Source of the DNA: a virus
Taxonomy: Duplodnaviria; Heunggongvirae; Uroviricota; Caudoviricetes
DNA length: 12,974 nt
Direction: 5' to 3' (one strand)
Virus record (IMG/VR): IMGVR_UViG_2648501669_000022
Span: 1 to 12,974 of that record
Part shown: piece after piece, positions 1 through 12,974 of the stretch
How the letters are laid out: each line of letters starts with the position of its first letter
Position numbering within the stretch: the first letter of the stretch is position 1
The notes under the pieces: model-generated
What the model was told of the DNA's origin: nothing
Seen by the model: the letters and a program-made list of their open reading frames with translations, nothing else
Database searches by the model: none
Program-made: the position numbers and the translations under genes

Positions 1-1215
1 ATGCTGCTTTCAGACCTTGCCATCAGGCGCGCGAAGCCGAAAGAAAAGGCTTATACACTCAATGACGGTAACGGGCTTTCGTTGCTCATTGAGCCGAACG
101 GTTCGAAAGGGTGGCGACTGCGCTACAGGTTTGCAGGAAAGCCCAAAATGTTGTCGTTGGGTGTGTACCCTGATGTGTCTCTGTCTGATGCCAGGGCGGC
201 AAGGGATGAGGCTAAAAGGCTTCTTGCTGGTGGTATAAATCCAAGTGAGGCCAGAAAAGCCCAAAAGCGAGAACAGGCGAGCAAATTTGGCAATACTTTT
301 GAGGGTATTGCTCGTGAATGGTACGAAAAGCGGATCGACAGGTGGTCATCGTCATACGCCGAGGAAATGATCGAGACGTTTGAAAAAGATGTTTTTCCGT
401 ACATTGGCGGTAGGCCGATCGCAGAAATTAAGCCGATGGAATTGCTGGCGGTTCTTTCCCGTCTTAATGACCGTGGTGCGACTGAAAAATTGCGTAAGGT
501 TCGCCAGCGATGCGGCGAGGTGTTCCGGTACGCAATCATCACCGGACGCGCCGAATATAATCCAGCCCCTGACCTGGTGAGCGCATTTGCTCCACATAAA
601 AAAGAGCATTACGCCTATCTGAAGGCCGACGAACTGCCGGAATTTTTCCGCGTTTTTAATACGTACACCGGAAGCCAGATCGTCAAACTGGCAATGCGGC
701 TATTAATTCTGACAGGTGTCAGACCCGGGGAATTACGGCAGGCAGAATGGCAGGAGATCGATTTTGATAATCGTTTGTGGGAAGTGCCTAAAGAACGAAT
801 GAAGATGCGCCGTCCGCATTGTGTGCCATTACCAGAACAGGCGATAAAAATACTGGAGCAGTTAAAAAACATGACAGGCCAGTATCAGTTTATTTTCCCC
901 GGTCGTATTCACCACAGTAAGCCAATGAGTGAAATGGCGATGAATGTGCTCATTCGTCGTATCGGCTATGCCGGGCGCGTTACTGGTCATGGATTCCGGC
1001 ACACCATGAGCACCATTTTGCATGAGCAGGGCTATAACACTGCGTGGATAGAGACGCAGCTCGCACACGTCGATAAAAACTCAATTCGTGGCACATACAA
1101 CCATGCGCAATATCTGGATGGTCGCCGGGAGATGCTCCAGTGGTATGCCGACTATATGGATTCGCTCGAGCATGGCGGAAATGTGGTGCATGGTGAGTTC
1201 GGAAAATGCGGGTGA
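1..1215 (+). CDS. int: Tyrosine recombinase / integrase, P4-type
   Basis: 404-aa ORF. N-terminal arm-binding-like region (AKPKEKAYTLNDGNGLSLLIEPNGSKGWRLRYRFAGKPKMLSLGVYPDVSL) typical of P4-family integrases; C-terminal catalytic signature HGFRHT plus downstream Tyr (RGTYNHAQY). Stop TGA at 1213-1215. Confidence 0.9.
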   Translation: MLLSDLAIRRAKPKEKAYTLNDGNGLSLLIEPNGSKGWRLRYRFAGKPKMLSLGVYPDVSLSDARAARDEAKRLLAGGINPSEARKAQKREQASKFGNTFEGIAREWYEKRIDRWSSSYAEEMIETFEKDVFPYIGGRPIAEIKPMELLAVLSRLNDRGATEKLRKVRQRCGEVFRYAIITGRAEYNPAPDLVSAFAPHKKEHYAYLKADELPEFFRVFNTYTGSQIVKLAMRLLILTGVRPGELRQAEWQEIDFDNRLWEVPKERMKMRRPHCVPLPEQAIKILEQLKNMTGQYQFIFPGRIHHSKPMSEMAMNVLIRRIGYAGRVTGHGFRHTMSTILHEQGYNTAWIETQLAHVDKNSIRGTYNHAQYLDGRREMLQWYADYMDSLEHGGNVVHGEFGKCG

Positions 1216-1343
1216 CTGGTTGAGTATACAGTAGTAGACTTTGAGCGACGAAAGAAAAGGCTGTGTCTAGGGTCGCTCCCGAAAATCCGTACACCTCGAC
1301 GGACTGGTACAGCCACTACAGTAGAGGACGCTGAGGTGTGCGT

Positions 1344-2141
1344 ATGATTGATATTCATGCCGAATTAAACGAATACAAAAAAGATTTTATTTCTTTACGT
1401 GAATTTCTTGAGGTCGTGCTTAAGGTCGCTGGTGATGATTATGATGTTTCAGATGTCATAACTTGGATACTCAGGAGAATAAGCGGAGAACATATCCGCC
1501 TGTACACAGTAAATGAATTTAAGCTGTTGGAATCTTTTTGTAGCCCGTATCGGGATGAATTTGATTATGATGTTCTTTATAGAAATCTGAATGCGGTTCG
1601 GAAACGTGGTTGTTTACCTGGTGAGAGGGATGAAAATGGTTTTCTGGTGTCCGGTTATTGGGAAGATCCCGAATTTGAGAACATTGGATTTATAAGGGGT
1701 GAAATTTTCGCAATTTTTCCCGATGTCCTTGACGCGTTAACGAAGCTGGAAGGCGCTAACTCTTCTGAAAATGACGAGGCACAAGGACGCGATATTGAAA
1801 AGAAAGAGTTGCGTACAGAGGATGATTTATTATCCCAAATCGCAATGCTGGAAAAAGAAAACGCAGAGTTAAGGGCAAGGATAGAGCAGTTAGAGCAAGA
1901 GCGCCCGATACACTTATATAAATACTGGGATAAAGACCCATTAGCTAAGGCTATTGAGATTAGAAACAGAGAGTGGGCCAATTACGATCCAGAAAATGAT
2001 TTTGCCACCAGGGGAAATCAAGAAGCGATAACCAGGGAGCTTAAGCAGTGGGGGGCAAGTAATGCACTTGCAACGCTCATAGAGAGGACTGCCTGCCCTA
2101 TTAACCGAGACAACAGCCAAAAGAACGCAAAGCCGGATTAA
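1344..2141 (+). CDS. Hypothetical cargo protein (265 aa) with a central leucine-zipper-like coiled coil; function unknown
   Basis: ATG at 1344 with GAGGT 6 nt upstream (the track's 1338 start is a GTG lying on the SD). Visibly AT-richer codon usage than its neighbours. Heptad-like segment LLSQIAMLEKENAELRARIEQLEQER. Followed immediately by a strong intrinsic terminator. No catalytic motif recognised. Confidence 0.65.
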   Translation: MIDIHAELNEYKKDFISLREFLEVVLKVAGDDYDVSDVITWILRRISGEHIRLYTVNEFKLLESFCSPYRDEFDYDVLYRNLNAVRKRGCLPGERDENGFLVSGYWEDPEFENIGFIRGEIFAIFPDVLDALTKLEGANSSENDEAQGRDIEKKELRTEDDLLSQIAMLEKENAELRARIEQLEQERPIHLYKYWDKDPLAKAIEIRNREWANYDPENDFATRGNQEAITRELKQWGASNALATLIERTACPINRDNSQKNAKPD

Positions 2142-2154
2142 CGCACCATACCGC

Positions 2155-2197
2155 ATACCCTGAGGGTGATTTACTGTTACCCTCAGGGTATTTTTTT
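2155..2197 (+). terminator. Rho-independent terminator after the cargo gene
   Basis: Perfect 13-bp stem ATACCCTGAGGGT (2155-2167) / ACCCTCAGGGTAT (2179-2191), 11-nt loop, then a run of 7 T (2191-2197). Confidence 0.8.
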
Positions 2198-2214
2198 ATC
2201 TTCCCCGTCAATTT

Positions 2215-2302
2215 TACCATCACCCTTAGGGTAGATTTCCTCCCGATTACCATCACCCTTATGGTTAATTTCCTTCCGGTAACCATTAGGCCTGAGGGTA
2301 TG
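2215..2302. repeat. Tandem 33-bp direct repeat (2.6 copies) carrying ACCCT-N-AGGGT palindromes, upstream of alpA
   Basis: Unit 1 (2215-2247) and unit 2 (2248-2280) are 28/33 identical; partial third unit 2281-2302. Palindromes ACCCTTAGGGT (2222-2232), ACCCTTATGGT (2255-2265), CCTGAGGGT (2291-2299); the same palindrome forms both arms of the upstream terminator. Confidence 0.7.
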
Positions 2303-2368
2303 AAAATATTCGTTATTTCTGTGCCATGATTACCTCGTCAAATTGAGTAGACGTTATGAGGTAAATAT

Positions 2369-2566
2369 ATGTCAAATACGCTTATTCGTTTAACAGAAGT
2401 TCAGCGTAGAACTGGATATAGCAAGGCATGGATTTATCGCCTTATGGGGCAAGGTAAATTTCCTGCATCAGTTAAAATTGGCTCGCGAGCTATTGCTTTC
2501 GTTGAGAGTGAAATTGACGAGTGGATTAATCAGCGTATTGCGGAATCACGCGGAACAGCTACCTGA
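2369..2566 (+). CDS. alpA: AlpA-family (Xis/MerR-like HTH) transcriptional regulator
   Basis: 65 aa; RLTEVQRRTGYSKAWIYRLMGQGKFPASVKIGSRAIAFVESEIDEWINQR matches the AlpA/Vis-type signature found next to P4-family integrases. GAGG 7 nt upstream of the ATG. Confidence 0.85.
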   Translation: MSNTLIRLTEVQRRTGYSKAWIYRLMGQGKFPASVKIGSRAIAFVESEIDEWINQRIAESRGTAT

Positions 2567-2643
2567 TTAAATGGCTACGGGGCTTTTCCCCCCAGCTATC
2601 CACCAGCAAATAAAAGTAACTTAATTCGATAGCAGGAGTTTTT

Positions 2644-3444
2644 ATGAAACTGCGAAAAACGCCCGTACAGGGGCAGGGCTTCGTTCGGCCTGAAAACCAG
2701 AATCTGCAAAATTTCGGCGAAATTATCCCGATTATTTCCGGCGTTATTGGCGGGAGTGAAACCACTATTGTTAGCGCCAGAGCGTTACATAAGGCGTTAG
2801 GTGTAGGGCGCGTTTTCCGTTCGTGGATCAAGGGGCGCATTGAAGAATACGGGTTCACGGAAGGCGTGGATTATGAGGTTGTTGAATATTTGAGCCGACC
2901 CGATCCGGTGAGCGCAAAATCTCGCCAGCAAACCGCTCTTGAGTACATCATCACAGTGAACATGGCGAAAGAACTGGCGATGGTCGAACGTACCGAACAG
3001 GGCCGCGCCGTTCGCCAGTACTTTATCAAATGCGAGGAGGAGCTACACAAGGTAGCGCCAGTGCGTTCCGCAGCGTTACGCCGGGAACTGAAAGCCCGTA
3101 TCACCGTTGCCAGCTACTTTAAGCCAATGTGTGCCGCGCTGGAGGCGTACCGGGCTGAACTGGGTAAAAACACGTTCCAGCACCACTACACCACGGAAGC
3201 CAATATGCTGGCGCGTATCGTGCTGGGTGGCATGACTGCAAAACAGTGGGCGCAGGCGAACGGCATCACAGGCGAACCACGCGACCACATGAGCACGTTG
3301 CAGCTTGAGCACCTTTCTTACCTTGAGCAGAGCAATATCACGCTGATTGAGTTAGGCCAGGGCTACCACCAGCGGAAAGCTGAATTAATTCGTCTTTCGC
3401 AGCGTTGGTTAGCCCGTCGCATGGAGGAAAACAGCCATGTGTAA
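2644..3444 (+). CDS. AntA/AntB-type antirepressor-like protein (N-terminal domain), C-terminal domain unknown
   Basis: 266 aa; N-terminal segment SARALHKALGVGRVFRSWIKGRIEEYGFTEGVDYEV resembles the AntA/AntB N-terminal domain as I remember it. AGGAG 5 nt upstream of the ATG. Confidence 0.6.
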   Translation: MKLRKTPVQGQGFVRPENQNLQNFGEIIPIISGVIGGSETTIVSARALHKALGVGRVFRSWIKGRIEEYGFTEGVDYEVVEYLSRPDPVSAKSRQQTALEYIITVNMAKELAMVERTEQGRAVRQYFIKCEEELHKVAPVRSAALRRELKARITVASYFKPMCAALEAYRAELGKNTFQHHYTTEANMLARIVLGGMTAKQWAQANGITGEPRDHMSTLQLEHLSYLEQSNITLIELGQGYHQRKAELIRLSQRWLARRMEENSHV

Positions 3445-3750
3445 CGCTCTGACCGTTACAAAAAGAAAAAGCGCCCCGTTGCCGGAGCGCCTTTGTGAAC
3501 GAATAGCCTACTGCGCCATATTGCTTACTGTCTACGAGGCAGATTATAGCGTTGTGGTCGCACAGAGTGAAGGCGCAGATCACCGTTACTACAGCACACC
3601 AGAAATGCAGAATATTTTGCTGCAAAATGTCGTTGGCCACGCTGTCCGGAAAGCAAAAAATTTTGCTGGTGGCGTGACTGATACGATTTTTTCTGGTTGC
3701 TCGGTGCTGATCAACTTAACCTGGACTTATGTACAACATTGCAACTATTC

Positions 3751-3897
3751 CTACTTTAAGCTGAATGTAACTTTACCTATATCATTAGAGGTATGGTCGC
3801 GCTTGACCTCAATTTCACCATTTTGTAGCCCTGCTACAAAAAAATATAAAAGTGTCAATGTTGCTGCAATCAGTAACCATTTTCCAAAAATATACAT
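3751..3897 (-). CDS. Small membrane peptide (48 aa), not in the ORF track
   Basis: Translated by hand from the minus strand: MYIFGKWLLIAATLTLLYFFVAGLQNGEIEVKRDHTSNDIGKVTFSLK. One predicted TM helix at the N-terminus. Starts 21 nt downstream of the Arc-like stop on the same strand; AT-rich; weak SD-like AAGGG upstream. Confidence 0.35.
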   Translation of the reverse strand: MYIFGKWLLIAATLTLLYFFVAGLQNGEIEVKRDHTSNDIGKVTFSLK

Positions 3898-3918
3898 TCT
3901 TGATTTTACCCTTAATCG

Positions 3919-4092
3919 TCAACCTTTTGGCACGATGCCTCGCTGTTGTAATTCTTTGCGGAGCACTCGTTTAATCCAGGTAGCTAATGAGGTGTCGCCG
4001 TCTGCTTTGGCTGCCTCCTCAAGTTGTGCCCTAAATTCTTCTGGTAGCCGCATTTGGTATGGTGGCGATCGTTTTTCTAATGGTGTTGACAT
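3919..4092 (-). CDS. Arc/MetJ-type ribbon-helix-helix DNA-binding protein (57 aa), not in the ORF track
   Basis: Translated by hand from the minus strand: MSTPLEKRSPPYQMRLPEEFRAQLEEAAKADGDTSLATWIKRVLRKELQQRGIVPKG. Beta-strand-like PYQMRLP followed by two helices is the Arc/Mnt pattern. The start codon is embedded in a palindromic operator. Confidence 0.65.
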   Translation of the reverse strand: MSTPLEKRSPPYQMRLPEEFRAQLEEAAKADGDTSLATWIKRVLRKELQQRGIVPKG

Positions 4093-4144
4093 GGTAATTA
4101 CCCATAATTACTATAGTTACACGGTAATTACCATTGTACTTACC
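4093..4144. promoter_or_regulatory. Divergent promoter/operator region: perfect 10-bp palindrome GGTAATTACC x2 plus a degenerate third site
   Basis: GGTAATTACC at 4093-4102 (abutting the Arc-like start codon) and 4123-4132, 30 bp centre to centre; degenerate copy GTACTTACC at 4136-4144; TATAGT-like -10 for the minus strand at 4111-4116. Confidence 0.55.
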
Positions 4145-4228
4145 ATTGCAAAAAAAACAACGCCCCGGACTGCGGGAACAGTACCAGGGCGTCTAACCAC
4201 CAACGATAGCGAAAGTATCGAGGTAGCT

Positions 4229-4432
4229 ATGATAAATCATACCACACACCCGCAAGGGCGGGACTCGCACAACCTGAATAAATACATCTGGCGTTTTATC
4301 GCCCTGAGCACGGCACAACCGCGCGTAATTCACATCGAGGCCACCAGCGAACAGGAAGCACGCCAGCAATCTCCTGATGGCTGCGTGATGGTATTCGCCG
4401 CCCGTATTCGCCAGGAGGTGCACCATGCATAA
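4229..4432 (+). CDS. Hypothetical protein (67 aa), first gene of the replication operon
   Basis: This is only the 3' part of the 331-aa track ORF (3437-4432). ATG at 4229 with GAGGT 4 nt upstream; the upstream 800 nt of that ORF overlaps the Arc-like gene and the intergenic region and translates to low-complexity sequence. Stop overlaps the next start. Confidence 0.5.
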   Translation: MINHTTHPQGRDSHNLNKYIWRFIALSTAQPRVIHIEATSEQEARQQSPDGCVMVFAARIRQEVHHA

Positions 4433-4790
4433 CCTGTCAATTTCTGACCTTAACAGCATTCAGTTTGATGAGAAATTTACCGGGCAGCTACTGGTCAATG
4501 TGGAGAATGGACGCGTGGTAAGTAATTACCACCTGCCGGATGGTGCAATTGCCGGAAGTGTTGAAGCATTGCTGGAGCTGGCAGAACGTGCGCGACTGAT
4601 TAAGCCGTCAACGTGCCATCACGATGATGATCTGCATTTTACCGGACGCATGGTGAGTCACTACGAAAACGGCGTTGAGGTATCCCGCGAACGTATGCGT
4701 GATAATTGCTGTTTCGGAACACTGCCGGAATTTATCGAATTGCTGACCAGTTGCGGTTATCAGGTTATTCAGGGGGTGAATCATGGATAA
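4425..4790 (+). CDS. Hypothetical protein (121 aa) made of two tandem copies of a ~50-aa FTG-motif domain
   Basis: AGGAGGTG 4 nt upstream of the ATG. Internal repeat: FTGQLLVNVENGRVVSNYHL... and FTGRMVSHYENGVEVSRER.... Start and stop both overlap neighbouring genes. Confidence 0.6.
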   Translation: MHNLSISDLNSIQFDEKFTGQLLVNVENGRVVSNYHLPDGAIAGSVEALLELAERARLIKPSTCHHDDDLHFTGRMVSHYENGVEVSRERMRDNCCFGTLPEFIELLTSCGYQVIQGVNHG

Positions 4791-4983
4791 TCAGCAAGCA
4801 ACAATGACAATTACCCTGAGTGTGCCAGATGATTTCACCGGACGCGTACTGGTTTACCTGGATAAAGGGAAAGTGAAATCACAATGCCGACTGAAAAGTA
4901 ATGAGATTGTTGGTTCTCCTGAATTTTTTTCTGAACTTTGTATTCGTGCGAAAATAAAACCGGAACTGCTGACAGGAAAATAA
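4783..4983 (+). CDS. Hypothetical protein (66 aa), single-copy paralogue of the FTG-motif domain
   Basis: FTGRVLVYLDKGKVKSQCRL...GSPEFFSELCIRAKIKPE aligns with both repeats of the upstream gene; AGGGGGTGA upstream. Confidence 0.6.
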   Translation: MDNQQATMTITLSVPDDFTGRVLVYLDKGKVKSQCRLKSNEIVGSPEFFSELCIRAKIKPELLTGK

Positions 4984-4987
4984 AACC

Positions 4988-5278
4988 ATGAAAAAGAAAA
5001 ATTCTGGCTTTACTGCCAGCGGCCCCGCTCGGCCTGAAATCAGACACGGAGATATTTACCGCGACACCAGACGTGGGGGACGAGTGGTTATTCGTCACGT
5101 TACGCCAGGCAATATCACCTACCGCCGTGAGGCTTACGAATATGACTGCGTAATGCCGCGCCGTCAGTTTGAGCGTGATTTTATTCTGGTGGAAAACAAA
5201 CAACAGGCGGTGGCAAGACGTGCAGCCACGAATATTAAAAAAATCCGGGCAATGTTGGTTGCGGGAGGTAAGAAGTGA
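4988..5278 (+). CDS. Hypothetical basic protein (96 aa)
   Basis: ORF with AGGAAAA upstream; stop overlaps the GTG start of the helicase gene. No family recognised with confidence. Confidence 0.5.
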   Translation: MKKKNSGFTASGPARPEIRHGDIYRDTRRGGRVVIRHVTPGNITYRREAYEYDCVMPRRQFERDFILVENKQQAVARRAATNIKKIRAMLVAGGKK

Positions 5279-6687
5279 AAAACGCACCGAATTTGAAATA
5301 TCAGCCGAAGGATAAATTCACTGAGGTAATCATTTTTGCCGGGACGGACGCTTACTCCCATGCTCAACACTGGATTGAAAGCGAAGGACGGAAACACGGC
5401 GATAATGTGCCACCTGTTTACCTGGGGCCAAAGCAACTGGCAGACCTGGCGAATATCCGCATTATTGACGAGAAACGCCGCTTTGCACGTGTCTATCTCG
5501 CGGGGGAGATCGAACCAATCCAGATCAATGCTATCGCTGAAAAGCTGGCGCTGGCTGGCGTACAGGAGGCGAAATTATACAAAGGTATCACCGACCGGGA
5601 GCCGGAGAACTGGCGCGACTACCTGCAACGGATCCGCGAACAGGCAGAGCGCGAAGAAATGCTTACTGACGAGCAATACAGCCAGCGAAAAACCACACTA
5701 CCAATGAGTATTGGATCTGCAGGGTACGACACACAGCTTGATTATGTCGTTAAGGGCGTGATTCCGGCTAATTCATTGTGCAGCACATACGGCGCGAGCG
5801 GTTCCTATAAATCGTTCCTCGCGTGTTCCTGGGCGTGTCATGTTGCCACGGGTCGCCACTGGGGAGGCCGCAGGGTGGCGCATGGTTCGGTGATGTATGT
5901 CGTCGGTGAAGGTGGCATTGGTGTCCCTCGTCGTATCAAAGCATGGGAAATCGTTAATGATGAACGGGTGAAAAATCTGTACCTGGTAAACCGCCCGATT
6001 TTTCCGGCGGTCCCGCTTGATGTTGATGAAATGGTCATCGCTTCCCGTCAGGTTGAACGGGAAACGGGTAAACCGGTACGCATGATTATTCTGGATACGC
6101 TGGCGCGTTGCTTTGGCGGTAATGATGAAAATGACGCGCGGGATATGGGGGCGTTTATCCGTGGATGTGACGAACTGAAACGACGCACGGGGGCCACGGT
6201 ACTGGTGGTTCACCATTCCGGCAAGGATGAAACAAAAGGGGCGCGTGGTTCCAGTGCATTTCGTGCATCTCTGGACGCTGAATACCGTATTCGCCGTGAA
6301 GGTGCGGACAGTGAAGCCCTGGTTATCTCCTGCACCAAAATGAAGGACGCGGAGGAACTGAAAGAGGCTGCATATGATTTACGCGTGGTGGAGCTTTTTA
6401 CCGACACTGACGGGGAGTTAATCACGTCGCTGGTGGTTGTGGATAAGCCGCGCCCACCTGTTGAACTGGAACGCATCGAGGAGGCCGGGAACAAGACGGA
6501 AAATCACGCTGCGCTATGGCAGTGCATCAGAACGCGAACAGCACACGGGGAGGCGTGCACTATCGCCCTTCTCCGCGATGATATGAAAAAGCTGGGGTAT
6601 GAAATGAAAAACTTCCGGCGCTGGCTGTACAAGCTGGAAAGCGACGGCGTAATCGCTATTGACGGTGATTATGTGCGCCCACTGTAA
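5275..6687 (+). CDS. RepA/DnaB-like RecA-fold replicative helicase (the family I remember as AAA_25), probable replication initiator of the island
   Basis: 470 aa; GTG start with GGGAGGT 5 nt upstream. Walker A-like GASGSYKS, Walker B-like ILDTLARCF, and VLVVHHSGK motif typical of RepA-type helicases. Its stop abuts the iteron array. Confidence 0.8.
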   Translation: MKNAPNLKYQPKDKFTEVIIFAGTDAYSHAQHWIESEGRKHGDNVPPVYLGPKQLADLANIRIIDEKRRFARVYLAGEIEPIQINAIAEKLALAGVQEAKLYKGITDREPENWRDYLQRIREQAEREEMLTDEQYSQRKTTLPMSIGSAGYDTQLDYVVKGVIPANSLCSTYGASGSYKSFLACSWACHVATGRHWGGRRVAHGSVMYVVGEGGIGVPRRIKAWEIVNDERVKNLYLVNRPIFPAVPLDVDEMVIASRQVERETGKPVRMIILDTLARCFGGNDENDARDMGAFIRGCDELKRRTGATVLVVHHSGKDETKGARGSSAFRASLDAEYRIRREGADSEALVISCTKMKDAEELKEAAYDLRVVELFTDTDGELITSLVVVDKPRPPVELERIEEAGNKTENHAALWQCIRTRTAHGEACTIALLRDDMKKLGYEMKNFRRWLYKLESDGVIAIDGDYVRPL

Positions 6688-7075
6688 AAAGTGAGGAGCA
6701 AAAGTGAGGATGGCGGGTAATTTAACAAAAAATCAACGCCACTCCTCACTTTCTCACCTGTATATAGGTCAAAAAGTGAGGAATGAAAAACATATTGTAA
6801 AACAAGACATTACAACAACAAGAAAAACAGGTGAGGAGCAGGACGGGAATAACAAAAAGTGAGGAACAAAAGTGAGGAATGGTGAGTTAATAGAAATGAG
6901 GTAATAAAAATAACAGGTAGGTTAAAAAACACACCATGCAAGATATTAACTAAAACTTAACTATTTACCTCACTTTTGCGTATATATAAGGATTAAAAAG
7001 TGAGTACTTAAAAATACATTTAAAATCATATTGTTATTAACTTCATAAATTTTCACTGTGCAGCAGGTGAGGAAT
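6688..7075. repeat. Putative origin of replication: AT-rich iteron array, core GTGAGGA
   Basis: Direct copies of GTGAGGA at 6691, 6704, 6776, 6831, 6859, 6872 and 7067; inverted copies at 6743-6749 (TCCTCAC) and 6967-6973 (ACCTCAC); variants GTGAGTT (6882) and GTGAGTA (7010). Most are preceded by an A-run; the region is strongly AT-rich. Confidence 0.7.
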
Positions 7076-7153
7076 TAAAAAATTAGGAATGTTAAAAATG
7101 AAAACAGAATGTTGTGTCAGTGCCGTTGGGCAACGTAGCAATCAGTAAAAACG

Positions 7154-7696
7154 ATGGGGCAAAGCATGACTAAGCTGACCATTAACAGAAAACCTAAAGG
7201 CATTTACGGCACGCCGCAGAAAACGACGCAGGCGGCGCAGGAGCAGGATAAAACCACGTCGGCGCATAAAGTGATGCCCGGTAACCAGAAAGCGCAGCAG
7301 AAGCCCACAGGGGCGACACCGTGGCGGCATATGACCAAGCGCCAGCGCAAAAACCGCAGGCGCGTTAACCGCCTTATCGAACTGTGGCCAGAATTATTCA
7401 GCCGGGAAGCACCGAAGCCGCTTAAGGTGGGGATATTTGACGACCTGATGCAGGATCTCGCCGTCAGGGGGCTGGCATTCGGGCCAGGGGCATTACGTGC
7501 GACGCTGGCATCTTATGCGCAGTGTCCGCGCTATTACCGCGCCTTAATGGCTGGTGGGGTACGCTACGACCTGAAAGGCCAGCCGTGCGGCGAGGTGACA
7601 CCACAGGAACAACAGGACGCAGAAACGCGGCTGGTGGCGCTGAATGAGAAGCGCAAACGTCAGCGCCGGGCAGCAAAGGAGAAAACAGGCGCATGA
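7154..7696 (+). CDS. ProQ/FinO-domain RNA-binding protein with a basic N-terminal extension
   Basis: 180 aa; LIELWPELFSREAPKPLKVGIFDDL...RYDLKGQPCGEVTPQE parallels the ProQ N-terminal/FinO signature as I remember it (PLKIGIF.DL ... R.DLDG.PCGEL). The first ~70 aa are Lys/Arg/Gln-rich. Exact start uncertain (ATG 7154 or 7166). Confidence 0.7.
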   Translation: MGQSMTKLTINRKPKGIYGTPQKTTQAAQEQDKTTSAHKVMPGNQKAQQKPTGATPWRHMTKRQRKNRRRVNRLIELWPELFSREAPKPLKVGIFDDLMQDLAVRGLAFGPGALRATLASYAQCPRYYRALMAGGVRYDLKGQPCGEVTPQEQQDAETRLVALNEKRKRQRRAAKEKTGA

Positions 7697-7980
7697 TTCA
7701 CGACAGCAAAGCGGAAGCACTGGAAGCGCGTGGTCTGTACCGGAGAGCGGCGGCGCGGTGGGCTGAGGTCATCATGCTGGCGAATGATGACAAGGCACGG
7801 GAACAGGCGGCAAAACGTCGCGCGGAATGTATCCGCAAGGCAGCACGCCCACCAGCAAGGCAGGATAATTTCGGGGAGATGCGCGAAACCATCAGCCGGG
7901 CACATGCCGGGATGGGATTACATCAGCCCAATGGTAAGGCATTCAGGAAATACCCTGGATCGAAAAATTGCAGTCAGTGA
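7693..7980 (+). CDS. PerC-family transcriptional activator-like protein
   Basis: 95 aa; N-terminus MIHDSKAEALEARGLYRRAAARWAEVIM fits the PerC/Pch pattern (E..G.WRRAA.RW) from memory. ATGA overlap with the upstream stop; followed by tandem terminators. Confidence 0.6.
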   Translation: MIHDSKAEALEARGLYRRAAARWAEVIMLANDDKAREQAAKRRAECIRKAARPPARQDNFGEMRETISRAHAGMGLHQPNGKAFRKYPGSKNCSQ

Positions 7981-7985
7981 CGGAG

Positions 7986-8009
7986 GCCGGGATTTTTCCC
8001 GGCTTTTTT
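7986..8009 (+). terminator. Rho-independent terminator (first of two)
   Basis: Stem GCCGGG (7986-7991) / CCCGGC (7998-8003), loop ATTTTT, then 6 T (8004-8009). Confidence 0.75.
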
Positions 8010-8022
8010 GTGCCAGTAAAAA

Positions 8023-8056
8023 GCCCGCAGCCAGAAGTGTTGCGGGCTTTGTTTTT
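8023..8056 (+). terminator. Rho-independent terminator (second of two)
   Basis: Stem GCCCGCA (8023-8029) / TGCGGGC (8041-8047), 11-nt loop, then TTTGTTTTT (8048-8056). Confidence 0.7.
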
Positions 8057-8181
8057 CAGGTGATTGAAGTCAATGGGAAGAACGCGATCATCATGCGTTA
8101 TTGTTTCATAAATTGCAATGATGTAGATCGTCATTTCAGTTTGTGCAATCATAATCATTGTTTTGTTCAGGAGATATGACT

Positions 8182-8355
8182 ATGAGAAAAGCCAGCGTGA
8201 AACCCGTTTTACTCGCTCGTGAGCAGATTGAAGCATTACAGCGCATCCAGGACGAGGAACGCCGCAATTCTCCGCTGGGGATTGCTCCGAGCATTCATGA
8301 GGTCGCCCGGCGTTTAATGCAGCGGGCGCTTTATCCCGTAGAACGTCCGGCCTGA
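8182..8355 (+). CDS. Small hypothetical protein (57 aa), first gene of the late-like operon
   Basis: AGGAG (8169-8173) lies 8 nt upstream of the ATG at 8182; the track's 8158 start and the 8176 ATG have no usable SD spacing. Helical, charged sequence; possible small regulator. Confidence 0.5.
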   Translation: MRKASVKPVLLAREQIEALQRIQDEERRNSPLGIAPSIHEVARRLMQRALYPVERPA

Positions 8356-8394
8356 TGGTCGTGATTTTTTGGTGAAAAAAGAGAGGTGATAAAA

Positions 8395-8973
8395 ATGCCA
8401 GCAAGCAAAGAAGATTTGCGATTAAAACTGATGGAGGTGGTTAACGCTCTGTCAGAGTCGCAGGGCAGCACTCCGCAGGAGATTATCGAAATTCTGAATG
8501 CGATCCCCGCACAGGATTTCATAAAAGAGGATAACGCTAATCAAAACATCGTCGCGTCAGTCGAAGATGAATCCTCACTGGCAGAAGCCCAGGCTAAAGC
8601 AGATTCCGCATACAGCAATATGGGCCGTCGCGCTCCAGCCCCGTTTGCTGGTGAAAAGTCGATGGATTACCGCAAGCGTGCATTAATTGGTGCACAGAAG
8701 CTGGCTAAAAAATTCAGTGATGTGGATATTCGTTCCGTTTCAGATTCTGCAACGCTGGCGGTGCTGGAAGATCAGATTTACCAGGCTGCAAAAGACAGTG
8801 TTCAGTGGGCCGTGGAAAACACGCCGGGCCATTTGGGTAAAACCGTAAGAATGGATGAAGCTGGTCGTCGTATTACTGAATATCAGGGCGATCCGAACGT
8901 CTGGCTGAACGCCTTCAAAATCCCTCCCCGTCGCCTGGTCAAAATTAACACTGCAAGCCTCGCGGGGGCATGA
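8395..8973 (+). CDS. Hypothetical protein (192 aa), acidic helical N-terminal half
   Basis: ATG at 8395 with GAGAGGTG 6 nt upstream (the track's 8386 start is a GTG inside the SD). No family recognised. Confidence 0.6.
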   Translation: MPASKEDLRLKLMEVVNALSESQGSTPQEIIEILNAIPAQDFIKEDNANQNIVASVEDESSLAEAQAKADSAYSNMGRRAPAPFAGEKSMDYRKRALIGAQKLAKKFSDVDIRSVSDSATLAVLEDQIYQAAKDSVQWAVENTPGHLGKTVRMDEAGRRITEYQGDPNVWLNAFKIPPRRLVKINTASLAGA

Positions 8974-8990
8974 AAAACGTGCTGAGTTCA

Positions 8991-9021
8991 GCCCTGCCGG
9001 ATTTGGCGGGGCTTATTGCTT
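8991..9021 (+). promoter_or_regulatory. Intergenic stem-loop with U-rich tail (weak terminator or attenuator)
   Basis: Stem GCCCTGCC (8991-8998) / GGCGGGGC (9005-9012) with one G-U wobble, loop GGATTT, then TTATTGCTT. Confidence 0.35.
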
Positions 9022-9037
9022 ATAACCGGATAACATT

Positions 9038-9709
9038 ATGCTTTTAACAGAAATTGAGGCGGCAAAGCAGATTCGGGACGGTCAGCTACCGTCGCCTTAT
9101 CAGTTTTCCAACATGTGGCTGGTTAACCTGCGTATTACAGGAACCGGTATGGCCTACCGCGCCGAAGAAAAAGAATTTGTCTGGCGTTCACCGCAAACTT
9201 ATCTCAATCCGCAGTTCCTGGAACGTTGCGCCGGAGTACCCGTCATTATCGACCATCCCGAAGGCAAAACCATTGAAGACGTTGGCGAACGGTCGCGCAT
9301 TATTGGCACCGTCATGTTGCCGTATATTCGCGGTGACGAGGTGTGGGGTGTATGCCGGATTTACGGGCAGGAAATCATCGATTACATCCAGAAAGCACGG
9401 GGGGAGGTATCCACCAGCCCGTCGGTTGTGTTTTGTGGTGCGTCCGGTGGGGCAGAAGTTCCTGATGTAATGGGCGAGGACAATTTTTTCATTGAGGGTA
9501 CGCCATTCCTTATCGATCACGTTGCGCTCGTGCCGCTTGGTGTTTGGGATAAGGGCGGGAAACCATCGGGTGTGGAGGTAACAACGCCGACAGCAGAAGA
9601 ACAGCTCGCCGGAATGGTCCGGGACGTTATTGATGCGGCCTGCAAGCCAGCCCTGGAAAAACTGGAAGAAATATCCGGGCGGCTGGCTCAACTGGAAAAA
9701 ACAGAGTGA
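9038..9709 (+). CDS. Hypothetical protein (223 aa); weak resemblance to HK97-type prohead proteases
   Basis: Size and a His (VPVIIDHPEG, residue 73) to Ser (GEVSTSP, residue 125) spacing of about 52 aa recall HK97-family prohead proteases; this is memory of motif shape only. C-terminus is coiled-coil-like. Confidence 0.55.
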   Translation: MLLTEIEAAKQIRDGQLPSPYQFSNMWLVNLRITGTGMAYRAEEKEFVWRSPQTYLNPQFLERCAGVPVIIDHPEGKTIEDVGERSRIIGTVMLPYIRGDEVWGVCRIYGQEIIDYIQKARGEVSTSPSVVFCGASGGAEVPDVMGEDNFFIEGTPFLIDHVALVPLGVWDKGGKPSGVEVTTPTAEEQLAGMVRDVIDAACKPALEKLEEISGRLAQLEKTE

Positions 9710-9716
9710 GTGAATC

Positions 9717-10334
9717 ATGAAAATTGCTAAAAACTTAAATCTGATTATCCCTGTGCGCACTGAAAAGGGAAATGGCTGGATCCATGCCACGCCGATCAGC
9801 AAAGAGGTGTTTAAAGAGCATTTCTTCATCCTGAGTAAAACCTTTTCTGCCATTTTTTCTGAAGGTCTTGGTGTTGTTGCGGGTCCGCGCGTTGCCTGCC
9901 TTATGCTGGAGAAAATCTCCCGTGACTCCGGTTTATGGGATGGGGAGAAAGGCATACGTAATACGCTCATAAACGAAATTATTCGCCTGGCAAACCTTGT
10001 TTATCCAGTGGAGGGCAAAGGCTACGACACAATCCCTCTCGATATGGCGCTGGAGCGTGAAATCGTTGATTTGGACGAAGTGGCGGGTGAACTTGTTTTT
10101 TTTACATGCGTCTCGTCGATAAATTCCCCGGAGCAGACGAAGGGGACTATGGATGCGGTGAATGGAATATGGAGCACTCAATGCTCGTCCTTGAGTCTTA
10201 CGGAATGGATCGCTTCATTGCCGACATTGAAGCCTGCCGTCAGTTCTGGCGCGACGGCGAACACGTCATCAGCGACATCCTCGACTACTCAGCCGGAGCC
10301 GGATTCAGAGACATCTGTGCAGATTCCGGTCTGA
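9717..10334 (+). CDS. Hypothetical protein; zero-frame ORF convincing only to about 10105, possible tail-assembly-chaperone-like gene
   Basis: GAGTGAG 6 nt upstream of the ATG. The first ~129 codons look protein-like; after the T8 run the zero frame becomes Ser/Thr-rich low complexity and loses the G-rich first codon position, which the -1 frame shows instead. Confidence 0.5.
   Translation: MKIAKNLNLIIPVRTEKGNGWIHATPISKEVFKEHFFILSKTFSAIFSEGLGVVAGPRVACLMLEKISRDSGLWDGEKGIRNTLINEIIRLANLVYPVEGKGYDTIPLDMALEREIVDLDEVAGELVFFTCVSSINSPEQTKGTMDAVNGIWSTQCSSLSLTEWIASLPTLKPAVSSGATANTSSATSSTTQPEPDSETSVQIPV
10097..10103 (+). other. Candidate -1 slippery heptamer T_TTT_TTT within a T8 run (10096-10103)
   Basis: Zero-frame codons are GTT TTT TTT. 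The -1 frame has a stop at 10088-10090, opens at 10091 and runs to 10399. Confidence 0.4.
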
Positions 10335-10399
10335 ATGTAAAAACAGCAGCTCAGTTTCGTGAGCTGCTCAAATTCAAGAATCCCGCAGGAGTATTGTAA
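10106..10399 (+). CDS. -1 frame ORF (97 codons from the ATG), likely translated as a frameshift extension of the upstream gene or as its own product
   Basis: Better codon-position bias than the overlapping zero frame; its stop overlaps the next start (TAATG at 10397-10401), indicating translational coupling to the 680-aa gene. Confidence 0.5.
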   Translation: MRLVDKFPGADEGDYGCGEWNMEHSMLVLESYGMDRFIADIEACRQFWRDGEHVISDILDYSAGAGFRDICADSGLNVKTAAQFRELLKFKNPAGVL

Positions 10400-12441
10400 T
10401 GTCAGGTAATCAGATGCCAGTTCTGACGCTGGACGTTAATGAAGAACACCTCAAACGGCTTGAGGCAATTTTTGAAAAGTATCGCAACGGGCTGATGATC
10501 GGCCCTGCAGGAACGCCGATGAAAATACCGGGGCAAAGTGGGCGCAGCGTGGGGGCAGGCTTACCCGTGGCGGCAAAATCTGGTCGGACAGGACCGGATG
10601 TATCCGGGAGAGTGAGGGACGAAAAAGGGCGCTTTGTCGGCAGTGGAAAAACAGCAGATTCGTTCGTAAGCAACTATAAAGGTCGCGGCGAAACGATGTT
10701 TGATAAGTATCTCAGCGGGCTGGGGAAAAATGCCCAACAGACGCTGAAAACTTACAAGCAGATCAATTCTACGCTACAGACGACCACTTCGAGATTAAAC
10801 AACCTGTTTAAAACAACCGTATCGTGGGGGACAAAACTTGCGGTTATGGGCGTTGCCGGGCCGTTTGGCTTTGGCATGATGTCTCGTAGTGTTGTAGAGA
10901 AACAGAAAAATGCAGATGAGCTGGTGGCAACGCCGGGAGAATTAAAGGCGGCAGAGAGTACCTATTCACCTTATTTTTCCGGTGTTGGCAATGTGCTCAA
11001 TACACTGGCAGCCGCGCAAAATGATCAAGAACACCCCGCCCGCGTTGGCCTGCTTCATCTGGGGATTAATCCTGATAAAAACGCGACTGAAAACCTGCCT
11101 GTATTCCTGAAAAAGGTTGCAGAGCTGGCAAAGGAATATCAGGGAAGTGGTCTTACCCAGAGTATGCTCAGGGGAAGAGGGCTTGGATGGGTAAATTTTG
11201 GTCTTACTAACCAGTTAGTCAAATATCAGGACAAAATACCTGAACTCAACAAAGAGTTTTCGTTACGTGCAGCGCAGAATGATTCGTTACTGACCTCTGC
11301 ACATACAAGTAAATATCAGAATCTTACCAGTAACCTGGAAAAAAACTGGGATCGGCTTACCAGCGGATTTCAGGGAGCAATGGCGGGGAATGAAGACGCT
11401 TTAATCAGAATGTCTGATGGTACCACGAATGCTGCCCTGAATTTCATGAATGGTGAGAACTTTAAAAGGATTCTGACTGATGTTGAAACGGGGCTGGATA
11501 AACTTGGTAAGTACGTTAATGGCCCGGATTTTAATAACGACCTGAACAATTTTGCCGAAAACGTTGCAAAGGTCACCAAGGCACTTAGCGGATTTGTTGG
11601 TTTTGCCGTTGAACATCCCTGGCTTTTTGGGGCCGCAGTGCTTGCGGGGCCATCAAGAGTTGGTGCCGTGGCAGCCACAACAACCGGAGTTGCCGCTCGT
11701 GTTGTCGGTGGAAGTCTTCTTGGGGCTACAGCCGGAACAGTAGCAGGATTGGCTATTCCTACAAATAACACACCTACCACCAGTGAGGAAATGAAAGGGC
11801 TGGAGGGGCGTTTCAACTTTGATTATTTTAACGAAGTGCAGGAGTGGCAAAAAAACAATCCGGGTAAGGTCTGGCCTGGAGGATTGCAGGGATTTTCAAA
11901 TCAAGTAAACAGATCTGCATATTTATCCAGAGGGATCAGGAATAACAATCCCGGAAATCTTAATTTCGCAGGACAAAAAGGGGCTACCCTGGAATCGGGG
12001 CCAAATGCCCGTTTTGCCAGCTTCCCGACGATGCTGGAAGGCATTGCTGCCTTAGATCGGCAGGTAATGCTATACCTGAAACGCGGCAAAAATACGATTG
12101 ATCAGATCATTGATATTTATGCCCCTTCATCTGATGGAAATAACACATCGTCCTATAAAAGCTATCTCTCTCAGTACACCGGTTTAGGTGTTAAGGAGAA
12201 AATTGATGGTTCTAATTTTGAGGTCATGAAAAAGCTAATTCAGGGCATTATTAACCATGAAAATGGTGCTGCCGCTAAAGCTGTAAGTGTTGAAGATGTG
12301 ATCCGGGCGCTGGCTATGAATCGTGGGATTGTCCCTACAGCAGGAAATAATAATCAGAACGTTAAGCTTGATATTCTTCAAAAACCAGGCTCCGACATAG
12401 TCGCTCAACTGGCCGGATTTTCGGGGCTTATGCCGAGGTAA
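10399..12441 (+). CDS. Large tape-measure-like protein (680 aa) with Gly/Ala-rich hydrophobic segments and a C-terminal NNPGN-motif domain
   Basis: AGGAG 7 nt upstream of the ATG. Central segment AVEHPWLFGAAVLAGPSRVGAVAATTTGVAARVVGGSLLGATAGTVAGLAIP; N/T/S/K-rich helical regions; C-terminal RGIRNNNPGNLNF...IYAPSSDGNN. The gene itself is well supported; the function is a guess. Confidence 0.7.
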   Translation: MSGNQMPVLTLDVNEEHLKRLEAIFEKYRNGLMIGPAGTPMKIPGQSGRSVGAGLPVAAKSGRTGPDVSGRVRDEKGRFVGSGKTADSFVSNYKGRGETMFDKYLSGLGKNAQQTLKTYKQINSTLQTTTSRLNNLFKTTVSWGTKLAVMGVAGPFGFGMMSRSVVEKQKNADELVATPGELKAAESTYSPYFSGVGNVLNTLAAAQNDQEHPARVGLLHLGINPDKNATENLPVFLKKVAELAKEYQGSGLTQSMLRGRGLGWVNFGLTNQLVKYQDKIPELNKEFSLRAAQNDSLLTSAHTSKYQNLTSNLEKNWDRLTSGFQGAMAGNEDALIRMSDGTTNAALNFMNGENFKRILTDVETGLDKLGKYVNGPDFNNDLNNFAENVAKVTKALSGFVGFAVEHPWLFGAAVLAGPSRVGAVAATTTGVAARVVGGSLLGATAGTVAGLAIPTNNTPTTSEEMKGLEGRFNFDYFNEVQEWQKNNPGKVWPGGLQGFSNQVNRSAYLSRGIRNNNPGNLNFAGQKGATLESGPNARFASFPTMLEGIAALDRQVMLYLKRGKNTIDQIIDIYAPSSDGNNTSSYKSYLSQYTGLGVKEKIDGSNFEVMKKLIQGIINHENGAAAKAVSVEDVIRALAMNRGIVPTAGNNNQNVKLDILQKPGSDIVAQLAGFSGLMPR

Positions 12442-12446
12442 TACCC

Positions 12447-12974
12447 ATGCTAATGAGTAAAGCAGAATATGCTAAACACAAAGGCGTAAGCCGCCAGACA
12501 GTTTACGACTGGATCGAGAAAGGCGAAGTGGTCATGTCCGGTAAAAAAATCGATGTGGAAGCGACAGAGCAGCGGAACAGCCCACCAGCACAGGAAAAAG
12601 ACACAGTTTCTGAAATGTGGCCAGAGAGAACGCTGGAAATGACGTGGGGCGAGTTCTGGAAAGCAGTTAAGGCCAGAGACGGTAAAATCCCTGCACCAGT
12701 AACGGACGATGACATACAGCAGCGTGTGCAGGATGCAGCCGGGGAATTAGGCTGGGAAGTGCACTTTCTTGATGATGGTGCTATCTGCCTTGAGGATGAT
12801 GAAGGGCAGCATTACTTTGAAAAATACAATTTGCGAGGTAATGCCAGGCTGGCAATTCGTATGCTGCGTTGCGAACTCTGCTATGTTGCAGGTGATTATC
12901 CCGATGAACTGGAATCATGGAGTGAAGCCGGGCTAAACGCCCTGGCTGAATGGGAAAAATCAGGCCATCAATGA
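12447..12974 (+). CDS. HTH protein (175 aa) with a Nu1-like small-terminase N-terminal signature; candidate TerS or packaging-redirection factor
   Basis: GAGGT 7 nt upstream of the ATG. N-terminus SKAEYAKHKGVSRQTVYDWIEKGEVVMSGKKIDVEA parallels lambda Nu1 (KKQLADIFGASIRTIQNWQEQGMPVLRGGGKGNEVLYDSAA) from memory. Acidic C-terminal half. Stop TGA is the last codon of the window. Confidence 0.45.
   Translation: MLMSKAEYAKHKGVSRQTVYDWIEKGEVVMSGKKIDVEATEQRNSPPAQEKDTVSEMWPERTLEMTWGEFWKAVKARDGKIPAPVTDDDIQQRVQDAAGELGWEVHFLDDGAICLEDDEGQHYFEKYNLRGNARLAIRMLRCELCYVAGDYPDELESWSEAGLNALAEWEKSGHQ

What the first reader, a model, noticed from the sequence alone, without database searches (positions are those of the whole stretch)
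1..12974. Architecture as a whole: PICI-like early region joined to a tail-gene-like late operon
The int, alpA, RHH repressor, RepA-like helicase and iteron layout matches satellite islands, but the late-like operon lacks recognisable capsid-size-redirection genes and instead shows a frameshift-chaperone-like gene, a tape-measure-like gene and a Nu1-like gene. Either this is an undescribed satellite lineage with a different parasitic strategy, or a highly reduced prophage or mosaic. Nearly every gene is co-oriented and tightly coupled, suggesting an intact, functional element rather than a decaying remnant.
Basis: inference. Interest (0 to 1): 0.6.

Follow-up and report, generated by a model that had tools for sequence, protein, structure and literature searches.

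The report
Phage satellite carrying tail tape-measure genes
This is an E. coli phage satellite (a PICI-type island) that, unusually, carries its own copies of four of its probable helper phage's virion-assembly genes, including the tail tape-measure protein, which current satellite definitions assume satellites never have.

Summary
The window is almost a whole ~14 kb integrative satellite. It lacks only its att sites and about 0.95 kb after the last gene. Its early region is a backbone of which parts match in 2006 of 5426 complete E. coli genomes: P4-type integrase, int-alpA RNA, AlpA, AntA, Arc-like repressor, Icd-like, DUF4222, RepA-type helicase with an iteron origin, ProQ/FinO and PerC.

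The late operon consists of diverged copies of virion genes of Rac-type myophages:
- a scaffold-like protein and a stand-alone prohead protease, which are one fused gene in the phages
- a tail assembly chaperone with a conserved T8 -1 frameshift site
- a 680-aa tape-measure protein with an endolysin-like domain
- a winged-helix protein of unknown role.

No capsid, portal, terminase, sheath, tube, baseplate or lysis genes are present.

The chaperone-TMP pair is a rare 2.7 kb cassette, found in about 12-14 of the 5426 genomes and under purifying selection. It is also the one hypervariable unit of the helper phage lineage. Tape-measure genes recur in related satellites of Citrobacter and Pantoea.

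However, capsid-morphogenesis genes are present, the backbone is already known, and the Nu1 call is only a fold-class resemblance. I rate this a new variant of a known kind. What the tape-measure gene does for the satellite is inferred, not shown.

The parts
1..1215 (+). P4-type tyrosine integrase (404 aa)
   Evidence: Pfam Arm-DNA-bind_3, Phage_int_M and Phage_integrase. In the relative L001 it lies 165 bp after tRNA-Gly, whose 3' 18 nt are repeated as attR.
1260..1327 (+). int-alpA RNA motif (Rfam RF02996)
   Evidence: cmscan 45.5 bits against a gathering score of 35.8, E 7e-7, full-length match.
1338..2141 (+). Conserved 267-aa protein of unknown function, followed by a strong terminator hairpin at 2155-2191
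   Evidence: No Pfam, NCBIfam or PADLOC hit. Conserved in sibling satellites. Terminator scan.
2214..2279 (.). Two tandem 33-nt repeats upstream of alpA (candidate regulatory site)
   Evidence: the repeat finder family D2, 85% identity; also present in L001.
2369..2566 (+). AlpA-family regulator/excisionase
   Evidence: Pfam Phage_AlpA E 2e-19. PHROG 'excisionase and transcriptional regulator'.
2644..3444 (+). AntA/AntB-type antirepressor
   Evidence: Pfam AntA E 2.5e-23. 41% identical over aa 26-153 to the antirepressor of phage Rac-SA53.
3919..4092 (-). Arc-like ribbon-helix-helix repressor, the only minus-strand gene
   Evidence: Pfam Arc E 0.006. PHROG 228 'Arc-like repressor' E 1e-6.
4086..4132 (+). 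Promoter-like site (TTGACA-17-TACTAT) overlapped by two 14-nt repeats ACAYGGTAATTACC (candidate operators)
   Evidence: Promoter scan. The repeat finder family D8.
4229..4432 (+). Icd-like small protein, first gene of the rightward early operon
   Evidence: PHROG 6196 E 1e-43. PGAP names the homologue 'host cell division inhibitor Icd-like'.
4425..5278 (+). Three small early genes: two phrog_340 paralogues (4425-4790, 4783-4983) and a DUF4222 protein (4988-5278)
   Evidence: Starts and stops overlap or lie 4 nt apart.
5275..6687 (+). RepA-like AAA_25 helicase/initiator (470 aa). In sibling satellites this slot holds a D5-type primase or a DUF927 protein.
   Evidence: Pfam AAA_25 E 3e-44. PHROG helicase/primase hits. 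Siblings.
6685..7080 (.). Iteron-type replication origin: at least 8 copies of AAAAGTGAGGA in both orientations in a 41% GC stretch
   Evidence: the repeat finder families D1, D3, D4 and I1-I5. Sequence. Composition.
7154..7696 (+). ProQ/FinO-family RNA-binding protein
   Evidence: Pfam ProQ E 7e-24.
7693..7980 (+). PerC-family transcriptional activator, followed by a terminator hairpin at 8020-8050
   Evidence: Pfam PerC E 2e-32. Terminator scan.
8158..8355 (+). Small protein (57-65 aa) that always precedes the scaffold-like gene, also in Klebsiella, Pantoea and Citrobacter satellites. Function unknown.
   Evidence: No family hit. 65-75% identical homologues in the same position in L015-L019.
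8386..8973 (+). Scaffold-like protein. Residues 61-189 are homologous to the C-terminal domain of the phage protease-scaffold fusion; the N-terminal 60 aa are satellite-specific.
   Evidence: PHROG 6216 positions 409-545 of 545, E 7e-47. 65% identical to the C-terminus of Rac-SA53 rac43. dN/dS 0.12-0.24. The PGAP name 'NUDIX hydrolase' has no Pfam support.
9038..9709 (+). Stand-alone prohead (capsid maturation) protease, DUF2213
9717..10334 (+). Tail assembly chaperone, 0-frame product (205 aa)
   Evidence: 83-86% identical to the gene between the tail tube and tape-measure genes of Rac-type myophages.
10091..10399 (+). -1 frame extension of the chaperone. The slippery T8 run lies at 10096-10103. 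The predicted frameshift product is 227 aa.
   Evidence: The -1 frame opens 5 nt before the T8 run. The run sits at the same offset (379) in 9 of 10 phage and satellite copies, and the extension is 75-79% identical in the phages.
10399..12441 (+). Tape-measure protein (680 aa) with a C-terminal endolysin-like peptidoglycan-hydrolase domain
   Evidence: Full-length 70% identity to phage pPE4 and 85% to the EC11 prophage tape-measure protein. PHROG 2276 'tail length tape measure protein' and PHROG 7182 'tail injection transglycosylase'. PDB endolysin 7q47 E 2e-11. dN/dS 0.13-0.20 among the closely related satellite copies.
12447..12974 (+). Last gene of the operon: 175-aa protein with an N-terminal winged HTH (Xis/TerS-N/Rpp fold class) and an unmatched C-terminal alpha/beta domain. 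Candidate packaging-specificity factor.

Best explanation
The window is a PICI-type phage satellite, about 14.3 kb with its att sites. Its probable helpers are Rac-type temperate myophages of E. coli.

Shown:
- It has a complete satellite backbone: integrase, AlpA, an Arc-like repressor facing a promoter with two operators, a RepA-type helicase with an iteron origin, ProQ/FinO and PerC.
- It has no capsid, portal, terminase, sheath, tube, baseplate or lysis genes.
- Four of the six genes of its late operon are diverged homologues of virion-assembly genes of Rac-type phages. The small first gene and the last gene have no phage homologue.
- The phage's single protease-scaffold gene is represented by two separate genes in reversed order.
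- The chaperone (with its -1 frameshift) and the tape-measure protein form a 2.7 kb cassette that sibling satellites lack.
- That same gene pair is the only hypervariable unit in the helper phage lineage.

Inferred:
- After helper induction, AlpA activates excision and the early operon. AntA may derepress the helper. RepA replicates the element from the iterons.
- The late operon then remodels helper assembly. The stand-alone scaffold-like protein and protease act on helper capsid protein, probably to make capsids suited to a genome about 0.3 times the helper's size.
- The satellite's chaperone and tape-measure protein enter helper tails. Particles then carry the satellite's tape-measure allele, with its own peptidoglycan-hydrolase domain, instead of the helper's. 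This would change DNA-delivery properties or avoid exclusion aimed at the helper's allele.
- The last protein, together with the adjacent GTGTCAA repeat array, directs packaging to satellite DNA.
For: Backbone and limits:
- Gene families. Iterons.
- The att repeat TTCCCTTCGCCCGCTCCA lies at the tRNA-Gly 3' end and 14,248 bp downstream in the 97% identical relative. Nothing structural lies between the window's end and attR.
- Some part of the window matches in 2006 of 5426 complete E. coli genomes.
- A satellite with the same gene set transferred between strains in the mouse gut, in a strain carrying the active prophage KingRac (PMC12251178).

Helper link:
- tblastn ties the four late genes to contiguous head and tail genes of Rac-SA53 and pPE4.
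- The phage module is annotated as TerS, portal, protease, major head protein and sheath.
- At least 6 of about 12 cassette-bearing genomes also hold a Rac-type prophage; in the one inspected (ETEC1716) it looks complete. Only 93 of 5426 genomes have that tail region at all (hypergeometric p about 1e-8).
- 5 of 17 IMG/VR satellite contigs come from genomes that also yielded a Rac-type phage contig.
- In Pantoea agglomerans a sibling satellite abuts a Rac-type head module.

Chaperone: the T8 slip site and the -1 ORF are conserved in phages and satellites.

Selection and spread of the cassette:
- dN/dS is 0.13-0.20 for the tape-measure gene among the closely related satellite copies and 0.14-0.17 for the chaperone.
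- The cassette occurs with three integrase/att modules and three replication modules.

Hypervariability:
- Two Rac-type prophages are 93-100% identical in 14 virion proteins, but 81.5% in the chaperone and 46% in the tape-measure protein.
- Over about 60 phage loci the median identity is 95-100% for all other genes, 86% for the chaperone and 42% for the tape-measure protein.
- In ETEC1716 the satellite's tape-measure protein is 41% identical to that of the co-resident prophage.

Recurrence: satellites in Citrobacter and Pantoea stewartii carry tape-measure genes in a different operon position. Those two proteins are 71-75% identical to each other and about 42% identical to the resident Pantoea prophage's.
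Against: - No experiment links this element to any helper.
- Four cassette-bearing genomes (ETEC4077, ETEC4079, ETEC1749, STEC346) have no Rac-type tail region, and the Rac site at ttcA is empty in ETEC4077.
- Co-occurrence counts are inflated by related porcine ETEC isolates from one study.
- Purifying selection could partly reflect divergence imported by recombination from phage alleles rather than selection inside satellites.
- Nothing shows that the satellite's tape-measure protein is incorporated into tails. Nothing shows that any exclusion system targets this protein in these phages.
- No shared pac or cos sequence was found between satellite and phage.
- The last protein has no sequence relation to RppC, to the Rac-type TerS, or to any solved structure.
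- Capsid size redirection is inferred only from the genome-size ratio and from analogy.
- Most sibling satellites do without the cassette, so it is accessory.
Confidence: 0.6

Rival explanations
1. Interference rather than self-service. The satellite's chaperone and tape-measure protein act as poison or decoy subunits that spoil tail assembly of the helper or of competing Rac-type phages. This would be a defence or interference function for the host and island, not a component of the satellite's own infectious particles.
For: - PICIs commonly interfere with helper assembly, and tail-assembly blocking by mobile elements is known (the Tai and Tab systems, papers listed).
- The N-terminal 150 aa of the satellite's protein stay 80-90% identical to the helper's, while the rest is 20-45% identical. 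That is a plausible decoy design.
- Defence cargo sits at the right end of sibling satellites.
Against: - The satellite needs working tails for its own spread.
- The same tape-measure allele family (85-90% identical) is the native allele of 22 of 60 sampled Rac-type phages whose tube, sheath and baseplate genes are near-identical. It is therefore an assembly-competent allele.
- The frameshift chaperone is kept intact, which makes sense for productive assembly.
Confidence: 0.17
2. Neutral hitch-hiker. The cassette is a recent by-product of recombination between a satellite and a nearby Rac-type prophage. It has no function in the satellite and will decay.
For: - The cassette is 88% identical in nucleotides to prophage copies, whereas the head genes are only 65-68% identical.
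- In several genomes the satellite sits only 6 kb from the Rac prophage.
- The cassette is rare, in 12-14 of 5426 genomes.
- One copy (RM9088) has T7 instead of T8 and is annotated as frameshifted.
Against: - ORFs are intact in at least 11 genomes.
- dN/dS is 0.13-0.20 at dS up to 0.25 between satellite copies.
- The junctions are seamless (7 nt and 5 nt), with no tube or baseplate gene fragments.
- The cassette occurs with three att/int modules and three replication modules.
- Satellite copies form their own group, 93-99% identical to each other in nucleotides but no more than about 90% identical in protein to any sampled phage copy.
- Tape-measure genes were retained independently in Citrobacter and Pantoea satellites.
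Confidence: 0.12
3. Reduced or defective prophage: a decayed Rac-type phage that has kept a few late genes.
For: Late genes are homologous to Rac-type phage genes. Automated tools often call such islands incomplete prophages (PMC11773190).
Against: - None of the early genes has a counterpart in the Rac-type phage records examined, apart from the antirepressor domain.
- The integrase, AlpA, primase/RepA, ProQ and PerC backbone is shared with thousands of small islands that lack structural genes.
- The split, order-swapped protease and scaffold arrangement is found only in satellites. All 20-odd phage-type loci across bacterial phyla keep the fused gene.
- The element is bounded by att repeats 14.25 kb apart.
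Confidence: 0.03

Closest known systems
Gram-negative PICIs of E. coli (EcCICFT073 type; Fillol-Salom 2018 PMC6092414; Rpp, Fillol-Salom 2019 PMC6739421)
   Same: - Integrase, AlpA, a replication gene with an adjacent origin, and PerC allelic variants.
- Size of about 12-15 kb, with no lysis genes.
- A late module that contains homologues of helper head proteins (EcCICFT073 has capsid and decoration homologues).
- A small winged-HTH protein next to the packaging site.
   Different: - The helper type is a Rac-type myophage rather than lambda/phi80.
- The head genes are a protease and a scaffold-like protein, not a capsid homologue.
- The last protein is not a sequence relative of RppA or RppC, and its C-terminal domain differs.
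- Tail genes are present.
EcCIMP1 (Pick, Stadel & Raivio 2025, PMC11773190)
   Same: - An experimentally mobilised E. coli PICI with integrase, AlpA, antirepressor, primase and PerC.
- Its authors report that genes downstream of the primase resemble 'DNA transfer' proteins and share similarity with hypothetical proteins of its podophage helper Kapi1. If those are the helper's DNA-ejection proteins, as I recall for P22-like phages, this would be the functional counterpart of a tape-measure protein. I did not test that.
   Different: The helper morphotype and the genes are different. No tape-measure protein, chaperone or protease is described. The element is 20 kb and sits at tRNA-Thr. I did not compare the sequences directly.
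Putative satellite transferred in the mouse gut (PLoS Genet 2025, PMC12251178)
   Same: The same backbone gene set: integrase, AlpA, DUF4222, DUF927 primase, SSB, ProQ, PerC, and a MerR/Nu1-like HTH protein hitting phrog_57. It was found in a strain with the active Rac-type prophage KingRac, which the authors propose as a possible helper.
   Different: The authors describe it as lacking any capsid or tail genes. No DUF2213 or tape-measure hit appears in its annotation table.
Capsid-forming PICIs (cf-PICI; Alqurainy 2023; de Sousa 2023 PMC10085698)
   Same: The same kind of left arm. Both carry structural genes, including a prohead protease.
   Different: cf-PICIs encode the capsid protein, portal and head-tail adaptors and take only tails from the helper. 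This element encodes no capsid protein or portal, and it does encode tail-assembly genes, which is close to the reverse.
SaPI1 CpmB and phage P4 Sid (satellite scaffolds that redirect capsid size)
   Same: The logic is similar: a satellite-encoded scaffold-type protein that shares the helper scaffold's capsid-binding end. This comparison rests on my own knowledge of Dearborn et al. 2017, which I did not read here.
   Different: There is no sequence relation. Size redirection has not been shown here. This satellite also brings its own protease.
Tail assembly chaperones with programmed -1 frameshift (lambda G/GT, P2 E/E+E')
   Same: The gene lies immediately upstream of the tape-measure gene. 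It has a homopolymeric slippery run, and the -1 ORF opens at the slip site and ends at the tape-measure start codon.
   Different: It is encoded by a satellite instead of a phage. Frameshifting has not been measured.

Membership tests
PICI (Gram-negative, AlpA type) | Integrase at one end; element bounded by att repeats at a specific site | tested here: met
   Integrase at 1-1215. In the 97% identical relative L001, an 18-bp repeat of the tRNA-Gly 3' end lies 14,248 bp apart. The window itself does not include the att sites.
PICI (Gram-negative, AlpA type) | alpA regulator downstream of int, co-oriented | tested here: met
   Pfam Phage_AlpA E 2e-19 at 2369-2566.
PICI (Gram-negative, AlpA type) | Own replication initiator or primase with an adjacent iteron origin | tested here: met
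   AAA_25 RepA-like protein at 5275-6687. At least 8 iterons at 6685-7080. Function not tested.
PICI (Gram-negative, AlpA type) | Size about 10-15 kb, roughly one third of the helper genome | tested here: met
   14.25 kb in L001, against 47.5-52 kb for Rac-type phage records.
PICI (SatelliteFinder model, de Sousa 2023) | No tail or holin genes ('forbidden components') | tested here: not met
   No holin is present. A tail assembly chaperone and a tape-measure protein are present. The paper states that tail and holin profiles lead to rejection (PMC10085698). I did not run SatelliteFinder itself.
PICI (Gram-negative, AlpA type) | Helper-dependent induction, packaging and high-frequency transfer | not testable with these tools
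   Indirect only: co-occurrence with Rac-type prophages, and in vivo transfer of a backbone relative (PMC12251178).
cf-PICI | Own major capsid protein, portal, head-tail adaptor and connector | tested here: not met
   None of the 18 ORFs matches these families. tblastn with Rac-type portal and capsid proteins finds nothing in the full-length relative L001.
P4-like satellite | psu-delta-sid operon, epsilon, alpha primase | tested here: not met
   No Pfam or PHROG hit to these proteins. Only integrase, AlpA and an Icd-like protein are shared.
Tail assembly chaperone (G/GT type) | Gene directly upstream of the tape-measure gene, with a slippery site and a -1 ORF that extends to the tape-measure start | tested here: met
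   T8 run at 10096-10103; -1 frame open from 10091 to 10399; conserved in 9 of 10 phage and satellite copies. Frameshifting efficiency is not testable here.
Tape-measure protein | Orthology to the gene between the chaperone and baseplate genes of a tailed phage; long protein with Gly/Ala-rich hydrophobic segments; optional peptidoglycan-hydrolase domain | tested here: met
   70-85% full-length identity to the Rac-type phage gene in that position. PHROG 2276. Endolysin-like domain. Hydrophobic segments are visible in the translation.
Prohead maturation protease (HK97 / T4 gp21 / assemblin fold) | Fold, conserved catalytic His and Ser, and a gene position between portal and capsid genes in the phage | tested here: met
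Rpp (redirecting phage packaging) proteins | N-terminal wHTH plus a C-terminal helical dimerisation domain that binds the helper TerS | tested here: inconclusive
Terminase small subunit (Nu1/TerS) | DNA-binding domain plus an oligomerisation core and a TerL-binding tail | tested here: inconclusive
   Only residues 1-42 hit TerS PHROG 57 (E 1e-7). There is no similarity to the Rac-type TerS. In Klebsiella, Pantoea agglomerans and Citrobacter siblings the same operon slot holds TerS-like proteins with clear family hits (Pfam Sf6_terminase; PHROG TerS families tested in the Klebsiella locus).

The most novel reading that the evidence does not exclude
This satellite family equips helper virions with satellite-encoded DNA-delivery proteins. 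For myophage helpers that is a tape-measure protein (with its chaperone); for podophage helpers it may be the ejection-type proteins suggested for EcCIMP1. Transducing particles would then carry a different allele of the one virion protein that is hypervariable in the helper lineage. This would let satellite DNA enter cells, including lysogens of the helper type, that exclude or poorly support the helper's own tape-measure allele. It would be the first case of a satellite remodelling the tail and injection machinery rather than the capsid or the packaging specificity.
Probability: 0.3. Interest if true: 0.8.

Novelty: new variant of a known kind. Interest (0 to 1): 0.62.

Why it matters
- Satellite catalogues are built on the rule that tail genes mark phages, not satellites. 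SatelliteFinder rejects candidates that carry tail profiles (PMC10085698). Elements like this one are therefore systematically missed or mislabelled as defective prophages.
- Known satellite strategies act on capsid size, packaging specificity or helper gene expression. A satellite that supplies the tape-measure protein would add the tail and DNA-injection step to that list.
- The cassette is the one hypervariable unit of Rac-type phages. The system therefore offers a testable route to what drives tape-measure diversification, whether exclusion, host factors or defence.
- Several carrier strains are complete-genome isolates that hold both partners, which makes them a natural place to start experiments.
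- The result also gives a concrete helper candidate for a very common E. coli island family. That family carries PerC-type virulence regulators and defence cargo.

Tried and rejected
- I looked for a Rac prophage at ttcA in ETEC4077, the closest complete relative. The site is empty, and the DNA beyond attR is an unrelated prophage remnant followed by a type III secretion gene cluster (ETT2, by my reading).
- Sequence search of the last protein against the PDB gave nothing. Comparison with the Rac-type TerS gave nothing.
- blastn of the whole satellite against four phage loci found no shared pac- or cos-like segment outside the late genes and two short antirepressor-region matches.
- PADLOC found no defence family in the unknown early genes or the last gene.
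- The late module of the O104:H4 sibling satellite has no PHROG hits. The idea that every variant late module is recognisably helper-derived could therefore not be generalised.
- The Tai tail-interference paper and the helper-embedded satellite paper do not mention satellite tape-measure, protease or scaffold genes.
- A literature search for DUF2213 gave nothing relevant.
- The PGAP label 'NUDIX hydrolase' for the scaffold-like gene was rejected. It has no NUDIX Pfam hit, and the name probably comes from distant DUF2213-NUDIX fusion proteins.
- The 331-aa ORF at 3437-4432 was rejected as a gene. It has no family hit, it overlaps the Arc-like gene, and only its last 67 codons (the Icd-like gene) are annotated in relatives.

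Full report
WHAT IS IN THE WINDOW

The 12,974-bp window starts at the ATG of an integrase gene and ends at the stop codon of the last gene of a long rightward gene array.

Family searches identify the early genes:
- P4-type tyrosine integrase, 1-1215
- AlpA, 2369-2566
- AntA-type antirepressor, 2644-3444
- Arc-like RHH repressor, 3919-4092, the only minus-strand gene
- Icd-like protein, 4229-4432
- two phrog_340 paralogues and a DUF4222 protein, 4425-5278
- RepA-like AAA_25 helicase, 5275-6687
- ProQ/FinO protein, 7154-7696
- PerC activator, 7693-7980

Between repA and proQ lies an AT-rich stretch with at least 8 copies of AAAAGTGAGGA in both orientations. This is the classic layout of an iteron origin.

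A promoter-like site at 4086-4114 is overlapped by two 14-nt repeats and faces the Arc-like gene. Strong terminator hairpins follow the 267-aa unknown gene (2155-2191) and perC (8020-8050). Rfam places the curated int-alpA RNA motif at 1260-1327, above its gathering score.

LIMITS OF THE ELEMENT

The window is E. coli DNA. Its best relatives, at 97-98% identity, are islands in porcine ETEC chromosomes.

In strain ETEC4077 the island starts 165 bp after a tRNA-Gly gene. The last 18 nt of that tRNA (TTCCCTTCGCCCGCTCCA) recur 14,248 bp downstream, about 0.95 kb after the gene that ends the window. That 0.95 kb holds only a 59-aa ORF and a repeat array.

The complete element is therefore about 14.3 kb. 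It has no capsid, portal, terminase, sheath, tube, baseplate or lysis genes.

What lies beyond attR is an unrelated prophage remnant and a type III secretion gene cluster, which I read as the ETT2 island.

THE LATE OPERON IS MADE OF HELPER-TYPE VIRION GENES

The late proteins match PHROG families of unknown function, plus weaker hits to head maturation protease and tape-measure families. A translated search of phage genomes gave the key link. Escherichia phage Rac-SA53 and 'Actinobacillus' phage pPE4 are both Rac-type temperate myophages, and both carry homologues.

Direct comparison shows:
- Residues 61-189 of the 195-aa protein are 65% identical to the C-terminal domain of the phage gene rac43.
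- The 223-aa DUF2213 protein is 53% identical to the N-terminal half of the same phage gene.
- The 205-aa protein is 83-86% identical to the gene between the tail tube and the tape-measure gene.
- The overlapping 97-codon ORF is 75-79% identical to a -1 ORF in the phages.
- The 680-aa protein is 70% identical over its full length to the pPE4 tape-measure protein.

The phage module around these genes reads TerS, TerL, portal, head morphogenesis protein, DUF2213 protein, a 205-aa protein, major head protein, connectors, sheath, tube, chaperone, tape-measure protein, baseplate and fibres.

Three further points support these assignments:
- The tape-measure C-terminus carries an endolysin-like domain (PDB 7q47, E 2e-11).
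- The chaperone has a T8 run at 10096-10103. The -1 frame opens 5 nt before it and closes at the tape-measure start. The run lies at the same offset in all phage copies and in all satellite copies but one. The predicted products are 205 aa and 227 aa.

The statement that capsid-morphogenesis genes are missing is wrong.

WHAT IS SATELLITE-SPECIFIC

In every phage-type locus recovered, the protease and its C-terminal domain are one gene of about 430-440 aa. These loci come from Enterobacterales, Burkholderiaceae, Alphaproteobacteria and Acidobacteria, among others.

In satellites the domains are two genes in reversed order, preceded by a conserved 57-65-aa gene. The satellite versions are uniformly about 54% identical (protease) and 65% identical (aligned scaffold part) to all 60-odd sampled phage versions. 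The phage versions are about 98% identical to each other. This is an old, specialised divergence.

A stand-alone scaffold-like protein keeps the helper's C-terminal domain but has a new N-terminus. That is the design used by known size-redirecting satellites. I infer, but have not shown, that it remodels helper capsids for a genome about 0.3 times the helper's.

THE CHAPERONE AND TAPE-MEASURE CASSETTE

Sibling satellites with the same backbone go directly from the protease gene to the last gene, with a 6-nt spacer. An example is ARS-C101, at tRNA-Thr. In the window a 2.7 kb chaperone plus tape-measure unit sits there, with 7-nt and 5-nt junctions and no fragments of neighbouring phage genes.

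Distribution and selection:
- Only 12-14 of 5426 complete E. coli genomes have the cassette in a satellite.
- It is 88% identical in nucleotides to prophage copies, against 65-68% for the head genes.
- It occurs with three integrase/att modules (tRNA-Gly, abgR-smrA, and the RM9088 site).
- It occurs with three replication modules: D5-type primase, DUF927 and RepA.
- dN/dS among satellite copies is 0.13-0.20 for the tape-measure gene (closely related copies) and 0.14-0.17 for the chaperone, at dS up to 0.25.
- Three of 17 satellite contigs in IMG/VR carry it, one with a different tape-measure allele.

THE SAME UNIT IS THE HYPERVARIABLE SPOT OF THE PHAGE LINEAGE

Two Rac-type prophages (EC11 and ETEC1716) are 93-100% identical in 14 virion proteins. 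They are 81.5% identical in the chaperone and 46% in the tape-measure protein.

Over about 60 IMG/VR phage loci, the median identity to EC11 is 95-100% for every head and tail gene. It is 86% for the chaperone and 42% for the tape-measure protein.

The window's tape-measure protein belongs to an allele family found in 22 of 60 phages, at 85-90% identity.

In ETEC1716 the satellite lies 6 kb from an apparently complete Rac prophage. That prophage's tape-measure protein is only 41% identical to the satellite's. The first 150 residues are conserved (80-90%) and the rest diverges (20-45%).

RECURRENCE IN OTHER GENERA

Satellites with the same late triad (small gene, scaffold-like gene, protease) occur in Klebsiella aerogenes, Pantoea agglomerans, Citrobacter sp. 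NCU1 and Pantoea stewartii.

The Citrobacter and P. stewartii elements each carry a tape-measure gene upstream of the triad. P. stewartii also carries a homologue of the baseplate-region gene rac56. These two tape-measure proteins are 71-75% identical to each other. They are about 42% identical to the tape-measure protein of the Rac-type prophage in the same P. stewartii genome. They share the endolysin-like domain type with the window's protein.

Retention in different operon positions argues against an accident.

HELPER CANDIDATE

Several observations point to Rac-type phages:
- Only 93 of 5426 genomes have the Rac-type tail region. At least 6 of about 12 cassette-bearing genomes hold a full copy of it elsewhere in the chromosome (p about 1e-8, not corrected for relatedness of the isolates).
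- Five IMG/VR satellite contigs come from genomes that also yielded a Rac-type phage contig.
- In P. agglomerans the satellite directly abuts a Rac-type head module.
- A satellite with the same backbone gene set moved between E. coli strains in the mouse gut, in a strain carrying the active prophage KingRac (PMC12251178).

Against a strict dependence, four carriers have no such prophage.

THE LAST GENE

The 175-aa protein has no phage homologue. It is conserved in satellites that carry unrelated late modules and is widespread in Enterobacterales.

Immediately downstream, outside the window, lies an array of at least 7 GTGTCAA motifs. The array is conserved at 90-93% in those other satellites and is absent from the phages.

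In the Klebsiella, P. agglomerans and Citrobacter relatives the same operon slot holds TerS-like proteins with clear family hits.

A packaging-specificity role is the best guess. 'Nu1-like' as a family assignment is not supported.

COMPARISON WITH WHAT IS KNOWN, AND VERDICT

All the sequence-level defining features of Gram-negative PICIs are met except one: the absence of tail genes. [quoted passage not shown]

The element is not a cf-PICI, because it has no capsid protein, portal or adaptors. It is not P4-like, because it has no psu, delta or sid.

The nearest conceptual parallel is EcCIMP1. Its authors report that its post-primase genes resemble 'DNA transfer' proteins and are similar to proteins of its podophage helper.

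I found no paper describing a satellite-encoded tape-measure protein or tail chaperone.

The finding is therefore a new variant of a known kind:
- The anatomy and the evolutionary pattern are well supported.
- The identity of the helper is probable.
- The function of the satellite's tape-measure gene is inference. The candidates are allele switching for DNA delivery or for evading exclusion, interference with helper tails, or no function at all.

Noticed in passing
window 1260-1327 (+): Rfam int-alpA RNA motif (RF02996) scores above its gathering threshold. It lies between the integrase stop and the 267-aa unknown gene.
   Followed up: partly
window 2155-2279: A 16-bp-stem terminator hairpin (TACCCTGAGGGT / ACCCTCAGGGTA) is followed by two tandem 33-nt repeats that contain the related word ACCCTTAGGGTA, just upstream of alpA. 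It looks like a repeated binding site and is also present in L001.
   Followed up: no
L001 25127-25460 (first 330 nt after the window's last gene; outside the window): An array of at least 7 GTGTCAA motifs, the first two forming an inverted pair, plus three TAAG-N-TAAGG repeats. It is conserved at 90-93% in satellites with other late modules and absent from Rac-type phages. Candidate pac/cosB-like site or operator for the 175-aa wHTH protein.
   Followed up: partly
L007 vs L012; L061-L123: In Rac-type myophages the tape-measure gene (median 42% identity) and its chaperone (86%) are the only hypervariable virion genes. All the others have medians of 95-100%. The N-terminal ~150 aa of the tape-measure protein stay conserved. 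This suggests diversifying selection or cassette exchange at the DNA-delivery protein.
   Followed up: yes
L014 11001-11617 (E. coli RM9088): The satellite's chaperone gene has T7 instead of T8 in the slippery run, so it is annotated 'frameshifted'. The change swaps which product is in frame. It could be a sequencing error or a homopolymer switch.
   Followed up: partly
L016 1-20666 (Pantoea agglomerans): A sibling satellite ends about 0.5 kb before the portal gene of a Rac-type head module. Two TerS-like satellite genes sit where the phage terminase genes would be. It may be a helper-embedded satellite. The phage terS and terL were not located.
   Followed up: no
L019 8296-9315 (Pantoea stewartii): This satellite carries a homologue (50% identity) of the phage baseplate-region protein rac56, in addition to a tape-measure gene. 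It is a second kind of tail gene in a satellite. An IS66 element has disrupted its left arm.
   Followed up: partly
L006 14145-16101; L014 16348-24245: The right ends of sibling satellites carry defence cargo. In O104:H4 HUSEC2011 it is an AAA ATPase plus a DUF4435 protein (PARIS-like, by my reading). Downstream of the RM9088 satellite lie a type I restriction-modification system and AbiE.
   Followed up: no
window 8386-8973 and homologues: RefSeq names this gene 'NUDIX hydrolase' and names the protease 'TolA'. Neither name has domain support. The NUDIX name probably spreads from distant DUF2213-NUDIX fusion proteins seen in metagenomes.
   Followed up: partly
window 4425-4983: Two adjacent early genes (121 aa and 66 aa) both match phrog_340, which indicates a tandem duplication. 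Sibling satellites have one to three copies.
   Followed up: no
L009 2770-3705 (ETEC4077 ttcA region): The canonical Rac attachment site next to ttcA is empty in the strain whose satellite is closest to the window. That carrier has no resident Rac-type helper.
   Followed up: yes
L060 (IMG/VR metagenome contig 3300015157_000114): A satellite with the same layout has a different tape-measure allele (64% identity), with the chaperone at 86%. Allele exchange therefore also occurs among satellites.
   Followed up: partly

What the first reader, a model, noticed from the sequence alone, without database searches (positions are those of the whole stretch)
1344..2141. AT-rich single-gene cargo inserted between int and alpA: candidate accessory or defence gene
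The gene sits in the integrase-adjacent slot, which in P4-like satellites is an established hotspot for anti-phage cargo. It has visibly lower GC than the flanking backbone, its own strong terminator, and flanking direct repeats. The 265-aa product has an N-terminal globular part, an acidic linker, a leucine-zipper-like coiled coil and a C-terminal domain, and matches no family I recognise. An R-x5-H spacing (RRISGEH) exists but is far too short to call HEPN.
Basis: partly seen in the sequence, partly recalled or inferred. Interest (0 to 1): 0.7.

Follow-up and report, generated by a model that had tools for sequence, protein, structure and literature searches.

The report
Modular switch gene upstream of alpA
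The gene between the integrase and alpA of this E. coli phage satellite is probably not free defence cargo. It looks like part of the satellite's on/off switch: a protein with a swappable front half, a leucine zipper and a conserved new-fold tail that always travels with a phased array of palindromes in front of the master regulator gene alpA.

Summary
The ORF is real: 1344-2141, 265 aa, annotated "hypothetical" in RefSeq. Its low GC, strong terminator and domain layout are confirmed. The "flanking direct repeats" and the P4 framing are not.

The element is a Gram-negative PICI-type satellite. The protein (X) matches no Pfam, NCBIfam, PADLOC or PHROG family and no PDB fold.

Comparison with about 60 related loci shows a fixed module:
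- the Rfam int-alpA RNA (RF02996, window 1260-1327) as the leader of X;
- a hypervariable N-terminal domain;
- an invariant Leu heptad;
- a conserved 70-aa four-helix C-terminal domain (CTD);
- 3-6 helically phased palindromes (ACCCTnAGGGT) that start 10-20 bp after the stop codon, the last about 75 bp before the alpA ATG;
- alpA.

The palindrome had 130 hits in that zone against 2 in 311 kb elsewhere.

The palindrome type follows the CTD type. It does not follow AlpA (97% identical AlpA with different repeats) or the Int arm domain (94% identical with different repeats).

Best reading (about 0.45): X is a dimeric operator-binding regulator of alpA with a swappable sensor domain, a functional analogue of SaPI Stl. 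DNA binding is inferred, not shown; the CTD is not a recognisable HTH.

Rivals are defence cargo, an excision cofactor like PICMI IOLG, or a protein adaptor.

The parts
1..1215 (+). Tyrosine integrase (P4-type arm-binding, central and catalytic domains). Probably co-transcribed with X.
   Evidence: Pfam PF13356, PF22022 and PF00589. The consensus scan found no + strand terminator-like site between int and X.
1260..1327 (+). int-alpA RNA motif (Rfam RF02996), ending 16 nt before the X start codon. It is the conserved structured leader of the X family. The second hairpin loop, ACACCUCG, is complementary to the X Shine-Dalgarno sequence GAGGUG.
   Evidence: cmscan gives 45.5 bits against a gathering score of 35.8. 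The same motif lies immediately upstream of X or its ORF-A half in 26 of 32 family loci, and in 0 of 5 loci with other slot genes. An alternative fold pairs 1285-1297 with 1333-1345, covering the SD and AUG, but it is not statistically distinctive (z = -1.35).
1344..1763 (+). X N-terminal domain (residues 1-140): globular alpha/beta, acidic (pI 4.5), hypervariable or swapped between relatives. In many relatives its first ~100 residues are a separate ORF.
   Evidence: AF2 pLDDT about 78-92. At least 32 BLAST-level N-terminal clusters among 126 family proteins. Split forms seen. No Pfam hit. hhalign against AlpA gives probability 1%.
1764..1814 (+). Acidic disordered linker (about residues 141-157).
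   Evidence: pLDDT below 50 for residues 139-157. Composition.
1815..1901 (+). Leucine zipper (residues 158-186; Leu162/169/176/183). Presumed parallel dimerisation helix.
   Evidence: Model helix 159-186. L169, L176 and L183 are invariant. Heptad check.
1899..2111 (+). Conserved C-terminal domain (CTD, residues 186-256): four-helix bundle ending in the signature A-x-A-I-E-x-V-A-C-P-I-x-R. It holds the T222-R-G-N-Q226 segment that varies with operator type.
2155..2198 (+). Intrinsic terminator of X: operators O1 and O2 pair with each other, followed by T7.
   Evidence: dG -27.7, z = -7.9. Not conserved as a hairpin in all relatives; for example L030 keeps one palindrome.
2157..2167 (.). Operator-like palindrome O1, ACCCTGAGGGT.
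2179..2189 (.). Operator-like palindrome O2, ACCCTCAGGGT.
2222..2232 (.). Operator-like palindrome O3, ACCCTTAGGGT, inside the 33-nt direct repeat unit 2214-2246.
2255..2265 (.). Operator-like palindrome O4, ACCCTTATGGT (1 mismatch), inside the 33-nt repeat unit 2247-2279.
2289..2299. Promoter-proximal degenerate site O5, GGCCTGAGGGT. Its centre is 75 nt before the alpA ATG. The position is conserved (-74 to -76) in 11 of the 28 loci listed.
   Evidence: Sequences.
2322..2330 (+). Possible extended -10 element (TGCCATGAT) of the alpA promoter. Read by eye only.
   Evidence: Inference from the conserved TGnNATNAT in relatives (sequences). The consensus scan found no canonical sigma-70 site on the + strand.
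2330..2364 (+). alpA 5'-UTR hairpin that includes the alpA Shine-Dalgarno sequence. The CTCGTAA...TTACGAG version is conserved in relatives.
   Evidence: Weak energy (-8.2 kcal/mol, z = -1.1).
2369..2566 (+). alpA, the master activator of Gram-negative PICIs and the presumed target of the switch.
   Evidence: Pfam PF05930, E = 2.4e-19. Its role comes from PMC6092414 and PMC11773190.

Best explanation
X is a core regulatory component of this PICI-type satellite, not free cargo.

Proposed mechanism:
- X is made from the int-X transcript under control of the structured int-alpA RNA leader.
- It dimerises through its leucine zipper.
- Through its conserved C-terminal four-helix domain it occupies a helically phased array of five ACCCTnAGGGT palindromes. 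The array runs from just past its own stop codon to the -35 region of the alpA promoter.
- Bound there, X most likely blocks read-through from int-X and keeps alpA silent.
- The hypervariable N-terminal domain is the input. Binding of a helper-phage protein would release or convert X, so that alpA is transcribed, AlpA amplifies itself, and the island excises and replicates.

Functionally this would be the Gram-negative counterpart of the SaPI master repressor Stl. A sensor-activator version is equally compatible with the site positions: same parts, opposite sign, with the proximal site at about -43 of the guessed start.

Shown here: the conserved module, the motif enrichment and phasing, and the co-variation with the CTD.

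Inferred: that X itself binds the palindromes, the sign of regulation, and sensing of a helper protein.
For: 1. Strict synteny. X, or its split two-ORF form, lies directly upstream of an alpA-like gene in the loci fetched from E. coli, Salmonella, Yersinia and metagenomes, and in nearly all the IMG/VR loci examined.

2. Constant-variable-constant architecture. The RF02996 leader is in 26 of 32 family loci. N-terminal domains fall into at least 32 clusters. The zipper leucines are invariant. The CTD is conserved and always terminal.

3. Motif enrichment. ACCCTnAGGGT (up to 1 mismatch) occurs 5 times in the window against 0.16 expected, 4 of them within 110 nt between X and alpA. Across 43 non-identical loci there are 130 hits in the 275 bp after the X stop, against 2 in 311 kb elsewhere.

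4. Conserved phased layout. In the window, site centres are 22, 43, 33 and 34 bp apart (about 2, 4, 3 and 3 helical turns). In the relatives listed, the last detected site centre is about 75 or about 108 nt before the alpA ATG in nearly all, although the sequence between sites has diverged.

5. Double dissociation.
- L002, L077 and L078 have AlpA 97% identical to the window's but a divergent X, and a different repeat (AATAGTn5CC type). Homology to the window resumes only about 21 nt before the alpA ATG.
- L004 has an Int arm domain 94% identical to the window's but again the other repeat.
- L006 and L016 have Int 35-40% and AlpA 34-40% identical and an unrelated N-terminal domain, but a CTD 57-59% identical, and keep the ACCCTnAGGGT-type sites.

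6. Class table. CTDs with TR[GAV]N[QR] have at least 2 sites in 28 of 31 loci. xPKA, KPTQ and TAPT classes have none in 9 of 9 loci and carry ACTATnATAGT or AATAGTn5CC instead.

7. Literature leaves the role open. [quoted passage not shown]
Against: - The CTD has no net positive charge (pI 6.8) and the whole protein is acidic (pI 4.7).
- The CTD coding region and the array are physically adjacent, so part of their association could be linkage rather than function.
- Most loci with other palindrome types also have a different AlpA. The clean recombinants are few: the L002 lineage, L004, and the L006/L016/L056/L058 lineage.
- The prototype EcCICFT073-like island (L003) has an unrelated slot gene (hhalign probability 0.2%), so this cannot be the universal Gram-negative PICI switch.
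- In Vibrio PICMI115 the gene in this slot is required for excision rather than repressing it (PMC10803314).
- The sign of regulation and the promoter position are guesses.
Confidence: 0.45

Rival explanations
1. X is accessory anti-phage cargo (a single-gene sensor-effector or abortive-infection protein) carried in the 5' hotspot of the PICI. The variable N-terminal domain recognises phage components, and the conserved C-terminal domain is the effector or an oligomerisation platform. The palindromes are unrelated promoter elements.
For: - The slot content varies between related islands.
- PICIs are reported to carry immune systems at their 5' or 3' ends (PMC11364771).
- A hypervariable domain joined to a conserved one is typical of immune sensors.
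- One family member carries an Effector-associated domain 9.
- The gene has low GC.
Against: - No PADLOC hit and no enzymatic or toxic domain.
- The 70-aa helical CTD has no catalytic signature, and the HEPN-like His is not conserved.
- A cargo cassette would not be expected to keep a conserved leader RNA, a fixed position directly upstream of alpA across genera, and an array whose sequence tracks its own CTD.
- There are no relatives in 50,697 phage genomes or outside this context.
Confidence: 0.15
2. X is an integration/excision accessory factor, the counterpart of IOLG (the int-adjacent gene of Vibrio PICMI satellites). It would work with Int and AlpA in the excisive complex rather than controlling transcription.
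For: - In PICMI115 the gene between int and alpA is required for helper-induced excision and transfer. The slot holds 13 unrelated families of unknown function (PMC10803314).
- X is co-directional with int and probably co-expressed with it.
Against: - X does not overlap int. A 128-nt spacer with a structured RNA separates them.
- The palindromes are more than 2 kb from the attL end. None occur upstream of or within int in loci that include that flank (2 hits in 311 kb outside the array).
- The array does not track the Int type.
- Homology to IOLG could not be tested.
Confidence: 0.12
3. The palindromes are bound by something else, such as a helper-phage activator (as P2 Ogr acts on P4 late promoters) or a host factor. 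X's C-terminal domain is then a protein-protein module that modulates that factor, AlpA or RNA polymerase at the promoter.
For: - The CTD is neither basic nor HTH-like.
- alpA is known to be switched on by an unidentified helper function (PMC6092414).
- The most conserved part of the CTD, the terminal AIExVACPIxR helix, does not change when the operator type changes. That fits a constant protein partner.
Against: - A host or helper factor gives no reason for the repeat type to switch with the X type in islands of the same host species that share alpA and antA (L002/L077/L078 against the window).
- The TRGNQ segment changes in step with the half-site, ACCCT against ACTAT.
Confidence: 0.15

Closest known systems
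Stl / Rpr master repressors of SaPIs and other Gram-positive PICIs
   Same: - Satellite-encoded, next to int, and expressed in the quiescent state.
- Highly divergent between islands while the regulated module is conserved.
- Proposed to couple induction to a specific helper-phage protein.
- Operator sites lie in the regulatory intergenic region.
(Stl properties are as summarised in PMC6092414.)
   Different: - No sequence or fold similarity.
- Stl has an N-terminal HTH and is transcribed divergently from the genes it controls. X is co-directional with alpA, has its conserved putative DNA-contact domain at the C-terminus after a leucine zipper, and has a structured RNA leader.
- Repression and anti-repression are unproven for X.
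int-alpA RNA motif (Rfam RF02996)
   Same: The window carries a bona fide member at 1260-1327, above the gathering score.
   Different: Rfam files it as a candidate sRNA named after the flanking int and alpA genes. Here it consistently ends 13-22 nt before the start codon of X (or of its ORF-A half), and its consensus 3' end contains the Shine-Dalgarno sequence. That suggests a cis-acting leader of this unannotated gene family. The original description is known to me only from memory (Weinberg et al. 2017) and was not read here.
IOLG / ICG genes of Vibrio PICMI satellites
   Same: A single gene of unknown function in the slot between int and alpA, present in many unrelated families, and apparently constitutively expressed with int (PMC10803314).
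   Different: iolg overlaps int by 1-13 nt and is needed for excision. X is separated from int by a 128-nt structured spacer and is linked to an operator array next to alpA. Homology could not be tested.
PICI 5'-end immune systems and P4 int-psu defence hotspot
   Same: An int-adjacent variable position in a phage satellite (PMC11364771; PMC10803314, citing the P4 hotspot).
   Different: No similarity to any catalogued defence protein. The element is not P4-like. X keeps conserved flanking regulatory parts that cargo cassettes lack.
bZIP-type and MerR-type dimeric regulators
   Same: A dimerising coiled coil adjacent to the presumed DNA-contact domain. The 11-13-bp palindromic sites fit a symmetric dimer.
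   Different: In X the zipper precedes a four-helix bundle, not a basic helix. There is no MerR/HTH_17 signature.

Membership tests
Catalogued anti-phage defence systems (PADLOC-DB v2) | Significant match of the protein to a defence-system HMM | tested here: not met
   0 families at E <= 1 for X.
HEPN nuclease | Conserved R-x4-6-H motif in a helical domain | tested here: not met
   RRISGEH is at residues 44-50. His50 is replaced by G, T, P and others in homologues. There is no HEPN Pfam hit.
Gram-negative PICI (EcCI-type satellite), for the surrounding element | Co-directional int, alpA and primase/replicase genes | tested here: met
   int 1-1215, alpA 2369-2566, and an AAA_25 replicase-like protein at 5275-6687. 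The near-identical island in EC11 carries a full 'DNA primase family protein' there.
Gram-negative PICI (EcCI-type satellite), for the surrounding element | Replication origin of iterons flanking an AT-rich stretch downstream of pri-rep | tested here: met
   At least 5 copies of AAAAAGTGAGGA-type iterons in 6685-7079, where GC is 0.29-0.31. The criterion comes from PMC6092414.
Gram-negative PICI (EcCI-type satellite), for the surrounding element | Helper-phage-dependent induction and packaging | not testable with these tools
   Needs experiments.
   None of the scanned ORFs matches Psu, Sid or Delta. No C4 or isrK hit in the window at E <= 1, although several relatives do carry C4/isrK.
Rfam RF02996 int-alpA RNA | Covariance-model score above the gathering threshold | tested here: met
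   45.5 bits against 35.8, at 1260-1327 on the + strand.
Stl-like satellite master repressor (functional class) | Recognisable DNA-binding (HTH) domain | tested here: inconclusive
Stl-like satellite master repressor (functional class) | Cognate operator sites in the regulatory region that change with the regulator | tested here: met
   Enrichment of 130 against 2 hits. Phasing. Co-variation with the CTD and not with AlpA or Int. This is comparative evidence, not binding evidence.
Stl-like satellite master repressor (functional class) | Divergent transcription from the controlled operon | tested here: not met
   X and alpA are on the same strand.
Stl-like satellite master repressor (functional class) | Derepression by direct binding of a helper-phage protein | not testable with these tools
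   Needs genetics or biochemistry.
AlpA / Xis / MerR-type winged helix (for the N-terminal domain) | Profile similarity to HTH_17 / Phage_AlpA | tested here: not met
   hhalign of the N-terminal domain alignment A9 against the AlpA alignment A6 gives probability 1%. No Pfam hit at E <= 0.2. The beta-alpha-alpha-beta-beta order in the model is only suggestive.
PICMI IOLG | Start codon overlapping the int stop by 1-13 nt | tested here: not met
   There is a 128-nt gap (int ends at 1215, X starts at 1344).
PICMI IOLG | Sequence homology to an IOLG family | not tested
Leucine-zipper coiled coil | At least 4 heptad-spaced Leu in a continuous helix, conserved in relatives | tested here: met
   L162, L169, L176 and L183. 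L169, L176 and L183 are invariant. Model helix 159-186.

The most novel reading that the evidence does not exclude
X and its relatives are the missing helper-phage-responsive master switch of a large group of Gram-negative PICIs.
- They use a previously undescribed four-helix DNA-recognition domain, dimerised by a leucine zipper, that reads a phased palindrome array in front of alpA.
- They carry a cassette-like N-terminal sensor, exchanged between conserved flanks, that sets which helper phage can induce the island.
- The orphan Rfam 'int-alpA' RNA is the translational leader of this gene.
- In split versions the sensor half ends in an exact copy of the SSB C-terminal tip, hinting that the signal involves the host SSB interactome.
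Probability: 0.3. Interest if true: 0.85.

Novelty: new variant of a known kind. Interest (0 to 1): 0.7.

Why it matters
[quoted passage not shown] This gene family gives a concrete, testable candidate with defined parts: protein, operators and leader RNA.

If it is the switch:
- its swappable N-terminal domain would explain helper specificity;
- the paired CTD and operator types would give orthogonal parts for engineering PICI-based delivery vehicles;
- the int-alpA RNA motif would gain a function;
- automated pipelines and readers that file every int-adjacent unknown gene in satellites as 'defence cargo' would need a caveat.

Tried and rejected
Searches with no informative result:
- Family searches on X gave only coiled-coil noise: Pfam, PADLOC, PHROGs and NCBIfam.
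- Pfam on 99 family members found almost nothing: one LacI-type ligand domain, one EAD9 and one LysR HTH, each in a single member.
- AFDB50 was not available.
- The PDB sequence profile search found nothing.
- The scan of GTDB species-representative genomes with the CTD profile found no locus.
- tblastn against 50,697 phage genomes found no match.

Ideas tested and dropped:
- That the N-terminal domain is an AlpA/Xis-like winged helix. hhalign probability was 1%, so this was rejected as unsupported.
- HEPN. Rejected because the His is not conserved.
- Integrase arm sites as an explanation of the palindromes. Rejected because L004 has a 94% identical arm domain but different repeats, and because the sites are far from att.
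- AlpA autoregulatory sites as the explanation. Rejected for the array because L002, L077 and L078 share AlpA but not the array.
- A link to EcCIMP1_002, the roughly 70-aa 'UvrB-like' slot gene of EcCIMP1 (PMC11773190). It could not be established; all cluster members examined are named 'hypothetical protein'.
- The leader and alpA-UTR hairpins. They are not thermodynamically distinctive on their own (z = -1.35 and -1.06).
Full report
**What is at the coordinates**

The window opens with a P4-type tyrosine integrase (1-1215). A 128-nt spacer follows, then an ATG-started ORF at 1344-2141 of 265 aa (here called X). A 227-nt spacer separates it from alpA (2369-2566) and an AntA-family gene (2644-3444), all on the + strand. 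Further on lie an AAA_25 replicase-like gene, a ProQ/FinO-domain gene, a PerC-like gene and a DUF2213 gene.

RefSeq annotates the same 265-aa CDS as 'hypothetical protein' in a near-identical island of E. coli EC11. In that island the neighbours are an Icd-like gene, a DNA primase, ProQ/FinO and PerC. This is the layout of a Gram-negative phage-inducible chromosomal island (PICI), not of P4. No Psu/Sid/Delta matches were found and no C4 or isrK RNA is present.

**Checking the observation**

- X is 41.6% GC, against 50.4% for int and 53.8% for antA. The X-alpA spacer (41.9%) and alpA (42.9%) are equally low.
- The terminator is real and strong: hairpin 2155-2191 plus T7, dG -27.7 kcal/mol, z = -7.9.
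- The AF2 model confirms the domain layout. There is a confident N-terminal domain, a disordered acidic linker (139-157), a long helix at 159-186 and a helical C-terminal domain.
- Leu162/169/176/183 form a heptad, and three of the four are invariant in homologues.
- No Pfam, PADLOC, PHROG or NCBIfam family matches.
- The RRISGEH motif exists, but its His is not conserved.
- The 'flanking direct repeats' do not hold up. The 19-nt pair lies entirely upstream of X, and the only truly flanking pair is a 10-mer.

**The family**

A word-indexed search found 43 clusters, all called hypothetical. They come from Escherichia, Salmonella, Citrobacter, Yersinia and metagenomes.

The alignment shows a striking pattern. 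The N-terminal ~140 residues are poorly conserved or replaced outright. The zipper leucines and a ~70-residue C-terminal domain (CTD) are highly conserved; the CTD consensus is ERPIxL..Y.DDDPL.LAI.IRN.EWANYDP.ND..TRGNQ.AI..EL..RGF....A.SIE.VACPI.R.

A profile of the CTD, scored against 1.84 billion representative proteins, recovers only 115. In these the domain is essentially always at the very C-terminus, with a median of 2 residues after it. The regions in front of it fall into at least 32 unrelated clusters. Almost none of those regions has a Pfam domain. Named members come from Serratia, Klebsiella, Morganella and Pasteurellaceae as well. No phage genome encodes a relative.

A CTD-only AF2 model is very confident (pLDDT 93) and is a four-helix bundle. 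Neither it nor the full model has a significant PDB neighbour, and no solved relative is found by sequence.

**Context**

In every locus fetched through homologues, the gene sits directly upstream of an alpA-like gene. These loci are Salmonella L005 and L006, Yersinia L012, and metagenomic L008, L014-L016. In most an integrase lies immediately before it.

A scan of IMG/VR gave 60 more loci, with CTD identity from 100% down to 38%. Nearly all have the same arrangement.

In many of them X is split into two ORFs. ORF-A corresponds to X residues ~1-100. ORF-B carries a short N-terminal segment, the zipper and the CTD.

**Is the slot variable?**

Yes. The X region is in 171 of 5426 complete E. coli genomes, while parts of the surrounding backbone are in 612.

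Islands with related int, alpA or antA carry other single genes in this slot:

| Locus | Slot gene | Relation to X |
|---|---|---|
| L003 | 208 aa | no detectable relation |
| L079 | 302 aa | no CTD-like motif seen by eye; not formally compared |
| L002 / L004 / L077 / L078 | 234-260 aa | CTD a distant relative (hhalign probability 87%) |

**Two conserved non-coding parts flank the variable domain**

*Upstream.* Rfam's int-alpA RNA (RF02996) matches window 1260-1327 above its gathering score.
- The same motif lies 13-22 nt before the start of X or ORF-A in 26 of 32 family loci tested. It is absent from 5 of 5 loci with other slot genes.
- Its consensus ends in the Shine-Dalgarno sequence. The loop of its second hairpin (ACACCUCG) can alternatively pair with the SD and AUG of X, although that fold is not statistically distinctive.
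- The motif therefore looks like the cis-acting leader of this gene family rather than a free sRNA.

*Downstream.* The X-alpA spacer holds the palindrome ACCCTnAGGGT four times (2157, 2179, 2222, 2255) plus a degenerate promoter-proximal copy (2289).
- The window as a whole has 5 matches at up to 1 mismatch, where 0.16 are expected.
- Across 43 non-identical family loci there are 130 matches within 275 bp after the X stop codon, against 2 in the remaining 311 kb.
- The layout is conserved while the sequence between sites drifts. The first site is centred 10-20 bp after the stop codon in most loci.
- In the window, spacings are 22, 43, 33 and 34 bp (about 2, 4, 3 and 3 helical turns). In the relatives listed, the last detected site centre is about 75 or about 108 nt before the alpA ATG in nearly all.
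- In the window O1 and O2 also pair to form the terminator. Relatives gain or lose 33-nt repeat units, giving 3 to 5 sites in near-identical islands.

**Who reads the palindromes?**

Comparative genetics points to X's CTD.

| Loci | Compared with the window | Repeat type |
|---|---|---|
| L002, L077, L078 | AlpA 97% identical (identical helix-turn-helix and wing), antA shared, but the divergent X | AATAGTn5CC type starting at the stop codon; DNA homology to the window resumes about 21 nt before the alpA ATG |
| L004 | Int 93% identical, arm-binding domain 94%, but the other X type | the other array |
| L006, L016, L056, L058 | Int 35-40% and AlpA 34-40% identical, unrelated N-terminal domain, CTD 57-59% identical | ACCCTnAGGGT / ACCGTGAGGGT type kept |

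Short ORF-B forms and N-terminal domains of at least six unrelated kinds all go with the same palindrome.

Grouping loci by the CTD segment aligned to T222-Q226 gives:

| CTD segment | Loci with at least 2 ACCCTnAGGGT | Other motif present |
|---|---|---|
| TR[GAV]N[QR] | 28 of 31 | none |
| [TS][TVI]PS | 8 of 9 | some ACTATnATAGT |
| xPKA and KPTQ | 0 of 6 | ACTATnATAGT |
| TAPT (L002/L004 type) | 0 of 3 | AATAGTn5CC |

**Caveats**

- Direct DNA binding is not shown.
- The CTD is not a recognisable HTH, carries no net positive charge (pI 6.8), and the whole protein is acidic (pI 4.7).
- The CTD coding region abuts the array, so some of the association may be linkage.
- In most loci the AlpA clade changes together with the array. 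The clean recombinants are few lineages.
- The EcCICFT073-like island has an unrelated slot gene.

**Mechanism proposed**

X is made from the int-X transcript under control of its leader RNA. It dimerises through the zipper and occupies the phased array through the CTD.

Given an array that starts at its own stop codon and ends at about the -35 region of a promoter read by eye (TGCCATGAT at 2322-2330), the most economical role is to insulate alpA from int-X read-through and to hold PalpA off. The variable N-terminal domain would be the input for a helper-phage protein. That is the logic of SaPI Stl.

A sensor-activator reading is equally allowed by the geometry, with the proximal site about -43 from the guessed start. 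It would match the phenotype of the slot gene iolg in Vibrio PICMI115, which is required for excision (PMC10803314).

The literature leaves room for such a factor. [quoted passage not shown]

**Rivals kept open**

- Single-gene defence cargo. PICIs do carry immune systems at the 5' end (PMC11364771).
- An IOLG-like excision cofactor.
- A model in which another factor binds the palindromes and X's CTD is a protein adaptor.

I put about 0.45 on the operator-binding regulator, and 0.12-0.15 on each rival.

**Verdict**

The 'cargo/defence' reading is only partly supported. What is there is an uncharacterised, satellite-specific, modular gene family embedded in a conserved regulatory cassette: leader RNA, variable domain, zipper, new-fold CTD, operator array, alpA. 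It is a credible and directly testable candidate for the alpA switch of many Gram-negative PICIs.

Noticed in passing
L040 3423-3743; also L042 2940-3269, L044 2808-3176, L048 3348-3701, L012 5659-5985 (related loci, not the window): Where X is split in two, the N-terminal half (ORF-A, 101-150 aa) ends in ...PPMDFDDDIPF. That is identical over 11 residues to the C-terminal tip of E. coli SSB (PDB 1eqq_A residues 168-178), the hub that recruits genome-maintenance proteins. The fused X of the window lacks it (ERDENGF at the equivalent place).
   Followed up: partly
Across relatives it behaves as the 5' leader of the X family: it ends 13-22 nt before the start codon and is absent from islands with other slot genes.
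   Followed up: yes
window 2330-2364: A hairpin in the alpA 5' UTR includes the alpA Shine-Dalgarno sequence. The CTCGTAA-N13-TTACGAG version and the TAGACGTTAYRAGGT stretch are conserved even in islands whose upstream array differs (L002, L004). The energy is weak (-8.2 kcal/mol).
   Followed up: partly
window 6685-7079: AT-rich stretch (GC 0.29-0.31) with at least 5 copies of an AAAAAGTGAGGA-type iteron just after the replicase-like gene. This is probably the satellite's replication origin.
   Followed up: partly
window (whole) compared with L004, L006, L012, L036, L040, L044, L048, L056, L066, L069: Most related islands carry the P4-type immunity RNAs C4 and/or isrK downstream of the Bro/AntA zone. 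The window has no such match even at E <= 1.
   Followed up: no
window 2214-2279; L026, L030, L034: The operator-bearing 33-nt unit is tandemly duplicated in the window. Its copy number varies (3 to 5 palindromes) among islands that are otherwise nearly identical, so the array expands and contracts by recombination.
   Followed up: partly
window 7154-7980: A ProQ/FinO-domain protein (180 aa, basic N-terminal extension) overlaps the start of a PerC/ANR-like small regulator. A PerC-like gene in the related EcCIMP1 was reported to repress LEE1 (PMC11773190).
   Followed up: no
window 3437-4432 and 3919-4092 (-): The 331-aa + strand ORF looks spurious. The region holds a 57-aa Arc-like / YlcI-YnfO family gene on the minus strand, the only convincing minus-strand gene seen. 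In relatives it also holds Icd-like fragments.
   Followed up: no
L001 27415-29157 (EC11 island): The near-identical island in strain EC11 ends with an 'ATP-dependent nuclease' (580 aa) where the window has a 680-aa protein and an HTH/TerS-like ORF. The 3' end of these islands is therefore a separate variable (cargo) zone.
   Followed up: no
L079 1501-2409; L003 3892-4518: Other islands with related int/alpA carry unrelated single genes in the same slot. By eye they share short N-terminal (F-x-[ST]-L-x-[EQK]-A) and mid-protein ([LIV]-I-[ST]-[RK]-x-[DE]-[LI]) motifs with X-family members. No profile support was obtained.
   Followed up: partly

What the first reader, a model, noticed from the sequence alone, without database searches (positions are those of the whole stretch)
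2155..2302. The terminator arms and a downstream 33-bp tandem repeat share one palindrome (ACCCT-N-AGGGT) upstream of alpA
The same half-site pair ACCCT/AGGGT occurs at least five times in ~150 bp: both arms of the terminator hairpin, then once per 33-bp repeat unit (units 28/33 identical), then a degenerate copy just before the alpA promoter region. An array of dyad sites phased at ~33 bp (about three helical turns) looks like a cooperative operator for a dimeric regulator controlling alpA, the presumed induction switch.
Basis: seen in the sequence. Interest (0 to 1): 0.5.

Follow-up and report, generated by a model that had tools for sequence, protein, structure and literature searches.

The report
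Operator-like palindrome array upstream of alpA
A phased, strongly conserved array of ACCCT-N-AGGGT palindromes sits in front of the master-switch gene alpA of a phage-satellite island, and it travels only with the uncharacterised gene just upstream, which therefore looks like a previously unrecognised regulator of island induction.

Summary
Five ACCCTnAGGGT sites lie at 2157-2299 (0, 0, 0, 1 and 2 mismatches). The first two form a strong hairpin followed by T7. Two more sit in a 33-bp tandem repeat.

Comparative data show this is a functional cis-element. In 26 non-redundant island lineages the flanks are unalignable, yet the palindromes persist at fixed distances from the alpA ATG (-108, -151, -174, -206). 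The centre base is free. Spacings fall at about 2, 3, 4 and 5 helical turns.

The array does not track AlpA. Among islands chosen only by AlpA similarity, 8 of 11 with the upstream gene ("g2", 1338-2141) have sites, against 0 of 68 without it. Islands without g2 carry other genes in that slot, each with its own repeat array.

Best reading: an operator array for the g2 protein, which has a variable N-terminus, a coiled coil and a conserved C-terminal helical domain with no Pfam match. The array would control the alpA promoter. The two distal sites also serve as the int-g2 terminator hairpin. Binding and the sign of regulation are inferred, not shown.

The parts
1338..2141 (+). g2: uncharacterised 267-aa protein. 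Variable N-terminal domain, disordered linker, long coiled-coil helix (about res 161-188) and a conserved C-terminal helical domain of about 70 aa (..ERPILL.KYRDDDPL.LAI.IRN.EW..YD.END..TRGNQ....IE.VACPIKR). Proposed binder of the array.
   Evidence: No Pfam, PHROG, NCBIfam or PDB sequence match. Alignments. AF2 models. Co-occurs with the array.
2155..2198 (+). Hairpin (2155-2191) plus T7 tract (2192-2198): intrinsic-terminator-like element 14 nt after the g2 stop codon. Its two arms are sites S1 and S2.
   Evidence: dG -28.6, z -7.9. Covariation of the equivalent pair in 18 lineages. T-tract absent in most other lineages.
2157..2167 (.). Site S1, ACCCTGAGGGT (centre -207 from the alpA ATG)
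   Evidence: Conserved position class.
2179..2189 (.). Site S2, ACCCTCAGGGT (centre -185). Most E. coli relatives have G at the centre.
2214..2286 (+). 33-bp tandem repeat (units 2214-2246 and 2247-2279, then a partial third). Copy number is 1, 2 or 3 in related E. coli islands.
2222..2232 (.). Site S3, ACCCTTAGGGT (centre -142), preceded by a degenerate third half-site (TTACCATC)
2255..2265 (.). Site S4, ACCCTTATGGT (centre -109). This is the most strictly positioned site across lineages (-107 to -109). Perfect in most relatives.
2282..2299 (.). Degenerate proximal element ACCATTAGG|CCTGAGGGT: an imperfect 18-bp palindrome made of two overlapping weak sites (S5 = GGCCTGAGGGT, 2289-2299, centre -75). 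It is a perfect palindrome, ACCATTAGGCCTAATGGT, in L047/L021/L055.
   Evidence: read directly from the sequences
2322..2330 (+). Extended -10-like element TGcCATGAT (putative alpA promoter, no recognisable -35). A TGn-NAnnWT match lies at the same distance from the ATG in 22 of 26 g2+ lineages.
   Evidence: The standard consensus scan found no promoter. The TSS is not determined.
2332..2362 (+). alpA leader inverted repeat (ACCTCGT ... ATGAGGT) whose 3' arm contains the Shine-Dalgarno GAGG (2358-2361). It travels with alpA irrespective of g2.
2369..2566 (+). alpA (65 aa, PF05930/HTH_17), the master activator of Gram-negative PICI-type satellites
   Evidence: PMC6092414 and PMC11773190.

Best explanation
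The 2157-2299 array is a cis-regulatory operator for the alpA promoter. It is built from dyad-symmetric sites with extended consensus (CCCT-W-)ACCCT-N-AGGGT-AA, placed on one face of the DNA helix. It is most likely bound cooperatively by dimers or higher oligomers of the protein encoded immediately upstream (g2, 1338-2141), through its coiled coil and conserved C-terminal helical domain. The strong sites lie about 75-175 bp upstream of a putative extended -10 promoter. A weak double site abuts the -35 region, so occupancy of the array would set alpA transcription and hence island induction. The two distal sites are reverse complements of each other. In this lineage they are followed by a U-tract, so the same DNA also forms the terminator that stops int-g2 transcripts from reading into alpA. 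Shown: the sites, their conservation, phasing and anchoring to alpA; the exclusive co-occurrence with g2; the hairpin. Inferred: that g2 binds DNA, that the promoter is where predicted, and the sign of regulation. I lean slightly towards a repressor or gatekeeper relieved by a helper-phage protein acting on the variable N-terminal domain, but an activator is equally compatible.
For: (1) Phylogenetic footprint. In 26 non-redundant g2+ lineages (AlpA 72-100% identical) the intergenic DNA is otherwise diverged. There are 74 sites with up to 1 mismatch, with a free centre base (information content 0.05 bit), peaking at -108, -151, -174 and -206 from the ATG.
(2) Helical phasing. Adjacent spacings cluster at 21-24, 32-34, 42-44 and 55 bp. 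Mean resultant length is 0.83 at 10.5-10.8 bp per turn, nominal Rayleigh p about 1e-15.
(3) Anchoring to alpA. Sites stay at -108/-152/-185 even where the intergenic region is longer and has a separate terminator (L109/L110).
(4) Association with g2. All 54 loci found with the g2 C-domain profile have alpA downstream. All 21 that were inspected, which include the most divergent, have ACCCT/AGGGT-type sites in between. In the set chosen by AlpA, 8 of 11 g2+ loci have sites against 0 of 68 g2- (Fisher p = 6e-9). Over all unique regions, 45 of 50 against 0 of 68 have at least 2 sites.
(5) Specificity swaps. Other proteins in the int-alpA slot come with other arrays. At least 4 ACTTCCA direct repeats occur in 11 g2- regions and in 0 g2+ regions. 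Distant g2 C-domain homologues (L114/L137/L126; hhalign prob 83%, E = 9.5e-6) carry GGTGGG-type inverted repeats instead.
(6) g2 architecture fits a dimeric sequence-specific binder. It has a long helix with coiled-coil-only PDB hits and a compact four-helix C-domain (pLDDT 84-92).
(7) The helper-type phage Kapi1 has no enrichment of the motif: 12 matches, all with 2 mismatches, against 8.9 expected.
Confidence: 0.55

Rival explanations
1. The sites are operators for some other trans-factor: a host protein of Enterobacterales, a helper-phage regulator, or another island protein. In that case g2 is merely a linked neighbour, for example a cargo or defence gene in a variable hotspot between int and alpA.
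For: The slot between int and alpA holds many unrelated gene families, as accessory hotspots do. g2 has no recognisable DNA-binding fold. Published work shows helper-dependent induction of alpA promoters in islands that lack g2 (PMC6092414; PMC11773190).
Against: The sites are absent from all 68 g2- alpA loci in the same bacterial families, so a general host or helper route to alpA does not need them. Each slot family has its own array, and a diverged g2 C-domain goes with a diverged motif. Kapi1 has no such sites. antA, Arc-like and PerC are missing from many array-bearing islands.
Confidence: 0.2
2. The array acts mainly at the RNA level. Because every site is a palindrome, any two copies can pair. 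S1:S2 would be a terminator, and alternative pairings (S2:S3, S3:S4) would act as anti-terminator or attenuator structures that control read-through from int-g2 into alpA, possibly together with antitermination by AlpA.
For: Strong hairpin plus U7 in the window. The equivalent 21-24-bp site pair has complementary centre bases in 8 of 13 lineages (p = 0.006) and covarying flanks: 19 double-change cells against 7.2 +/- 2.2, 0 of 500 shuffles. In L097/L098 the pair carries mirrored asymmetric changes, ACCGTGAGGGT / ACCCTCACGGT. P. aeruginosa AlpA is an antiterminator (PMC7969949, PMC9371919).
Against: Helical-turn spacing and a fixed distance to the alpA start have no meaning for RNA pairing. The best-conserved site (-108) is solitary. 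S3 and S4 have T/T centres. The U-tract is missing in most lineages. Positions 5 and 7 (T, A) are as conserved as the rest. No Rfam family matches.
Confidence: 0.12
3. The sites are AlpA's own autoregulatory binding sites.
For: AlpA activates its own promoter in EcCICFT073 and EcCIMP1 (PMC6092414; PMC11773190). The array lies upstream of alpA.
Against: Sixty-eight unique alpA loci with AlpA 68-87% identical, retrieved largely through the RTGYSKAW stretch of the helix-turn-helix region, have no site with up to 1 mismatch within 320 bp upstream. EcCIMP1 itself (AlpA 81% identical) has no array. What does travel with alpA is the proximal leader inverted repeat, not the array.
Confidence: 0.06
4. 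A neutral tandem duplication or chance palindromes without function, or replication iterons or integrase arm sites.
For: The 33-bp unit varies in copy number (1-3), as slippage-prone repeats do.
Against: Conservation across genera against diverged flanks. The array is 2.1 kb from the att end and 3 kb from the primase/replication gene. The sites are palindromes, not the direct repeats typical of iterons or arm sites.
Confidence: 0.02

Closest known systems
SaPI/PICI master repressor Stl (Rpr) and its operators in Gram-positive cocci
   Same: An island-encoded regulator next to the induction promoter. One module of the regulator is variable, which could read different helper-phage proteins. The system controls the first gene of the satellite's lytic programme.
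   Different: Stl is divergently transcribed from its target, whereas g2 is co-directional and upstream. There is no sequence or fold relationship. DNA binding, repression and anti-repression by a phage protein are all untested here. Gram-negative PICIs are described as lacking such a repressor (PMC6092414).
Lambdoid tripartite operators (OR/OL) and other cooperative arrays of dyad sites
   Same: Several dyad-symmetric sites of graded quality, phased on one helical face, with the weakest site nearest the core promoter. This implies cooperative occupancy.
   Different: The half-sites are only 6 bp apart centre to centre (an 11-bp palindrome). That is much tighter than the roughly 10 bp typical of classical HTH dimers (my recollection, not tested here). 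Sites are spread over about 130-150 bp at 2-5 turns. The binder is not a Cro/CI-type protein.
Rho-independent terminator
   Same: In the window there is a GC-rich 16-bp stem, a 5-nt loop and a U7 tract, 14 nt after a stop codon.
   Different: The stem arms are two copies of the operator palindrome. The U-tract is restricted to a few lineages, while the hairpin potential is more widely kept.
EcCIMP1 (E. coli MP1 PICI; Pick, Stadel and Raivio 2025, PMC11773190) and EcCICFT073 (PMC6092414)
   Same: The same kind of satellite: int, AlpA subfamily (81% identity to EcCIMP1 AlpA), antA, Icd-like, a primase-type replication gene, PerC and phage ejection-protein genes. alpA is helper-induced and autoactivated.
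   Different: EcCIMP1 has no g2 and no ACCCTnAGGGT array. Its 427-bp int-alpA spacer is unrelated. The published alpA reporter therefore does not test this array.

Membership tests
Operator array for a dimeric DNA-binding regulator | Repeated dyad-symmetric sites sharing one consensus | tested here: met
   Five sites in the window. A matrix from 74 sites shows 10 informative positions and a free centre.
Operator array for a dimeric DNA-binding regulator | Sites conserved while the surrounding DNA diverges (phylogenetic footprint) | tested here: met
   26 non-redundant lineages from E. coli, Salmonella, Klebsiella, Pantoea, Raoultella and others.
Operator array for a dimeric DNA-binding regulator | Helical phasing or fixed geometry relative to the regulated promoter | tested here: met
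   Spacings are about 2, 3, 4 or 5 turns. The proximal strong site is fixed at -107 to -109 from the ATG. The promoter itself is only predicted.
Operator array for a dimeric DNA-binding regulator | A cognate protein shown to bind the sites | not testable with these tools
   Only co-occurrence with g2 and covariation with C-domain type.
Rho-independent terminator | Stable GC-rich stem-loop immediately followed by a U-tract, downstream of a gene | tested here: met
   for the window. The stop codon is at 2139-2141.
Rho-independent terminator | Conservation of the stem (covariation) and of the U-tract in relatives | tested here: inconclusive
   The stem has covariation support, although the shuffle control ignores phylogeny. 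A U-tract is present in only about 3 of 13 lineages. S40-type E. coli lost one arm.
Stl/Rpr-type PICI master repressor system | Regulator gene divergently transcribed from the lytic operon, with operators in between | tested here: not met
   g2 and alpA are on the same strand and g2 is upstream.
Stl/Rpr-type PICI master repressor system | Recognisable DNA-binding (HTH) domain in the regulator | tested here: inconclusive
Stl/Rpr-type PICI master repressor system | Derepression through a complex with a helper-phage protein | not testable with these tools
   Only the variable N-terminal domain is suggestive.
AlpA binding element (AlpA-type autoregulation or antitermination site) | The element co-occurs with AlpA of the same DNA-binding specificity | tested here: not met
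   0 of 68 g2- alpA loci carry a site. EcCIMP1 lacks it.
Replication iterons | Direct repeats adjacent to the initiator gene or origin | tested here: not met
   The sites are palindromes, about 3 kb upstream of the primase/AAA_25 gene at 5275-6687.
Integrase arm-type sites | Located in the att arms near the core and present wherever that integrase type is | tested here: not met
   The array is about 2.1 kb from the int-proximal island end. Integrases 54-100% identical accompany the same array.

The most novel reading that the evidence does not exclude
The g2 family, and by analogy the other protein families that occupy the int-alpA slot each with its own repeat array, is the missing helper-sensing master regulator of a large class of Gram-negative PICI-type satellites. 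A conserved C-terminal DNA-binding module would hold the alpA promoter through the phased palindrome array. Exchangeable N-terminal domains would read different helper-phage proteins. Swapping whole regulator-plus-operator cassettes would then re-target islands to new helpers.
Probability: 0.3. Interest if true: 0.78.

Novelty: new variant of a known kind. Interest (0 to 1): 0.6.

Why it matters
How helper phages switch on alpA, and thereby induce Gram-negative phage-inducible chromosomal islands, is an acknowledged open question. [quoted passage not shown] This analysis defines a concrete cis-element and a candidate trans-factor family. The family has no Pfam domain and is found across Enterobacterales, including a Salmonella protein listed in about 1,800 index blocks of public assemblies. 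The question therefore becomes directly testable with gel shifts, reporters and deletions. The analysis also shows that the int-alpA slot holds interchangeable gene-plus-array cassettes. That pattern is easy to exploit for annotating satellites and for predicting the specificity of induction.

Tried and rejected
(1) I first equated g2 with EcCIMP1_002 and the array with the published alpA-lux reporter. This was wrong: E. coli MP1 has neither g2 nor the array.
(2) AlpA as binder: rejected by the 0-of-68 result.
(3) A Kapi1 regulator with native sites of this kind: no enrichment in the Kapi1 genome.
(4) The Arc-like protein (3919-4092, minus strand): it has its own GGTAATTACC palindromes and was not found in most array-bearing loci with long downstream sequence.
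(5) Homology between the N-terminal parts of g2 and the 'ACTTCCA-array' family: not supported (BLASTP E = 1.7, hhalign prob 0.5%).
(7) Rfam: no family.
(8) The standard sigma-70 scan found no promoter, so the extended -10 is my reading from conservation.
(9) The minus-strand ORF 2101-2286 (61 aa) that overlaps the array: no CDS is annotated across the array in the related records, and it is broken by the 22-bp deletion seen in relatives. I rejected it as a gene.
(10) No paper in the library maps alpA operators or mentions this motif.

Full report
**1. The observation**

The window carries, on the + strand: an integrase gene (1-1215), an unannotated 267-aa ORF that I call g2 (1338-2141), alpA (2369-2566, PF05930), antA, an Icd-like gene, a primase-type gene, ProQ/FinO and PerC.

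In the 227-bp g2-alpA spacer the pattern ACCCTNAGGGT occurs at these positions:
- 2157, 2179 and 2222 (exact)
- 2255 (1 mismatch)
- 2289 (2 mismatches)

About 0.011 exact matches are expected in the whole window. The chance of five matches with up to 2 mismatches in 143 bp is about 8e-10.

The first two sites are the arms of a 16-bp hairpin (2155-2191) followed by T7. As RNA it has dG -28.6 kcal/mol, z = -7.9. The next two sites lie in a 33-bp tandem repeat whose units are 28/33 identical. The fifth is part of an imperfect 18-bp palindrome, ACCATTAGG|CCTGAGGGT.

**2. Close relatives**

The region occurs in 148 of 5,426 complete E. coli genomes, always chromosomal. In the six records fetched it lies next to tRNA-Thr (thrW, after proA) in five and next to a tRNA-Gly in one.

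The repeats are plastic:
- strain 55989 has one 33-bp unit
- MB06173 has three
- S40 has lost one 22-bp unit and so has only one hairpin arm

Most E. coli copies have G at the centre of both arms, which gives a G/G mismatch in the stem. The window's C makes the stem perfect. Its S4 T-substitution is also private to the window.

**3. Phylogenetic footprint**

A scan of IMG/VR for two palindromes 8-36 bp apart returned 52 loci, of which 35 also encode an AlpA relative. A scan with the g2 C-terminal profile returned 54 loci. Islands whose AlpA is only 72-89% identical, and whose g2 C-domain is as low as 37% identical, have intergenic sequence that no longer aligns.

Even so, ACCCTnAGGGT persists at fixed centres relative to the alpA ATG: -108, -151, -174 and -206. 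A second arrangement has -107, -162 and -205. In 74 sites from 26 non-redundant lineages:
- the centre base is unconstrained (0.05 bit)
- all ten half-site positions are strongly conserved
- the site extends to T-W-ACCCTnAGGGT-A-A
- more than half of the sites have an extra upstream CCCT half-site; the window's TTACCAT is a degenerate copy of it

Adjacent spacings fall into classes of 21-24, 32-34, 42-44 and 55 bp. That is 2, 3, 4 and 5 helical turns (mean resultant 0.83 at 10.5-10.8 bp per turn).

The sites are anchored to alpA, not to the g2 stop. L109/L110 have a longer spacer with a separate canonical terminator, yet keep sites at -108, -152 and -185. These are the properties of a protein-binding operator on double-stranded DNA.

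**4. Who binds?**

The decisive test was a scan of one genome per species with an AlpA profile. It found 458 relatives, of which the best 80 were kept, with AlpA 68-87% identical. They were retrieved largely through the RTGYSKAW stretch of the helix-turn-helix region.
- Sites with up to 1 mismatch occur in 8 of 11 loci that have a g2 C-domain gene upstream.
- They occur in 0 of 68 loci that lack one (Fisher p = 6e-9).
- Over all unique upstream regions held, 45 of 50 g2+ regions have at least 2 sites, against 0 of 68 g2- regions.

The array therefore tracks g2, not AlpA. antA, the Arc-like gene and PerC were not found in the array-bearing loci that carry about 10 kb of downstream sequence. The Arc-like gene (3919-4092, minus strand) has its own GGTAATTACC palindromes. 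The helper-type phage Kapi1 has no enrichment of the motif.

Islands without g2 carry other protein families in the int-alpA slot, each with a different array:
- One family, whose C-terminus reads ..VTDKAL..LI.EAL.., goes with 4-6 direct ACTTCCA repeats. This pattern is seen in 11 g2- regions and 0 g2+ regions.
- Distant homologues of the g2 C-domain (L114/L137/L126; hhalign prob 83%, E = 9.5e-6) have TRGNQ and ACPIK replaced, and go with GGTGGG-type inverted repeats.

This protein-motif covariation is the best available evidence that the slot protein is the binder. It remains an inference.

**5. The g2 protein**

g2 has no Pfam, PHROG, NCBIfam or PDB sequence match. A word-indexed profile search returned 110 homologues (at 90% clustering), nearly all from Enterobacterales and one from Mannheimia. 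All are annotated as hypothetical. In Salmonella a 144-aa short form lies behind a translationally coupled 101-aa ORF, followed by the same array and alpA.

The architecture is:
- a variable N-terminal domain
- a disordered linker
- a long helix; the only PDB profile hits are coiled coils
- a conserved four-helix C-domain, pLDDT 84-92 when modelled with 45 sequences

**6. The hairpin**

Two copies of one palindrome are automatically complementary, so a hairpin comes almost for free. There are nevertheless signs of selection on it:
- In 13 lineages the 21-24-bp site pair has complementary centre bases 8 times, against an expectation of 3.25 (p = 0.006).
- Several pairs are perfect or near-perfect 15-bp inverted repeats with asymmetric flanks: L006 and L136 15/15, L083 and the window 14/15.
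- L097/L098 carry mirrored changes, ACCGTGAGGGT / ACCCTCACGGT.
- On an 18-lineage alignment there are 19 double-change cells against 7.2 +/- 2.2, exceeded in 0 of 500 shuffles. This control ignores phylogeny.

A U-tract follows in only a few lineages. I conclude that the distal site pair doubles as a 3' stem-loop for the int-g2 transcript, and that it is a full intrinsic terminator in the window's lineage.

**7. Promoter geometry (inferred)**

The consensus scan finds no sigma-70 promoter. However, a TGn-NAnnWT extended -10-like element (window 2322-2330, TGcCATGAT) sits at the same distance from the ATG in 22 of 26 g2+ lineages.

If transcription starts near 2337, the site centres lie at about -43 (weak double site), -77, -110, -153 and -175. 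Strong distal sites plus a weak site abutting the -35 region fit two models equally well. One is cooperative repression. The other is class-I/II-type activation of a promoter that lacks a -35 element. I cannot decide the sign.

**8. Relation to published work**

These islands are PICI-type satellites. In EcCICFT073 and EcCIMP1, alpA is the master activator. It is switched on by the helper phage and activates its own promoter. The inducing factor is unknown (PMC6092414; PMC11773190).

EcCIMP1 itself has no g2 and no array, so its reporter data do not bear on this element. I initially assumed otherwise and corrected this. No paper in the library describes the motif or the g2 family.

**9. Verdict**

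The operator interpretation is supported in substance, but with a different and previously unrecognised candidate binder.

My estimates:
- The array is a protein-binding cis-regulator of alpA: about 0.85.
- g2 is the binder: about 0.55-0.6.
- Repressor versus activator: unresolved.

The finding is a new variant of a known kind of system, namely an operator array with an adjacent regulator. It touches an open question in satellite biology and is immediately testable.

Noticed in passing
window 2332-2362 (and the last ~40 nt before alpA in L114-L193): The alpA leader carries an inverted repeat whose 3' arm contains the Shine-Dalgarno sequence. Across alpA loci the arms change in a compensatory way (CTCGTAA/TTACGAG, CTCCTGTAG/CTACAGGAG, CTCCTATAG/CTATAGGAG, CACCTCA/TGAGGTG, GACTCCAGT/ATTGGAGTC). 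This suggests a conserved SD-sequestering hairpin, or else an operator, that travels with alpA regardless of the upstream gene.
   Followed up: partly
L115, L120, L121, L131, L141, L144, L151, L161, L166, L183, L185 (upstream of alpA): Islands lacking g2 have a different protein family in the int-alpA slot (C-terminus ..GK.TALK.IAGMAIALE...VTDKAL..LI.EAL..). These loci carry 4-6 direct ACTTCCA(A/C)A repeats upstream of alpA. DUF6387 proteins and others occupy the slot elsewhere. The slot appears to hold exchangeable gene-plus-array cassettes.
   Followed up: partly
window 3437-4432, 3919-4092 (-), 4093-4146: The 331-aa ORF 3437-4432 is an over-extension. Only its last ~50 residues match any family (Icd-like, residues 283-326). 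On the opposite strand lies a 57-aa weakly Arc-like ORF (3919-4092, Pfam Arc E = 0.006). Its start is flanked by two GGTAATTACC palindromes (4093-4102 and 4123-4132, within 12-bp inverted repeats) and by TTACCAT repeats. This looks like a second, separate operator region between divergent genes.
   Followed up: partly
window 1-2141 versus L001, L002, L005, L012: Mosaicism. The window's integrase is 99-100% identical to that of L005 (tRNA-Gly island) and L012, but only 66% identical to the integrase of the thrW islands L001/L002. Its g2 is 99-100% identical to L001/L002 and only 67% and 34% identical to L005 and L012. This points to recombination between int and g2.
   Followed up: no
window 2155-2286; L002, L003, L004, L033: Copy-number polymorphism among E. 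coli: 1, 2 or 3 copies of the 33-bp unit, and loss of one 22-bp unit (one hairpin arm). The number of operator sites and the terminator stem therefore vary between otherwise near-identical islands.
   Followed up: partly
L195 3199-3935 (Salmonella enterica): In Salmonella the g2 homologue is a 144-aa short form. Its start overlaps the stop of a 101-aa ORF (3199-3504 / 3501-3935), as if the long form's N-terminal domain were a separate, translationally coupled protein. This protein is listed in about 1,800 index blocks of public assemblies.
   Followed up: no
window 9038-12974: The island encodes phage-virion-type proteins: a 680-aa protein with a transglycosylase/injection-protein-like region (phrog_7694), a DUF2213-like protein, and a TerS-like HTH protein at 12447-12974. 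EcCIMP1, whose helper is the P22-like phage Kapi1, also carries ejection-protein and lytic-transglycosylase genes, so a podovirus helper is likely here too.
   Followed up: no
window 2101-2286 (-): A 61-aa minus-strand ORF runs through the array. No CDS is annotated across the array in the related records, and the ORF is broken by the 22-bp deletion seen in relatives. Most likely not a gene.
   Followed up: partly
L194 19025-19045 (E. coli MP1, EcCIMP1 int-alpA spacer): EcCIMP1's unrelated spacer contains AGGGTAG-CT-CTACCCT. This uses the same pentamers in the opposite (outward) arrangement. It is probably coincidence.
   Followed up: no

What the first reader, a model, noticed from the sequence alone, without database searches (positions are those of the whole stretch)
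3751..4144. Unlisted minus-strand pair, Arc-like RHH protein plus a 48-aa membrane peptide, under palindromic operators
Neither ORF is in the six-frame track (both are under 60 aa), but both translate cleanly and lie 21 nt apart on the same strand. The RHH gene start is embedded in a perfect GGTAATTACC palindrome, repeated 30 bp away, which is the classic self-operator layout of Arc/Mnt-type repressors. This pair is the only minus-strand unit in the window and faces the replication operon, so it may be the island's master repressor. The membrane peptide could be a toxin-like or exclusion effector kept in check by the RHH protein, or a modulator of the switch.
Basis: partly seen in the sequence, partly recalled or inferred. 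Interest (0 to 1): 0.6.

Follow-up and report, generated by a model that had tools for sequence, protein, structure and literature searches.

The report
Satellite-island repressor switch; peptide doubtful
A small unannotated DNA-binding repressor gene and its two binding sites sit head-to-head with the replication genes of a phage-satellite island and probably keep them switched off together with a newly recognised antisense RNA, whereas the neighbouring 48-residue "membrane peptide" is a lineage-specific open frame with no sign of being a working partner.

Summary
Both minus-strand ORFs exist (57 aa, 4092..3919; 48 aa, 3897..3751; 21 nt apart). GGTAATTACC occurs twice, 30 bp apart, and the first copy abuts the start codon.

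The 57-aa protein is a genuine, conserved Arc-like ribbon-helix-helix protein, found in 63 protein clusters and about 30 gammaproteobacterial genera. Between two E. coli alleles all 9 of its substitutions are synonymous.

Across about 55 distinct loci the operators keep their positions and change sequence together with the protein's beta-strand. A consensus TTGACA-17-TAnnnT promoter pointing at the Icd-like/replication operon overlaps the RHH start codon and holds operator 1 in its spacer. The RHH is therefore very probably an autoregulated repressor of that operon.

It works beside a conserved ~80-nt antisense RNA (4232..4149) that matches no Rfam family and covers the Icd-like ribosome site.

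The peptide is not a partner. It is absent from every syntenic RHH locus outside ten E. coli genomes, has no homologues, shows no purifying selection, and lies in a 204-bp low-GC insert.

The window is a Gram-negative PICI. The model island EcCICFT073 carries a YlcI/YnfO cassette at the same site.

An unexplained stop-free plus-strand frame runs antisense through the whole cassette.

The parts
3919..4092 (-). Gene for a 57-aa Arc-like ribbon-helix-helix protein (predicted beta-strand ~res 11-16 PYQMRL, helices 18-31 and 36-50); candidate repressor of the island's rightward operon
   Evidence: It is found in 63 protein clusters at 60-98% identity across Enterobacterales, Pasteurellaceae, Aeromonadales and Orbales and in 72 genome loci. 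All 9 substitutions against the L002 allele are synonymous. The AF2 model has pLDDT 77, and every Foldseek PDB hit is an RHH protein, with Arc at rmsd 0.9 A over 38 residues but E>=1.5. PHROG 228 'Arc-like repressor' scores E=1e-6. Pfam Arc scores 16.8 bits, below its 20.4 cutoff.
4093..4102 (.). Operator O1: perfect palindrome GGTAATTACC abutting the RHH start codon and lying in the spacer of the rightward promoter
   Evidence: A palindrome sits at this position in nearly all of 55 distinct loci, and its sequence changes with the RHH beta-strand motif.
4123..4132 (.). Operator O2: second perfect GGTAATTACC, 30 bp from O1, covering the predicted start points of both promoters
   Evidence: A distal copy at 27-35 bp is present in most loci.
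4135..4144 (.). Degenerate third copy (TGTACTTACC, 2 mismatches) overlapping the RHH promoter -10
   Evidence: (family D1); weak evidence.
4086..4114 (+). Predicted rightward promoter P_R: TTGACA (4086-4091), 17-nt spacer, TACTAT (4109-4114); start about 4121; drives the Icd-like/replication operon
   Evidence: It matches 10 of 12 consensus positions. TTGACA overlaps the RHH start (ATGTCAA) in 52 of 55 distinct loci, and 49 of them have an A2/T6 hexamer 16-18 bp away.
4133..4160 (-). Predicted RHH promoter P_L: -35 TTGTTT (4160..4155), 16-nt spacer, -10 TACAAT (4138..4133); start about 4126, inside O2
   Evidence: It matches 8 of 12, below the scanner threshold. TTG(T/C/A)TT at 16-18 nt from TA(C/T/A)AAT is conserved at -46/-47 in about 35 loci of the GGTAATTACC clade. 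This part is inferred.
4149..4232 (-). Conserved ~80-nt cis-antisense RNA to the Icd-like translation initiation region: -10 TATGAT at 4241..4236 (outside this span), 5' hairpin, terminator hairpin 4192..4160, U-tract 4157..4150
   Evidence: Covariation: 21 pairs, 95.7% of cells paired, 14 pairs with compensatory changes, 0 of 500 shuffles as good. Strand: 661 of 691 cells pair on this strand against 571 on the sense strand, with 97 against 7 G-U pairs. Fold energy is -38 kcal/mol, z=-5.9. The -10 hexamer keeps a fixed distance from the structure. The covariance model finds the RNA in islands outside the training set, including EcCICFT073. No Rfam family matches it.
3751..3897 (-). 48-aa ORF ('membrane peptide'); reality doubtful, not part of the conserved switch
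   Evidence: Only 2 clusters exist among 5.8 billion proteins, and exhaustive HMMER adds nothing real. No tblastn hit in phages or plasmids, none in viral contigs, one metagenome contig. It is absent downstream of the RHH in the loci of other genera. Against the second allele there are 6 non-synonymous nucleotide changes, a stop shift and 3 synonymous changes. An ORF this long arises in 11.6% of codon shuffles.
3715..3918 (.). 204-bp lineage-specific insert that carries the 48-aa ORF, between the RHH stop codon and the island backbone; the ORF itself is 34% G+C against 47-48% for its neighbours
   Evidence: Homology with the RHH islands L004-L006 begins at 3918/3923. Homology with the YlcI-type island L003 ends at 3714.
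3715..4146 (.). Exchangeable 'immunity cassette' (insert, RHH, operators, both promoters), replaced in other islands, including EcCICFT073, by a YlcI/YnfO cassette
4229..4432 (+). Icd-like gene (67 aa), first gene of the regulated operon (then 121 aa, 66 aa, DUF4222, AAA_25 RepA-type helicase at 5275-6687)
   Evidence: NCBIfam NF033153 E=3.9e-20. Pfam AAA_25 and DUF4222 hits. RefSeq annotation of the near-identical island.
3437..4432 (+). Stop-free plus-strand frame (331 codons) starting at an ATG with a GGAGGA Shine-Dalgarno that overlaps the antA stop; it runs antisense through the peptide ORF, the RHH gene, the operators and the sRNA, in phase with Icd-like
   Evidence: This frame has 0 stops in 272 codons against 16 and 20 in the other two frames. 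The same holds in unrelated cassettes (L003 0/375, L005 0/530, L082 1/389). 22 of 57 loci in other genera show it. Substitutions are not biased towards synonymous. Its function is not established.
3467..3494 (-). Terminator-like hairpin with T-tract, the first one downstream of the RHH/peptide transcript
   Evidence: 12 pairs, 7 G-C.

Best explanation
The window is a Gram-negative phage-inducible chromosomal island (int, int-alpA RNA, alpA, antA, Icd-like, replication genes, PerC, morphogenesis genes).

Repressor. Coordinates 3919-4146 hold its protein-based immunity element, a 57-aa Arc-like RHH repressor transcribed leftward. Dimers bind two identical palindromes. O1 lies in the spacer of a near-consensus rightward promoter (P_R) whose -35 box overlaps the RHH start codon. 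O2 covers the predicted start points of P_R and of the RHH's own promoter. Occupied operators would therefore shut off the Icd-like/replication operon and also limit RHH synthesis (autoregulation).

Antisense RNA. A second layer lies immediately upstream on the same strand. An ~80-nt antisense RNA is complementary to the Shine-Dalgarno sequence and start codon of the Icd-like gene. Its terminator tail doubles as the -35 of the RHH promoter. It would block translation of the first, translationally coupled gene of the operon.

Cassette. The RHH, its operators and both promoters form an exchangeable cassette. The allelic alternative, found in EcCICFT073 among others, encodes a YlcI/YnfO protein with different repeats.

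Peptide. The 48-aa ORF lies in a 204-bp low-GC insert unique to one E. coli lineage. It is probably not a functional partner and may not be a gene at all.

Shown: the ORFs, the palindromes, conservation and purifying selection of the RHH, protein-operator co-variation, promoter consensus and its conservation, RNA covariation and strand bias, and the cassette boundaries.

Inferred: DNA binding, repression, autoregulation, the transcription start points, and the action of the antisense RNA.
For: RHH is real. It forms 63 clusters and 72 loci, and all 9 substitutions between alleles are synonymous.

RHH fold. The AF2 model gives only RHH proteins in Foldseek. PHROG 228 scores 1e-6. hhalign against Arc gives E=6.7e-4 with the beta-strands aligned.

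Operators. The exact 10-mer occurs twice, against 0 of 200 shuffles. Their position is conserved in 55 loci. (Q/P)(Y/F)QMRL goes with GGTAATTACC, QYQ(I/L)RL with TGTAATTACA, and QFPMRL with GGTATATACC.

P_R. It matches 10 of 12. TTGACA is kept in 52 of 55 loci and a -10 in 49 of 55. The same promoter is found in L004.

P_L. The hexamers are conserved.

Antisense RNA..

Island context.. Pasteurella 'phage' Pmp8, a packaged 15-kb satellite, has the RHH divergent from its primase operon.

Peptide is not conserved..

Literature. [quoted passage not shown]
Against: There is no experimental evidence for binding, repression or transcription, and all promoters and start points are consensus predictions.

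Pfam Arc is below its gathering threshold (16.8 against 20.4 bits). The Foldseek E-values are not significant (>=1.5), as expected for a 57-residue monomer model.

P_L scores only 8 of 12 and is not recognisable in the TGTAATTACA clade.

AlpA is an experimentally shown activator of EcCICFT073 genes (PMC6092414), so the RHH need not be the 'master' switch.

The peptide ORF does stay open in both alleles, has an AAGGG motif 11 nt upstream, and fills 72% of its insert. It arises in only 1.1% of naive shuffles, so it cannot be dismissed outright.
Confidence: 0.7

Rival explanations
1. The 48-aa ORF is a real accessory gene, a small single-pass membrane protein co-transcribed with the repressor in the quiescent island. 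It would be a 'moron' such as a superinfection-exclusion or abortive-infection factor, as lambda rexAB are co-expressed with cI. The RHH switch stands as described, but the peptide is cargo rather than noise.
For: The ORF starts 21 nt after the RHH stop on the same strand with no terminator in between; the first terminator is at 3494..3467. AAGGG lies 11 nt upstream of the ATG. The ORF is open in both alleles, with 3 synonymous changes and 1 replacement in its C-terminal 35 residues. It fills most of a discrete low-GC insert. An ORF of at least 48 aa arises in only 1.1% of dinucleotide shuffles. In other islands the same slot holds other small genes of the phrog_21027 type, so it is a cargo position.
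Against: It is an orphan among 5.8 billion and 1.8 billion proteins, with no hit in phages, plasmids or viral contigs and no PADLOC or Pfam match. Overall there are 6 non-synonymous nucleotide changes plus a stop shift against 3 synonymous ones, which is compatible with neutrality. Its hydrophobicity follows from the T-rich strand. Given the stop-free plus-strand frame over it, an ORF this long is expected in 11.6% of codon shuffles.
Confidence: 0.25
2. The pair is a toxin-antitoxin module: the RHH is the antitoxin and autorepressor, and the membrane peptide is the toxin.
For: RHH antitoxins that autoregulate through palindromes are common, and Foldseek hits include VapB, ParD, AtaR and MazE-type antitoxins. 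Some database names for family members read 'HicB family antitoxin'. The gene order, DNA-binding protein first and small hydrophobic ORF second, fits.
Against: The RHH occurs without any conserved downstream ORF in the loci of other genera and stands alone with its own terminator in L004. The peptide never occurs without this RHH and is confined to one lineage. The operators are positioned on the promoter of the divergent replication operon, not only on the RHH's own promoter. No known type II toxin is a 48-aa membrane peptide (established knowledge). No antisense RNA against the peptide was seen, so a type I layout is also lacking.
Confidence: 0.03
3. The RHH is real but only a local autoregulator, or a regulator of something else. 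On this reading the TTGACA-17-TACTAT match is not the operon promoter, and the replication operon is controlled solely by AlpA-dependent read-through from upstream and by the antisense RNA.
For: AlpA activates downstream genes in EcCICFT073 (PMC6092414). A stop-free, translationally coupled plus-strand frame links antA to Icd-like across the cassette, which suggests that productive expression comes from upstream. The promoters are predictions only.
Against: TTGACA is conserved in 52 of 55 loci at the cost of constraining RHH codons 2-3 to TCA-A, with a -10 hexamer at 16-18 bp in 49 of 55. O1 lies exactly in the spacer and O2 at the predicted start. An antisense RNA aimed at the Icd-like ribosome site implies that transcripts carrying that leader are made while the island is quiescent.
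Confidence: 0.1

Closest known systems
Phage P22 immI region (Arc and Mnt RHH repressors plus sar antisense RNA controlling ant)
   Same: Both use small RHH repressors acting on palindromic operators that overlap a strong promoter, with a divergently transcribed maintenance repressor, closely overlapping opposed promoters, and a ~70-80-nt cis-antisense RNA covering the ribosome site of the first regulated gene. The RHH beta-strand aligns with Arc PQFNLRW. Arc is among the best structural matches. The sRNA terminator weakly resembles that of sar. The P22 details are recalled from established literature.
   Different: No sequence-level membership: Pfam Arc is below threshold and Rfam sar scores 18 bits against a gathering score of 43. 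There are two separate 10-bp palindromes 30 bp apart rather than one 21-bp operator. The regulated operon encodes Icd-like and replication proteins, not an antirepressor. Only one repressor gene is present. The host element is a satellite island.
Plasmid copy-control circuits: pMV158 CopG (RHH) + RNAII, R1 CopB + CopA
   Same: Both put a replication operon under dual negative control. A small RHH-type transcriptional repressor acts at the rep promoter, and a short constitutive antisense RNA with a 5' stem-loop and a terminator hairpin blocks translation initiation in the leader. The plasmid details are recalled from established knowledge.
   Different: Here the repressor gene is divergent from the operon rather than its first cistron. 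The antisense target is the Icd-like leader ORF. The element is integrated and helper-dependent. No homology to CopG or RNAII was detected beyond the shared RHH fold.
EcCICFT073 and related E. coli PICIs (YlcI/YnfO cassette)
   Same: The island architecture is the same, and a minus-strand cassette occupies the same position between alpA/antA and Icd-like. The same antisense RNA is present (L082 10771-10856, E=1.5e-13). The same stop-free plus-strand frame is present. A small second gene follows the DNA-binding gene.
   Different: The DNA-binding protein is YlcI/YnfO, which is not demonstrably homologous: NCBIfam gives 20.1 bits against a cutoff of 30 and hhalign probability is 0.3%. Its upstream repeats are direct (GGTGTGGCCCAC twice), not GGTAATTACC palindromes.
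Satellite P4 immunity (CI RNA, seqA/seqC, nested eta/kil translation)
   Same: Both are satellites with integrase and AlpA, an RNA-based immunity layer in the zone between alpA/Bro-type genes and replication genes, and a long frame translationally coupled to the upstream gene that runs through the immunity region (PMC10111431).
   Different: No C4 or isrK (CI/seqA) match was found in the window. The RNA here is a true antisense transcript with its own promoter and terminator, not a processed sense-strand RNA. P4 has no protein repressor at this site.
SaPI Stl / Gram-positive PICI Rpr master repressors
   Same: Both are repressor genes transcribed divergently from the excision/replication operon of a phage satellite (PMC6092414).
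   Different: Stl and Rpr are much larger helix-turn-helix proteins inactivated by helper-phage proteins. Nothing is known about how this RHH would be relieved.

Membership tests
Ribbon-helix-helix (Arc/MetJ/CopG) superfamily | N-terminal beta-strand followed by two helices, of a size compatible with an intertwined dimer | tested here: met
   The AF2 model has helices 18-31 and 36-50 preceded by an extended segment, pLDDT 77. All 36 Foldseek PDB hits are RHH proteins or close relatives; Arc, NikR and AmrZ align at rmsd 0.9-1.5 A over 36-38 residues, but E>=1.5. The dimer itself was not modelled.
Pfam Arc (PF03869) | Score at or above the curated gathering threshold | tested here: not met
   16.8 bits against a cutoff of 20.4, E=0.0064. 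PHROG 228 'Arc-like repressor' scores E=1e-6.
Arc/Mnt-type phage repressor (functional class) | Palindromic operator overlapping the regulated promoter and the repressor's own promoter | tested here: met
   O1 lies in the spacer of TTGACA-17-TACTAT and O2 at the predicted start points. The layout is conserved in about 50 loci. Operator sequence co-varies with the beta-strand. Binding itself cannot be tested with these tools.
YlcI/YnfO family (NCBIfam NF041551) | Score at or above the curated cutoff | tested here: not met
   20.1 bits against 30. hhalign against a YlcI member gives probability 0.3%.
Type II toxin-antitoxin module | Antitoxin and toxin genes co-conserved as an adjacent pair | tested here: not met
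   No conserved downstream ORF is present in the RHH loci of other genera. The RHH is monocistronic with its own terminator in L004. The peptide is an orphan.
Type I toxin (small membrane peptide plus antisense RNA) | Conserved hydrophobic peptide with a cis- or trans-encoded antisense RNA against its mRNA | tested here: not met
   The peptide is not conserved. No Rfam hit or promoter-plus-terminator unit lies opposite it. The antisense RNA that was found targets the Icd-like gene, not the peptide.
Rfam sar RNA (RF00262) and C4/isrK (P4 CI-type) immunity RNAs | Covariance-model score at or above the gathering threshold | tested here: not met
   sar matches partially, on the terminator only, at 18.2 bits against 43, E=1.3. 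No C4 or isrK match appears even at E<=10.
cis-antisense regulatory RNA (functional class) | Own promoter, a structure conserved through compensatory changes on the antisense strand, an intrinsic terminator, and full complementarity to a translation initiation region | tested here: met
   The -10 hexamer keeps a fixed distance from the structure. 14 pairs covary and 0 of 500 shuffles do as well. Strand asymmetry is 661 against 571 paired cells. The hairpin with its U8 tract is seen. The RNA spans the SD and ATG of Icd-like (4220-4231). Transcription itself cannot be tested with these tools.
Gram-negative PICI | Integrase and alpA in the same orientation, a replication module, and PerC/morphogenesis or packaging genes within roughly 10-15 kb | tested here: met
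   int 1-1215, int-alpA RNA, and AlpA, AntA, DUF4222 and AAA_25. PerC-like, DUF2213/phrog_6216 and terS-like proteins. The near-identical island lies between abgR and smrA. Its synteny matches EcCICFT073. Helper-dependent mobilisation was not tested.

The most novel reading that the evidence does not exclude
The RHH cassette, its YlcI/YnfO alternative, the shared antisense RNA and the stop-free plus-strand frame together form the so far undescribed immunity switch of Gram-negative PICIs. While the island is quiescent, the protein repressor shuts P_R and the antisense RNA blocks the Icd-like ribosome site. On helper infection, AlpA-driven transcription from upstream enters the cassette. It is translated through from an ATG coupled to antA/alpA, which protects it from termination and from antisense RNA pairing, as in P4 eta/kil. 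It collides with repressor transcription and so bypasses both layers. The exchangeable cassettes would define immunity groups among co-resident satellites. In this reading the 48-aa peptide would be lineage-specific cargo expressed with the repressor.
Probability: 0.3. Interest if true: 0.7.

Novelty: new member of a known kind. Interest (0 to 1): 0.5.

Why it matters
[quoted passage not shown] This window, and by synteny the model island EcCICFT073, carries a compact and largely unannotated control region directly upstream of the replication operon. It holds a small repressor with operators on a near-consensus promoter, and a conserved antisense RNA that matches no Rfam family.

If these elements work as their layout suggests, they explain how such islands stay silent. 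They also give defined targets (O1/O2, the RHH, the sRNA) for engineering PICI-based delivery vehicles. The exchangeable cassettes may be immunity determinants.

The result also shows that about 9% of complete E. coli genomes carry this RHH gene, often unannotated or labelled hypothetical. The negative result on the peptide saves effort on a probable non-gene.

Tried and rejected
Peptide homologues. I searched the 5.8-billion-protein word index and ran exhaustive HMMER on 1.84 billion representatives. That returned only the peptide itself and a spurious hit to a eukaryotic sushi-repeat protein. tblastn against phages and plasmids found nothing, viral contigs nothing, and metagenomes a single contig holding the same island. 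Pfam, PHROG, NCBIfam and PADLOC gave no hits.

Toxin-antitoxin reading. Rejected on distribution.

RHH against solved structures by sequence. The only hits were designed helical repeats, which are a composition artefact, and AmrZ at E~0.6. This was uninformative.

RHH as a YlcI/YnfO relative. Not supported.

sRNA as a known Rfam family. Not supported.

Naive shuffle test of the peptide ORF. It looked significant at 1.1%. I superseded it with a codon shuffle that keeps the overlapping plus-strand frame open, which gives 11.6%.

Possible second small RNA (promoter 3571..3543, terminator 3494..3467). The fold is not better than shuffles, z=-1.6, so I did not pursue it.

Literature. Searches for RHH, YlcI or Icd-like regulation in PICIs found nothing relevant.
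Full report
**1. What is in the sequence**

The window carries two minus-strand ORFs:
- 3919..4092, 57 aa, MSTPLEKRSPPYQMRLPEEFRAQLEEAAKADGDTSLATWIKRVLRKELQQRGIVPKG
- 3751..3897, 48 aa, MYIFGKWLLIAATLTLLYFFVAGLQNGEIEVKRDHTSNDIGKVTFSLK

They are 21 nt apart and in the same frame.

GGTAATTACC occurs exactly at 4093-4102 and 4123-4132. None of 200 dinucleotide shuffles reaches the observed count. The arms extend to 12 nt (4091-4102 and 4123-4134), and a degenerate third copy lies at 4135-4144.

**2. Context**

The window is a Gram-negative phage-inducible chromosomal island. Its gene order is:
- a P4-type integrase (1-1215)
- the Rfam int-alpA RNA (1260-1327)
- AlpA and an AntA-family protein
- the minus-strand pair
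- an Icd-like gene (4229-4432; NCBIfam 3.9e-20)
- two small genes, DUF4222 and an AAA_25 RepA-type helicase
- ProQ/FinO-like, PerC-like, DUF2213 and terS-like genes

A 99.5% identical stretch lies in an island between abgR and smrA in porcine ETEC strains. There RefSeq annotates nothing between antA and Icd-like.

The model island EcCICFT073 has the same layout. At the same site it carries a minus-strand YlcI/YnfO gene plus a 57-aa gene.

**3. The 57-aa protein is real and Arc-like**

*Distribution.* It belongs to a family of 63 clusters, mostly exactly 57 aa long. They come from Escherichia, Salmonella, Yersinia, Xenorhabdus, Photorhabdus, Pectobacterium, Pantoea, Gilliamella, Oceanimonas, Aeromonas and Pasteurellaceae. 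I retrieved 72 genomic loci. In E. coli, 488 of 5426 complete genomes carry the gene with its operators.

*Selection.* Between the window and a 94.6% identical allele, all 9 differences in the gene are synonymous.

*Fold and family.*
- The AF2 model has an extended N-terminus followed by helices 18-31 and 36-50.
- It retrieves only RHH proteins from the PDB. Arc, NikR and AmrZ align at rmsd 0.9-1.5 A over about 37 residues, but the E-values are not significant.
- PHROG 228 'Arc-like repressor' scores 1e-6.
- Pfam Arc is below its cutoff.
- In an hhalign comparison the segment SP(Q/P)YQMRL aligns with the Arc DNA-reading strand MPQFNLRW.

I file it as an RHH protein of Arc-like type, not as a member of Pfam Arc.

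**4. The palindromes behave as its operators and sit on a promoter facing the replication operon**

The proximal palindrome abuts the start codon in nearly all of 55 distinct upstream regions, and a second copy lies 27-35 bp further upstream.

The sequence changes with the beta-strand:

| Beta-strand motif | Operator | Loci |
|---|---|---|
| (Q/P)(Y/F)QMRL | GGTAATTACC | most |
| QYQ(I/L)RL | TGTAATTACA | 12 of 14 |
| QFPMRL | GGTATATACC | 7 of 7 |

That co-variation is the strongest available evidence that this protein reads these sites.

On the plus strand, TTGACA (4086-4091), a 17-nt spacer and TACTAT (4109-4114) form the only strong promoter-like site in the region. The -35 box is the complement of the RHH start, ATGTCAA. 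It is kept in 52 of 55 loci, and an A2/T6 hexamer lies 16-18 bp away in 49 of them. O1 therefore lies in the promoter spacer and O2 at about +2 to +11.

The RHH's own promoter is weaker. It consists of TTGTTT, a 16-nt spacer and TACAAT, with the -10 flush against O2. It is conserved as TTGnTT with a 16-18-nt spacer and TA(C/T/A)AAT in about 35 loci.

The two predicted start points (about 4121 rightward and about 4126 leftward) face each other. RNA polymerase and the repressor would therefore compete on one roughly 60-bp stretch. Repression of the Icd-like/replication operon and autoregulation follow from this geometry, but both are inferred.

**5. A second layer just outside the finding's coordinates**

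Immediately upstream of the RHH promoter, on the same strand, lies a G+C-rich hairpin (4192..4160) followed by T8 (4157..4150).

*Structure.* I aligned 33 diverse loci. RNAalifold predicts a 5' hairpin and this terminator. There are 21 pairs, 14 of them with compensatory changes. 95.7% of cells are paired, against 35-53% when partners are slid. None of 500 shuffles does as well.

*Strand.* Pairing is better on the RHH strand, 661 of 691 cells against 571, with 97 against 7 G-U pairs. The 84-nt RNA folds at -38 kcal/mol, z=-5.9.

*Promoter.* A TAnnnT hexamer keeps a fixed distance from the structure, about 40 nt from the conserved GGTTAGA motif. In the window it is TGG-TATGAT at 4244..4236. The distance holds even where the divergent start codon has shifted by 6 nt.

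*Target.* The RNA (about 4230..4150) is fully complementary to the Shine-Dalgarno sequence (4220-4223) and the ATG (4229) of the Icd-like gene. In most relatives the anti-SD sits in the loop of the 5' hairpin.

*Spread.* A covariance model finds it in islands that were not used to build it:
- the YlcI-type island L003
- EcCICFT073 (E=1.5e-13)
- the packaged Pasteurella satellite Pmp8

Rfam has no matching family. The only echo is a sub-threshold hit of the terminator to P22 sar.

The logic, a small RHH repressor plus a cis-antisense RNA on the leader of a replication operon, is that of P22 immI and of pMV158 CopG/RNAII or R1 CopB/CopA. That comparison rests on recalled knowledge.

**6. The 48-aa ORF is not a partner**

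*Position.* Homology between the window and other RHH islands starts exactly at the RHH stop codon (3918/3923). Homology with YlcI-type islands ends at 3714. The ORF therefore sits in a 204-bp insert, and the ORF itself is 34% G+C.

*What other islands hold there.* Downstream of the RHH, other E. coli islands have either nothing plus a terminator (L004) or an unrelated hydrophilic 58-67 aa gene of the phrog_21027 type. In the loci of other genera there is no conserved second ORF.

*Homologues.* The peptide has two clusters among 5.8 billion proteins and nothing further in an exhaustive HMMER search. It has no tblastn hit in phages, plasmids or viral contigs, and one metagenome contig from the same island.

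*Selection.* Between the two alleles there are six non-synonymous nucleotide changes (five residues), a shifted stop and three synonymous changes. That is compatible with neutrality.

*Chance.* An ORF this long arises in 1.1% of dinucleotide shuffles. It arises in 11.6% of shuffles that keep the overlapping plus-strand frame stop-free.

I put the chance that it is a functional gene at about one in four. If it is, it is lineage-specific cargo in a variable slot, not a toxin held by the RHH.

**7. An unexplained feature that overlaps the finding**

*The frame.* The plus-strand frame in phase with Icd-like has no stop codon from 3437 to 4432. That is 0 stops in 272 codons, against 16 and 20 in the other two frames.

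*Its start.* It begins at an ATG preceded by GGAGGA. This ATG overlaps the antA stop codon (ATGTGTAA).

*Its path.* It runs antisense through the peptide ORF, the RHH gene, both operators and the sRNA.

*Other loci.* The same is true in islands with unrelated cassettes and in 22 of 57 loci of other genera:

| Locus | Stops in the Icd-like frame / codons | Stops in the other two frames |
|---|---|---|
| L003 | 0 / 375 | 16 and 21 |
| L005 | 0 / 530 | 32 and 43 |
| EcCICFT073 (L082) | 1 / 389 | 19 and 29 |

*Selection.* Substitutions in this frame are not biased towards synonymous. What is preserved is openness, not a protein sequence.

*Possible meaning.* This recalls the P4 eta/kil arrangement. 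There, translation coupled to the alpA homologue carries transcription through the immunity region (PMC10111431). A plausible but untested reading is that AlpA-dependent transcripts from upstream are translated through the cassette and so bypass both immunity layers.

**8. Comparison and novelty**

The published description of Gram-negative PICIs says that a global repressor is 'unclear' and that AlpA is an activator (PMC6092414). A later survey places P4-type immunity RNAs in the zone between alpA and replication in some islands (PMC10111431). I found no report of an RHH or YlcI repressor cassette, or of this antisense RNA, in the searchable literature.

The RHH with its operators is a new member of a very familiar kind. 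The interest lies in where it sits and in the two features around it.

**9. Verdict**

- Observation: confirmed.
- Interpretation: right for the RHH and its operators, wrong for the 'pair'.
- Confidence in the repressor-plus-antisense model: about 0.7.
- Interest: moderate (0.5).

Noticed in passing
window 4149-4232 (-), promoter -10 at 4236-4241: A conserved ~80-nt cis-antisense RNA targets the Icd-like ribosome binding site. It has its own -10, a 5' hairpin and an intrinsic terminator, shows strong covariation and strand bias, and matches no Rfam family. It is present in EcCICFT073, in YlcI-type islands and in Pasteurella satellite Pmp8.
   Followed up: yes
window 3437-4432 (+): A stop-free 331-codon frame starts at an SD-ATG overlapping the antA stop. 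It runs antisense through the peptide ORF, the RHH gene, the operators and the sRNA, in phase with Icd-like (0 stops against 16 and 20 in the other frames). The same holds in unrelated cassettes and in EcCICFT073. The amino-acid sequence is not under purifying selection. It may be read-through translation of the P4 eta/kil type.
   Followed up: partly
L082 (E. coli CFT073, NC_004431.1) 10243-10860: The model PICI EcCICFT073 carries a minus-strand YlcI/YnfO gene plus a 57-aa gene at the same site. Two direct repeats GGTGTGGCCCAC lie about 27 bp apart between that gene and the sRNA terminator. These are probably the operators of an alternative immunity cassette.
   Followed up: partly
L003 3460-3660, L005 3736-3939, L006 3760-3936, L082 10243-10416: The slot after the repressor gene often holds a hydrophilic 58-67 aa protein of the phrog_21027 type, with the motif F.LE.F.K.Y.R. 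Its function is unknown, and it accompanies both RHH and YlcI repressors.
   Followed up: partly
L005 (E. coli O111 11128) 3997-5377: Two immunity modules lie in tandem: RHH plus sRNA (4227-4310), then YlcI/YnfO plus a second sRNA copy (5097-5180) plus Icd-like. A single stop-free 602-codon plus-strand frame spans both.
   Followed up: no
window 1260-1327 (+): Rfam int-alpA RNA motif (RF02996, 45.5 bits, above the gathering score) between the integrase and the 267-aa gene.
   Followed up: no
window 3458-3571 (-): In the conserved spacer after antA there is a promoter-like site (TTCACT-17-TATAAT, 3571..3543) about 50 nt upstream of a strong terminator hairpin (3494..3467). It could be a small transcript, or just the terminator of the RHH mRNA. 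The fold is not better than shuffles (z=-1.6).
   Followed up: partly
window 3905-3915 and L002 3651-3661 region: The 11-mer ATTAAGGGTAA precedes both the peptide ORF (window) and the RHH start in the sister allele (AATTAAGGGTAATTACC). It may be a shared ribosome-site context, an operator half-site (GGTAA), or a recombination scar.
   Followed up: no
L079 (Pasteurella phage Pmp8, OR544139.1) 4313-5183: A 15-kb element deposited as a phage, with portal, protease, terminases and HNH (capsid-forming PICI-like), has the RHH homologue divergent from its Icd-like/primase operon. The antisense RNA lies between them (4867-4951).
   Followed up: partly
window 4521-4530 (+): A one-mismatch copy of the operator (AGTAATTACC) lies inside the 121-aa gene downstream of Icd-like. 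It is probably chance.
   Followed up: no

What the first reader, a model, noticed from the sequence alone, without database searches (positions are those of the whole stretch)
4425..4983. A ~50-aa FTG-motif domain present three times across two adjacent, translationally coupled genes
The 121-aa protein is an internal tandem duplication and the following 66-aa protein is a third copy of the same fold (consensus roughly FTG-[RQ]-x-LV-x3-[ND]-G-x-V-x-S-x10-G-[ST]-x-E). Amplifying one small domain in front of the replication gene suggests a dosage- or oligomer-dependent function such as helper-phage interference, anti-repression or replication control. I do not recognise the domain.
Basis: seen in the sequence. 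Interest (0 to 1): 0.5.

Follow-up and report, generated by a model that had tools for sequence, protein, structure and literature searches.

The report
Triplicated small phage-satellite domain, function unknown
Two overlapping small genes in an E. coli phage-satellite island really do carry three old copies of one ~55-residue domain; the family is widespread in temperate enterobacterial phages and their satellites, nobody has studied it, and it most likely acts as a protein-binding module switched on early after induction.

Summary
The 121-aa protein (4425-4790) holds two copies and the 66-aa protein (4783-4983) a third copy of one domain. No pair was matched by any of 5000 shuffles, and an independent profile, PHROG 340, hits all three copies. 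The genes overlap by 8 nt and sit in a tightly coupled operon: icd-like, FTG121, FTG66, DUF4222, RepA helicase. The island is PICI-like (int, AlpA).

The copies are old paralogues (40-50% nucleotide identity, separate clades), not a recent amplification, and are under purifying selection (dN/dS about 0.15-0.23). The local Pfam copy, NCBIfam, PADLOC, PDB sequences and fold searches give no match. Close homologues carry only the unnamed accession PF27490.

The family is restricted to Enterobacterales mobile elements. It occurs in early-left operons of temperate phages such as Fels-1 and LMessi, in satellites upstream of three unrelated replicases, and as the C-terminal domain of Bro-N and P22_AR_N proteins that PHROG labels anti-repressors. 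Tandem copies arose several times independently.

It fills the operon slot of P4 epsilon/orf151 but is not homologous to them. It is not an obligate partner of the neighbouring ParE-like gene.

Best guess, at about 0.35: an oligomeric protein-binding, antirepressor-like module rather than a replication factor. Interest is moderate.

The parts
4086..4114 (+). Sigma-70-like promoter candidate (TTGACA-17-TACTAT) for the rightward early operon. It faces away from the Arc/YlcI-like gene.
   Evidence: Consensus scan, 10 of 12 matches. This is a pattern match only; the number of sites found in the region is not above the shuffle expectation.
3919..4092 (-). Divergently transcribed Arc/YlcI-YnfO-like small DNA-binding protein (57 aa), a candidate regulator of the operon.
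   Evidence: Weak matches, all below the curated cut-offs: Pfam Arc E 0.0064, NCBIfam YlcI_YnfO_N E 4.8e-4, PHROG 228 Arc-like repressor E 1e-6. RefSeq names the homologue a YlcI/YnfO family protein.
4229..4432 (+). Icd-like ORF (about 67 aa; one RefSeq record annotates it from 4067). It is the first gene of the operon and its stop overlaps the FTG121 start by 8 nt (ATGCATAA).
   Evidence: RefSeq calls the homologues 'host cell division inhibitor Icd-like protein', 121 aa in one record and 67 aa in another. PHROG 6196 E 1.4e-53. The mechanical ORF 3437-4432 is an over-extension of this gene.
4425..4610 (+). FTG121, copy 1 of the domain (residues 1-62).
   Evidence: Predicted as three strands plus a helix in the low-confidence 121-aa model.
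4611..4790 (+). FTG121, copy 2 of the domain (residues 63-121, then the stop). It lacks the N-terminal leader strand, and the linker (residues 59-70) is predicted to be disordered.
4783..4983 (+). FTG66, copy 3 of the domain, encoded as a separate gene that overlaps the FTG121 stop by 8 nt (ATGGATAA).
   Evidence: AlphaFold2 model with mean pLDDT 77: beta-hairpin at residues 22-36 and helix at 46-55.
4988..5278 (+). DUF4222 gene (96 aa). It starts 4 nt after the FTG66 stop and is part of the conserved cassette.
   Evidence: Pfam PF13973 E 1.4e-19. It is conserved together with the FTG genes in other islands.
5275..6687 (+). RepA-family helicase (AAA_25, 470 aa), the island's replication protein. 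Its GTG start overlaps the DUF4222 stop (GTGA).
   Evidence: Pfam AAA_25 E 2.8e-44. PHROG 2850 and 906. RefSeq names it 'helicase RepA family protein'.

Best explanation
What it is (shown). The three copies are old paralogues of a domain of about 50-60 residues: a leader strand, the F-T-G-R motif, a beta-hairpin with a Gly turn, a third short strand and an amphipathic helix. The family (PHROG 340) is confined to mobile elements of Enterobacterales. In this PICI-type satellite the two genes lie in the early rightward operon icd-like, FTG121, FTG66, DUF4222, RepA. Every junction is an overlap or a 4-nt gap, so the proteins should be made together, in fixed proportions, as soon as the operon is switched on.

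How it most likely works (inferred). The domain is probably neither an enzyme nor a DNA binder. It is most likely a protein-binding module that works as an oligomer. Single-domain relatives would pair up, and the 2+1 arrangement here would give a fixed hetero-oligomer with several binding faces. It appears to be the same module that forms the C-terminal end of Bro-N and P22_AR_N 'Ant-like' proteins. In the satellite it stands where P4 has epsilon and (from my own knowledge) P1 has Ant after icd. My preferred mechanism is therefore antirepressor-like. Early after induction the FTG proteins would bind and neutralise a regulatory protein, most likely a repressor of a resident or helper lambdoid prophage and, failing that, a host factor. 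This would help the element commit to, or trigger, the lytic programme. It would not act on the island's own replication.
For: The copies are real, coding and under constraint:
- Shuffle statistics and an independent PHROG profile confirm all three copies.
- dN/dS is 0.14-0.23 for FTG121 across islands.
- 437 of 5426 complete E. coli genomes carry a match.

The copies are old:
- 40-50% nucleotide identity in register.
- Copy 1, copy 2 and the 66-aa type fall in separate clades, together with distant 2-domain and 1-domain relatives.

Multiple copies recur independently, which points to oligomeric function:
- Two adjacent FTG genes in Pseudescherichia and Enterobacter prophages (L008, L018).
- Other 2-domain proteins: P0139, P0140, P0142, P0149, P0153 and the Buttiauxella L033 protein.
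- In-register recombinants that keep one whole domain persist in populations: P0050, P0070, P0039.

The domain behaves as a module of Ant-like proteins:
- P0163 is Bro-N plus FTG.
- The Xenorhabdus 269-aa protein is P22_AR_N plus FTG.
- PHROG families 2379 and 4792, both labelled anti-repressor, align across the FTG region.

The operon slot fits:
- P4 has the order cI-orf, eps, orf151, orf106, alpha with the same 8-nt gene overlaps.
- RefSeq names the gene just upstream 'Icd-like'.

Replication is unlikely as the role:
- The same cassette precedes three unrelated replicases at three attachment sites.
- In phages the gene lies in the early-left operon between the repressor and xis/int.

The family is mostly acidic to neutral (median pI 5.7, FTG121 pI 5.2), with no catalytic or DNA-binding family match.
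Against: - There is no experimental information for any member of the family.
- There is no sequence or profile similarity to P4 epsilon or orf151. The slot argument is positional only.
- PHROG's 'anti-repressor' label for the fusion proteins may rest on their N-terminal domains and may not have been tested. Bro-N/KilA-N proteins have diverse roles.
- In temperate phages the gene sits in the operon that is expressed only after derepression. An antirepressor acting on the phage's own repressor would have little to do there, which fits a host-directed or cross-prophage target at least as well.
- The 66-aa copy and several relatives are basic (pI 8.7-10.2), so nucleic-acid binding is not excluded.
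- The structural models are of moderate (pLDDT 77) and low (pLDDT 61) confidence. Oligomerisation was not modelled.
- In many E. coli and in E. ruysiae a 77-aa unrelated gene sits between FTG121 and FTG66. Direct coupling of the two genes is therefore not essential.
Confidence: 0.35

Rival explanations
1. Host-takeover inhibitor. The FTG proteins bind and block a host protein, for example a cell-division, recombination, protease or defence factor, as many small early-left-operon proteins of lambdoid phages do. Phages and satellites would share the gene because they share the host.
For: In Fels-1 and LMessi the gene lies in the early-left operon between the repressor and xis/int. From my own knowledge, this is the region where lambda-like phages keep kil, gam and cIII-type host-directed genes. 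A related phage region carries an annotated Kil. In the satellite the gene follows an Icd-like (cell-division inhibitor-like) ORF. The family is shared by phages and satellites. Most members are small and acidic.
Against: No match to PADLOC, which covers defence rather than anti-defence proteins. No host-protein homologue or mimic was found in fold searches. This reading does not explain the fusions to Ant-type N-terminal domains.
Confidence: 0.25
2. Replication accessory. The FTG proteins and DUF4222 help the downstream replicase, for example as loader, ori-remodelling factor or copy-number regulator. This was one of the first reader's ideas.
For: The genes are co-transcribed and translationally coupled with the RepA helicase. 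In Buttiauxella a 2-domain FTG gene lies directly before a P4-alpha-like primase.
Against: The same cassette, at 94.9-98.9% nucleotide identity, precedes three unrelated replicases: a RepA helicase, a primase-family protein and a DUF927 protein. In temperate phages the gene is in the operon opposite the primase/helicase. Most family members are acidic.
Confidence: 0.12
3. Antitoxin-like neutraliser. The FTG protein is the partner of the 73-aa ParE-like (PF24732) protein encoded just downstream in many prophages, and the satellite carries orphan antitoxin copies to disarm the helper's toxin.
For: In 9 of 11 phage or prophage loci the FTG gene lies directly upstream of a ParE-like gene, and in the two loci where I checked coordinates (L019, LMessi) the two genes overlap by 29 nt. 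Some records annotate that gene as 'HigB-like' or 'mRNA interferase'. The hairpin resembles a MORN_2 unit; from my own knowledge, the MORN_2 protein YwqK is an immunity protein.
Against: The ParE-like gene occurs without any FTG gene in 5 of 6 further phages examined: Fraca, ENT39118, ST405-OXA48phi1.2, BZS1 and sortkaff. FTG occurs without the ParE-like gene in Fels-1, Citrobacter L016 and all the satellites. In LMessi the neighbouring junctions in that operon also overlap, so overlap there is not specific evidence.
Confidence: 0.08
4. No function of its own: decaying filler ORFs kept only because translational coupling to the replicase needs something to be translated.
For: Deletion and fusion variants are common. 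An extra gene can sit between the two FTG genes.
Against: dN/dS is 0.14-0.23. The domain is conserved across genera at 30-40% identity with an intact motif. The surviving recombinants are in register and keep whole domains.
Confidence: 0.03

Closest known systems
PHROG family 340 (unknown function), with sister PHROGs 1813 and 2512; Pfam PF27490.1 is precomputed on close homologues
   Same: All three copies match the PHROG 340 profile, as do the phage and prophage relatives. Homologues that are 82-85% identical to the 121-aa protein carry PF27490.1.
   Different: The catalogue entry has no function, name or structure. The 2+1 arrangement across two coupled genes is not described anywhere I could search. 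PF27490 is not in the local Pfam copy, so I could not see its name or boundaries.
Phage P4 epsilon (helper derepression protein) and orf151, in the left operon cI-orf, eps, orf151, orf106, alpha
   Same: Same place in the operon, between the immunity-region ORF and the replication gene. Same 8-nt start/stop overlaps between successive genes. Similar sizes: 95 and 151 aa against 121 and 66 aa.
   Different: No detectable homology by hmmsearch or BLASTP, and hhalign probability is 0.2% for epsilon. P4 epsilon is a single-copy, non-repeated protein. This island lacks P4's sid, delta and psu.
Ant-type anti-repressors with Bro-N, P22_AR_N or AntA N-terminal domains (PHROGs 2379, 4792, 524, 245)
   Same: Some members end in an FTG domain: P0163 and the Xenorhabdus L002 269-aa protein. 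From my own knowledge, in phage P1 the antirepressor gene ant directly follows and is coupled to icd, as FTG121 follows the Icd-like ORF here.
   Different: FTG121 and FTG66 have no Ant N-terminal domain. The FTG domain is not P22_AR_C or any other named Ant C-terminal domain. The anti-repressor labels are PHROG annotations and I found no experimental test of them.
MORN_2 repeat (PF07661)
   Same: The hairpin part of the profile (positions about 16-46) repeatedly matches MORN_2 repeat proteins in the exhaustive search. Both are G-x...N-G-turn beta-hairpins.
   Different: Neither FTG121 nor FTG66 reaches MORN_2 even at E <= 1. FTG has one hairpin followed by a helix, not an array of hairpins. 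The resemblance may be convergent.
Early operons of Gram-negative PICI satellites (int, alpA, ..., pri/rep)
   Same: The window has integrase, an int-alpA RNA, AlpA, a replicase, and then packaging- and capsid-related genes. The FTG genes belong to the block in front of the replicase.
   Different: The satellite papers returned by my searches were not opened beyond title and abstract, and nothing I found assigns a role to these small genes.

Membership tests
PHROG 340 / 'FTG' domain family | Significant match of each copy to the family profile | tested here: met
   121-aa protein: E 2.6e-29 in 2 stretches. 66-aa protein: E 4.8e-17. Own profile: per-copy E-values of 2e-21, 2e-18 and 2e-27.
Pfam PF27490 | Score above the family's gathering threshold | not testable with these tools
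   The accession is precomputed on P0022 and P0023, which are 82-85% identical to the 121-aa protein. The model is absent from the local Pfam copy, and those two proteins give no hit there.
P4 epsilon / helper-derepression protein | Sequence homology to P4 Eps | tested here: not met
   hmmsearch with all filters off and BLASTP give no hit. hhalign probability is 0.2%.
P4 epsilon / helper-derepression protein | Position between the immunity-region ORF and the replicase, translationally coupled | tested here: met
   P4 coordinates show 8-nt overlaps at cI-orf/eps and eps/orf151. The window has 8-nt overlaps at icd-like/FTG121 and FTG121/FTG66.
P4 epsilon / helper-derepression protein | Binds the helper repressor and derepresses the helper prophage | not testable with these tools
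   Needs an experiment or complex modelling.
Ant-type anti-repressor (Bro-N / P22_AR_N / AntA) | Ant-type N-terminal domain present | tested here: not met
   No Pfam hit in either protein. Such domains occur only in fused relatives.
Type II antitoxin of the ParE-like (PF24732) gene | Cognate toxin gene adjacent, and the two genes co-occurring | tested here: not met
   There is no ParE-like gene in the window or in the satellite loci. The ParE-like gene is found without FTG in 5 of 6 extra phages, and FTG without it in Fels-1 and L016.
MORN_2 repeat proteins | Pfam PF07661 match, several consecutive repeats | tested here: not met
   No MORN_2 hit at E <= 1. Only one hairpin per domain.
PICI-type phage satellite (genomic context) | Integrase, AlpA and a replicase in one direction, no full phage gene set, chromosomal att site | tested here: met
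   int 1-1215, AlpA 2369-2566, AAA_25 replicase 5275-6687. int-alpA RNA. Sister islands of about 10 kb lie between yicC and dinD, beside a tRNA-Gly, and beside abgR.
P4-like satellite (genomic context) | sid, delta, psu and an alpha-type primase | tested here: not met
   None of these was found in the window by Pfam or PHROG scans. BLASTP against P4 proteins matches only ORF88 to AlpA.

The most novel reading that the evidence does not exclude
The FTG domain is a structurally new, oligomerising antirepressor module. On this reading, FTG121 and FTG66 assemble into a three-domain hetero-complex that binds the CI-type repressor of a resident or helper lambdoid prophage. That would make it a non-homologous functional analogue of P4 epsilon, used by E. 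coli PICI-type satellites to wake their helper. The stand-alone phage versions and the C-termini of Bro-N/P22_AR_N Ant proteins would be the same repressor-binding device.
Probability: 0.15. Interest if true: 0.65.

Novelty: new variant of a known kind. Interest (0 to 1): 0.4.

Why it matters
The cassette matches 437 of 5426 complete E. coli genomes, including O157:H7 and ETEC strains, and related genes occur in Salmonella, Klebsiella, Citrobacter and Enterobacter prophages. No member has a known function, name or fold match.

How Gram-negative PICI-type satellites sense or trigger their helper phages is, to my knowledge, poorly understood. A small early-expressed protein module that also ends Ant-type proteins is a concrete and cheap candidate to test.

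If it proves to be a repressor-binding or host-factor-binding module, that would annotate a large PHROG family and a recurrent Ant C-terminal domain in one step. If it proves to be a mere accessory, it is one more small early gene and the finding is ordinary.

Tried and rejected
1. Curated family searches. The local Pfam copy, NCBIfam and PADLOC gave nothing for either protein. Scanning 39 diverse members against Pfam gave only Bro-N on one fusion protein.

2. PDB by sequence profile. Only noise, best hit phototropin at E 0.3.

4. The 121-aa model reached only pLDDT 61, so I did not use it for fold search.

5. Homology to P4 epsilon, orf151 or orf106: rejected.

6. A C4/cI-type antisense RNA in the operon leader. 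No Rfam hit at gathering threshold or at E <= 1 in 3400-5300, only noise.

7. Toxin-antitoxin pairing with the ParE-like neighbour: examined and rejected as an obligate pairing.

8. The search for related loci with three different alignments failed because no stretch was conserved enough. I replaced it with a degenerate DNA pattern for F-T-G-R-x3-x-x-[ED]-[NK]-G. That returned 41 loci, about 12 of them true and all from Enterobacterales-type elements.

9. tblastn of the 121-aa protein against GenBank phages found nothing. The phage members appeared only when a prophage-type single-domain query was used.

10. Literature searches for PF27490, phrog_340, DUF4222 plus phage, and Icd-like plus satellite found no paper on these genes.
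Full report
**1. The observation**

The window encodes a 121-aa protein at 4425-4790 (+) and a 66-aa protein at 4783-4983 (+). The second start codon overlaps the first stop by 8 nt (ATGGATAA), and both starts have Shine-Dalgarno-like sequences upstream.

I split the 121-aa protein at residue 62 and aligned the pieces with BLOSUM62 against 5000 shuffles:

| Pair | Score | z | Gumbel p |
|---|---|---|---|
| N-half vs C-half | 59 | 9.8 | about 2e-6 |
| N-half vs 66-aa protein | 80 | 16.1 | about 6e-10 |
| C-half vs 66-aa protein | 50 | 7.7 | about 3e-5 |

The shuffle mean was about 20, and no shuffle reached the observed score.

An independent profile, PHROG 340, matches the 121-aa protein in two stretches (E 2.6e-29) and the 66-aa protein once (E 4.8e-17). 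The triplication is therefore real. The invariant core is F/Y-T-G-R/Q, the Gly of a hairpin turn, and E-L in the helix.

**2. Genomic setting**

The window is a PICI-type phage satellite:
- tyrosine integrase (1-1215);
- an int-alpA RNA (1260-1327, Rfam RF02996, 45.5 bits against a gathering score of 35.8);
- AlpA (2369-2566) and an AntA-type protein (2644-3444);
- a divergent Arc/YlcI-like gene (3919-4092, minus strand);
- the rightward operon: icd-like (about 4229-4432), FTG121, FTG66, DUF4222 (4988-5278), AAA_25 RepA-family helicase (5275-6687);
- ProQ/FinO and PerC genes;
- a block with a DUF2213 protease-like gene, a 680-aa protein with a transglycosylase-like segment, and a TerS-like HTH protein.

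A promoter-like site lies at 4086-4114 (a pattern match only). The junctions in the operon are overlaps of 8, 8 and 4 nt plus one 4-nt gap.

A 98.9% identical segment lies in an island between yicC and dinD in E. coli CFSAN018748. RefSeq annotates both FTG genes there as 'hypothetical protein' and the upstream ORF as 'host cell division inhibitor Icd-like protein'.

**3. The family**

Word-seeded searches find only Escherichia, Salmonella and Citrobacter proteins, all called hypothetical or 'prophage protein'. Two close homologues carry a precomputed Pfam accession, PF27490.1. That model is absent from the local Pfam copy, so I could not read its name.

An exhaustive HMM search of 1.84 billion representatives with a single-domain profile gave 91 hits at E <= 1e-3:
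- Most are single-domain proteins of 58-95 aa.
- Some have two domains: P0139, P0140, P0142, P0149 and P0153.
- A few are fusions.
- The long multi-stretch hits are MORN_2 repeat proteins. The FTG hairpin resembles one MORN_2 unit, but FTG121 and FTG66 themselves do not reach that family even at E <= 1.

A degenerate DNA pattern scan of one genome per GTDB species returned 41 loci. The true ones come from Escherichia ruysiae, Citrobacter, Enterobacter, Superficieibacter, Pseudescherichia, Buttiauxella and Xenorhabdus, plus one record labelled Chryseobacterium.

With a prophage-type query, 12 GenBank phages carry the gene, among them Salmonella phage Fels-1, Escherichia phages LMessi and CharmingMan, and several Klebsiella prophage-derived phages. 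All annotate it as hypothetical. The 121-aa query itself found none.

**4. Structure**

AlphaFold2 on the 66-aa protein with 23 aligned sequences gives mean pLDDT 77. It shows a beta-hairpin (residues 22-27 and 30-36), a helix (46-55) and a short C-terminal helix.

The 121-aa model is poor (pLDDT 61). It repeats a unit of three strands plus a helix twice, with a disordered linker at residues 59-70.

**5. Age and dynamics of the copies**

- In codon register the copies share 40-50% nucleotide identity.
- In a neighbour-joining tree of domains, all first domains of 2-domain proteins cluster together. The window's second domain clusters with that of P0140. The 66-aa type forms its own clade with P0143, P0116, P0145 and P0144 (the alignment is short, so the tree is only indicative).
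- The 2+1 arrangement is therefore old and maintained, not a recent amplification.
- dN/dS for FTG121 between islands is 0.14-0.23.

Tandem arrangements arose independently elsewhere. Two adjacent FTG genes occur in Pseudescherichia (L008) and Enterobacter (L018) prophages, and a different 2-domain protein occurs in Buttiauxella (L033), P0149 and P0153.

In E. coli populations there are in-register recombinants. P0050 joins the leader of copy 1 to copy 2. P0070 joins the leader of copy 1 to copy 3. P0034, P0039, P0042 and P0048 are internal in-register deletions. The P0050 and P0070 junctions fall at the F-T-G-R motif, where the copies share TT(T/C)ACCGG.

In many E. coli, including O157:H7 strain F3113, the match spans about 786 bp instead of 559 bp. 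In E. ruysiae, where I read the ORFs, the extra sequence is an unrelated 77-aa gene sitting between FTG121 and FTG66, with the same 8-nt overlaps on both sides. Direct coupling of the two FTG genes is therefore one of at least two arrangements.

**6. Context in other elements**

*Satellites.* The icd-like/FTG121/FTG66/DUF4222 cassette precedes three unrelated replicases at three different chromosomal sites:
- a RepA-family helicase (470 aa);
- a DNA-primase-family protein (601 aa);
- a DUF927 protein (712 aa).

In Buttiauxella a 2-domain FTG gene lies directly before a P4-alpha-like primase and downstream of AlpA and a Bro-N protein.

*Temperate phages.* The gene lies in the early-left operon between the CI-like repressor and xis/int. 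The usual order is PHROG 1737 (120 aa), FTG, a 73-aa ParE-like protein (PF24732, E 4.9e-20), then PHROG 1886.

*Fusions.* P0163 is Bro-N plus FTG. A Xenorhabdus 269-aa protein is P22_AR_N plus FTG. PHROG families labelled anti-repressor (2379, 4792) align across the FTG part.

**7. Comparison with P4**

P4's left operon runs cI-orf, eps, orf151, orf106, alpha. It has 8-nt overlaps at cI-orf/eps and eps/orf151, just like icd-like/FTG121/FTG66 here.

The FTG profile does not match Eps, orf151 or orf106, even with all filters off, and hhalign gives 0.2% probability for Eps. The resemblance is positional only. No C4/cI-type RNA was detected in the operon leader.

**8. Mechanism**

*Shown:*
- a conserved, purifying-selected, non-enzymatic-looking small domain;
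- repeated independent multiplication of the domain;
- co-expression of the two genes by design;
- independence from the replicase type;
- modular use at the C-terminus of Ant-type proteins;
- mostly acidic composition (median pI 5.7).

*Inferred:* the domain is a protein-binding module that works as an oligomer. I prefer an antirepressor-like role, meaning that it binds a repressor or regulatory protein of a resident or helper prophage early after induction. The reasons are the Ant fusions and the epsilon/Ant slot. My confidence is about 0.35.

*Rivals:*
- **Host-directed inhibitor (0.25).** This fits the early-left location in phages and is nearly as good as the preferred reading.
- **Replication helper (0.12).** This is weakened by the replicase swapping and by the phage location.
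- **Antitoxin to the ParE-like neighbour (0.08).** The ParE-like gene occurs without FTG in Fraca, ENT39118, ST405-OXA48phi1.2, BZS1 and sortkaff. FTG occurs without it in Fels-1, L016 and all the satellites.
- **Functionless filler (0.03).** Selection argues against this.

**9. Novelty and verdict**

The family is already catalogued as an unknown (PHROG 340, and PF27490 on close homologues), so the domain is not unseen. I found no function, name, structure or paper for it.

New from this analysis:
- the 2+1 arrangement is real, old and maintained;
- multiplication of the domain recurs independently;
- the domain is linked to Ant-type proteins;
- replication-specific and toxin-antitoxin readings are largely excluded.

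I rate it a new variant of a known kind (small early accessory proteins of phages and satellites), with moderate interest (0.4).

Noticed in passing
window 1260-1327 (+): An int-alpA RNA (Rfam RF02996, 45.5 bits against a gathering score of 35.8) lies between the integrase stop and the next ORF. It was the only Rfam hit above threshold in the window.
   Followed up: no
window 3437-4432 (+): The 331-aa mechanical ORF is an artefact. Only its last 67 to 121 codons correspond to the annotated Icd-like gene, and RefSeq records disagree on the start: 121 aa in one record, 67 aa in another. The promoter-like site at 4086-4114 favours the short version.
   Followed up: partly
L032 5195-5428 (-); E. 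coli hits H90-H98: In E. ruysiae an unrelated 77-aa gene (MRDDRFNSLKQEF...) sits between FTG121 and FTG66 with 8-nt overlaps on both sides. Many E. coli, including an O157:H7 strain, show an extra ~227 bp at the same position. The 169-196-aa proteins P0001, P0005 and P0008 are read-through fusions of FTG121 to this gene. The operon behaves like a chain of cassettes joined by ATGnnnTAA-type junctions.
   Followed up: partly
Phage and prophage loci L003, L019, L027, L030, L043, L048-L053: A 73-aa ParE-like (PF24732) gene, annotated 'HigB-like' or 'mRNA interferase' in some records, is widespread in early operons of temperate and some apparently virulent enterobacterial phages (65 GenBank phage records). 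It often has no recognisable antitoxin next to it.
   Followed up: partly
L013 (record labelled Chryseobacterium sp. 18061); Elizabethkingia phage EKP1; Aeromonas phage AsXd-1: Records attributed to Flavobacteriia or Aeromonas carry this typically enterobacterial gene block. Their ParE-like genes are 85-94% identical to the Enterobacter one. This suggests contamination, mislabelled hosts or very recent transfer.
   Followed up: no
window 7154-7980 (+): A ProQ/FinO-family RNA chaperone gene (E 6.9e-24) overlaps by 4 nt with a PerC-family activator gene (E 2.2e-32). The pair is conserved in the sister islands.
   Followed up: no
window 2644-3444 (+): The AntA-type protein's C-terminal part (residues 172-254) matches PADLOC candidate defence family PDC-S22 (E 1.8e-9). 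P0052 is a natural or assembly-derived fusion of this AntA N-terminus to FTG copy 2.
   Followed up: no
window 8386-12974 (+): The right half of the window holds a DUF2213 protease-like gene (9038-9709), a 680-aa protein (PHROG 7694) with a segment resembling tape-measure, endolysin and transglycosylase proteins, and a TerS-like HTH protein cut by the window end. These suggest a packaging or capsid-related module of the satellite.
   Followed up: no
One search hits P0155, P0158, P0169, P0176, P0191, P0205: The single-domain FTG profile picks up MORN_2 repeat proteins through its hairpin region. This is either a remote relationship or a convergent G...NG hairpin.
   Followed up: partly

What the first reader, a model, noticed from the sequence alone, without database searches (positions are those of the whole stretch)
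5275..7150. Self-contained replicon: RepA-like helicase followed directly by a GTGAGGA iteron origin
The helicase gene ends at 6687 and at least nine GTGAGGA iterons in both orientations fill the next ~390 bp of AT-rich DNA. An initiator with its origin immediately downstream is the satellite/PICI arrangement, and it implies that the helicase C-terminal ~100 aa carries the iteron-binding module. The irregular spacing and mixed orientation of the iterons are worth mapping.
Basis: partly seen in the sequence, partly recalled or inferred. Interest (0 to 1): 0.45.

Follow-up and report, generated by a model that had tools for sequence, protein, structure and literature searches.

The report
PICI replication module: helicase-initiator plus iteron origin
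This is the replication module of an E. coli phage-inducible chromosomal island: a helicase that probably also recognises its own origin, followed directly by that origin; the kind is already known, but relatives suggest one amino acid sets which repeat sequence is read.

Summary
A 470-aa RepA-type helicase gene (5275-6687) is followed by a 463-bp AT-rich stretch. That stretch holds 8 exact and 3 one-mismatch GTGAGGA copies (8 on +, 3 on -); about 1 is expected in the whole window.

- The island has the backbone of Gram-negative PICIs, in the order int, AlpA, DUF4222, Rep, ori, PerC.
- Its helicase is 80% identical to the "Pri-Rep" of the named PICI EcCI042, which has the same iterons.
- A 96-98% identical sister island differs only in 5654-7149. 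There an SF3 primase-helicase and GGTAGACAG iterons replace the helicase core and the GTGAGGA iterons.
- In 86 loci across Enterobacterales the repeats keep the same offsets from the stop codon, while their sequence changes with the helicase.
- The last ~65 aa are predicted to form a winged helix. Residue 446, just before the recognition helix, tracks iteron base 4: N with A, H or K with G, S/G/A with C. Near-identical E. coli pairs differ by N446H and by seven parallel A-to-G iteron changes.

Verdict: a new member of a known kind. The "irregular" spacing is a conserved design. The suggested recognition rule is the part worth testing.

The parts
4988..5278 (+). DUF4222 gene whose stop overlaps the rep start (GTGA). 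It lies directly upstream of Rep in most E. coli/Salmonella islands examined, whichever Rep type they carry.
   Evidence: Pfam DUF4222 E=1.4e-19. Same position upstream of Rep in ETEC1749, ETEC4077, EcCICFT073, EcCI042, ATCC 25922 and L085-L092. It is not annotated upstream of the primase in EcCIRM13514, and in L088 a 78-aa ORF lies between it and Rep. Its role is unknown.
5275..6687 (+). rep: 470-aa RepA/SF4-type helicase, proposed to be a self-loading initiator.
   Evidence: ORF list; AAA_25 E=2.8e-44; RSF1010 RepA 1g8y E=3.3e-5. Walker A (GASGSYKS, aa 173-180), Walker B (ILDT, aa 272-275) and HHSGK/ARGSS are invariant in 30 homologues. 79.8% identical to the EcCI042 Rep.
5275..5652 (+). N-terminal domain (aa 1-126) shared between different Rep alleles. 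It lies outside the exchanged block.
   Evidence: 96% identical to the N-terminus of the SF3 'DNA primase family protein' of ETEC4077 and 50% identical to that of the EcCICFT073 Pri-Rep. pLDDT is 82-92 with alternating strands and helices. No Pfam hit. Similarity to Toprim is only weak (E=0.13).
5654..7149 (+). The exchanged block: helicase core, C-terminal domain and the whole iteron region.
   Evidence: Window and ETEC4077 align at 96-98% over 1-4772, 4973-5653 and 7150-12974 but not over 5654-7149. There ETEC4077 carries a D5_N/DUF5906/Pox_D5 primase-helicase and GGTAGACAG iterons.
6487..6684 (+). C-terminal winged-helix domain (aa ~405-470), the proposed iteron reader.
   Evidence: In the full-length model: helices 409-423, 430-439 and 447-456, strands 460-463 and 466-469, pLDDT 86-93. 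The domain modelled alone gives the same topology. The top Foldseek PDB hits are predominantly winged-helix DNA binders: Fur, PcaR, DtxR/IdeR, MCM C-terminal winged helix, histone H1 (probability 0.99-1.0, TM about 0.6).
6610..6612 (+). Codon AAC = Asn446, directly before the recognition helix; the candidate residue that reads iteron base 4.
   Evidence: The motif K445-x-F-x-R-W-L-x-K-L is almost invariant (F447 is M or L and R449 is K in a few homologues). Column 446 has the highest mutual information with iteron class (1.71 bits) and partitions the five classes perfectly in 69 classified loci. E. coli proteins P0019 and P0022 have H446, and their origins carry GTGGGGA.
6691..6697 (+). Iteron 1, GTGAGGA (4 nt after the stop codon).
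   Evidence: An iteron sits at this offset in most relatives.
6704..6710 (+). Iteron 2, GTGAGGA (13 bp after iteron 1).
6713..6719 (+). Decayed third site of the first triplet (GCGGGTA).
   Evidence: It aligns with an intact GTGGGGA in L085 and L086. Relatives have a site at about +26.
6743..6757 (-). Two inverted iterons: GTGAGGA (6743-6749) and GTGAGAA (6751-6757).
   Evidence: An inverted site at about +51 to +56 is present in nearly all relatives.
6759..6767 (.). TGTATATAG box between the inverted and direct iterons. It is conserved whatever the iteron class; a candidate first melting site.
   Evidence: TATA[TC][AG] lies at +50 to +85 in 76 of 86 loci and almost nowhere else in the first 230 bp.
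6776..6782 (+). Iteron, GTGAGGA (+89). It forms an inverted pair with 6743-6749 around the TATA box.
   Evidence: (inverted repeat I3).
6783..6830 (.). 48-bp AT-rich spacer (25% GC) between the two proximal iteron sets.
   Evidence: [quoted passage not shown]
6831..6837 (+). Iteron, GTGAGGA (+144).
6842..6848 (+). Decayed site (GACGGGA).
   Evidence: It aligns with GTGGGGA in L086.
6859..6888 (+). Second triplet: GTGAGGA (6859-6865), GTGAGGA (6872-6878) and degenerate GTGAGTT (6882-6888). Spacing is 13 + 10 bp, as in the first triplet.
   Evidence: Sites at +172/+185/+195 in relatives.
6891..7063 (.). Distal AT-rich region (25% GC). It holds a second inverted pair, GTGAGGT (6967-6973, - strand) and GTGAGTA (7000-7006, + strand), around GTATATATA (6980-6988).
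   Evidence: (repeat I1: the 37-nt arm 6968-7004 mirrors 6745-6781). The region lies inside the exchanged block. It is absent from islands where an 83-aa gene follows at about +200.
7067..7088 (+). Distal iterons: GTGAGGA (7067-7073) and degenerate ATTAGGA (7082-7088), just upstream of the ProQ/FinO gene.
   Evidence: ETEC4077 has its own GGTAGACAG pair at the equivalent place.

Best explanation
Window 5275-7150 is the replication module of a Gram-negative phage-inducible chromosomal island (PICI) of the EcCI042 Rep type.

Inferred mechanism: Rep is a RepA/SF4-type (RecA-fold) hexameric helicase that also serves as initiator. Its C-terminal winged helix binds the AAAGTGAGGA iterons that begin 4 nt after its stop codon. 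The sites form two triplets (13 + 10 bp spacing) and an inverted pair around a conserved TATATA box, flanking a 48-bp spacer of 25% GC. A further AT-rich stretch with a second inverted pair follows. Binding would concentrate Rep at the origin, melt the AT-rich DNA and let the helicase load itself, as has been shown for the SaPI Rep proteins. Asn446, directly before the recognition helix, is proposed to read the A at iteron position 4.

Shown here: the sequence features, their enrichment, the exchange of the module as a block, the conserved layout, the co-variation between protein and DNA, and the predicted fold. Inferred: binding, melting, self-loading and autonomous replication. This Rep lacks the zinc-ribbon and Toprim primase domains of its longer relatives, so priming probably depends on the host.
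For: Enrichment: 8 of the 10 exact GTGAGGA copies lie in 6691-7073, against 1.09 expected in the whole window. With one mismatch allowed there are 11 sites in 481 bp against 23 in the other 12.5 kb.

Context: int, AlpA, AntA, DUF4222, Rep, ori, ProQ/FinO and PerC all lie on the + strand. EcCICFT073 has the same backbone order int, AlpA, DUF4222, Rep, ori, PerC, and its pri-rep-ori fragment was shown to drive plasmid replication (PMC6092414). The named PICI EcCI042 carries a RepA-family helicase 79.8% identical to this one, with N446 and AAAGTGAGG iterons.

Block exchange: ETEC4077 is 96-98% identical outside 5654-7149. Inside that interval it carries an SF3 D5-type primase-helicase and GGTAGACAG iterons in both orientations around AT-rich DNA.

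Conserved layout with changing sequence: in 80 loci from genome contigs plus 8 more, iterons sit at about +2, +13, (+22), +51 (inverted), +85, +145, +172 and +184 from the stop codon. Their sequence is GTGAGGA, GTGGGGA, GTGGGGGA, GTGGGGGC, GTGCGGC or GTGCGCG according to the helicase.

C-terminal reader: a winged helix is predicted with pLDDT 86-93, and fold matches are winged-helix DNA binders. Column 446 partitions perfectly with iteron class in 69 classified loci. On a tree built from the ATPase core, the residue and iteron classes interleave, so this is not a simple clade effect.

Near-isogenic test: the last 40 aa of P0022 differ from the window only by N446H and Y466D. The two origins align, and all seven intact proximal iterons differ by the same A-to-G change at position 4 (mean column identity 89% in the three-sequence alignment with L085).

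Precedent: SaPI Reps are self-loading helicases whose C-terminal winged helix binds iterons directly downstream of rep (PMC9371898).
Against: No experiment on this allele was found in the papers searched. Only the SF3-type EcCICFT073 module was tested for replication, and EcCI042 did not transfer in that study's assay (Table 1 of PMC6092414).

The full-length model is poor in parts of the ATPase core (pLDDT below 50 for residues 152-177 and 315-398). Fold matches for the small C-terminal domain have modest E-values (0.02 and weaker).

One Salmonella locus (L091, N446) has a mixture of A-type and G-type iterons, so the residue-to-base rule is not absolute. H446 goes with both GTGGGGA and GTGGGGGC, and S, G and A all go with C-type iterons, so other residues must contribute.

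Co-variation could arise from joint inheritance of the C-terminal domain and the origin by recombination, without residue 446 being the contact.

No primase domain is present, so 'self-contained' may overstate autonomy.
Confidence: 0.85

Rival explanations
1. The repeats are operator sites for a transcription factor (for example AlpA, PerC, or Rep acting only as an autoregulator) that controls the downstream ProQ/FinO-PerC operon. On this view they are not an origin.
For: The region lies directly upstream of the ProQ/FinO gene, and its last iterons end 66 bp before the start codon. A TGTATATAG box resembles an extended -10 element and is conserved. Iterons of plasmid replicons commonly also act in autoregulation (general knowledge).
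Against: The repeats are exchanged together with the Rep core, not with the flanking regulators. AlpA, ProQ and PerC are 96-98% identical in ETEC4077 while the repeats are entirely different. The same repeats follow the helicase whatever the downstream gene is: ProQ, an 83-aa ORF plus SSB, or CoiA. No sigma-70-like promoter was found in 6500-7300. The equivalent region of EcCICFT073 was needed for plasmid replication (PMC6092414). A secondary regulatory role is not excluded.
Confidence: 0.07
2. Rep is only the replicative helicase, as RepA is in RSF1010. On this view the iterons are bound by a separate initiator encoded elsewhere in the island or by the helper phage.
For: The closest solved relative, RSF1010 RepA, is a helicase that relies on a separate iteron-binding protein, RepC (for the match; the RepC role is general knowledge). 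Binding by this Rep has not been shown.
Against: The exchanged block 5654-7149 contains no other credible gene. The 52-aa ORF 6704-6862 lies inside the repeats and is not called in relatives. This Rep has an extra C-terminal winged helix that the match to the 279-aa RSF1010 RepA does not cover (the match spans query residues 154-319). Residue 446 in that domain tracks the iteron sequence.
Confidence: 0.05
3. The repeats are a packaging (pac or cosB-like) site recognised by a small terminase.
For: PICIs carry packaging signals, and the island has a TerS-like helix-turn-helix ORF at 12447 onward (phrog_57, E=1.3e-7).
Against: That TerS-like gene is conserved in ETEC4077, where the repeats differ. 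The repeats co-vary with the helicase across genera, whatever the late genes are. In EcCICFT073 the cos sites were tested as elements separate from the pri-rep-ori fragment (PMC6092414).
Confidence: 0.03

Closest known systems
EcCI042 Rep-ori (E. coli 042 PICI; 'Pri-Rep' allele CBG34588 in Fillol-Salom et al. 2018, PMC6092414)
   Same: A RepA-family helicase of 466 aa, 79.8% identical over its full length. It has the same KNFRRWLYKL motif with N446. AAAGTGAGG iterons start right after the stop codon, with the inverted site and the TATA box at the same offsets. A DUF4222 gene lies upstream.
   Different: The origin of EcCI042 is short (about 200 bp) and is followed by an 83-aa gene, SSB and PerC. 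The window has an extra 260-bp AT-rich distal part with more iterons, followed by ProQ/FinO and PerC. The late genes also differ: capsid and decoration proteins in EcCI042, against DUF2213 and a 680-aa transglycosylase-domain protein here.
EcCICFT073 pri-rep-ori (the experimentally validated Gram-negative PICI replicon)
   Same: Same island backbone and gene order. The Rep N-terminal ~125 aa are homologous (50% identity). The origin lies directly downstream, with iterons in both orientations around AT-rich DNA. Rep and ori were both required for plasmid maintenance (PMC6092414).
   Different: Its motor is an SF3 D5_N/DUF5906/Pox_D5 primase-helicase, not an SF4/RepA type. Its iterons are GGTAGAC/GGTAGAT.
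SaPI Rep proteins (Rep1, PriRep5, Rep2), self-loading helicases of Staphylococcus aureus pathogenicity islands
   Same: One protein is both initiator and helicase. A C-terminal winged helix recognises short iterons placed directly downstream of rep. The origin has an AT-rich centre and iterons pointing in opposite directions (PMC9371898).
   Different: The SaPI motors are SF3 or SF6/MCM AAA+ ATPases, whereas this one has a RecA fold of the RepA/SF4 type. No sequence similarity to the SaPI Reps was detected or tested here.
T7 gp4 / Twinkle-type primase-helicases
   Same: An SF4-type helicase core. Longer relatives of this Rep in Xenorhabdus, Serratia and Pantoea have the full order of zinc ribbon, Toprim, then helicase. 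The best whole-model fold matches are Twinkle and T7 gp4.
   Different: The window protein has no zinc ribbon and no detectable Toprim. It has a C-terminal winged helix and a cognate iteron origin, which I do not associate with gp4 or Twinkle (from memory, not tested here).
RSF1010 RepA helicase (PDB 1g8y)
   Same: The closest solved structure by sequence, matching aa 154-319 at E=3.3e-5; same Pfam family AAA_25.
   Different: In RSF1010 the helicase does not read the origin: a separate protein (RepC) binds the iterons and RepB' primes (general knowledge). Here a winged helix is fused to the helicase.

Membership tests
Gram-negative PICI (EcCI) replication module | The replication initiator gene is followed at once by an origin made of iteron sets flanking an AT-rich region. 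| tested here: met
   Iterons lie at 6691-6782 and 6831-6888 around a 48-bp spacer of 25% GC, with a distal AT-rich part carrying more iterons. The definition is from PMC6092414.
Gram-negative PICI (EcCI) replication module | Island context: integrase at one end, an AlpA regulator, unidirectional transcription, and no full set of phage structural or lysis genes. | tested here: met
   int 1-1215, AlpA 2369-2566, and all long ORFs on the + strand. The late genes are a few phage-like proteins only. The island ends are not in the window. The sister island lies next to tRNA-Gly.
Gram-negative PICI (EcCI) replication module | Homology of Rep to the Rep of a named PICI. | tested here: met
   79.8% identity over the full length to the EcCI042 helicase. 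The N-terminal domain is 50% identical to that of the EcCICFT073 Pri-Rep.
Gram-negative PICI (EcCI) replication module | Helper-phage-dependent induction, excision, replication and packaging; rep-ori able to drive plasmid replication. | not testable with these tools
   This needs wet-lab work. It was shown only for EcCICFT073 (PMC6092414).
RepA/SF4-type (DnaB-like, RecA-fold) hexameric helicases, Pfam AAA_25 | A RecA-type ATPase core with Walker A, Walker B and an arginine finger. | tested here: met
   AAA_25 E=2.8e-44 over aa 151-319; 1g8y E=3.3e-5. The GASGSYKS, ILDT, HHSGK and ARGSS motifs are invariant.
RepA/SF4-type (DnaB-like, RecA-fold) hexameric helicases, Pfam AAA_25 | Hexamer formation and 5'-to-3' unwinding. 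| not testable with these tools
   A biochemical property.
SaPI-type self-loading Rep helicases | A C-terminal winged-helix domain that reads iterons located just downstream of rep. | tested here: met
   By prediction only: the winged-helix fold and the co-variation of residue 446 with iteron base 4. Binding itself was not tested.
SaPI-type self-loading Rep helicases | An SF3 or SF6 (AAA+) motor domain. | tested here: not met
   The motor is of the AAA_25/RecA-fold RepA type. So this protein works like a SaPI Rep but is not a member of that family.
T7 gp4-like bifunctional primase-helicase | An N-terminal zinc ribbon and a catalytic Toprim primase domain. | tested here: not met
   No Pfam hit in aa 1-132 even at E=1. 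Longer relatives do have Zn_Ribbon_Prim and Toprim_3. Similarity of the window N-terminus to Toprim is weak (E=0.13).
Iteron plasmid initiators (Rep_3/RepA type, e.g. pPS10, F, R6K) | A dedicated initiator without helicase activity, and an origin upstream of or separate from rep with direct 17-22 bp iterons. | tested here: not met
   The Pfam scan of the window ORFs returned no such initiator family. The repeats are 7-10 bp, in mixed orientation and downstream of a helicase gene.

The most novel reading that the evidence does not exclude
One residue at the start of the recognition helix of Rep (position 446: N, H, K, or S/G/A) sets the base or bases read at iteron position 4 (A, G, GG or C). 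That would create natural, switchable specificity classes of an SF4-type self-loading initiator-helicase, a motor type I did not find described in this role. The switch would proceed through concerted change of about ten iterons together with one codon, as the E. coli N446/GTGAGGA and H446/GTGGGGA pairs suggest.
Probability: 0.5. Interest if true: 0.55.

Novelty: new member of a known kind. Interest (0 to 1): 0.4.

Why it matters
The module itself adds nothing new about how PICIs replicate. Rep followed by an iteron origin is the published hallmark, and this Rep allele is already present in a named PICI.

The comparison does give three useful results.
- It shows cleanly that the Rep core and the origin move between islands as one exchangeable cassette, with a breakpoint at about aa 129.
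- It maps an origin layout that is conserved across Enterobacterales.
- It yields a residue-level, directly testable rule for initiator-origin specificity, resting on natural near-isogenic N446/A and H446/G pairs.

If the rule holds, it would help explain how related satellites could keep separate replication specificities. It would also offer a simple way to build orthogonal replicons.

Tried and rejected
- Promoter and terminator scan of 6500-7300: no sigma-70-like promoter, and only one terminator-like site, on the - strand inside the ProQ gene. This does not exceed the shuffles.
- Rfam on the whole window: nothing in the origin region. No tRNA genes.
- Phage collection: only three weak partial DNA hits, so this is not a known phage replicon.
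- The 52-aa ORF 6704-6862 inside the repeats is annotated as hypothetical in ETEC1749. I treated it as spurious, because it is made of iterons and is not called in relatives.
- A first search for specificity-determining positions over the whole core flagged several columns (145, 158, 240, 249, 254, 283, 296). Each only separates the GTGGGGGA clade from the rest, which is a clade effect, so I dropped them. Only column 446 separates all classes.
- A first attempt to fetch EcCICFT073 by guessed coordinates returned a lambdoid prophage. ED1a was not in the collection.
- Whole-model Foldseek gave poor superpositions (rmsd about 21 Å), so I use it only as a hint of a gp4/Twinkle-like domain order.
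- I asked whether iteron classes diverge to avoid cross-talk between co-resident islands. The evidence is mixed. Xenorhabdus TCT-1, X. bakwenae and Pectobacterium B2J-2 each hold two islands of the same class. Pantoea dispersa S68 and one MAG hold GTGGGGA plus GTGGGGGC. I did not pursue this.
Full report
**1. The observation**

The ORF 5275-6687 (GTG start, 470 aa) exists, and its start overlaps the stop of the upstream DUF4222 gene. It matches Pfam AAA_25 at E=2.8e-44. Its closest solved relative by sequence is the RSF1010 RepA helicase (1g8y, E=3.3e-5, aa 154-319). The Walker A, Walker B and arginine-finger motifs are invariant in 30 homologues.

Downstream, exact GTGAGGA occurs 8 times between 6691 and 7073. 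The whole window holds 10 copies, against 1.09 expected from shuffles, and no shuffle gave more than 6. With one mismatch allowed there are 11 sites in 481 bp, against 23 in the remaining 12.5 kb. Eight sites are on the + strand and three on the - strand. The intergenic region is 33% GC and contains two stretches of 25% GC.

**2. What the element is**

The window is an island with, all on the + strand:
- a tyrosine integrase (1-1215);
- AlpA (2369-2566) and an AntA-domain protein;
- DUF4222, then the helicase and the repeat region;
- ProQ/FinO, PerC and a few phage-like late genes.

E. coli genomes hold many relatives: 795 of 5,426 match the region and 2,006 match some part of the window.

This organisation is the one published for Gram-negative phage-inducible chromosomal islands. 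[quoted passage not shown] It also showed that the EcCICFT073 pri-rep-ori fragment maintains a plasmid only when both rep and ori are intact (PMC6092414).

I fetched EcCICFT073. Its order is int, AlpA, DUF4222, Rep, ori, SSB, PerC. Its Rep is an SF3 D5-type primase-helicase, and its iterons are GGTAGAC.

I also fetched EcCI042, another PICI named in that paper. Its Rep is a 'helicase RepA family protein' 79.8% identical to the window's. It has the same C-terminal motif, and AAAGTGAGG iterons follow its stop codon. The window's module is therefore the EcCI042-type Rep allele, one of the four 'Pri-Rep' alleles listed in that paper's Fig. S10.

**3. Rep and the repeats belong together**

*Block exchange.* A sister island in strain ETEC4077 is 96-98% identical to the window over 1-4772, 4973-5653 and 7150-12974, but unrelated over 5654-7149. 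The unrelated interval is exactly the helicase from about aa 129 onward plus the entire repeat region. In ETEC4077 it is replaced by a D5_N/DUF5906/Pox_D5 primase-helicase. That gene is followed by GGTAGACAG repeats in both orientations around AT-rich DNA. The first 129 aa of the two Rep proteins are 96% identical. The enzyme core and the repeats are thus exchanged as one cassette, while every flanking regulator stays the same.

*Conserved layout, changing sequence.* I took 80 loci with helicase homologues from one genome per species (48-73% identity over aa ~135-470) and 8 more loci fetched by exact protein. In these the repeats sit at nearly fixed offsets from the stop codon: about +2, +13, (+22), +51 inverted, +85, +145, +172 and +184. 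The window's offsets are +4, +17, +56 (inverted), +89, +144, +172 and +185.

The repeat sequence changes with the helicase:
- GTGAGGA in E. coli, Xenorhabdus and Gilliamella;
- GTGGGGA in Pantoea, Kluyvera and Kosakonia;
- GTGGGGGA in Pectobacterium, Serratia, Morganella, Erwinia and others;
- GTGGGGGC in two loci;
- GTGCGGC in Citrobacter, Leclercia, Enterobacter and Phytobacter;
- GTGCGCG in a Salmonella locus and a metagenomic contig.

A TATA[TC][AG] box lies between the inverted and direct repeats (+50 to +85) in 76 of 86 loci, whatever the repeat class, and almost nowhere else. Alignment with E. coli relatives shows that two of the window's ten ancestral sites have decayed, at 6713-6719 and 6842-6848.

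**4.

The AlphaFold model is confident for aa 1-126 and 401-470 and poor in parts of the ATPase core. Residues 409-470 form three helices and a beta hairpin. The domain modelled alone keeps this topology. Its best PDB fold matches are predominantly winged-helix DNA binders: Fur, IclR-type PcaR, DtxR/IdeR, the C-terminal winged helix of MCM, and histone H1 (probability 0.99-1.0, TM about 0.6).

Within this domain the motif K445-x-F-x-R-W-L-x-K-L is almost invariant (F447 and R449 vary conservatively in a few homologues). Position 446, directly before helix 3, is the only alignment column that separates all iteron classes (mutual information 1.71 bits):

| Residue 446 | Iteron |
|---|---|
| N | GTGAGGA |
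| H | GTGGGGA or GTGGGGGC |
| K | GTGGGGGA |
| S | GTGCGGC |
| G or A | GTGCGCG |

On a neighbour-joining tree built from the ATPase core alone, these classes interleave. N and H alternate several times inside the E. coli clade, and H and S alternate at least three times in another clade. The match is therefore not a simple clade effect.

The sharpest case is within E. coli. In their last 40 residues, proteins P0019 and P0022 differ from the window by N446H and one other residue each (M444V in P0019, Y466D in P0022). Their origins align with the window's at 89% mean column identity. All seven intact proximal iterons differ by the same single change, A to G at position 4.

Further loci mostly agree:
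- P0025 (N) has GTGAGGC/G.
- P0059 (H) has GTGGG(C/A/T).
- P0101 (H) has nine GTGGGGA copies.
- One Salmonella locus (P0066, N) has a mixture of A-type and G-type repeats and is a partial exception.

Asn contacting adenine, and His or Lys contacting guanine, are common amino acid-base pairings (general knowledge). The proposed contact is chemically plausible but unproven.

**5. Mechanism proposed**

Rep is a RecA-fold, RepA/SF4-type hexameric helicase that carries its own origin reader. The winged helices would bind the repeat arrays on both sides of the AT-rich DNA. The inverted pair around the TATA box, or the 25% GC spacer, would melt. The helicase would then load itself.

This is how the SaPI Rep proteins work: self-loading helicases with a C-terminal winged helix, iterons immediately downstream of rep, an AT-rich centre, and probably one hexamer on each side (PMC9371898). 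The motor family differs, since SaPI Reps are SF3 or SF6. The window's protein therefore works like them without being a member of their family.

Longer relatives in Xenorhabdus, Serratia and Pantoea carry a zinc ribbon and a Toprim domain ahead of the same helicase, which makes them gp4-like primase-helicases. The window's protein has only a 126-aa N-terminal domain, with no Pfam match and at best weak Toprim similarity. It is probably not a primase, and replication would need the host primase. 'Self-contained' should be read as initiator plus origin, not as a complete replication apparatus.

**6. Rivals**

- *Operator sites for the downstream operon.* This is contradicted by the block exchange, by the variety of downstream genes among relatives, and by the lack of a promoter-like site. 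A secondary regulatory role is not excluded.
- *A separate initiator, as in RSF1010.* This is unlikely, because the exchanged block holds no other credible gene and this Rep has the extra winged helix.
- *A packaging site.* This is unlikely, because the TerS-like gene is conserved where the repeats differ.

**7. Novelty and verdict**

The arrangement and even this Rep allele are already in the literature as part of named PICIs, so this is a new member of a known kind. I found no description of three things in the papers searched:
- the RepA/SF4 nature of this allele;
- the conserved origin layout across Enterobacterales;
- the link between residue 446 and iteron base 4.

These are predictions, and natural near-isogenic controls make them straightforward to test. 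Interest is moderate.

Noticed in passing
window 1260-1327 (+): Rfam int-alpA RNA motif (RF02996, 45.5 bits against a gathering score of 35.8), just downstream of the integrase gene and upstream of a 267-aa ORF with no family match.
   Followed up: no
window 5275-5660; L002 8084-8470; L084 5242-5620: The first ~126-129 aa of Rep form a confidently folded domain shared by unrelated Rep motors: 96% identical to the SF3 primase allele of ETEC4077 and 50% identical to the EcCICFT073 Pri-Rep. The recombination breakpoint lies right after it. A translationally coupled DUF4222 gene lies directly upstream of it in most islands examined. The function is unknown; it may be a common docking domain.
   Followed up: partly
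window 6704-6862 (+); L001 10029-10181: A 50-52-aa ORF lying entirely within the iterons is annotated as a hypothetical protein (WP_001372362.1) in RefSeq. It is probably a spurious gene call, with GTGAGGA read as a Shine-Dalgarno sequence plus start codon.
   Followed up: partly
window 7154-7980 (+): A ProQ/FinO-domain protein (180 aa) and a PerC-family regulator follow the origin directly. No partner RNA was found by Rfam.
   Followed up: no
window 8386-12974 (+): The late region differs from that of EcCICFT073 and EcCI042, which have capsid and decoration genes. Here there are two phrog_6216 proteins (one with DUF2213, with head-maturation-protease-like similarity), a phrog_11810 protein, a 680-aa protein with a lytic transglycosylase-like C-terminal part, and a TerS-like HTH ORF that runs to the end of the window.
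   Followed up: no
L091 2601-3080 (Salmonella, Logan SRR3081675): The helicase has N446, but its origin mixes GTGAGG-type and GTGGGG/GTGGGT-type repeats. This could be a recombinant or an origin caught in transition. It is the one partial exception to the residue-base rule.
   Followed up: partly
L006/L012, L009/L014 (Xenorhabdus); L034/L056 (Pantoea dispersa S68); L052/L054 (Pectobacterium): Several genomes carry two islands with this helicase family. Some pairs share the iteron class and some differ (GTGGGGA against GTGGGGGC). There is no clear sign that the classes diverge to avoid cross-talk.
   Followed up: partly
window 3437-4432 (+): The C-terminal ~90 aa of this 331-aa ORF match phage 'transcriptional repressor' families (phrog_6196, E=9e-53). 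Relatives annotate short ORFs at this position as Icd-like cell-division inhibitors, which suggests a fusion or a differently called gene here.
   Followed up: no

What the first reader, a model, noticed from the sequence alone, without database searches (positions are those of the whole stretch)
7154..7980. Overlapping ProQ/FinO-domain RNA chaperone and PerC-like activator on the island
A FinO-domain protein with a long basic N-terminal tail is overlapped (ATGA) by a PerC-like gene and followed by two terminators, forming a compact regulatory cassette between the replication and late modules. FinO-family proteins act on RNA duplexes and PerC-family proteins activate host virulence regulons, so the pair could control the island's own late operon post-transcriptionally or reprogram host or helper gene expression.
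Basis: partly seen in the sequence, partly recalled or inferred. Interest (0 to 1): 0.5.

Follow-up and report, generated by a model that had tools for sequence, protein, structure and literature searches.

The report
FinO-domain plus PerC-like gene pair
The arrangement is common and both genes are already annotated this way, but nobody has tested what they do.

Summary
Observation confirmed. ORF 7166-7696 (alternative ATG at 7154) has a disordered basic N-terminal tail followed by a genuine FinO domain (Pfam 6.9e-24; the predicted fold matches FinO, RocC and NMB1681). ORF 7693-7980 is a full-length PerC-family protein, 51% identical to PchE. The genes overlap by ATGA and are followed by two strong hairpin terminators.

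The window is an EcCICFT073-like phage-inducible chromosomal island (PICI). The pair lies directly after the iteron-type replication origin (6689-7073). It lies before a conserved late promoter with two operators (8104-8148).

The cassette is modular, not an obligate pair:
- Among 53 FinO variants, 44 have an adjacent PerC gene, and 99 of 101 adjacent FinO-to-PerC junctions overlap by 4 nt.
- The prototype EcCICFT073 and Sakai Sp7 carry SSB-PerC instead.
- Some capsid-forming PICIs carry SSB-FinO without PerC.
- PerC alleles diverge about four times faster at synonymous sites than FinO.
- The late-promoter operators track a small RHH-like gene, not PerC or FinO.

PerC-like genes on E. coli PICIs are already in the literature. 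FinO-like genes on PICIs have only been noted in passing. The function here is inferred, not shown: probably island-intrinsic control at the early-to-late boundary. Modest novelty; interest about 0.3.

The parts
6689..7073 (.). Replication origin (context). Ten copies of the iteron AAGTGAGGA (at most 1 mismatch, both orientations) flank an AT-rich core with 25% G+C at 6900-7099. It lies immediately 3' of the RepA-type helicase gene (5275-6687) and immediately 5' of the FinO-domain gene.
   Evidence: 13 matches in the window against 2.5 expected, 10 of them in this interval. Repeat families. G+C profile. The layout matches the PICI ori described in PMC6092414. The 52-aa ORF at 6704-6862, annotated as hypothetical in RefSeq, lies on the iterons and is probably not a gene.
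7166..7696 (+). FinO-domain protein gene, 176 aa (an alternative ATG at 7154 would give 180 aa). About 60 N-terminal residues form a disordered basic tail ending in KRQRKNRRR. The FinO domain follows, then a long basic C-terminal helix.
   Evidence: Pfam PF04352, 6.9e-24. PDB sequence hits to ProQ 5nb9 (7.7e-12), FinO 1dvo, NMB1681 and RocC. AF2 model with pLDDT above 90 over residues 70-170. The top 26 Foldseek hits are all FinO-domain structures. RefSeq WP_000164224.1 'ProQ/FINO family protein'. Homologues start at MTK.
7676..7696 (+). Translational-coupling junction: AAGGAG Shine-Dalgarno (7676-7681) inside the end of the FinO gene, then the ATGA overlap (7693-7696).
   Evidence: Sequence. 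The 4-nt overlap is kept in 99 of 101 related loci.
7693..7980 (+). PerC-family protein gene, 95 aa, net charge +9. Four predicted helices, of which the first three (about 50 residues) are TPR-like.
7982..8010 (+). Intrinsic terminator 1: GGCCGGGA/UCCCGGCC stem followed by a U6 run.
   Evidence: RNA fold. Conserved in relatives. An analogous hairpin follows PerC in EcCICFT073 and Sp7.
8020..8058 (+). Intrinsic terminator 2: a 12-bp stem followed by UUUGUUUUU. On the minus strand the same stem is followed by UUUUU, so it could terminate in both directions.
   Evidence: Scan. Folds of both strands. Absent from the 129-nt short-spacer class of relatives.
8104..8155 (+). Late promoter region (context). 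Two 15-bp inverted repeats TTKCA-N5-TGMAA at 8104-8118 and 8134-8148, exactly 30 bp apart, then a -10-like CATAAT at 8150-8155.
   Evidence: Alignment. The operator pair is present in 91 of 172 loci and in 0 of 172 shuffled loci, and in 85 of 88 loci with the RHH-like gene. Also present in EcCICFT073. Promoter scan.
8182..8355 (+). Small RHH-like protein (57 aa), first gene of the late operon (context). AGGAG ribosome-binding site at 8169-8173.
   Evidence: RefSeq CDS. Homologues in Serratia and in distant islands. No Pfam hit. The RHH assignment is inferred from the strand-helix-helix sequence pattern only.

Best explanation
**Shown**
- The window is an EcCICFT073-type phage-inducible chromosomal island.
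- Gene 7166-7696 encodes a stand-alone FinO-domain RNA-binding protein. It has a disordered basic N-terminal extension and keeps the ProQ R58, Y70 and R80 equivalents.
- Gene 7693-7980 encodes a PerC/Pch-family protein.
- The two genes are co-oriented, overlap by ATGA, sit directly after the iteron origin, and are followed by tandem intrinsic terminators.
- After the terminators comes a separately promoted late operon guarded by two operators.

**Inferred**
- The pair forms the last two cistrons of the rightward early/replication transcription unit. In the prototype island this unit is switched on by AlpA.
- The two proteins are made together by translational coupling.
- They act at the early-to-late boundary of the island's own life cycle and are not virulence cargo.
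- The PerC-like protein has a TPR-like helical fold with no DNA-binding motif. It most likely works through protein-protein contact as a transcription co-factor. The separately promoted late operon is the obvious candidate target.
- The FinO-domain protein most likely binds hairpin-plus-U-tail 3' ends. The tandem terminators of its own transcript are the nearest such ligands. Binding would stabilise or remodel island (or helper) RNAs.
- The FinO slot is interchangeable or combinable with an SSB gene in sister islands, so the cassette is a modular set of small nucleic-acid-binding and regulator genes, not a fixed pair.
For: **Identity**
- Family and structure evidence.

**Island type**
- Integrase, int-alpA RNA (RF02996), AlpA-like HTH (the 65-aa ORF at 2369-2566, assigned from RefSeq annotation of near-identical islands and a Phage_AlpA Pfam hit on related loci), AntA, DUF4222/RgdR, helicase and iteron ori.
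- Near-identical islands sit at tRNA-Pro, tRNA-Gly and abgR sites in pig ETEC and other E. coli.

**Conserved position**
- The same FinO-PerC-late block travels with three different replicases: RepA helicase, primase and DUF927.
- 44 of 53 distinct FinO variants have an adjacent PerC.
- 34 of 41 distinct close PerC variants are directly preceded by FinO (23) or SSB (11).
- 99 of 101 junctions overlap by 4 nt.
- The same order ([SSB]-FinO-PerC-...-RHH-late) holds at 45% FinO identity (L093, L094).

**Prototype comparison**
- EcCICFT073 has SSB-PerC, two hairpins, the same double operator, then a small gene and the late genes.
- Sakai Sp7 has SSB-PchE followed by a terminator.

**Other support**
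- 33 of 55 distinct PerC downstream regions have a strict terminator within 160 nt.
- Purifying selection on both genes.
- Island-type FinO genes occur in 1079 of 5426 complete E. coli genomes, always on the chromosome. They are essentially absent from sequenced phages.
- AlpA acts as activator of the rightward genes in the prototype (PMC6092414).
- The FinO family prefers terminator hairpins (PMC9977716).
Against: - No RNA ligand, DNA target or protein partner has been identified, and no transcript map is available.
- No consensus promoter for an antisense RNA was found, and Rfam has no family here above threshold.
- The late-promoter operators co-occur with the RHH-like gene. They are present in a Serratia island that has FinO but no PerC, so they are more likely the RHH protein's site than PerC's.
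- PerC occurs with at least three unrelated late modules, and FinO occurs without PerC in capsid-forming islands.
- Median dS is 0.81 for PerC against 0.19 for FinO in the same loci, which indicates recombination between them and argues against co-adaptation.
- The TPR-like match of a 50-residue helical model is generic.
Confidence: 0.45

Rival explanations
1. The pair is accessory (moron) cargo that reprograms the host. The PerC-like protein modulates host promoters such as LEE1 or other H-NS-silenced loci. The FinO-domain protein competes with or extends the host ProQ regulon.
For: - The founding PerC/Pch members activate LEE1.
- EcCIMP1_025, a PICI PerC-like protein, strongly represses LEE1-lux in C. 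rodentium (PMC11773190).
- OI-51, which carries pchE and rgdR, affects type III secretion and colonisation (PMC3378721).
- PICI papers list perC as a virulence gene.
- The high divergence of PerC alleles could reflect adaptation to different host targets.
Against: - PMC11773190, citing Porter 2005, reports no effect of the EcCIEDL933 and EcCICFT073 homologues on LEE1 fusions.
- The cassette is found in E. coli from many sources (pig ETEC, cattle, otter, crow, baboon, human) and in Salmonella, Citrobacter and E. ruysiae. LEE content of the hosts was not checked here.
- It has a fixed position and a coupled, co-oriented arrangement inside the island's operon, not in the variable cargo slot. That slot lies after the terminators.
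- No full operator-like site occurs in the Sakai LEE1 promoter.
Confidence: 0.25
2. The FinO-domain protein belongs to the replication module. It takes the place of, or works with, the island SSB at the origin. Alternatively it chaperones an antisense RNA that sets replicase level and copy number, as FopA and PcnR do on IncI plasmids. On this view PerC is merely the next gene.
For: - The gene starts about 90 bp after the last iteron.
- It occupies the slot held by SSB in EcCICFT073 and Sp7, or follows SSB by 36 nt.
- Plasmid FinO-family proteins control replication through antisense RNAs (PMC9977716).
Against: - About half of the FinO variants co-occur with SSB, so FinO is not a simple substitute.
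- The same FinO allele travels with three unrelated replicases, which argues against a replicase-specific antisense partner.
- No minus-strand promoter or terminator pair lies opposite the replicase leader.
- The EcCICFT073 rep-ori segment alone replicates (PMC6092414).
Confidence: 0.15
3. The pair targets the helper phage. FinO binds helper antisense or terminator RNAs, and PerC alters helper late transcription, to time or bias packaging towards the island.
For: - Satellites commonly manipulate helper gene expression, and a satellite sRNA acts on its helper in the Vibrio PLE system (bioRxiv 10.1101/2022.04.08.487710).
- Host ProQ binds phage-encoded sRNAs (PMC9977716).
- The FinO gene is found on satellites but not in sequenced phages.
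Against: - When the post-ori genes of EcCICFT073 were cloned singly, only c1503 blocked lambda (PMC6739421). That island has PerC but no FinO.
- The helper of this island is unknown, and nothing in the sequence points to a helper RNA.
Confidence: 0.1

Closest known systems
EcCICFT073 (prototype Gram-negative PICI) and Sakai Sp7/OI-51 (EcCIEDL933): the post-ori cassette hyp-SSB-PerC/PchE
   Same: - Same island architecture: int, alpA, Icd-like, DUF4222/RgdR, replicase, iteron ori, small cassette ending in a PerC-family gene, terminator(s), late operon.
- EcCICFT073 also has the two hairpins and the same TTKCA-N5-TGMAA double operator before a small first late gene.
- PerC is 51% identical to PchE.
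   Different: - Here a FinO-domain gene, not SSB, precedes PerC and overlaps it.
- The late module is different: RHH-like gene, DUF2213 protease-like gene and a 680-aa transglycosylase/tape-measure-like protein, in place of capsid-type genes.
FinO (F-like plasmids), FopA/PcnR (IncI plasmids), RocC (Legionella), NMB1681 (Neisseria): stand-alone FinO-domain RNA chaperones
   Same: - Single FinO domain with the same fold.
- A basic N-terminal extension, as in FinO.
- Encoded on a mobile element.
- Conserved equivalents of ProQ R58, Y70 and R80 (the importance of these residues is from my knowledge of the ProQ and RocC literature).
   Different: - Only about 28-30% identity.
- Below the NCBIfam FinO and ProQ cut-offs.
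- No cognate antisense or small RNA is known or detectable here.
- Located on a phage satellite, after its ori, and coupled to a PerC gene.
PerC (EPEC pEAF) and PchA/B/C (EHEC prophages), activators of LEE1
   Same: Full-length match to the PerC Pfam family. The invariant YRRAAxRW motif is kept.
   Different: - About 45-58% identity to plasmid-borne PerC-family genes.
- Island-borne homologues tested by others do not activate LEE1, or repress it.
- The gene sits inside a satellite operon.
E. coli ProQ
   Same: The N-terminal FinO domain aligns over 105 residues.
   Different: No linker and no C-terminal Tudor-like domain. NCBIfam ProQ equivalog score is 57.5 against a cut-off of 127. It is not the chromosomal proQ gene.

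Membership tests
ProQ/FinO domain family (PF04352) | Sequence match to the FinO-domain profile above the curated threshold | tested here: met
   84.4 bits against a cut-off of 27, E 6.9e-24, residues 68-172 on profile positions 5-108 of 109.
ProQ/FinO domain family (PF04352) | FinO-domain fold | tested here: met
   AF2 model with pLDDT 87-97 over residues 61-170. Foldseek top 26 hits are all NMB1681, FinO, RocC (including the terminator complex 7rgu) or Legionella ProQ, with probability 1.00 and TM-score to target 0.6-0.84.
ProQ/FinO domain family (PF04352) | Conserved basic and aromatic residues of the RNA 3'-end pocket (ProQ R58, Y70, R80) | tested here: met
   In the alignment to ProQ 5nb9, LRATLASYAQCPRYYRALMAGGVRYD aligns with [26 protein letters not shown]. 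R115, Y127 and R137 are invariant or nearly so in 19 homologues. The role of these residues is from my knowledge of the literature.
ProQ/FinO domain family (PF04352) | Binds structured RNA (hairpin plus 3' tail) and promotes or stabilises RNA pairing | not testable with these tools
   Needs EMSA or CLIP.
FinO proper / ProQ proper (NCBIfam PRK13754, PRK04950) | Score above the equivalog/subfamily cut-off; for ProQ, also a C-terminal Tudor-like domain | tested here: not met
   63.7 against 136 (FinO) and 57.5 against 127 (ProQ). The protein ends 8 residues after the FinO-domain profile match, at the end of a long C-terminal helix. It is therefore a separate clade of the domain family, not an orthologue of either.
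PerC/Pch family (PF06069) | Full-length match to the PerC profile above the curated threshold | tested here: met
   111.6 bits against 22.6, residues 1-89 on profile 1-89 of 90. 51% identity to PchE. The YRRAAxRW motif is invariant.
PerC/Pch family (PF06069) | Activates the LEE1 (ler) promoter | not testable with these tools
   The literature on island-borne homologues is negative or opposite. No operator-like site occurs in Sakai LEE1.
Gram-negative PICI (EcCICFT073 type) | int, alpA, replicase followed by an iteron/AT-rich ori, unidirectional rightward genes, about 10-15 kb, integrated at a specific att site | tested here: met
   Full islands of about 13 kb lie between tRNA-Pro and yejO, and at tRNA-Gly and abgR. 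The AlpA-like assignment of ORF 2369-2566 rests on RefSeq 'helix-turn-helix transcriptional regulator' in near-identical islands and on a Phage_AlpA Pfam hit on the equivalent gene of related loci; it was not scanned against Pfam here. The window itself lacks the att ends.
Gram-negative PICI (EcCICFT073 type) | Induction by, and packaging with, a helper phage | not testable with these tools
   The helper is unknown. The last ORF (12447 onwards) has a TerS/Rpp-like N-terminal HTH.

The most novel reading that the evidence does not exclude
The FinO-domain protein is a satellite-specific RNA chaperone present in about a fifth of complete E. coli genomes. It would add a post-transcriptional layer to the PICI life cycle. 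For example, it could bind the tandem-terminator 3' end of the early transcript, or a still unmapped island or helper small RNA, to gate the switch to late-gene expression. The co-translated TPR-like PerC protein would act as its protein partner or as the late-promoter co-activator. This would be the first RNA-chaperone-based control circuit described in a PICI, and it would give the PerC family a native function.
Probability: 0.2. Interest if true: 0.6.

Novelty: new member of a known kind. Interest (0 to 1): 0.3.

Why it matters
- PerC/Pch proteins have been studied for two decades only as virulence regulators, and their mechanism and native role are unknown.
- This pair gives a defined genetic setting (last cistrons of the early operon of a small, tractable satellite) in which to ask what a PerC-family protein and a stand-alone FinO-domain protein normally do.
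- If the FinO protein has an island or helper RNA ligand, that would extend RNA-chaperone regulation to phage satellites.
- As it stands, the finding is a correct annotation of widespread, already named genes, with a new but modest comparative observation: a conserved, translationally coupled, modular SSB/FinO/PerC cassette.

Tried and rejected
1. **Antisense RNA partner.** Promoter and terminator scans of the region and of the whole window found no minus-strand promoter at threshold near the cassette. The minus-strand terminator-like sites inside the FinO gene (7374-7358, 7215-7199) are weak 5-bp stems within chance expectation. Hairpin 2 could terminate leftward transcription, but no promoter supports this.
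2. **Rfam.** Only sub-threshold, terminator-like noise at 7984-8053 (ncr1175, 32 bits against 60).
3. **PerC site at LEE1.** No full TTKCA-N5-TGMAA site in the 490 bp upstream of ler in Sakai.
4. **The 'ssDNA-binding protein' of Sp7 as a cryptic FinO protein.** It is a true SSB with no similarity to FinO.
5. **The 138-aa gene that overlaps FinO in L005-type islands as a divergent PerC.** No Pfam support. These islands keep a 49-aa PerC remnant further downstream.
6. **Defence-system membership.** No PADLOC hits for any gene of the cassette or the late module.
7. **PDB sequence search for PerC.** Nothing found.
8. **Species-representative genomes.** The scan gave only three loci, so the survey rests on IMG/VR contigs and E. 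coli genomes, which are strongly redundant. Counts were therefore made on distinct variants.
9. **Porter 2005 (PMC543544).** Not held. Its results are cited only through papers that quote it.
Full report
**1. What is in the sequence**

The + strand carries ORF 7154-7696 and ORF 7693-7980. The stop of the first and the start of the second share ATGA at 7693-7696. An AAGGAG Shine-Dalgarno sequence lies at 7676-7681.

RefSeq annotates the identical proteins as WP_000164224.1 'ProQ/FINO family protein' (starting at the window's 7166) and WP_000581049.1 'PerC family transcriptional regulator'. All 18 aligned homologues start at the MT(K/T) that corresponds to 7166. I therefore take 7166 as the start.

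Two hairpins follow the PerC stop: about 7982-8007 with a U6 run, and 8020-8050 with UUUGUUUUU. Together they fold at -40.5 kcal/mol, z = -4.5 against shuffles. The second has a U-run on both strands.

**2. Family assignments**

*First protein*
- It matches Pfam ProQ/FinO at 6.9e-24.
- It matches the PDB sequences of ProQ, FinO, NMB1681 and RocC.
- Its AlphaFold model has a disordered stretch (residues 1-51 of the 180-aa product) and a confident FinO domain.
- The 26 best Foldseek matches are all FinO-domain structures, including RocC bound to a terminator.
- The residues aligned with ProQ R58, Y70 and R80 are conserved.
- It scores far below the NCBIfam cut-offs for FinO proper and ProQ proper, and it lacks ProQ's C-terminal domain. 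It is a separate, stand-alone clade of the domain family.
- The tail is basic: 14 K+R against 2 D+E in the first 62 residues counted from 7166.

*Second protein*
- It matches Pfam PerC end to end at 2.2e-32.
- It is 51% identical to PchE of E. coli O157 Sakai.
- No solved structure is related by sequence.
- This is a generic match. Still, it shows no helix-turn-helix and fits a protein that acts through protein contacts.

**3. Context: a PICI of the EcCICFT073 type**

The window reads, left to right:
- integrase (1-1215);
- the Rfam int-alpA RNA (1260-1327, 45.5 bits against a gathering score of 35.8);
- an AlpA-like HTH protein (2369-2566);
- AntA (2644-3444);
- a DUF4222 protein of the RgdR family (4988-5278);
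- a RepA-type helicase (5275-6687);
- ten AAGTGAGGA iterons around a 25% G+C core (6689-7073);
- the FinO and PerC genes, then the two terminators;
- a promoter region, a 57-aa RHH-like gene (8182-8355) and a late module;
- an ORF with a TerS/Rpp-like HTH.

The AlpA-like assignment comes from RefSeq annotation of near-identical islands and from a Phage_AlpA Pfam hit on the equivalent gene of related loci. The late module includes a DUF2213 protease-like protein and a 680-aa transglycosylase/tape-measure-like protein.

Complete islands of about 13 kb with an identical or near-identical 6700-8400 region sit at tRNA-Pro (yejM/yejO), tRNA-Gly and abgR in pig ETEC and other E. coli. They carry three different replicases (RepA helicase, primase, DUF927) but the same FinO-PerC-late block.

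**4. How conserved is the pair?**

*Starting from FinO*
- I surveyed 79 IMG/VR loci plus genome loci.
- They contain 53 distinct FinO variants. 41 have a PerC gene immediately downstream and 3 have one immediately upstream. About half also have an SSB gene just upstream.
- Of 101 loci with FinO followed by PerC, 99 keep a 4-nt overlap.
- The order [SSB]-FinO-PerC-...-RHH-late persists at 45% FinO identity. It comes with a primase/DUF927 replicase and its own iterons upstream (L093, L094).

*Starting from PerC*
- There are 41 distinct close variants. 23 are preceded by FinO, 11 directly by SSB (3-nt gap) and 7 by neither.

*The prototypes carry the SSB form*
- EcCICFT073 has hyp-SSB-PerC.
- Sakai Sp7/OI-51 has hyp-SSB-PchE.

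*Other arrangements*
- Some capsid-forming islands have SSB-FinO followed by an 82-aa gene and capsid genes, with no PerC (L051, L052).
- A Serratia oryzae island has FinO directly followed by the RHH-like gene (L015).

*Selection and divergence*
- Both genes are under purifying selection (median dN/dS 0.215 and 0.306).
- In the same loci the median dS is 0.19 for FinO and 0.81 for PerC.
- PerC alleles are therefore exchanged independently of FinO.

*Distribution*
- Island-type FinO genes occur in 1079 of 5426 complete E. coli genomes (328 at 80% coverage or more). All are chromosomal and none are on plasmids.
- Sequenced phages have only seven remote matches.

*Conclusion*
The pair is a frequent, tightly coupled arrangement within a modular post-ori cassette drawn from {SSB, FinO, PerC}. 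It is not an obligate two-gene system.

**5. What lies downstream**

PerC is usually the end of a transcription unit. 33 of 55 distinct downstream regions have a strict intrinsic terminator within 160 nt. EcCICFT073 has the same two-hairpin arrangement.

Between the terminators and the late operon the spacing falls into classes of 129, about 220, 700-800 and about 1960 nt. The long classes hold inserted cargo, for example a 380-aa lipoprotein and a 107-aa membrane protein in L013.

The late promoter region holds two 15-bp inverted repeats, TTKCA-N5-TGMAA, exactly 30 bp apart (window 8104-8118 and 8134-8148). A -10-like hexamer follows them. The operator pair is present in 91 of 172 fetched loci and in none of 172 shuffled loci.
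- It accompanies the RHH-like gene in 85 of 88 loci.
- It is also present in EcCICFT073-type loci, whose first late gene is a different small protein.
- It is present in the Serratia island that lacks PerC.

The operators are therefore most simply the site of the small RHH-like protein. They give no specific support to PerC as the late activator.

**6. Literature**

- PerC-like genes on E. coli PICIs are known. The 2018 PICI paper mentions 'allelic variants of PerC' (PMC6092414).
- pchE lies on OI-51 next to an 'ssDNA-binding' gene (PMC3378721).
- The EcCIMP1 paper reports that its PerC-like gene represses LEE1. Citing Porter 2005, it reports that the EcCIEDL933 and EcCICFT073 homologues had no effect on LEE1 fusions (PMC11773190).
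- RgdR, the DUF4222 protein, is the other island regulator that cross-talks with LEE.
- A FinO/ProQ-like gene on a PICI is mentioned only as accessory annotation in a 2026 Enterobacter survey (PMC13612085). One is mentioned on Vibrio satellite-plasmids (PMC13230959).
- Full-text searches found no study of its function.
- When the post-ori genes of EcCICFT073 were cloned singly, only c1503 inhibited lambda (PMC6739421). This argues against PerC or SSB as interference genes.

**7. Mechanism**

*Shown:* identity of the two proteins, translational coupling, position after the ori, the tandem terminators, a separate operator-guarded late promoter, and conservation.

*Inferred:* the pair closes the AlpA-driven early operon and acts at the early-to-late boundary. 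PerC acts as a protein-contact co-regulator. FinO binds hairpin-plus-U-tail RNA 3' ends, with its own operon's terminators as the nearest candidates.

*Rivals:* host reprogramming (moron), a replication or copy-number role in the SSB slot, and helper manipulation. They are weighed in the corresponding section of this report. None can be excluded without transcript maps, CLIP data and deletion mutants.

**8. Verdict**

The genes are already annotated as such and are widespread. What is new is the comparative picture of a modular SSB/FinO/PerC cassette, and the point that the PerC family's native setting is the end of a satellite's early operon. Novelty and interest are modest.

Noticed in passing
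window 1260-1327 (+): Match to the Rfam int-alpA RNA (RF02996), 45.5 bits against a gathering score of 35.8, between the integrase and the next gene. It is a structured RNA of unknown function. It is also present in related islands L002 and L013, but not in the other FinO-bearing loci scanned (L003, L014, L015, L051, L093, L094) nor in Sp7 (L004). It is a conceivable ligand for the island's FinO protein.
   Followed up: partly
window 6689-7073: Ten AAGTGAGGA iterons in both orientations around a 25% G+C core, typical of a PICI replication origin. The 52-aa 'hypothetical protein' that RefSeq annotates at 6710-6862 lies on the iterons and is probably spurious.
   Followed up: yes
window 8104-8155: Two inverted repeats TTKCA-N5-TGMAA exactly 30 bp apart, followed by a -10-like CATAAT. 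The pair is conserved from E. coli to Serratia and in EcCICFT073, and is found in 91 of 172 loci against 0 of 172 shuffled loci. It is probably the operator pair of the late promoter. A third copy lies inside the next gene at 8738-8752.
   Followed up: yes
window 8182-8355 (+): A 57-aa protein with a strand-helix-helix (RHH-like) sequence pattern and no Pfam family. It is the first gene of the late operon, is conserved in distant islands, and always occurs with the operator pair. It is likely an autoregulator.
   Followed up: partly
window 8386-12441 and 12447-12974 (+): The late module is unlike that of EcCICFT073. It holds a 195-aa and a 223-aa protein that together match one 545-aa PHROG (DUF2213, prohead-protease-like), a 205-aa protein, and a 680-aa protein with tape-measure/lytic-transglycosylase similarity. 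Distant relatives have proteins of about 1000 aa here: L093 scores above the Pfam TMP_3 cut-off, while L094 has only a sub-threshold TMP_2 match. An ORF with a TerS/Rpp-like HTH follows. A satellite that encodes a tape-measure- or ejection-like protein is unusual.
   Followed up: partly
window 4988-5278 (+): A DUF4222 protein overlapping the start of the replicase gene. It belongs to the RgdR family (ECs1581 of OI-51), a regulator reported to activate LEE1 and repress motility.
   Followed up: partly
window 3445-4230: About 790 nt with no credible gene (the 331-aa ORF 3437-4432 is not annotated in any relative). The region contains the best sigma-70-like promoter of the window (4086-4114, +), a minus-strand YlcI/YnfO-like ORF (3919-4092) and minus-strand hairpins at 4161-4180. 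It may be the island's divergent control region. Relatives L014 and L094 carry isrK and C4 antisense RNAs upstream of their replication modules, but none is detectable here.
   Followed up: no
L013 7962-9494 and the equivalent place in about a third of related loci: A variable cargo slot lies between the PerC terminators and the late promoter (spacing classes of 129, 220, 700-800 and 1960 nt). In L013 it holds a 380-aa lipoprotein and a 107-aa membrane protein with no Pfam or PADLOC match.
   Followed up: partly
L030, L031, L076, L153-L155: The PerC gene is split into two overlapping ORFs (81 and 83 aa), apparently by a frameshift, while the FinO gene stays intact.
   Followed up: no
window 2155-2191 (+): A very strong 16-bp hairpin with a T7 run lies between the 267-aa ORF (1338-2141) and the alpA-like gene. 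It separates the int-side genes from the rightward operon.
   Followed up: no

What the first reader, a model, noticed from the sequence alone, without database searches (positions are those of the whole stretch)
9717..10399. T8 slippery run with a -1 frame that opens two codons upstream and is translationally coupled to the next gene
The zero frame reads GTT TTT TTT, a T_TTT_TTT heptamer. The -1 frame has a stop at 10088-10090, opens at 10091 and continues for about 100 codons with better codon-position bias than the zero frame, and its stop overlaps the start of the 680-aa gene (TAATG). This is the geometry of the conserved G/GT-type programmed frameshift found immediately upstream of tape-measure genes in tailed phages (and E/E' in P2, which uses T_TTT_TTG). 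The alternative is a homopolymer-length frameshift mutation or phase-variable tract: a T9 allele would fuse both frames into one ~227-aa ORF.
Basis: partly seen in the sequence, partly recalled or inferred. Interest (0 to 1): 0.7.

Follow-up and report, generated by a model that had tools for sequence, protein, structure and literature searches.

The report
Conserved frameshift in phage tail chaperone
The run of eight T's is a conserved programmed -1 frameshift site in a previously unannotated phage tail-assembly-chaperone gene just upstream of the tape-measure gene: a textbook kind of signal, here with an unusually long two-frame overlap and sitting in a small satellite-like island.

Summary
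T8 lies at 10096-10103 and the zero frame reads GTT TTT TTT. The -1 frame opens after TGA 10088-10090 and runs to TAA 10397-10399, which overlaps the ATG of the 680-aa gene.

It is not a mutation. In 88 homologous loci the run is T8 in 78. Three more keep an in-phase TTT TTY pair with a shorter run. These include propagated Klebsiella, Pantoea and Yersinia myophages at about 30% protein identity. Across 54 unique close sequences, 37 of 38 invariant residues vary synonymously, yet the two Phe codons stay TTT TTT (one TTC). Fused ORFs are rare T9, or once T6, alleles at the same site.

In complete prophages the gene sits sheath, tube, this gene, SLT tape-measure protein, baseplate. That is the G/GT slot.

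Both frames are really coding after the shift site. Zero-frame residues 130-170 are folded (AlphaFold pLDDT 94-96) and conserved in relatives at 35-45% identity. The -1 frame encodes a conserved helical T-like domain. The zero-frame stop lies 76 codons past the site, against an average of about 26 nt in actinophage chaperones.

Best reading: -1 ribosomal frameshifting on U_UUU_UUU. No stimulatory RNA structure was found, and transcriptional slippage may contribute. This is a new member of a known kind, of modest interest.

The parts
9717..10334 (+). Zero-frame ORF, the 'G'-like short product (205 aa)
   Evidence: Full-length match to phrog_11810, function unknown. 431 homologues, nearly all 205 aa. 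AlphaFold pLDDT 89.7, pTM 0.80.
10097..10103 (+). Slippery heptamer T_TTT_TTT, the last seven T's of the T8 run 10096-10103. Codons 127-129 are GTT TTT TTT.
   Evidence: T8 in 78 of 88 loci. The TTT TTT pair is invariant while flanking codons vary synonymously. In-phase T7, T7C and T6 variants occur in relatives.
10088..10090 (+). TGA that closes the -1 frame two codons upstream of the run
   Evidence: It is part of the Gly-Glu codons GGT GAA. It is not conserved in relatives that use GGC GAG, where the -1 frame opens 17 or more nt upstream.
10103..10399 (+). -1 frame segment ('T'-like domain, 98 codons plus TAA) that is joined to residues 1-129 to give the 227-aa 'GT' product ...GELVFF|YMRLVDK...
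   Evidence: Matches phrog_14324 over its whole length. Conserved motifs YG..RF..D.D..R.FWRDG...LD...GF....FR. pN/pS is 0.41 and 0.34 in its 3' two thirds.
10104..10226 (+). Zero-frame residues 130-170. This is the folded post-shift part of G and overlaps the variable linker of the -1 product.
   Evidence: pLDDT 94-96, helices 119-135 and 138-152, strand 155-157, helix 161-167. Motif conserved in relatives at 35-45% identity. pN/pS 0.62.
10227..10334 (+). Zero-frame Ser/Thr-rich disordered tail (residues 171-205) and TGA stop. It overlaps the conserved core of the -1 domain.
   Evidence: pLDDT 54-69. pN/pS 0.93, so no constraint of its own is detectable. The tail length after FF is narrowly distributed across the family (median 59 aa), and the proteins listed mostly end in [ILV]-P-x.
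10387..10391 (+). AGGAG Shine-Dalgarno of the tape-measure-like gene, 7 nt before its ATG
10399..12441 (+). 680-aa tape-measure-like protein with a lytic transglycosylase region. Its start overlaps the -1 stop (TAATG).
   Evidence: phrog_7694 over its full length; tape-measure phrog_2276 and transglycosylase PHROGs over residues 466-634. 51% identical to the prophage SLT protein over residues 1-460.

Best explanation
[quoted passage not shown] Here it is carried on a small integrative island.

Most ribosomes read straight through the T8 run and make a 205-aa 'G' protein. A minority slip back one nucleotide while the two Phe-tRNAs sit on UUU UUU (heptamer U_UUU_UUU, 10097-10103). They continue in the -1 frame to the TAA that overlaps the tape-measure start, and make a 227-aa 'GT' protein. 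GT consists of residues 1-129 plus a 98-residue helical T-like domain.

By analogy with lambda gpG/gpGT and P2 E/E+E', both products would bind the tape-measure protein through the shared N-terminal part, and the T-like domain would recruit the tail tube subunit. A fixed low ratio of GT to G would be set by the slip frequency.

Shown here: the anatomy, conservation of the site, of both reading frames and of the gene order, and the foldedness of G.

Inferred: that the shift is ribosomal, its efficiency, and the binding partners.

Unlike the classical case, the shift is not near the end of G. It falls inside a helix two thirds of the way along, so G and GT have alternative C-terminal parts encoded by a 228-nt dual-coding overlap.
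For: 1. Position. Prophages in E. coli DH5alpha and W, phage Rac-SA53, and phages Chronis, PdC23 and vB_YenM_30.14 all have the same order: tail sheath (phrog_205, E=9.5e-55), a 143-148-aa gene in the tube position (phrog_6566, function unknown), this gene, SLT tape-measure protein, then a baseplate hub (phrog_196).

2. Site conservation. Of 88 loci, 78 are T8. Three more keep an in-phase TTT TTY pair with a shorter run: PdC23 TGT TTT TTT, L070 GTT TTT TTC, and L081 ACC TTT TTT. L082 (GTG TTT TTT) is a further in-phase T6.
- F128 and F129 stay TTT while 37 of 38 other invariant residues use more than one codon.
- 135 of 150 cluster representatives at 50% identity have FF at the junction. The next residue is mostly Thr, Ile or Met, whose codons start with A, which gives Tyr in the -1 frame.

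3. The -1 ORF of about 100 codons carrying the conserved T-like domain is present in all of them and ends at or just before the tape-measure start.

4. tblastn with the fused protein hits all 12 phage records in two pieces, that is in two frames.

5. Fused ORFs are rare and are T9, or in one case T6, alleles at the same site with the G tail still open in the other frame.

6. Selection by frame:
- N-terminal region, zero frame: pN/pS 0.20. Off-frames there give 1.75-1.96.
- Overlap 391-510: zero 0.62, -1 0.80.
- Overlap 511-615: zero 0.93, -1 0.41.

7. U_UUU_UUU and U_UUU_UUC shift above 0.1% without stimulators in E. coli. U_UUY is the second-best A-site tetramer, and H_HH.U_UU.Y is among the most efficient heptamer classes (PMC4066793).
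Against: - No direct measurement exists: no peptide, reporter or ribosome-profiling data.
- No conserved stimulatory structure was found. RNAalifold gives -6 kcal/mol with essentially no covariation, and the single-sequence z-score is 0.09. The purine-rich stretch upstream (GGGTGA, 6 nt from the heptamer) is not conserved in sequence or spacing.
- An eight-U run is also a plausible RNA-polymerase slippage site and would give the identical protein.
- In this window the gene is not in a complete tail module, so its products may have no function here.
Confidence: 0.8

Rival explanations
1. Transcriptional slippage is the main mechanism. RNA polymerase adds one extra U on the U8/A8 hybrid. A fraction of mRNAs are therefore T9-like and encode the 227-aa fusion directly. 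The two-product logic and function are the same, but the shift is made by the polymerase.
For: T8 is the dominant form, in 78 of 88 loci. UUUUUUU is under-represented in all three frames of E. coli genes, and slippage or indels were proposed as reasons (PMC4066793). No ribosomal stimulator was found. The protein product would be indistinguishable.
Against: Relatives keep the two-frame architecture with shorter runs: T7 in PdC23, T7C in L070, and T6 after C or G in L081 and L082. What is invariant is the in-phase TTT TTY codon pair, not a run of 8 or more. From general knowledge, efficient slippage by E. coli RNA polymerase needs about 9 or more A or T. That figure was not tested here.
Confidence: 0.13
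2. Frameshift mutation or phase-variable tract. The ancestral gene would be a single 227-aa ORF (T9). T8 would be a null or switchable allele, and the 205-aa ORF an accident.
For: T9 alleles exist (L023, L077, L078, L084; P0001 on 6 contigs) and one T7 allele is flagged as a pseudogene by PGAP. Homopolymers mutate easily.
Against: T8 is the state in 78 of 88 loci over a 30-100% identity range, including propagated phages. The 205-aa clusters stand for thousands of contigs. The zero-frame region after the run is conserved at 35-45% identity, is predicted to fold with pLDDT 94-96, and has a narrow length distribution. A pseudogene tail would show none of this. Three of the four fused proteins P0001-P0004 have their indel at other positions, which looks like sporadic error.
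Confidence: 0.04
3. Two independent genes. The -1 ORF would be translated on its own from ATG 10106 as a 97-aa protein, as PHROGs (phrog_14324) and some annotations imply, with no frameshift.
For: ATG 10106-10108 directly follows the run and is kept in the close family (FFYM...). The ORF is listed and annotated separately in some records.
Against: No Shine-Dalgarno precedes it; the eight T's lie immediately upstream. The Met is absent in more distant relatives (FFYCGL, FFYGFL, FFYCEL, LFYVSL), whereas the TTT TTT pair is kept. The rare fused alleles show that N-terminal part plus T domain forms a contiguous ORF.
Confidence: 0.03

Closest known systems
Phage lambda gpG/gpGT tail assembly chaperones (-1 frameshift at G_GGA_AAG; Levin 1993; Xu, Hendrix and Duda 2004, 2013, 2014, as summarised in PMC5009743)
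   Same: The gene lies immediately upstream of the tape-measure gene. There is a short abundant product and a rarer -1 product that share an N-terminal part. The -1 ORF ends at the tape-measure start. The arrangement is conserved across phages with little sequence similarity. No stimulatory structure is evident.
   Different: The slip site is U_UUU_UUU, not G_GGA_AAG. It lies at codon 129 of 205, not a few codons before the G stop. The zero frame runs 76 more codons here, with a family median of 59. G therefore has about 40 folded residues and a tail that GT lacks. The host phages are myoviruses. No detectable sequence or significant fold similarity was found.
Phage P2 gpE / gpE+E' (myovirus tail chaperones, -1 shift on T_TTT_TTG; recalled from the literature and mentioned as 'P2 and related phages' in PMC5009743)
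   Same: The genes lie downstream of contractile-tail sheath and tube genes and upstream of the tape measure. The slip site is U-rich with Phe-Phe.
   Different: From memory, P2 E is 91 aa and the shift is near its 3' end. Here the last base is U (or C), the overlap is 228 nt, and the proteins are unrelated in sequence (no Pfam or PHROG link).
Annotated tail assembly chaperone frameshifts of actinobacteriophages (SEA-PHAGES set used to train PRFect, PMC10885494)
   Same: The gene position and the logic of two joined CDS are the same.
   Different: The average distance from slip site to the zero-frame stop there is 26 nt. Here it is 228 nt. PRFect uses closeness to the in-frame stop as a feature and recovered only 2 of 43 Atkins-set genomes where that distance exceeded 51 nt, so such a tool may miss this family.
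E. coli dnaX tau/gamma -1 frameshift
   Same: A homopolymer-type heptamer in E. coli yields two products with a shared N-terminus.
   Different: dnaX uses A_AAA_AAG with an upstream Shine-Dalgarno-like element 10 nt away and a downstream hairpin, and shifts at about 50%. Neither stimulator is found here.

Membership tests
G/GT-type tail assembly chaperone with programmed frameshift (a functional class, defined by Xu et al. 2004) | The gene lies between the major tail (tube) gene and the tape-measure gene | tested here: met
   In complete relatives the order is sheath (phrog_205), a gene in the tube position, this gene, SLT tape-measure protein, baseplate hub. In the window itself only the tape-measure neighbour is present; a DUF2213 gene lies upstream.
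G/GT-type tail assembly chaperone with programmed frameshift | Two overlapping ORFs, with the downstream one in the -1 (or +1) frame and lacking a start of its own | tested here: met
   The -1 ORF of about 100 codons is present in all relatives. ATG 10106 has no Shine-Dalgarno and is not conserved in distant relatives.
G/GT-type tail assembly chaperone with programmed frameshift | A canonical slippery sequence (X_XXY_YYZ) in the overlap, conserved among relatives | tested here: met
   T_TTT_TTT in 78 of 88 loci, plus T_TTT_TTC (L070) and the in-phase T7 of PdC23. Two relatives have only N_TTT_TTT with N = C or G.
G/GT-type tail assembly chaperone with programmed frameshift | [quoted passage not shown] | tested here: not met
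   The zero frame continues 76 codons here, with a family median of 59. Residues 130-170 are folded in G and absent from GT. This departs from the classical geometry but not from the two-product logic.
G/GT-type tail assembly chaperone with programmed frameshift | Both products are made at a fixed low ratio and both are needed for tail assembly; neither is in the virion | not testable with these tools
   This needs a reporter assay, mass spectrometry and phage genetics.
Known tail-assembly-chaperone protein families and folds (Pfam Phage_TAC families, solved chaperone structures) | Sequence or fold similarity to a described family | tested here: not met
Phase-variable homopolymer (contingency locus) | Tract length polymorphic among close relatives, with ON and OFF alleles both common | tested here: not met
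   T8 in 78 of 88 loci, and T9 in 4, one of which (L077) also has a second upstream frameshift. The fused 227-aa clusters are singletons or few contigs, against thousands for the 205-aa form.

The most novel reading that the evidence does not exclude
The window is not a decayed prophage but a phage satellite. The element is about 14-15 kb and carries int, AntA, an Icd-like gene, a primase, ProQ/FinO and PerC. It occurs at two or more chromosomal sites with different integrases.

It deliberately keeps only four morphogenesis genes:
- a scaffold-domain homologue,
- a protease-domain homologue,
- the G/GT chaperone with an intact frameshift site,
- its own tape-measure protein.

On this reading the frameshift is part of a toolkit with which a satellite re-programs a helper myophage's tail, and perhaps capsid, assembly. 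In addition the frameshift acts as a switch between two alternative C-terminal modules within a folded domain, rather than as a simple extension.
Probability: 0.2. Interest if true: 0.65.

Novelty: new member of a known kind. Interest (0 to 1): 0.3.

Why it matters
Annotation. A widespread family is annotated everywhere as one or two hypothetical proteins and split into two PHROGs of unknown function. It has 626 cluster representatives at 50% identity, is present in 92 of 5,426 complete E. coli genomes, and occurs in Klebsiella, Pantoea and Yersinia phages. It can now be annotated as a tail assembly chaperone with a joined CDS.

Method. The shift site lies 177-228 nt before the zero-frame stop, and both frames are constrained in part of the overlap. 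Frameshift finders that favour sites close to the in-frame stop may miss such cases.

Biology. G and GT differ by alternative C-terminal modules. If this is confirmed, the picture of GT as G plus T would need loosening for this myophage group.

Context. A satellite-like element that retains an intact chaperone and tape-measure pair is a lead for work on satellite-helper interactions.

Tried and rejected
- RNA stimulator. RNAalifold on 22 diverse sequences (10096-10225 and equivalents) gave only a weak 5-bp stem with almost no covariation. Single-sequence folding gave z = 0.09. I make no claim of a stimulatory structure.
- Upstream Shine-Dalgarno-like element. GGGTGA lies 6 nt before the heptamer but varies with the Gly-Glu codons and differs in spacing among relatives. 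Rejected as a conserved stimulator.
- The search for related loci with a 17-sequence alignment failed because no stretch was conserved enough. With the single distant protein P0137 it found nothing in viral contigs. DNA of distant relatives was obtained through the look-up of encoding contigs and tblastn of phage records instead.
- Xu et al. 2004 could not be read because it is not held. Statements about it rest on the review PMC5009743 and on memory.
- The GT model is only moderate (pLDDT 70.7 from an 11-sequence alignment). It was used only for 'helical, with a disordered linker'.
- Single-sequence ORF statistics for the zero-frame tail are weak (P = 0.14). The case for its coding status rests on comparative and structural evidence, and only for residues 130-170. 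The Ser/Thr-rich tail shows no selection of its own (pN/pS 0.93).

Full report
**1. The observation**

The sequence is as described.
- An ATG at 9717 opens a 205-aa ORF ending at TGA 10332-10334.
- At 10095-10103 it reads GTT TTT TTT. This is a T8 run at 10096-10103 and the heptamer T_TTT_TTT at 10097-10103.
- The -1 frame has TGA at 10088-10090 and is then open to TAA 10397-10399, which shares its last A with the ATG of a 680-aa ORF (10399-12441).
- A -1 shift on the heptamer, or one extra T, gives a 227-aa protein with the junction ...GELVFF|YMRLVDK...

It continues for 76 codons.

In a codon-resampling test, keeping the zero-frame protein leaves the -1 frame open in 0.7% of trials. Keeping the -1 protein leaves the zero frame open in 14%.

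**2. What the gene is**

*The window.* It is an E. coli integrative island. Its genes are an integrase, AntA, a primase/AAA_25 protein, ProQ/FinO, a short DUF2213 protein, this ORF, and a 680-aa protein with a transglycosylase region that also hits tape-measure PHROGs.

*Distribution.* The 683-nt region has homologues in 92 of 5,426 complete E. coli genomes at 84-100% identity, and in two phage records.

*Position in complete elements.* In the prophages of E. coli DH5alpha (Peking) and E. coli W, and in phage Rac-SA53, the homologue sits after a 445-aa tail sheath protein (phrog_205, E=9.5e-55) and a 143-aa protein in the tube position. It sits before the SLT-domain protein, and a baseplate hub (phrog_196) lies a few genes on. 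This is the canonical slot of the tail assembly chaperone pair.

*Current annotation.* Neither Pfam nor the records name it. PHROGs holds the zero ORF as phrog_11810 and the -1 ORF as a separate phrog_14324, both of unknown function.

**3. Is the T8 a mutation or a signal?**

*Close relatives.* In 71 IMG/VR loci (N-terminal identity 66-100%) the run is T8 at the same codon phase in 68.
- Two are T9 (L023, L077).
- One is GTT TTT TTC (L070), still an X_XXY_YYZ heptamer.
- The zero ORF is 205 aa in 68 of the 71 (210 aa in L060; the two T9 loci differ), and the -1 ORF is about 100 codons in all the loci without T9.
- Flanking codons vary freely (GAA/GAG, CTT/CTC/CTG, GGT/GGC/GGG/GGA). Among 38 invariant non-Met/Trp residues in the N-terminal part, 37 use more than one codon across 54 unique sequences. 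F128 is TTT in 54 of 54 and F129 in 53 of 54. Other conserved Phe positions use both TTT and TTC.

*Protein databases.* Of 431 hits, nearly all of the 120 listed are 205 aa, and some clusters stand for 200 to more than 1,000 contigs. Only four are fused. Only one of those (P0001, 6 contigs) is fused at the run. The other three have indels elsewhere.

*Distant relatives.* A search of cluster representatives at 50% identity found 626 relatives.
- Most are 186-205 aa and match the fused query only over residues 1-130.
- 135 of the top 150 have FF at the junction.
- The next residue is T, I or M in 118 of them. These codons start with A, which gives Tyr in the -1 frame.
- The tail after FF has a median of 59 residues, with 10th-90th percentiles of 54-79.

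*DNA of distant relatives:*

| Locus | Relative | Site |
|---|---|---|
| L079 | 45% identity | GTT TTT TTT ATT |
| L085 | Klebsiella phage Chronis | GTT TTT TTT ATG |
| L087 | Yersinia phage vB_YenM_30.14 | GTT TTT TTT ATG |
| L086 | Pantoea phage PdC23 | TGT TTT TTT ATT (T7) |
| L081 | metagenomic contig | ACC TTT TTT ACG (T6) |
| L082 | metagenomic contig | GTG TTT TTT ACT (T6) |

Each has a -1 ORF of 104-214 codons (104-121 in five of the six) carrying the same conserved domain and ending at or next to the tape-measure start.

*Fused representatives.* Where DNA was read, they are T9 (L078, L084) or T6 lacking one Phe (L083). In each the G-type tail is still open and recognisable in the other frame.

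*Census.* Over 88 loci: T8 78, T9 4, T7 3, T6 3.

The split architecture is therefore the conserved, functional state, and it is present in phages that were propagated in the laboratory. The pseudogene and phase-variation readings do not hold.

**4. Both frames are coding**

*Diversity by codon phase.* Values are for zero-frame positions 1, 2 and 3.

| Region (gene nt) | pos 1 | pos 2 | pos 3 |
|---|---|---|---|
| N-terminal part | 0.117 | 0.085 | 0.432 |
| Overlap | 0.12 | 0.207 | 0.197 |
| -1-only tail | 0.11 | 0.30 | 0.13 |

*Pooled pN/pS.*

| Region (gene nt) | zero frame | -1 frame | +1 frame |
|---|---|---|---|
| N-terminal 1-378 | 0.20 | 1.96 | 1.75 |
| 391-510 | 0.62 | 0.80 | 1.48 |
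| 511-615 | 0.93 | 0.41 | 1.01 |
| 619-678 | 0.92 | 0.34 | 2.20 |

*Zero-frame product.* An AlphaFold model built on 78 sequences has pLDDT 89.7.
- Residues 130-170, after the shift site, score 94-96. They form helix 138-152, strand 155-157 and helix 161-167.
- The shift site itself lies inside helix 119-135.
- Residues 171-205 are disordered.
- This post-shift segment is recognisably conserved in relatives at 35-45% identity (FFTxxSxMxxR...LWGxxxTSLxxTE...SLPTST). The proteins listed mostly end in an [ILV]-P-x motif.

*-1 product.* It has invariant Y162, G163, D170, R175, G196, F197 and R215 in an 11-sequence alignment. It is predicted to be helical after a disordered linker, though the model is only moderate at pLDDT 70.7.

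*How the two frames fit together.* The folded part of each frame mostly overlies the variable or disordered part of the other. The two overlap in constraint around gene nt 450-510. G and GT therefore share residues 1-129 and then carry alternative C-terminal modules.

**5. Mechanism**

The invariant feature is the in-phase UUU UUY pair, usually preceded by U. It is not a run of fixed length. This fits tandem -1 slippage of two Phe-tRNAs.

In E. coli, U_UUU_UUU and U_UUU_UUC are among the heptamers that shift at more than 0.1% without stimulators. U_UUY is the second-ranked A-site tetramer, and H_HH.U_UU.Y is listed among the most efficient classes (PMC4066793).

I found no conserved downstream structure and no conserved Shine-Dalgarno-like element. 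By my recollection lambda G/GT also needs none, and only a low ratio is required (about 30:1 in lambda; PMC5009743).

Transcriptional slippage on U8 would give the same protein and cannot be excluded as a contributor in the T8 lineages. The T6 and T7 relatives argue that it is not the conserved mechanism.

The TAATG overlap with the tape-measure gene is real. That gene has its own AGGAG 7 nt upstream, and most ribosomes terminate 64 nt earlier. Coupling is therefore not a necessary part of the design.

**6. Comparison with what is known**

Functionally this is a G/GT (lambda) or E/E+E' (P2) type chaperone frameshift. That class is defined by position and recoding, not by homology.

Met here:
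- gene position;
- the second ORF lacking its own start;
- a conserved slippery heptamer.

Not met:
- The shift is not near the end of G. The distance to the zero-frame stop is 228 nt here and about 177 nt at the family median. The average in 2,476 SEA-PHAGES frameshifted genes, nearly all of them tail chaperones, is 26 nt (PMC10885494).
- There is no detectable sequence or significant fold similarity to described chaperones.

I file it as a new, unannotated member of a known kind with a variant geometry.

**7. Verdict**

The alternative is rejected.

For specialists the phenomenon is expected upstream of a tape-measure gene, so interest is modest (0.3). The points worth keeping are:
- the family-wide annotation fix;
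- the mid-domain shift with a long dual-coding overlap;
- the island context described under noticed in passing.

Noticed in passing
window 1-12974; L002 1431-16970; L088 1943-15775: The window is a satellite-like integrative element of about 14-15 kb. It carries int, an HTH gene, AntA, an Icd-like gene, DUF4222, a primase, ProQ/FinO and PerC, plus only four homologues of a myophage morphogenesis module. The same layout occurs at two chromosomal sites with different integrases and primase types: tRNA-Gly/yecR in ETEC1748, and abgR/smrA in STEC346. Some host genomes hold 2-4 copies of the chaperone gene, while STEC346 holds only the island copy. It may be a satellite that supplies its own tail chaperone and tape measure.
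   Followed up: partly
window 8386-8973 and 9038-9709: The two genes upstream are homologous to the two halves of one phage gene, the 430-aa DUF2213 protein of Rac-SA53 (annotated there as 'TolA protein', note 'nudix'). They are in permuted order. 8386-8973 matches residues 295-423 (65% identity). 9038-9709 matches residues 1-228 (53% identity). PGAP calls the first one 'NUDIX hydrolase' in ETEC1748, but Pfam gave no hit here.
   Followed up: partly
window 10399-12441 and 12447-12974: The island's 680-aa tape-measure-like protein is 51% identical to the prophage SLT protein over residues 1-460 and then diverges, with a different C-terminal third. The next gene (175 aa) has no similarity to the gene that follows the tape measure in the prophages.
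   Followed up: partly
L003 2501-3117 (E. coli ETEC1706); L023, L077, L078, L084; L083: Tract-length variants occur at the same site. An A+T7 allele is flagged 'frameshifted' by PGAP. T9 alleles give a fused 227-233-aa ORF. One T6 allele is fused with a single Phe. Whether these are sequencing errors, replication-slippage variants in populations, or viable phages is unknown.
   Followed up: partly
zero-frame C-termini, e.g. window 10320-10331 (QIPV); L085, L086, L087; P0135, P0139, P0141, P0169, P0193: The short (G) products listed mostly end in a similar [ILV]-P-[S/T/V] motif after a Ser/Thr/Ala/Gly-rich disordered tail. Examples are QIPV, FIPS, HIPS, SIPT, LVPS, FLPS and SVPT. This hints at a conserved C-terminal docking peptide. 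The motif was not counted across the family.
   Followed up: no
L006 (PP818812.1, Actinobacillus phage vB_Apl-pPE4): A phage recorded as infecting Actinobacillus pleuropneumoniae is 86% identical at the nucleotide level to E. coli prophages across this region, with the same gene order. The host attribution looks odd.
   Followed up: no
12 phage records and RefSeq E. coli annotations: No record annotates ribosomal slippage or a tail assembly chaperone here. The gene is 'hypothetical protein', sometimes with the -1 ORF as a second hypothetical gene. PHROGs splits it into phrog_11810 and phrog_14324.
   Followed up: yes
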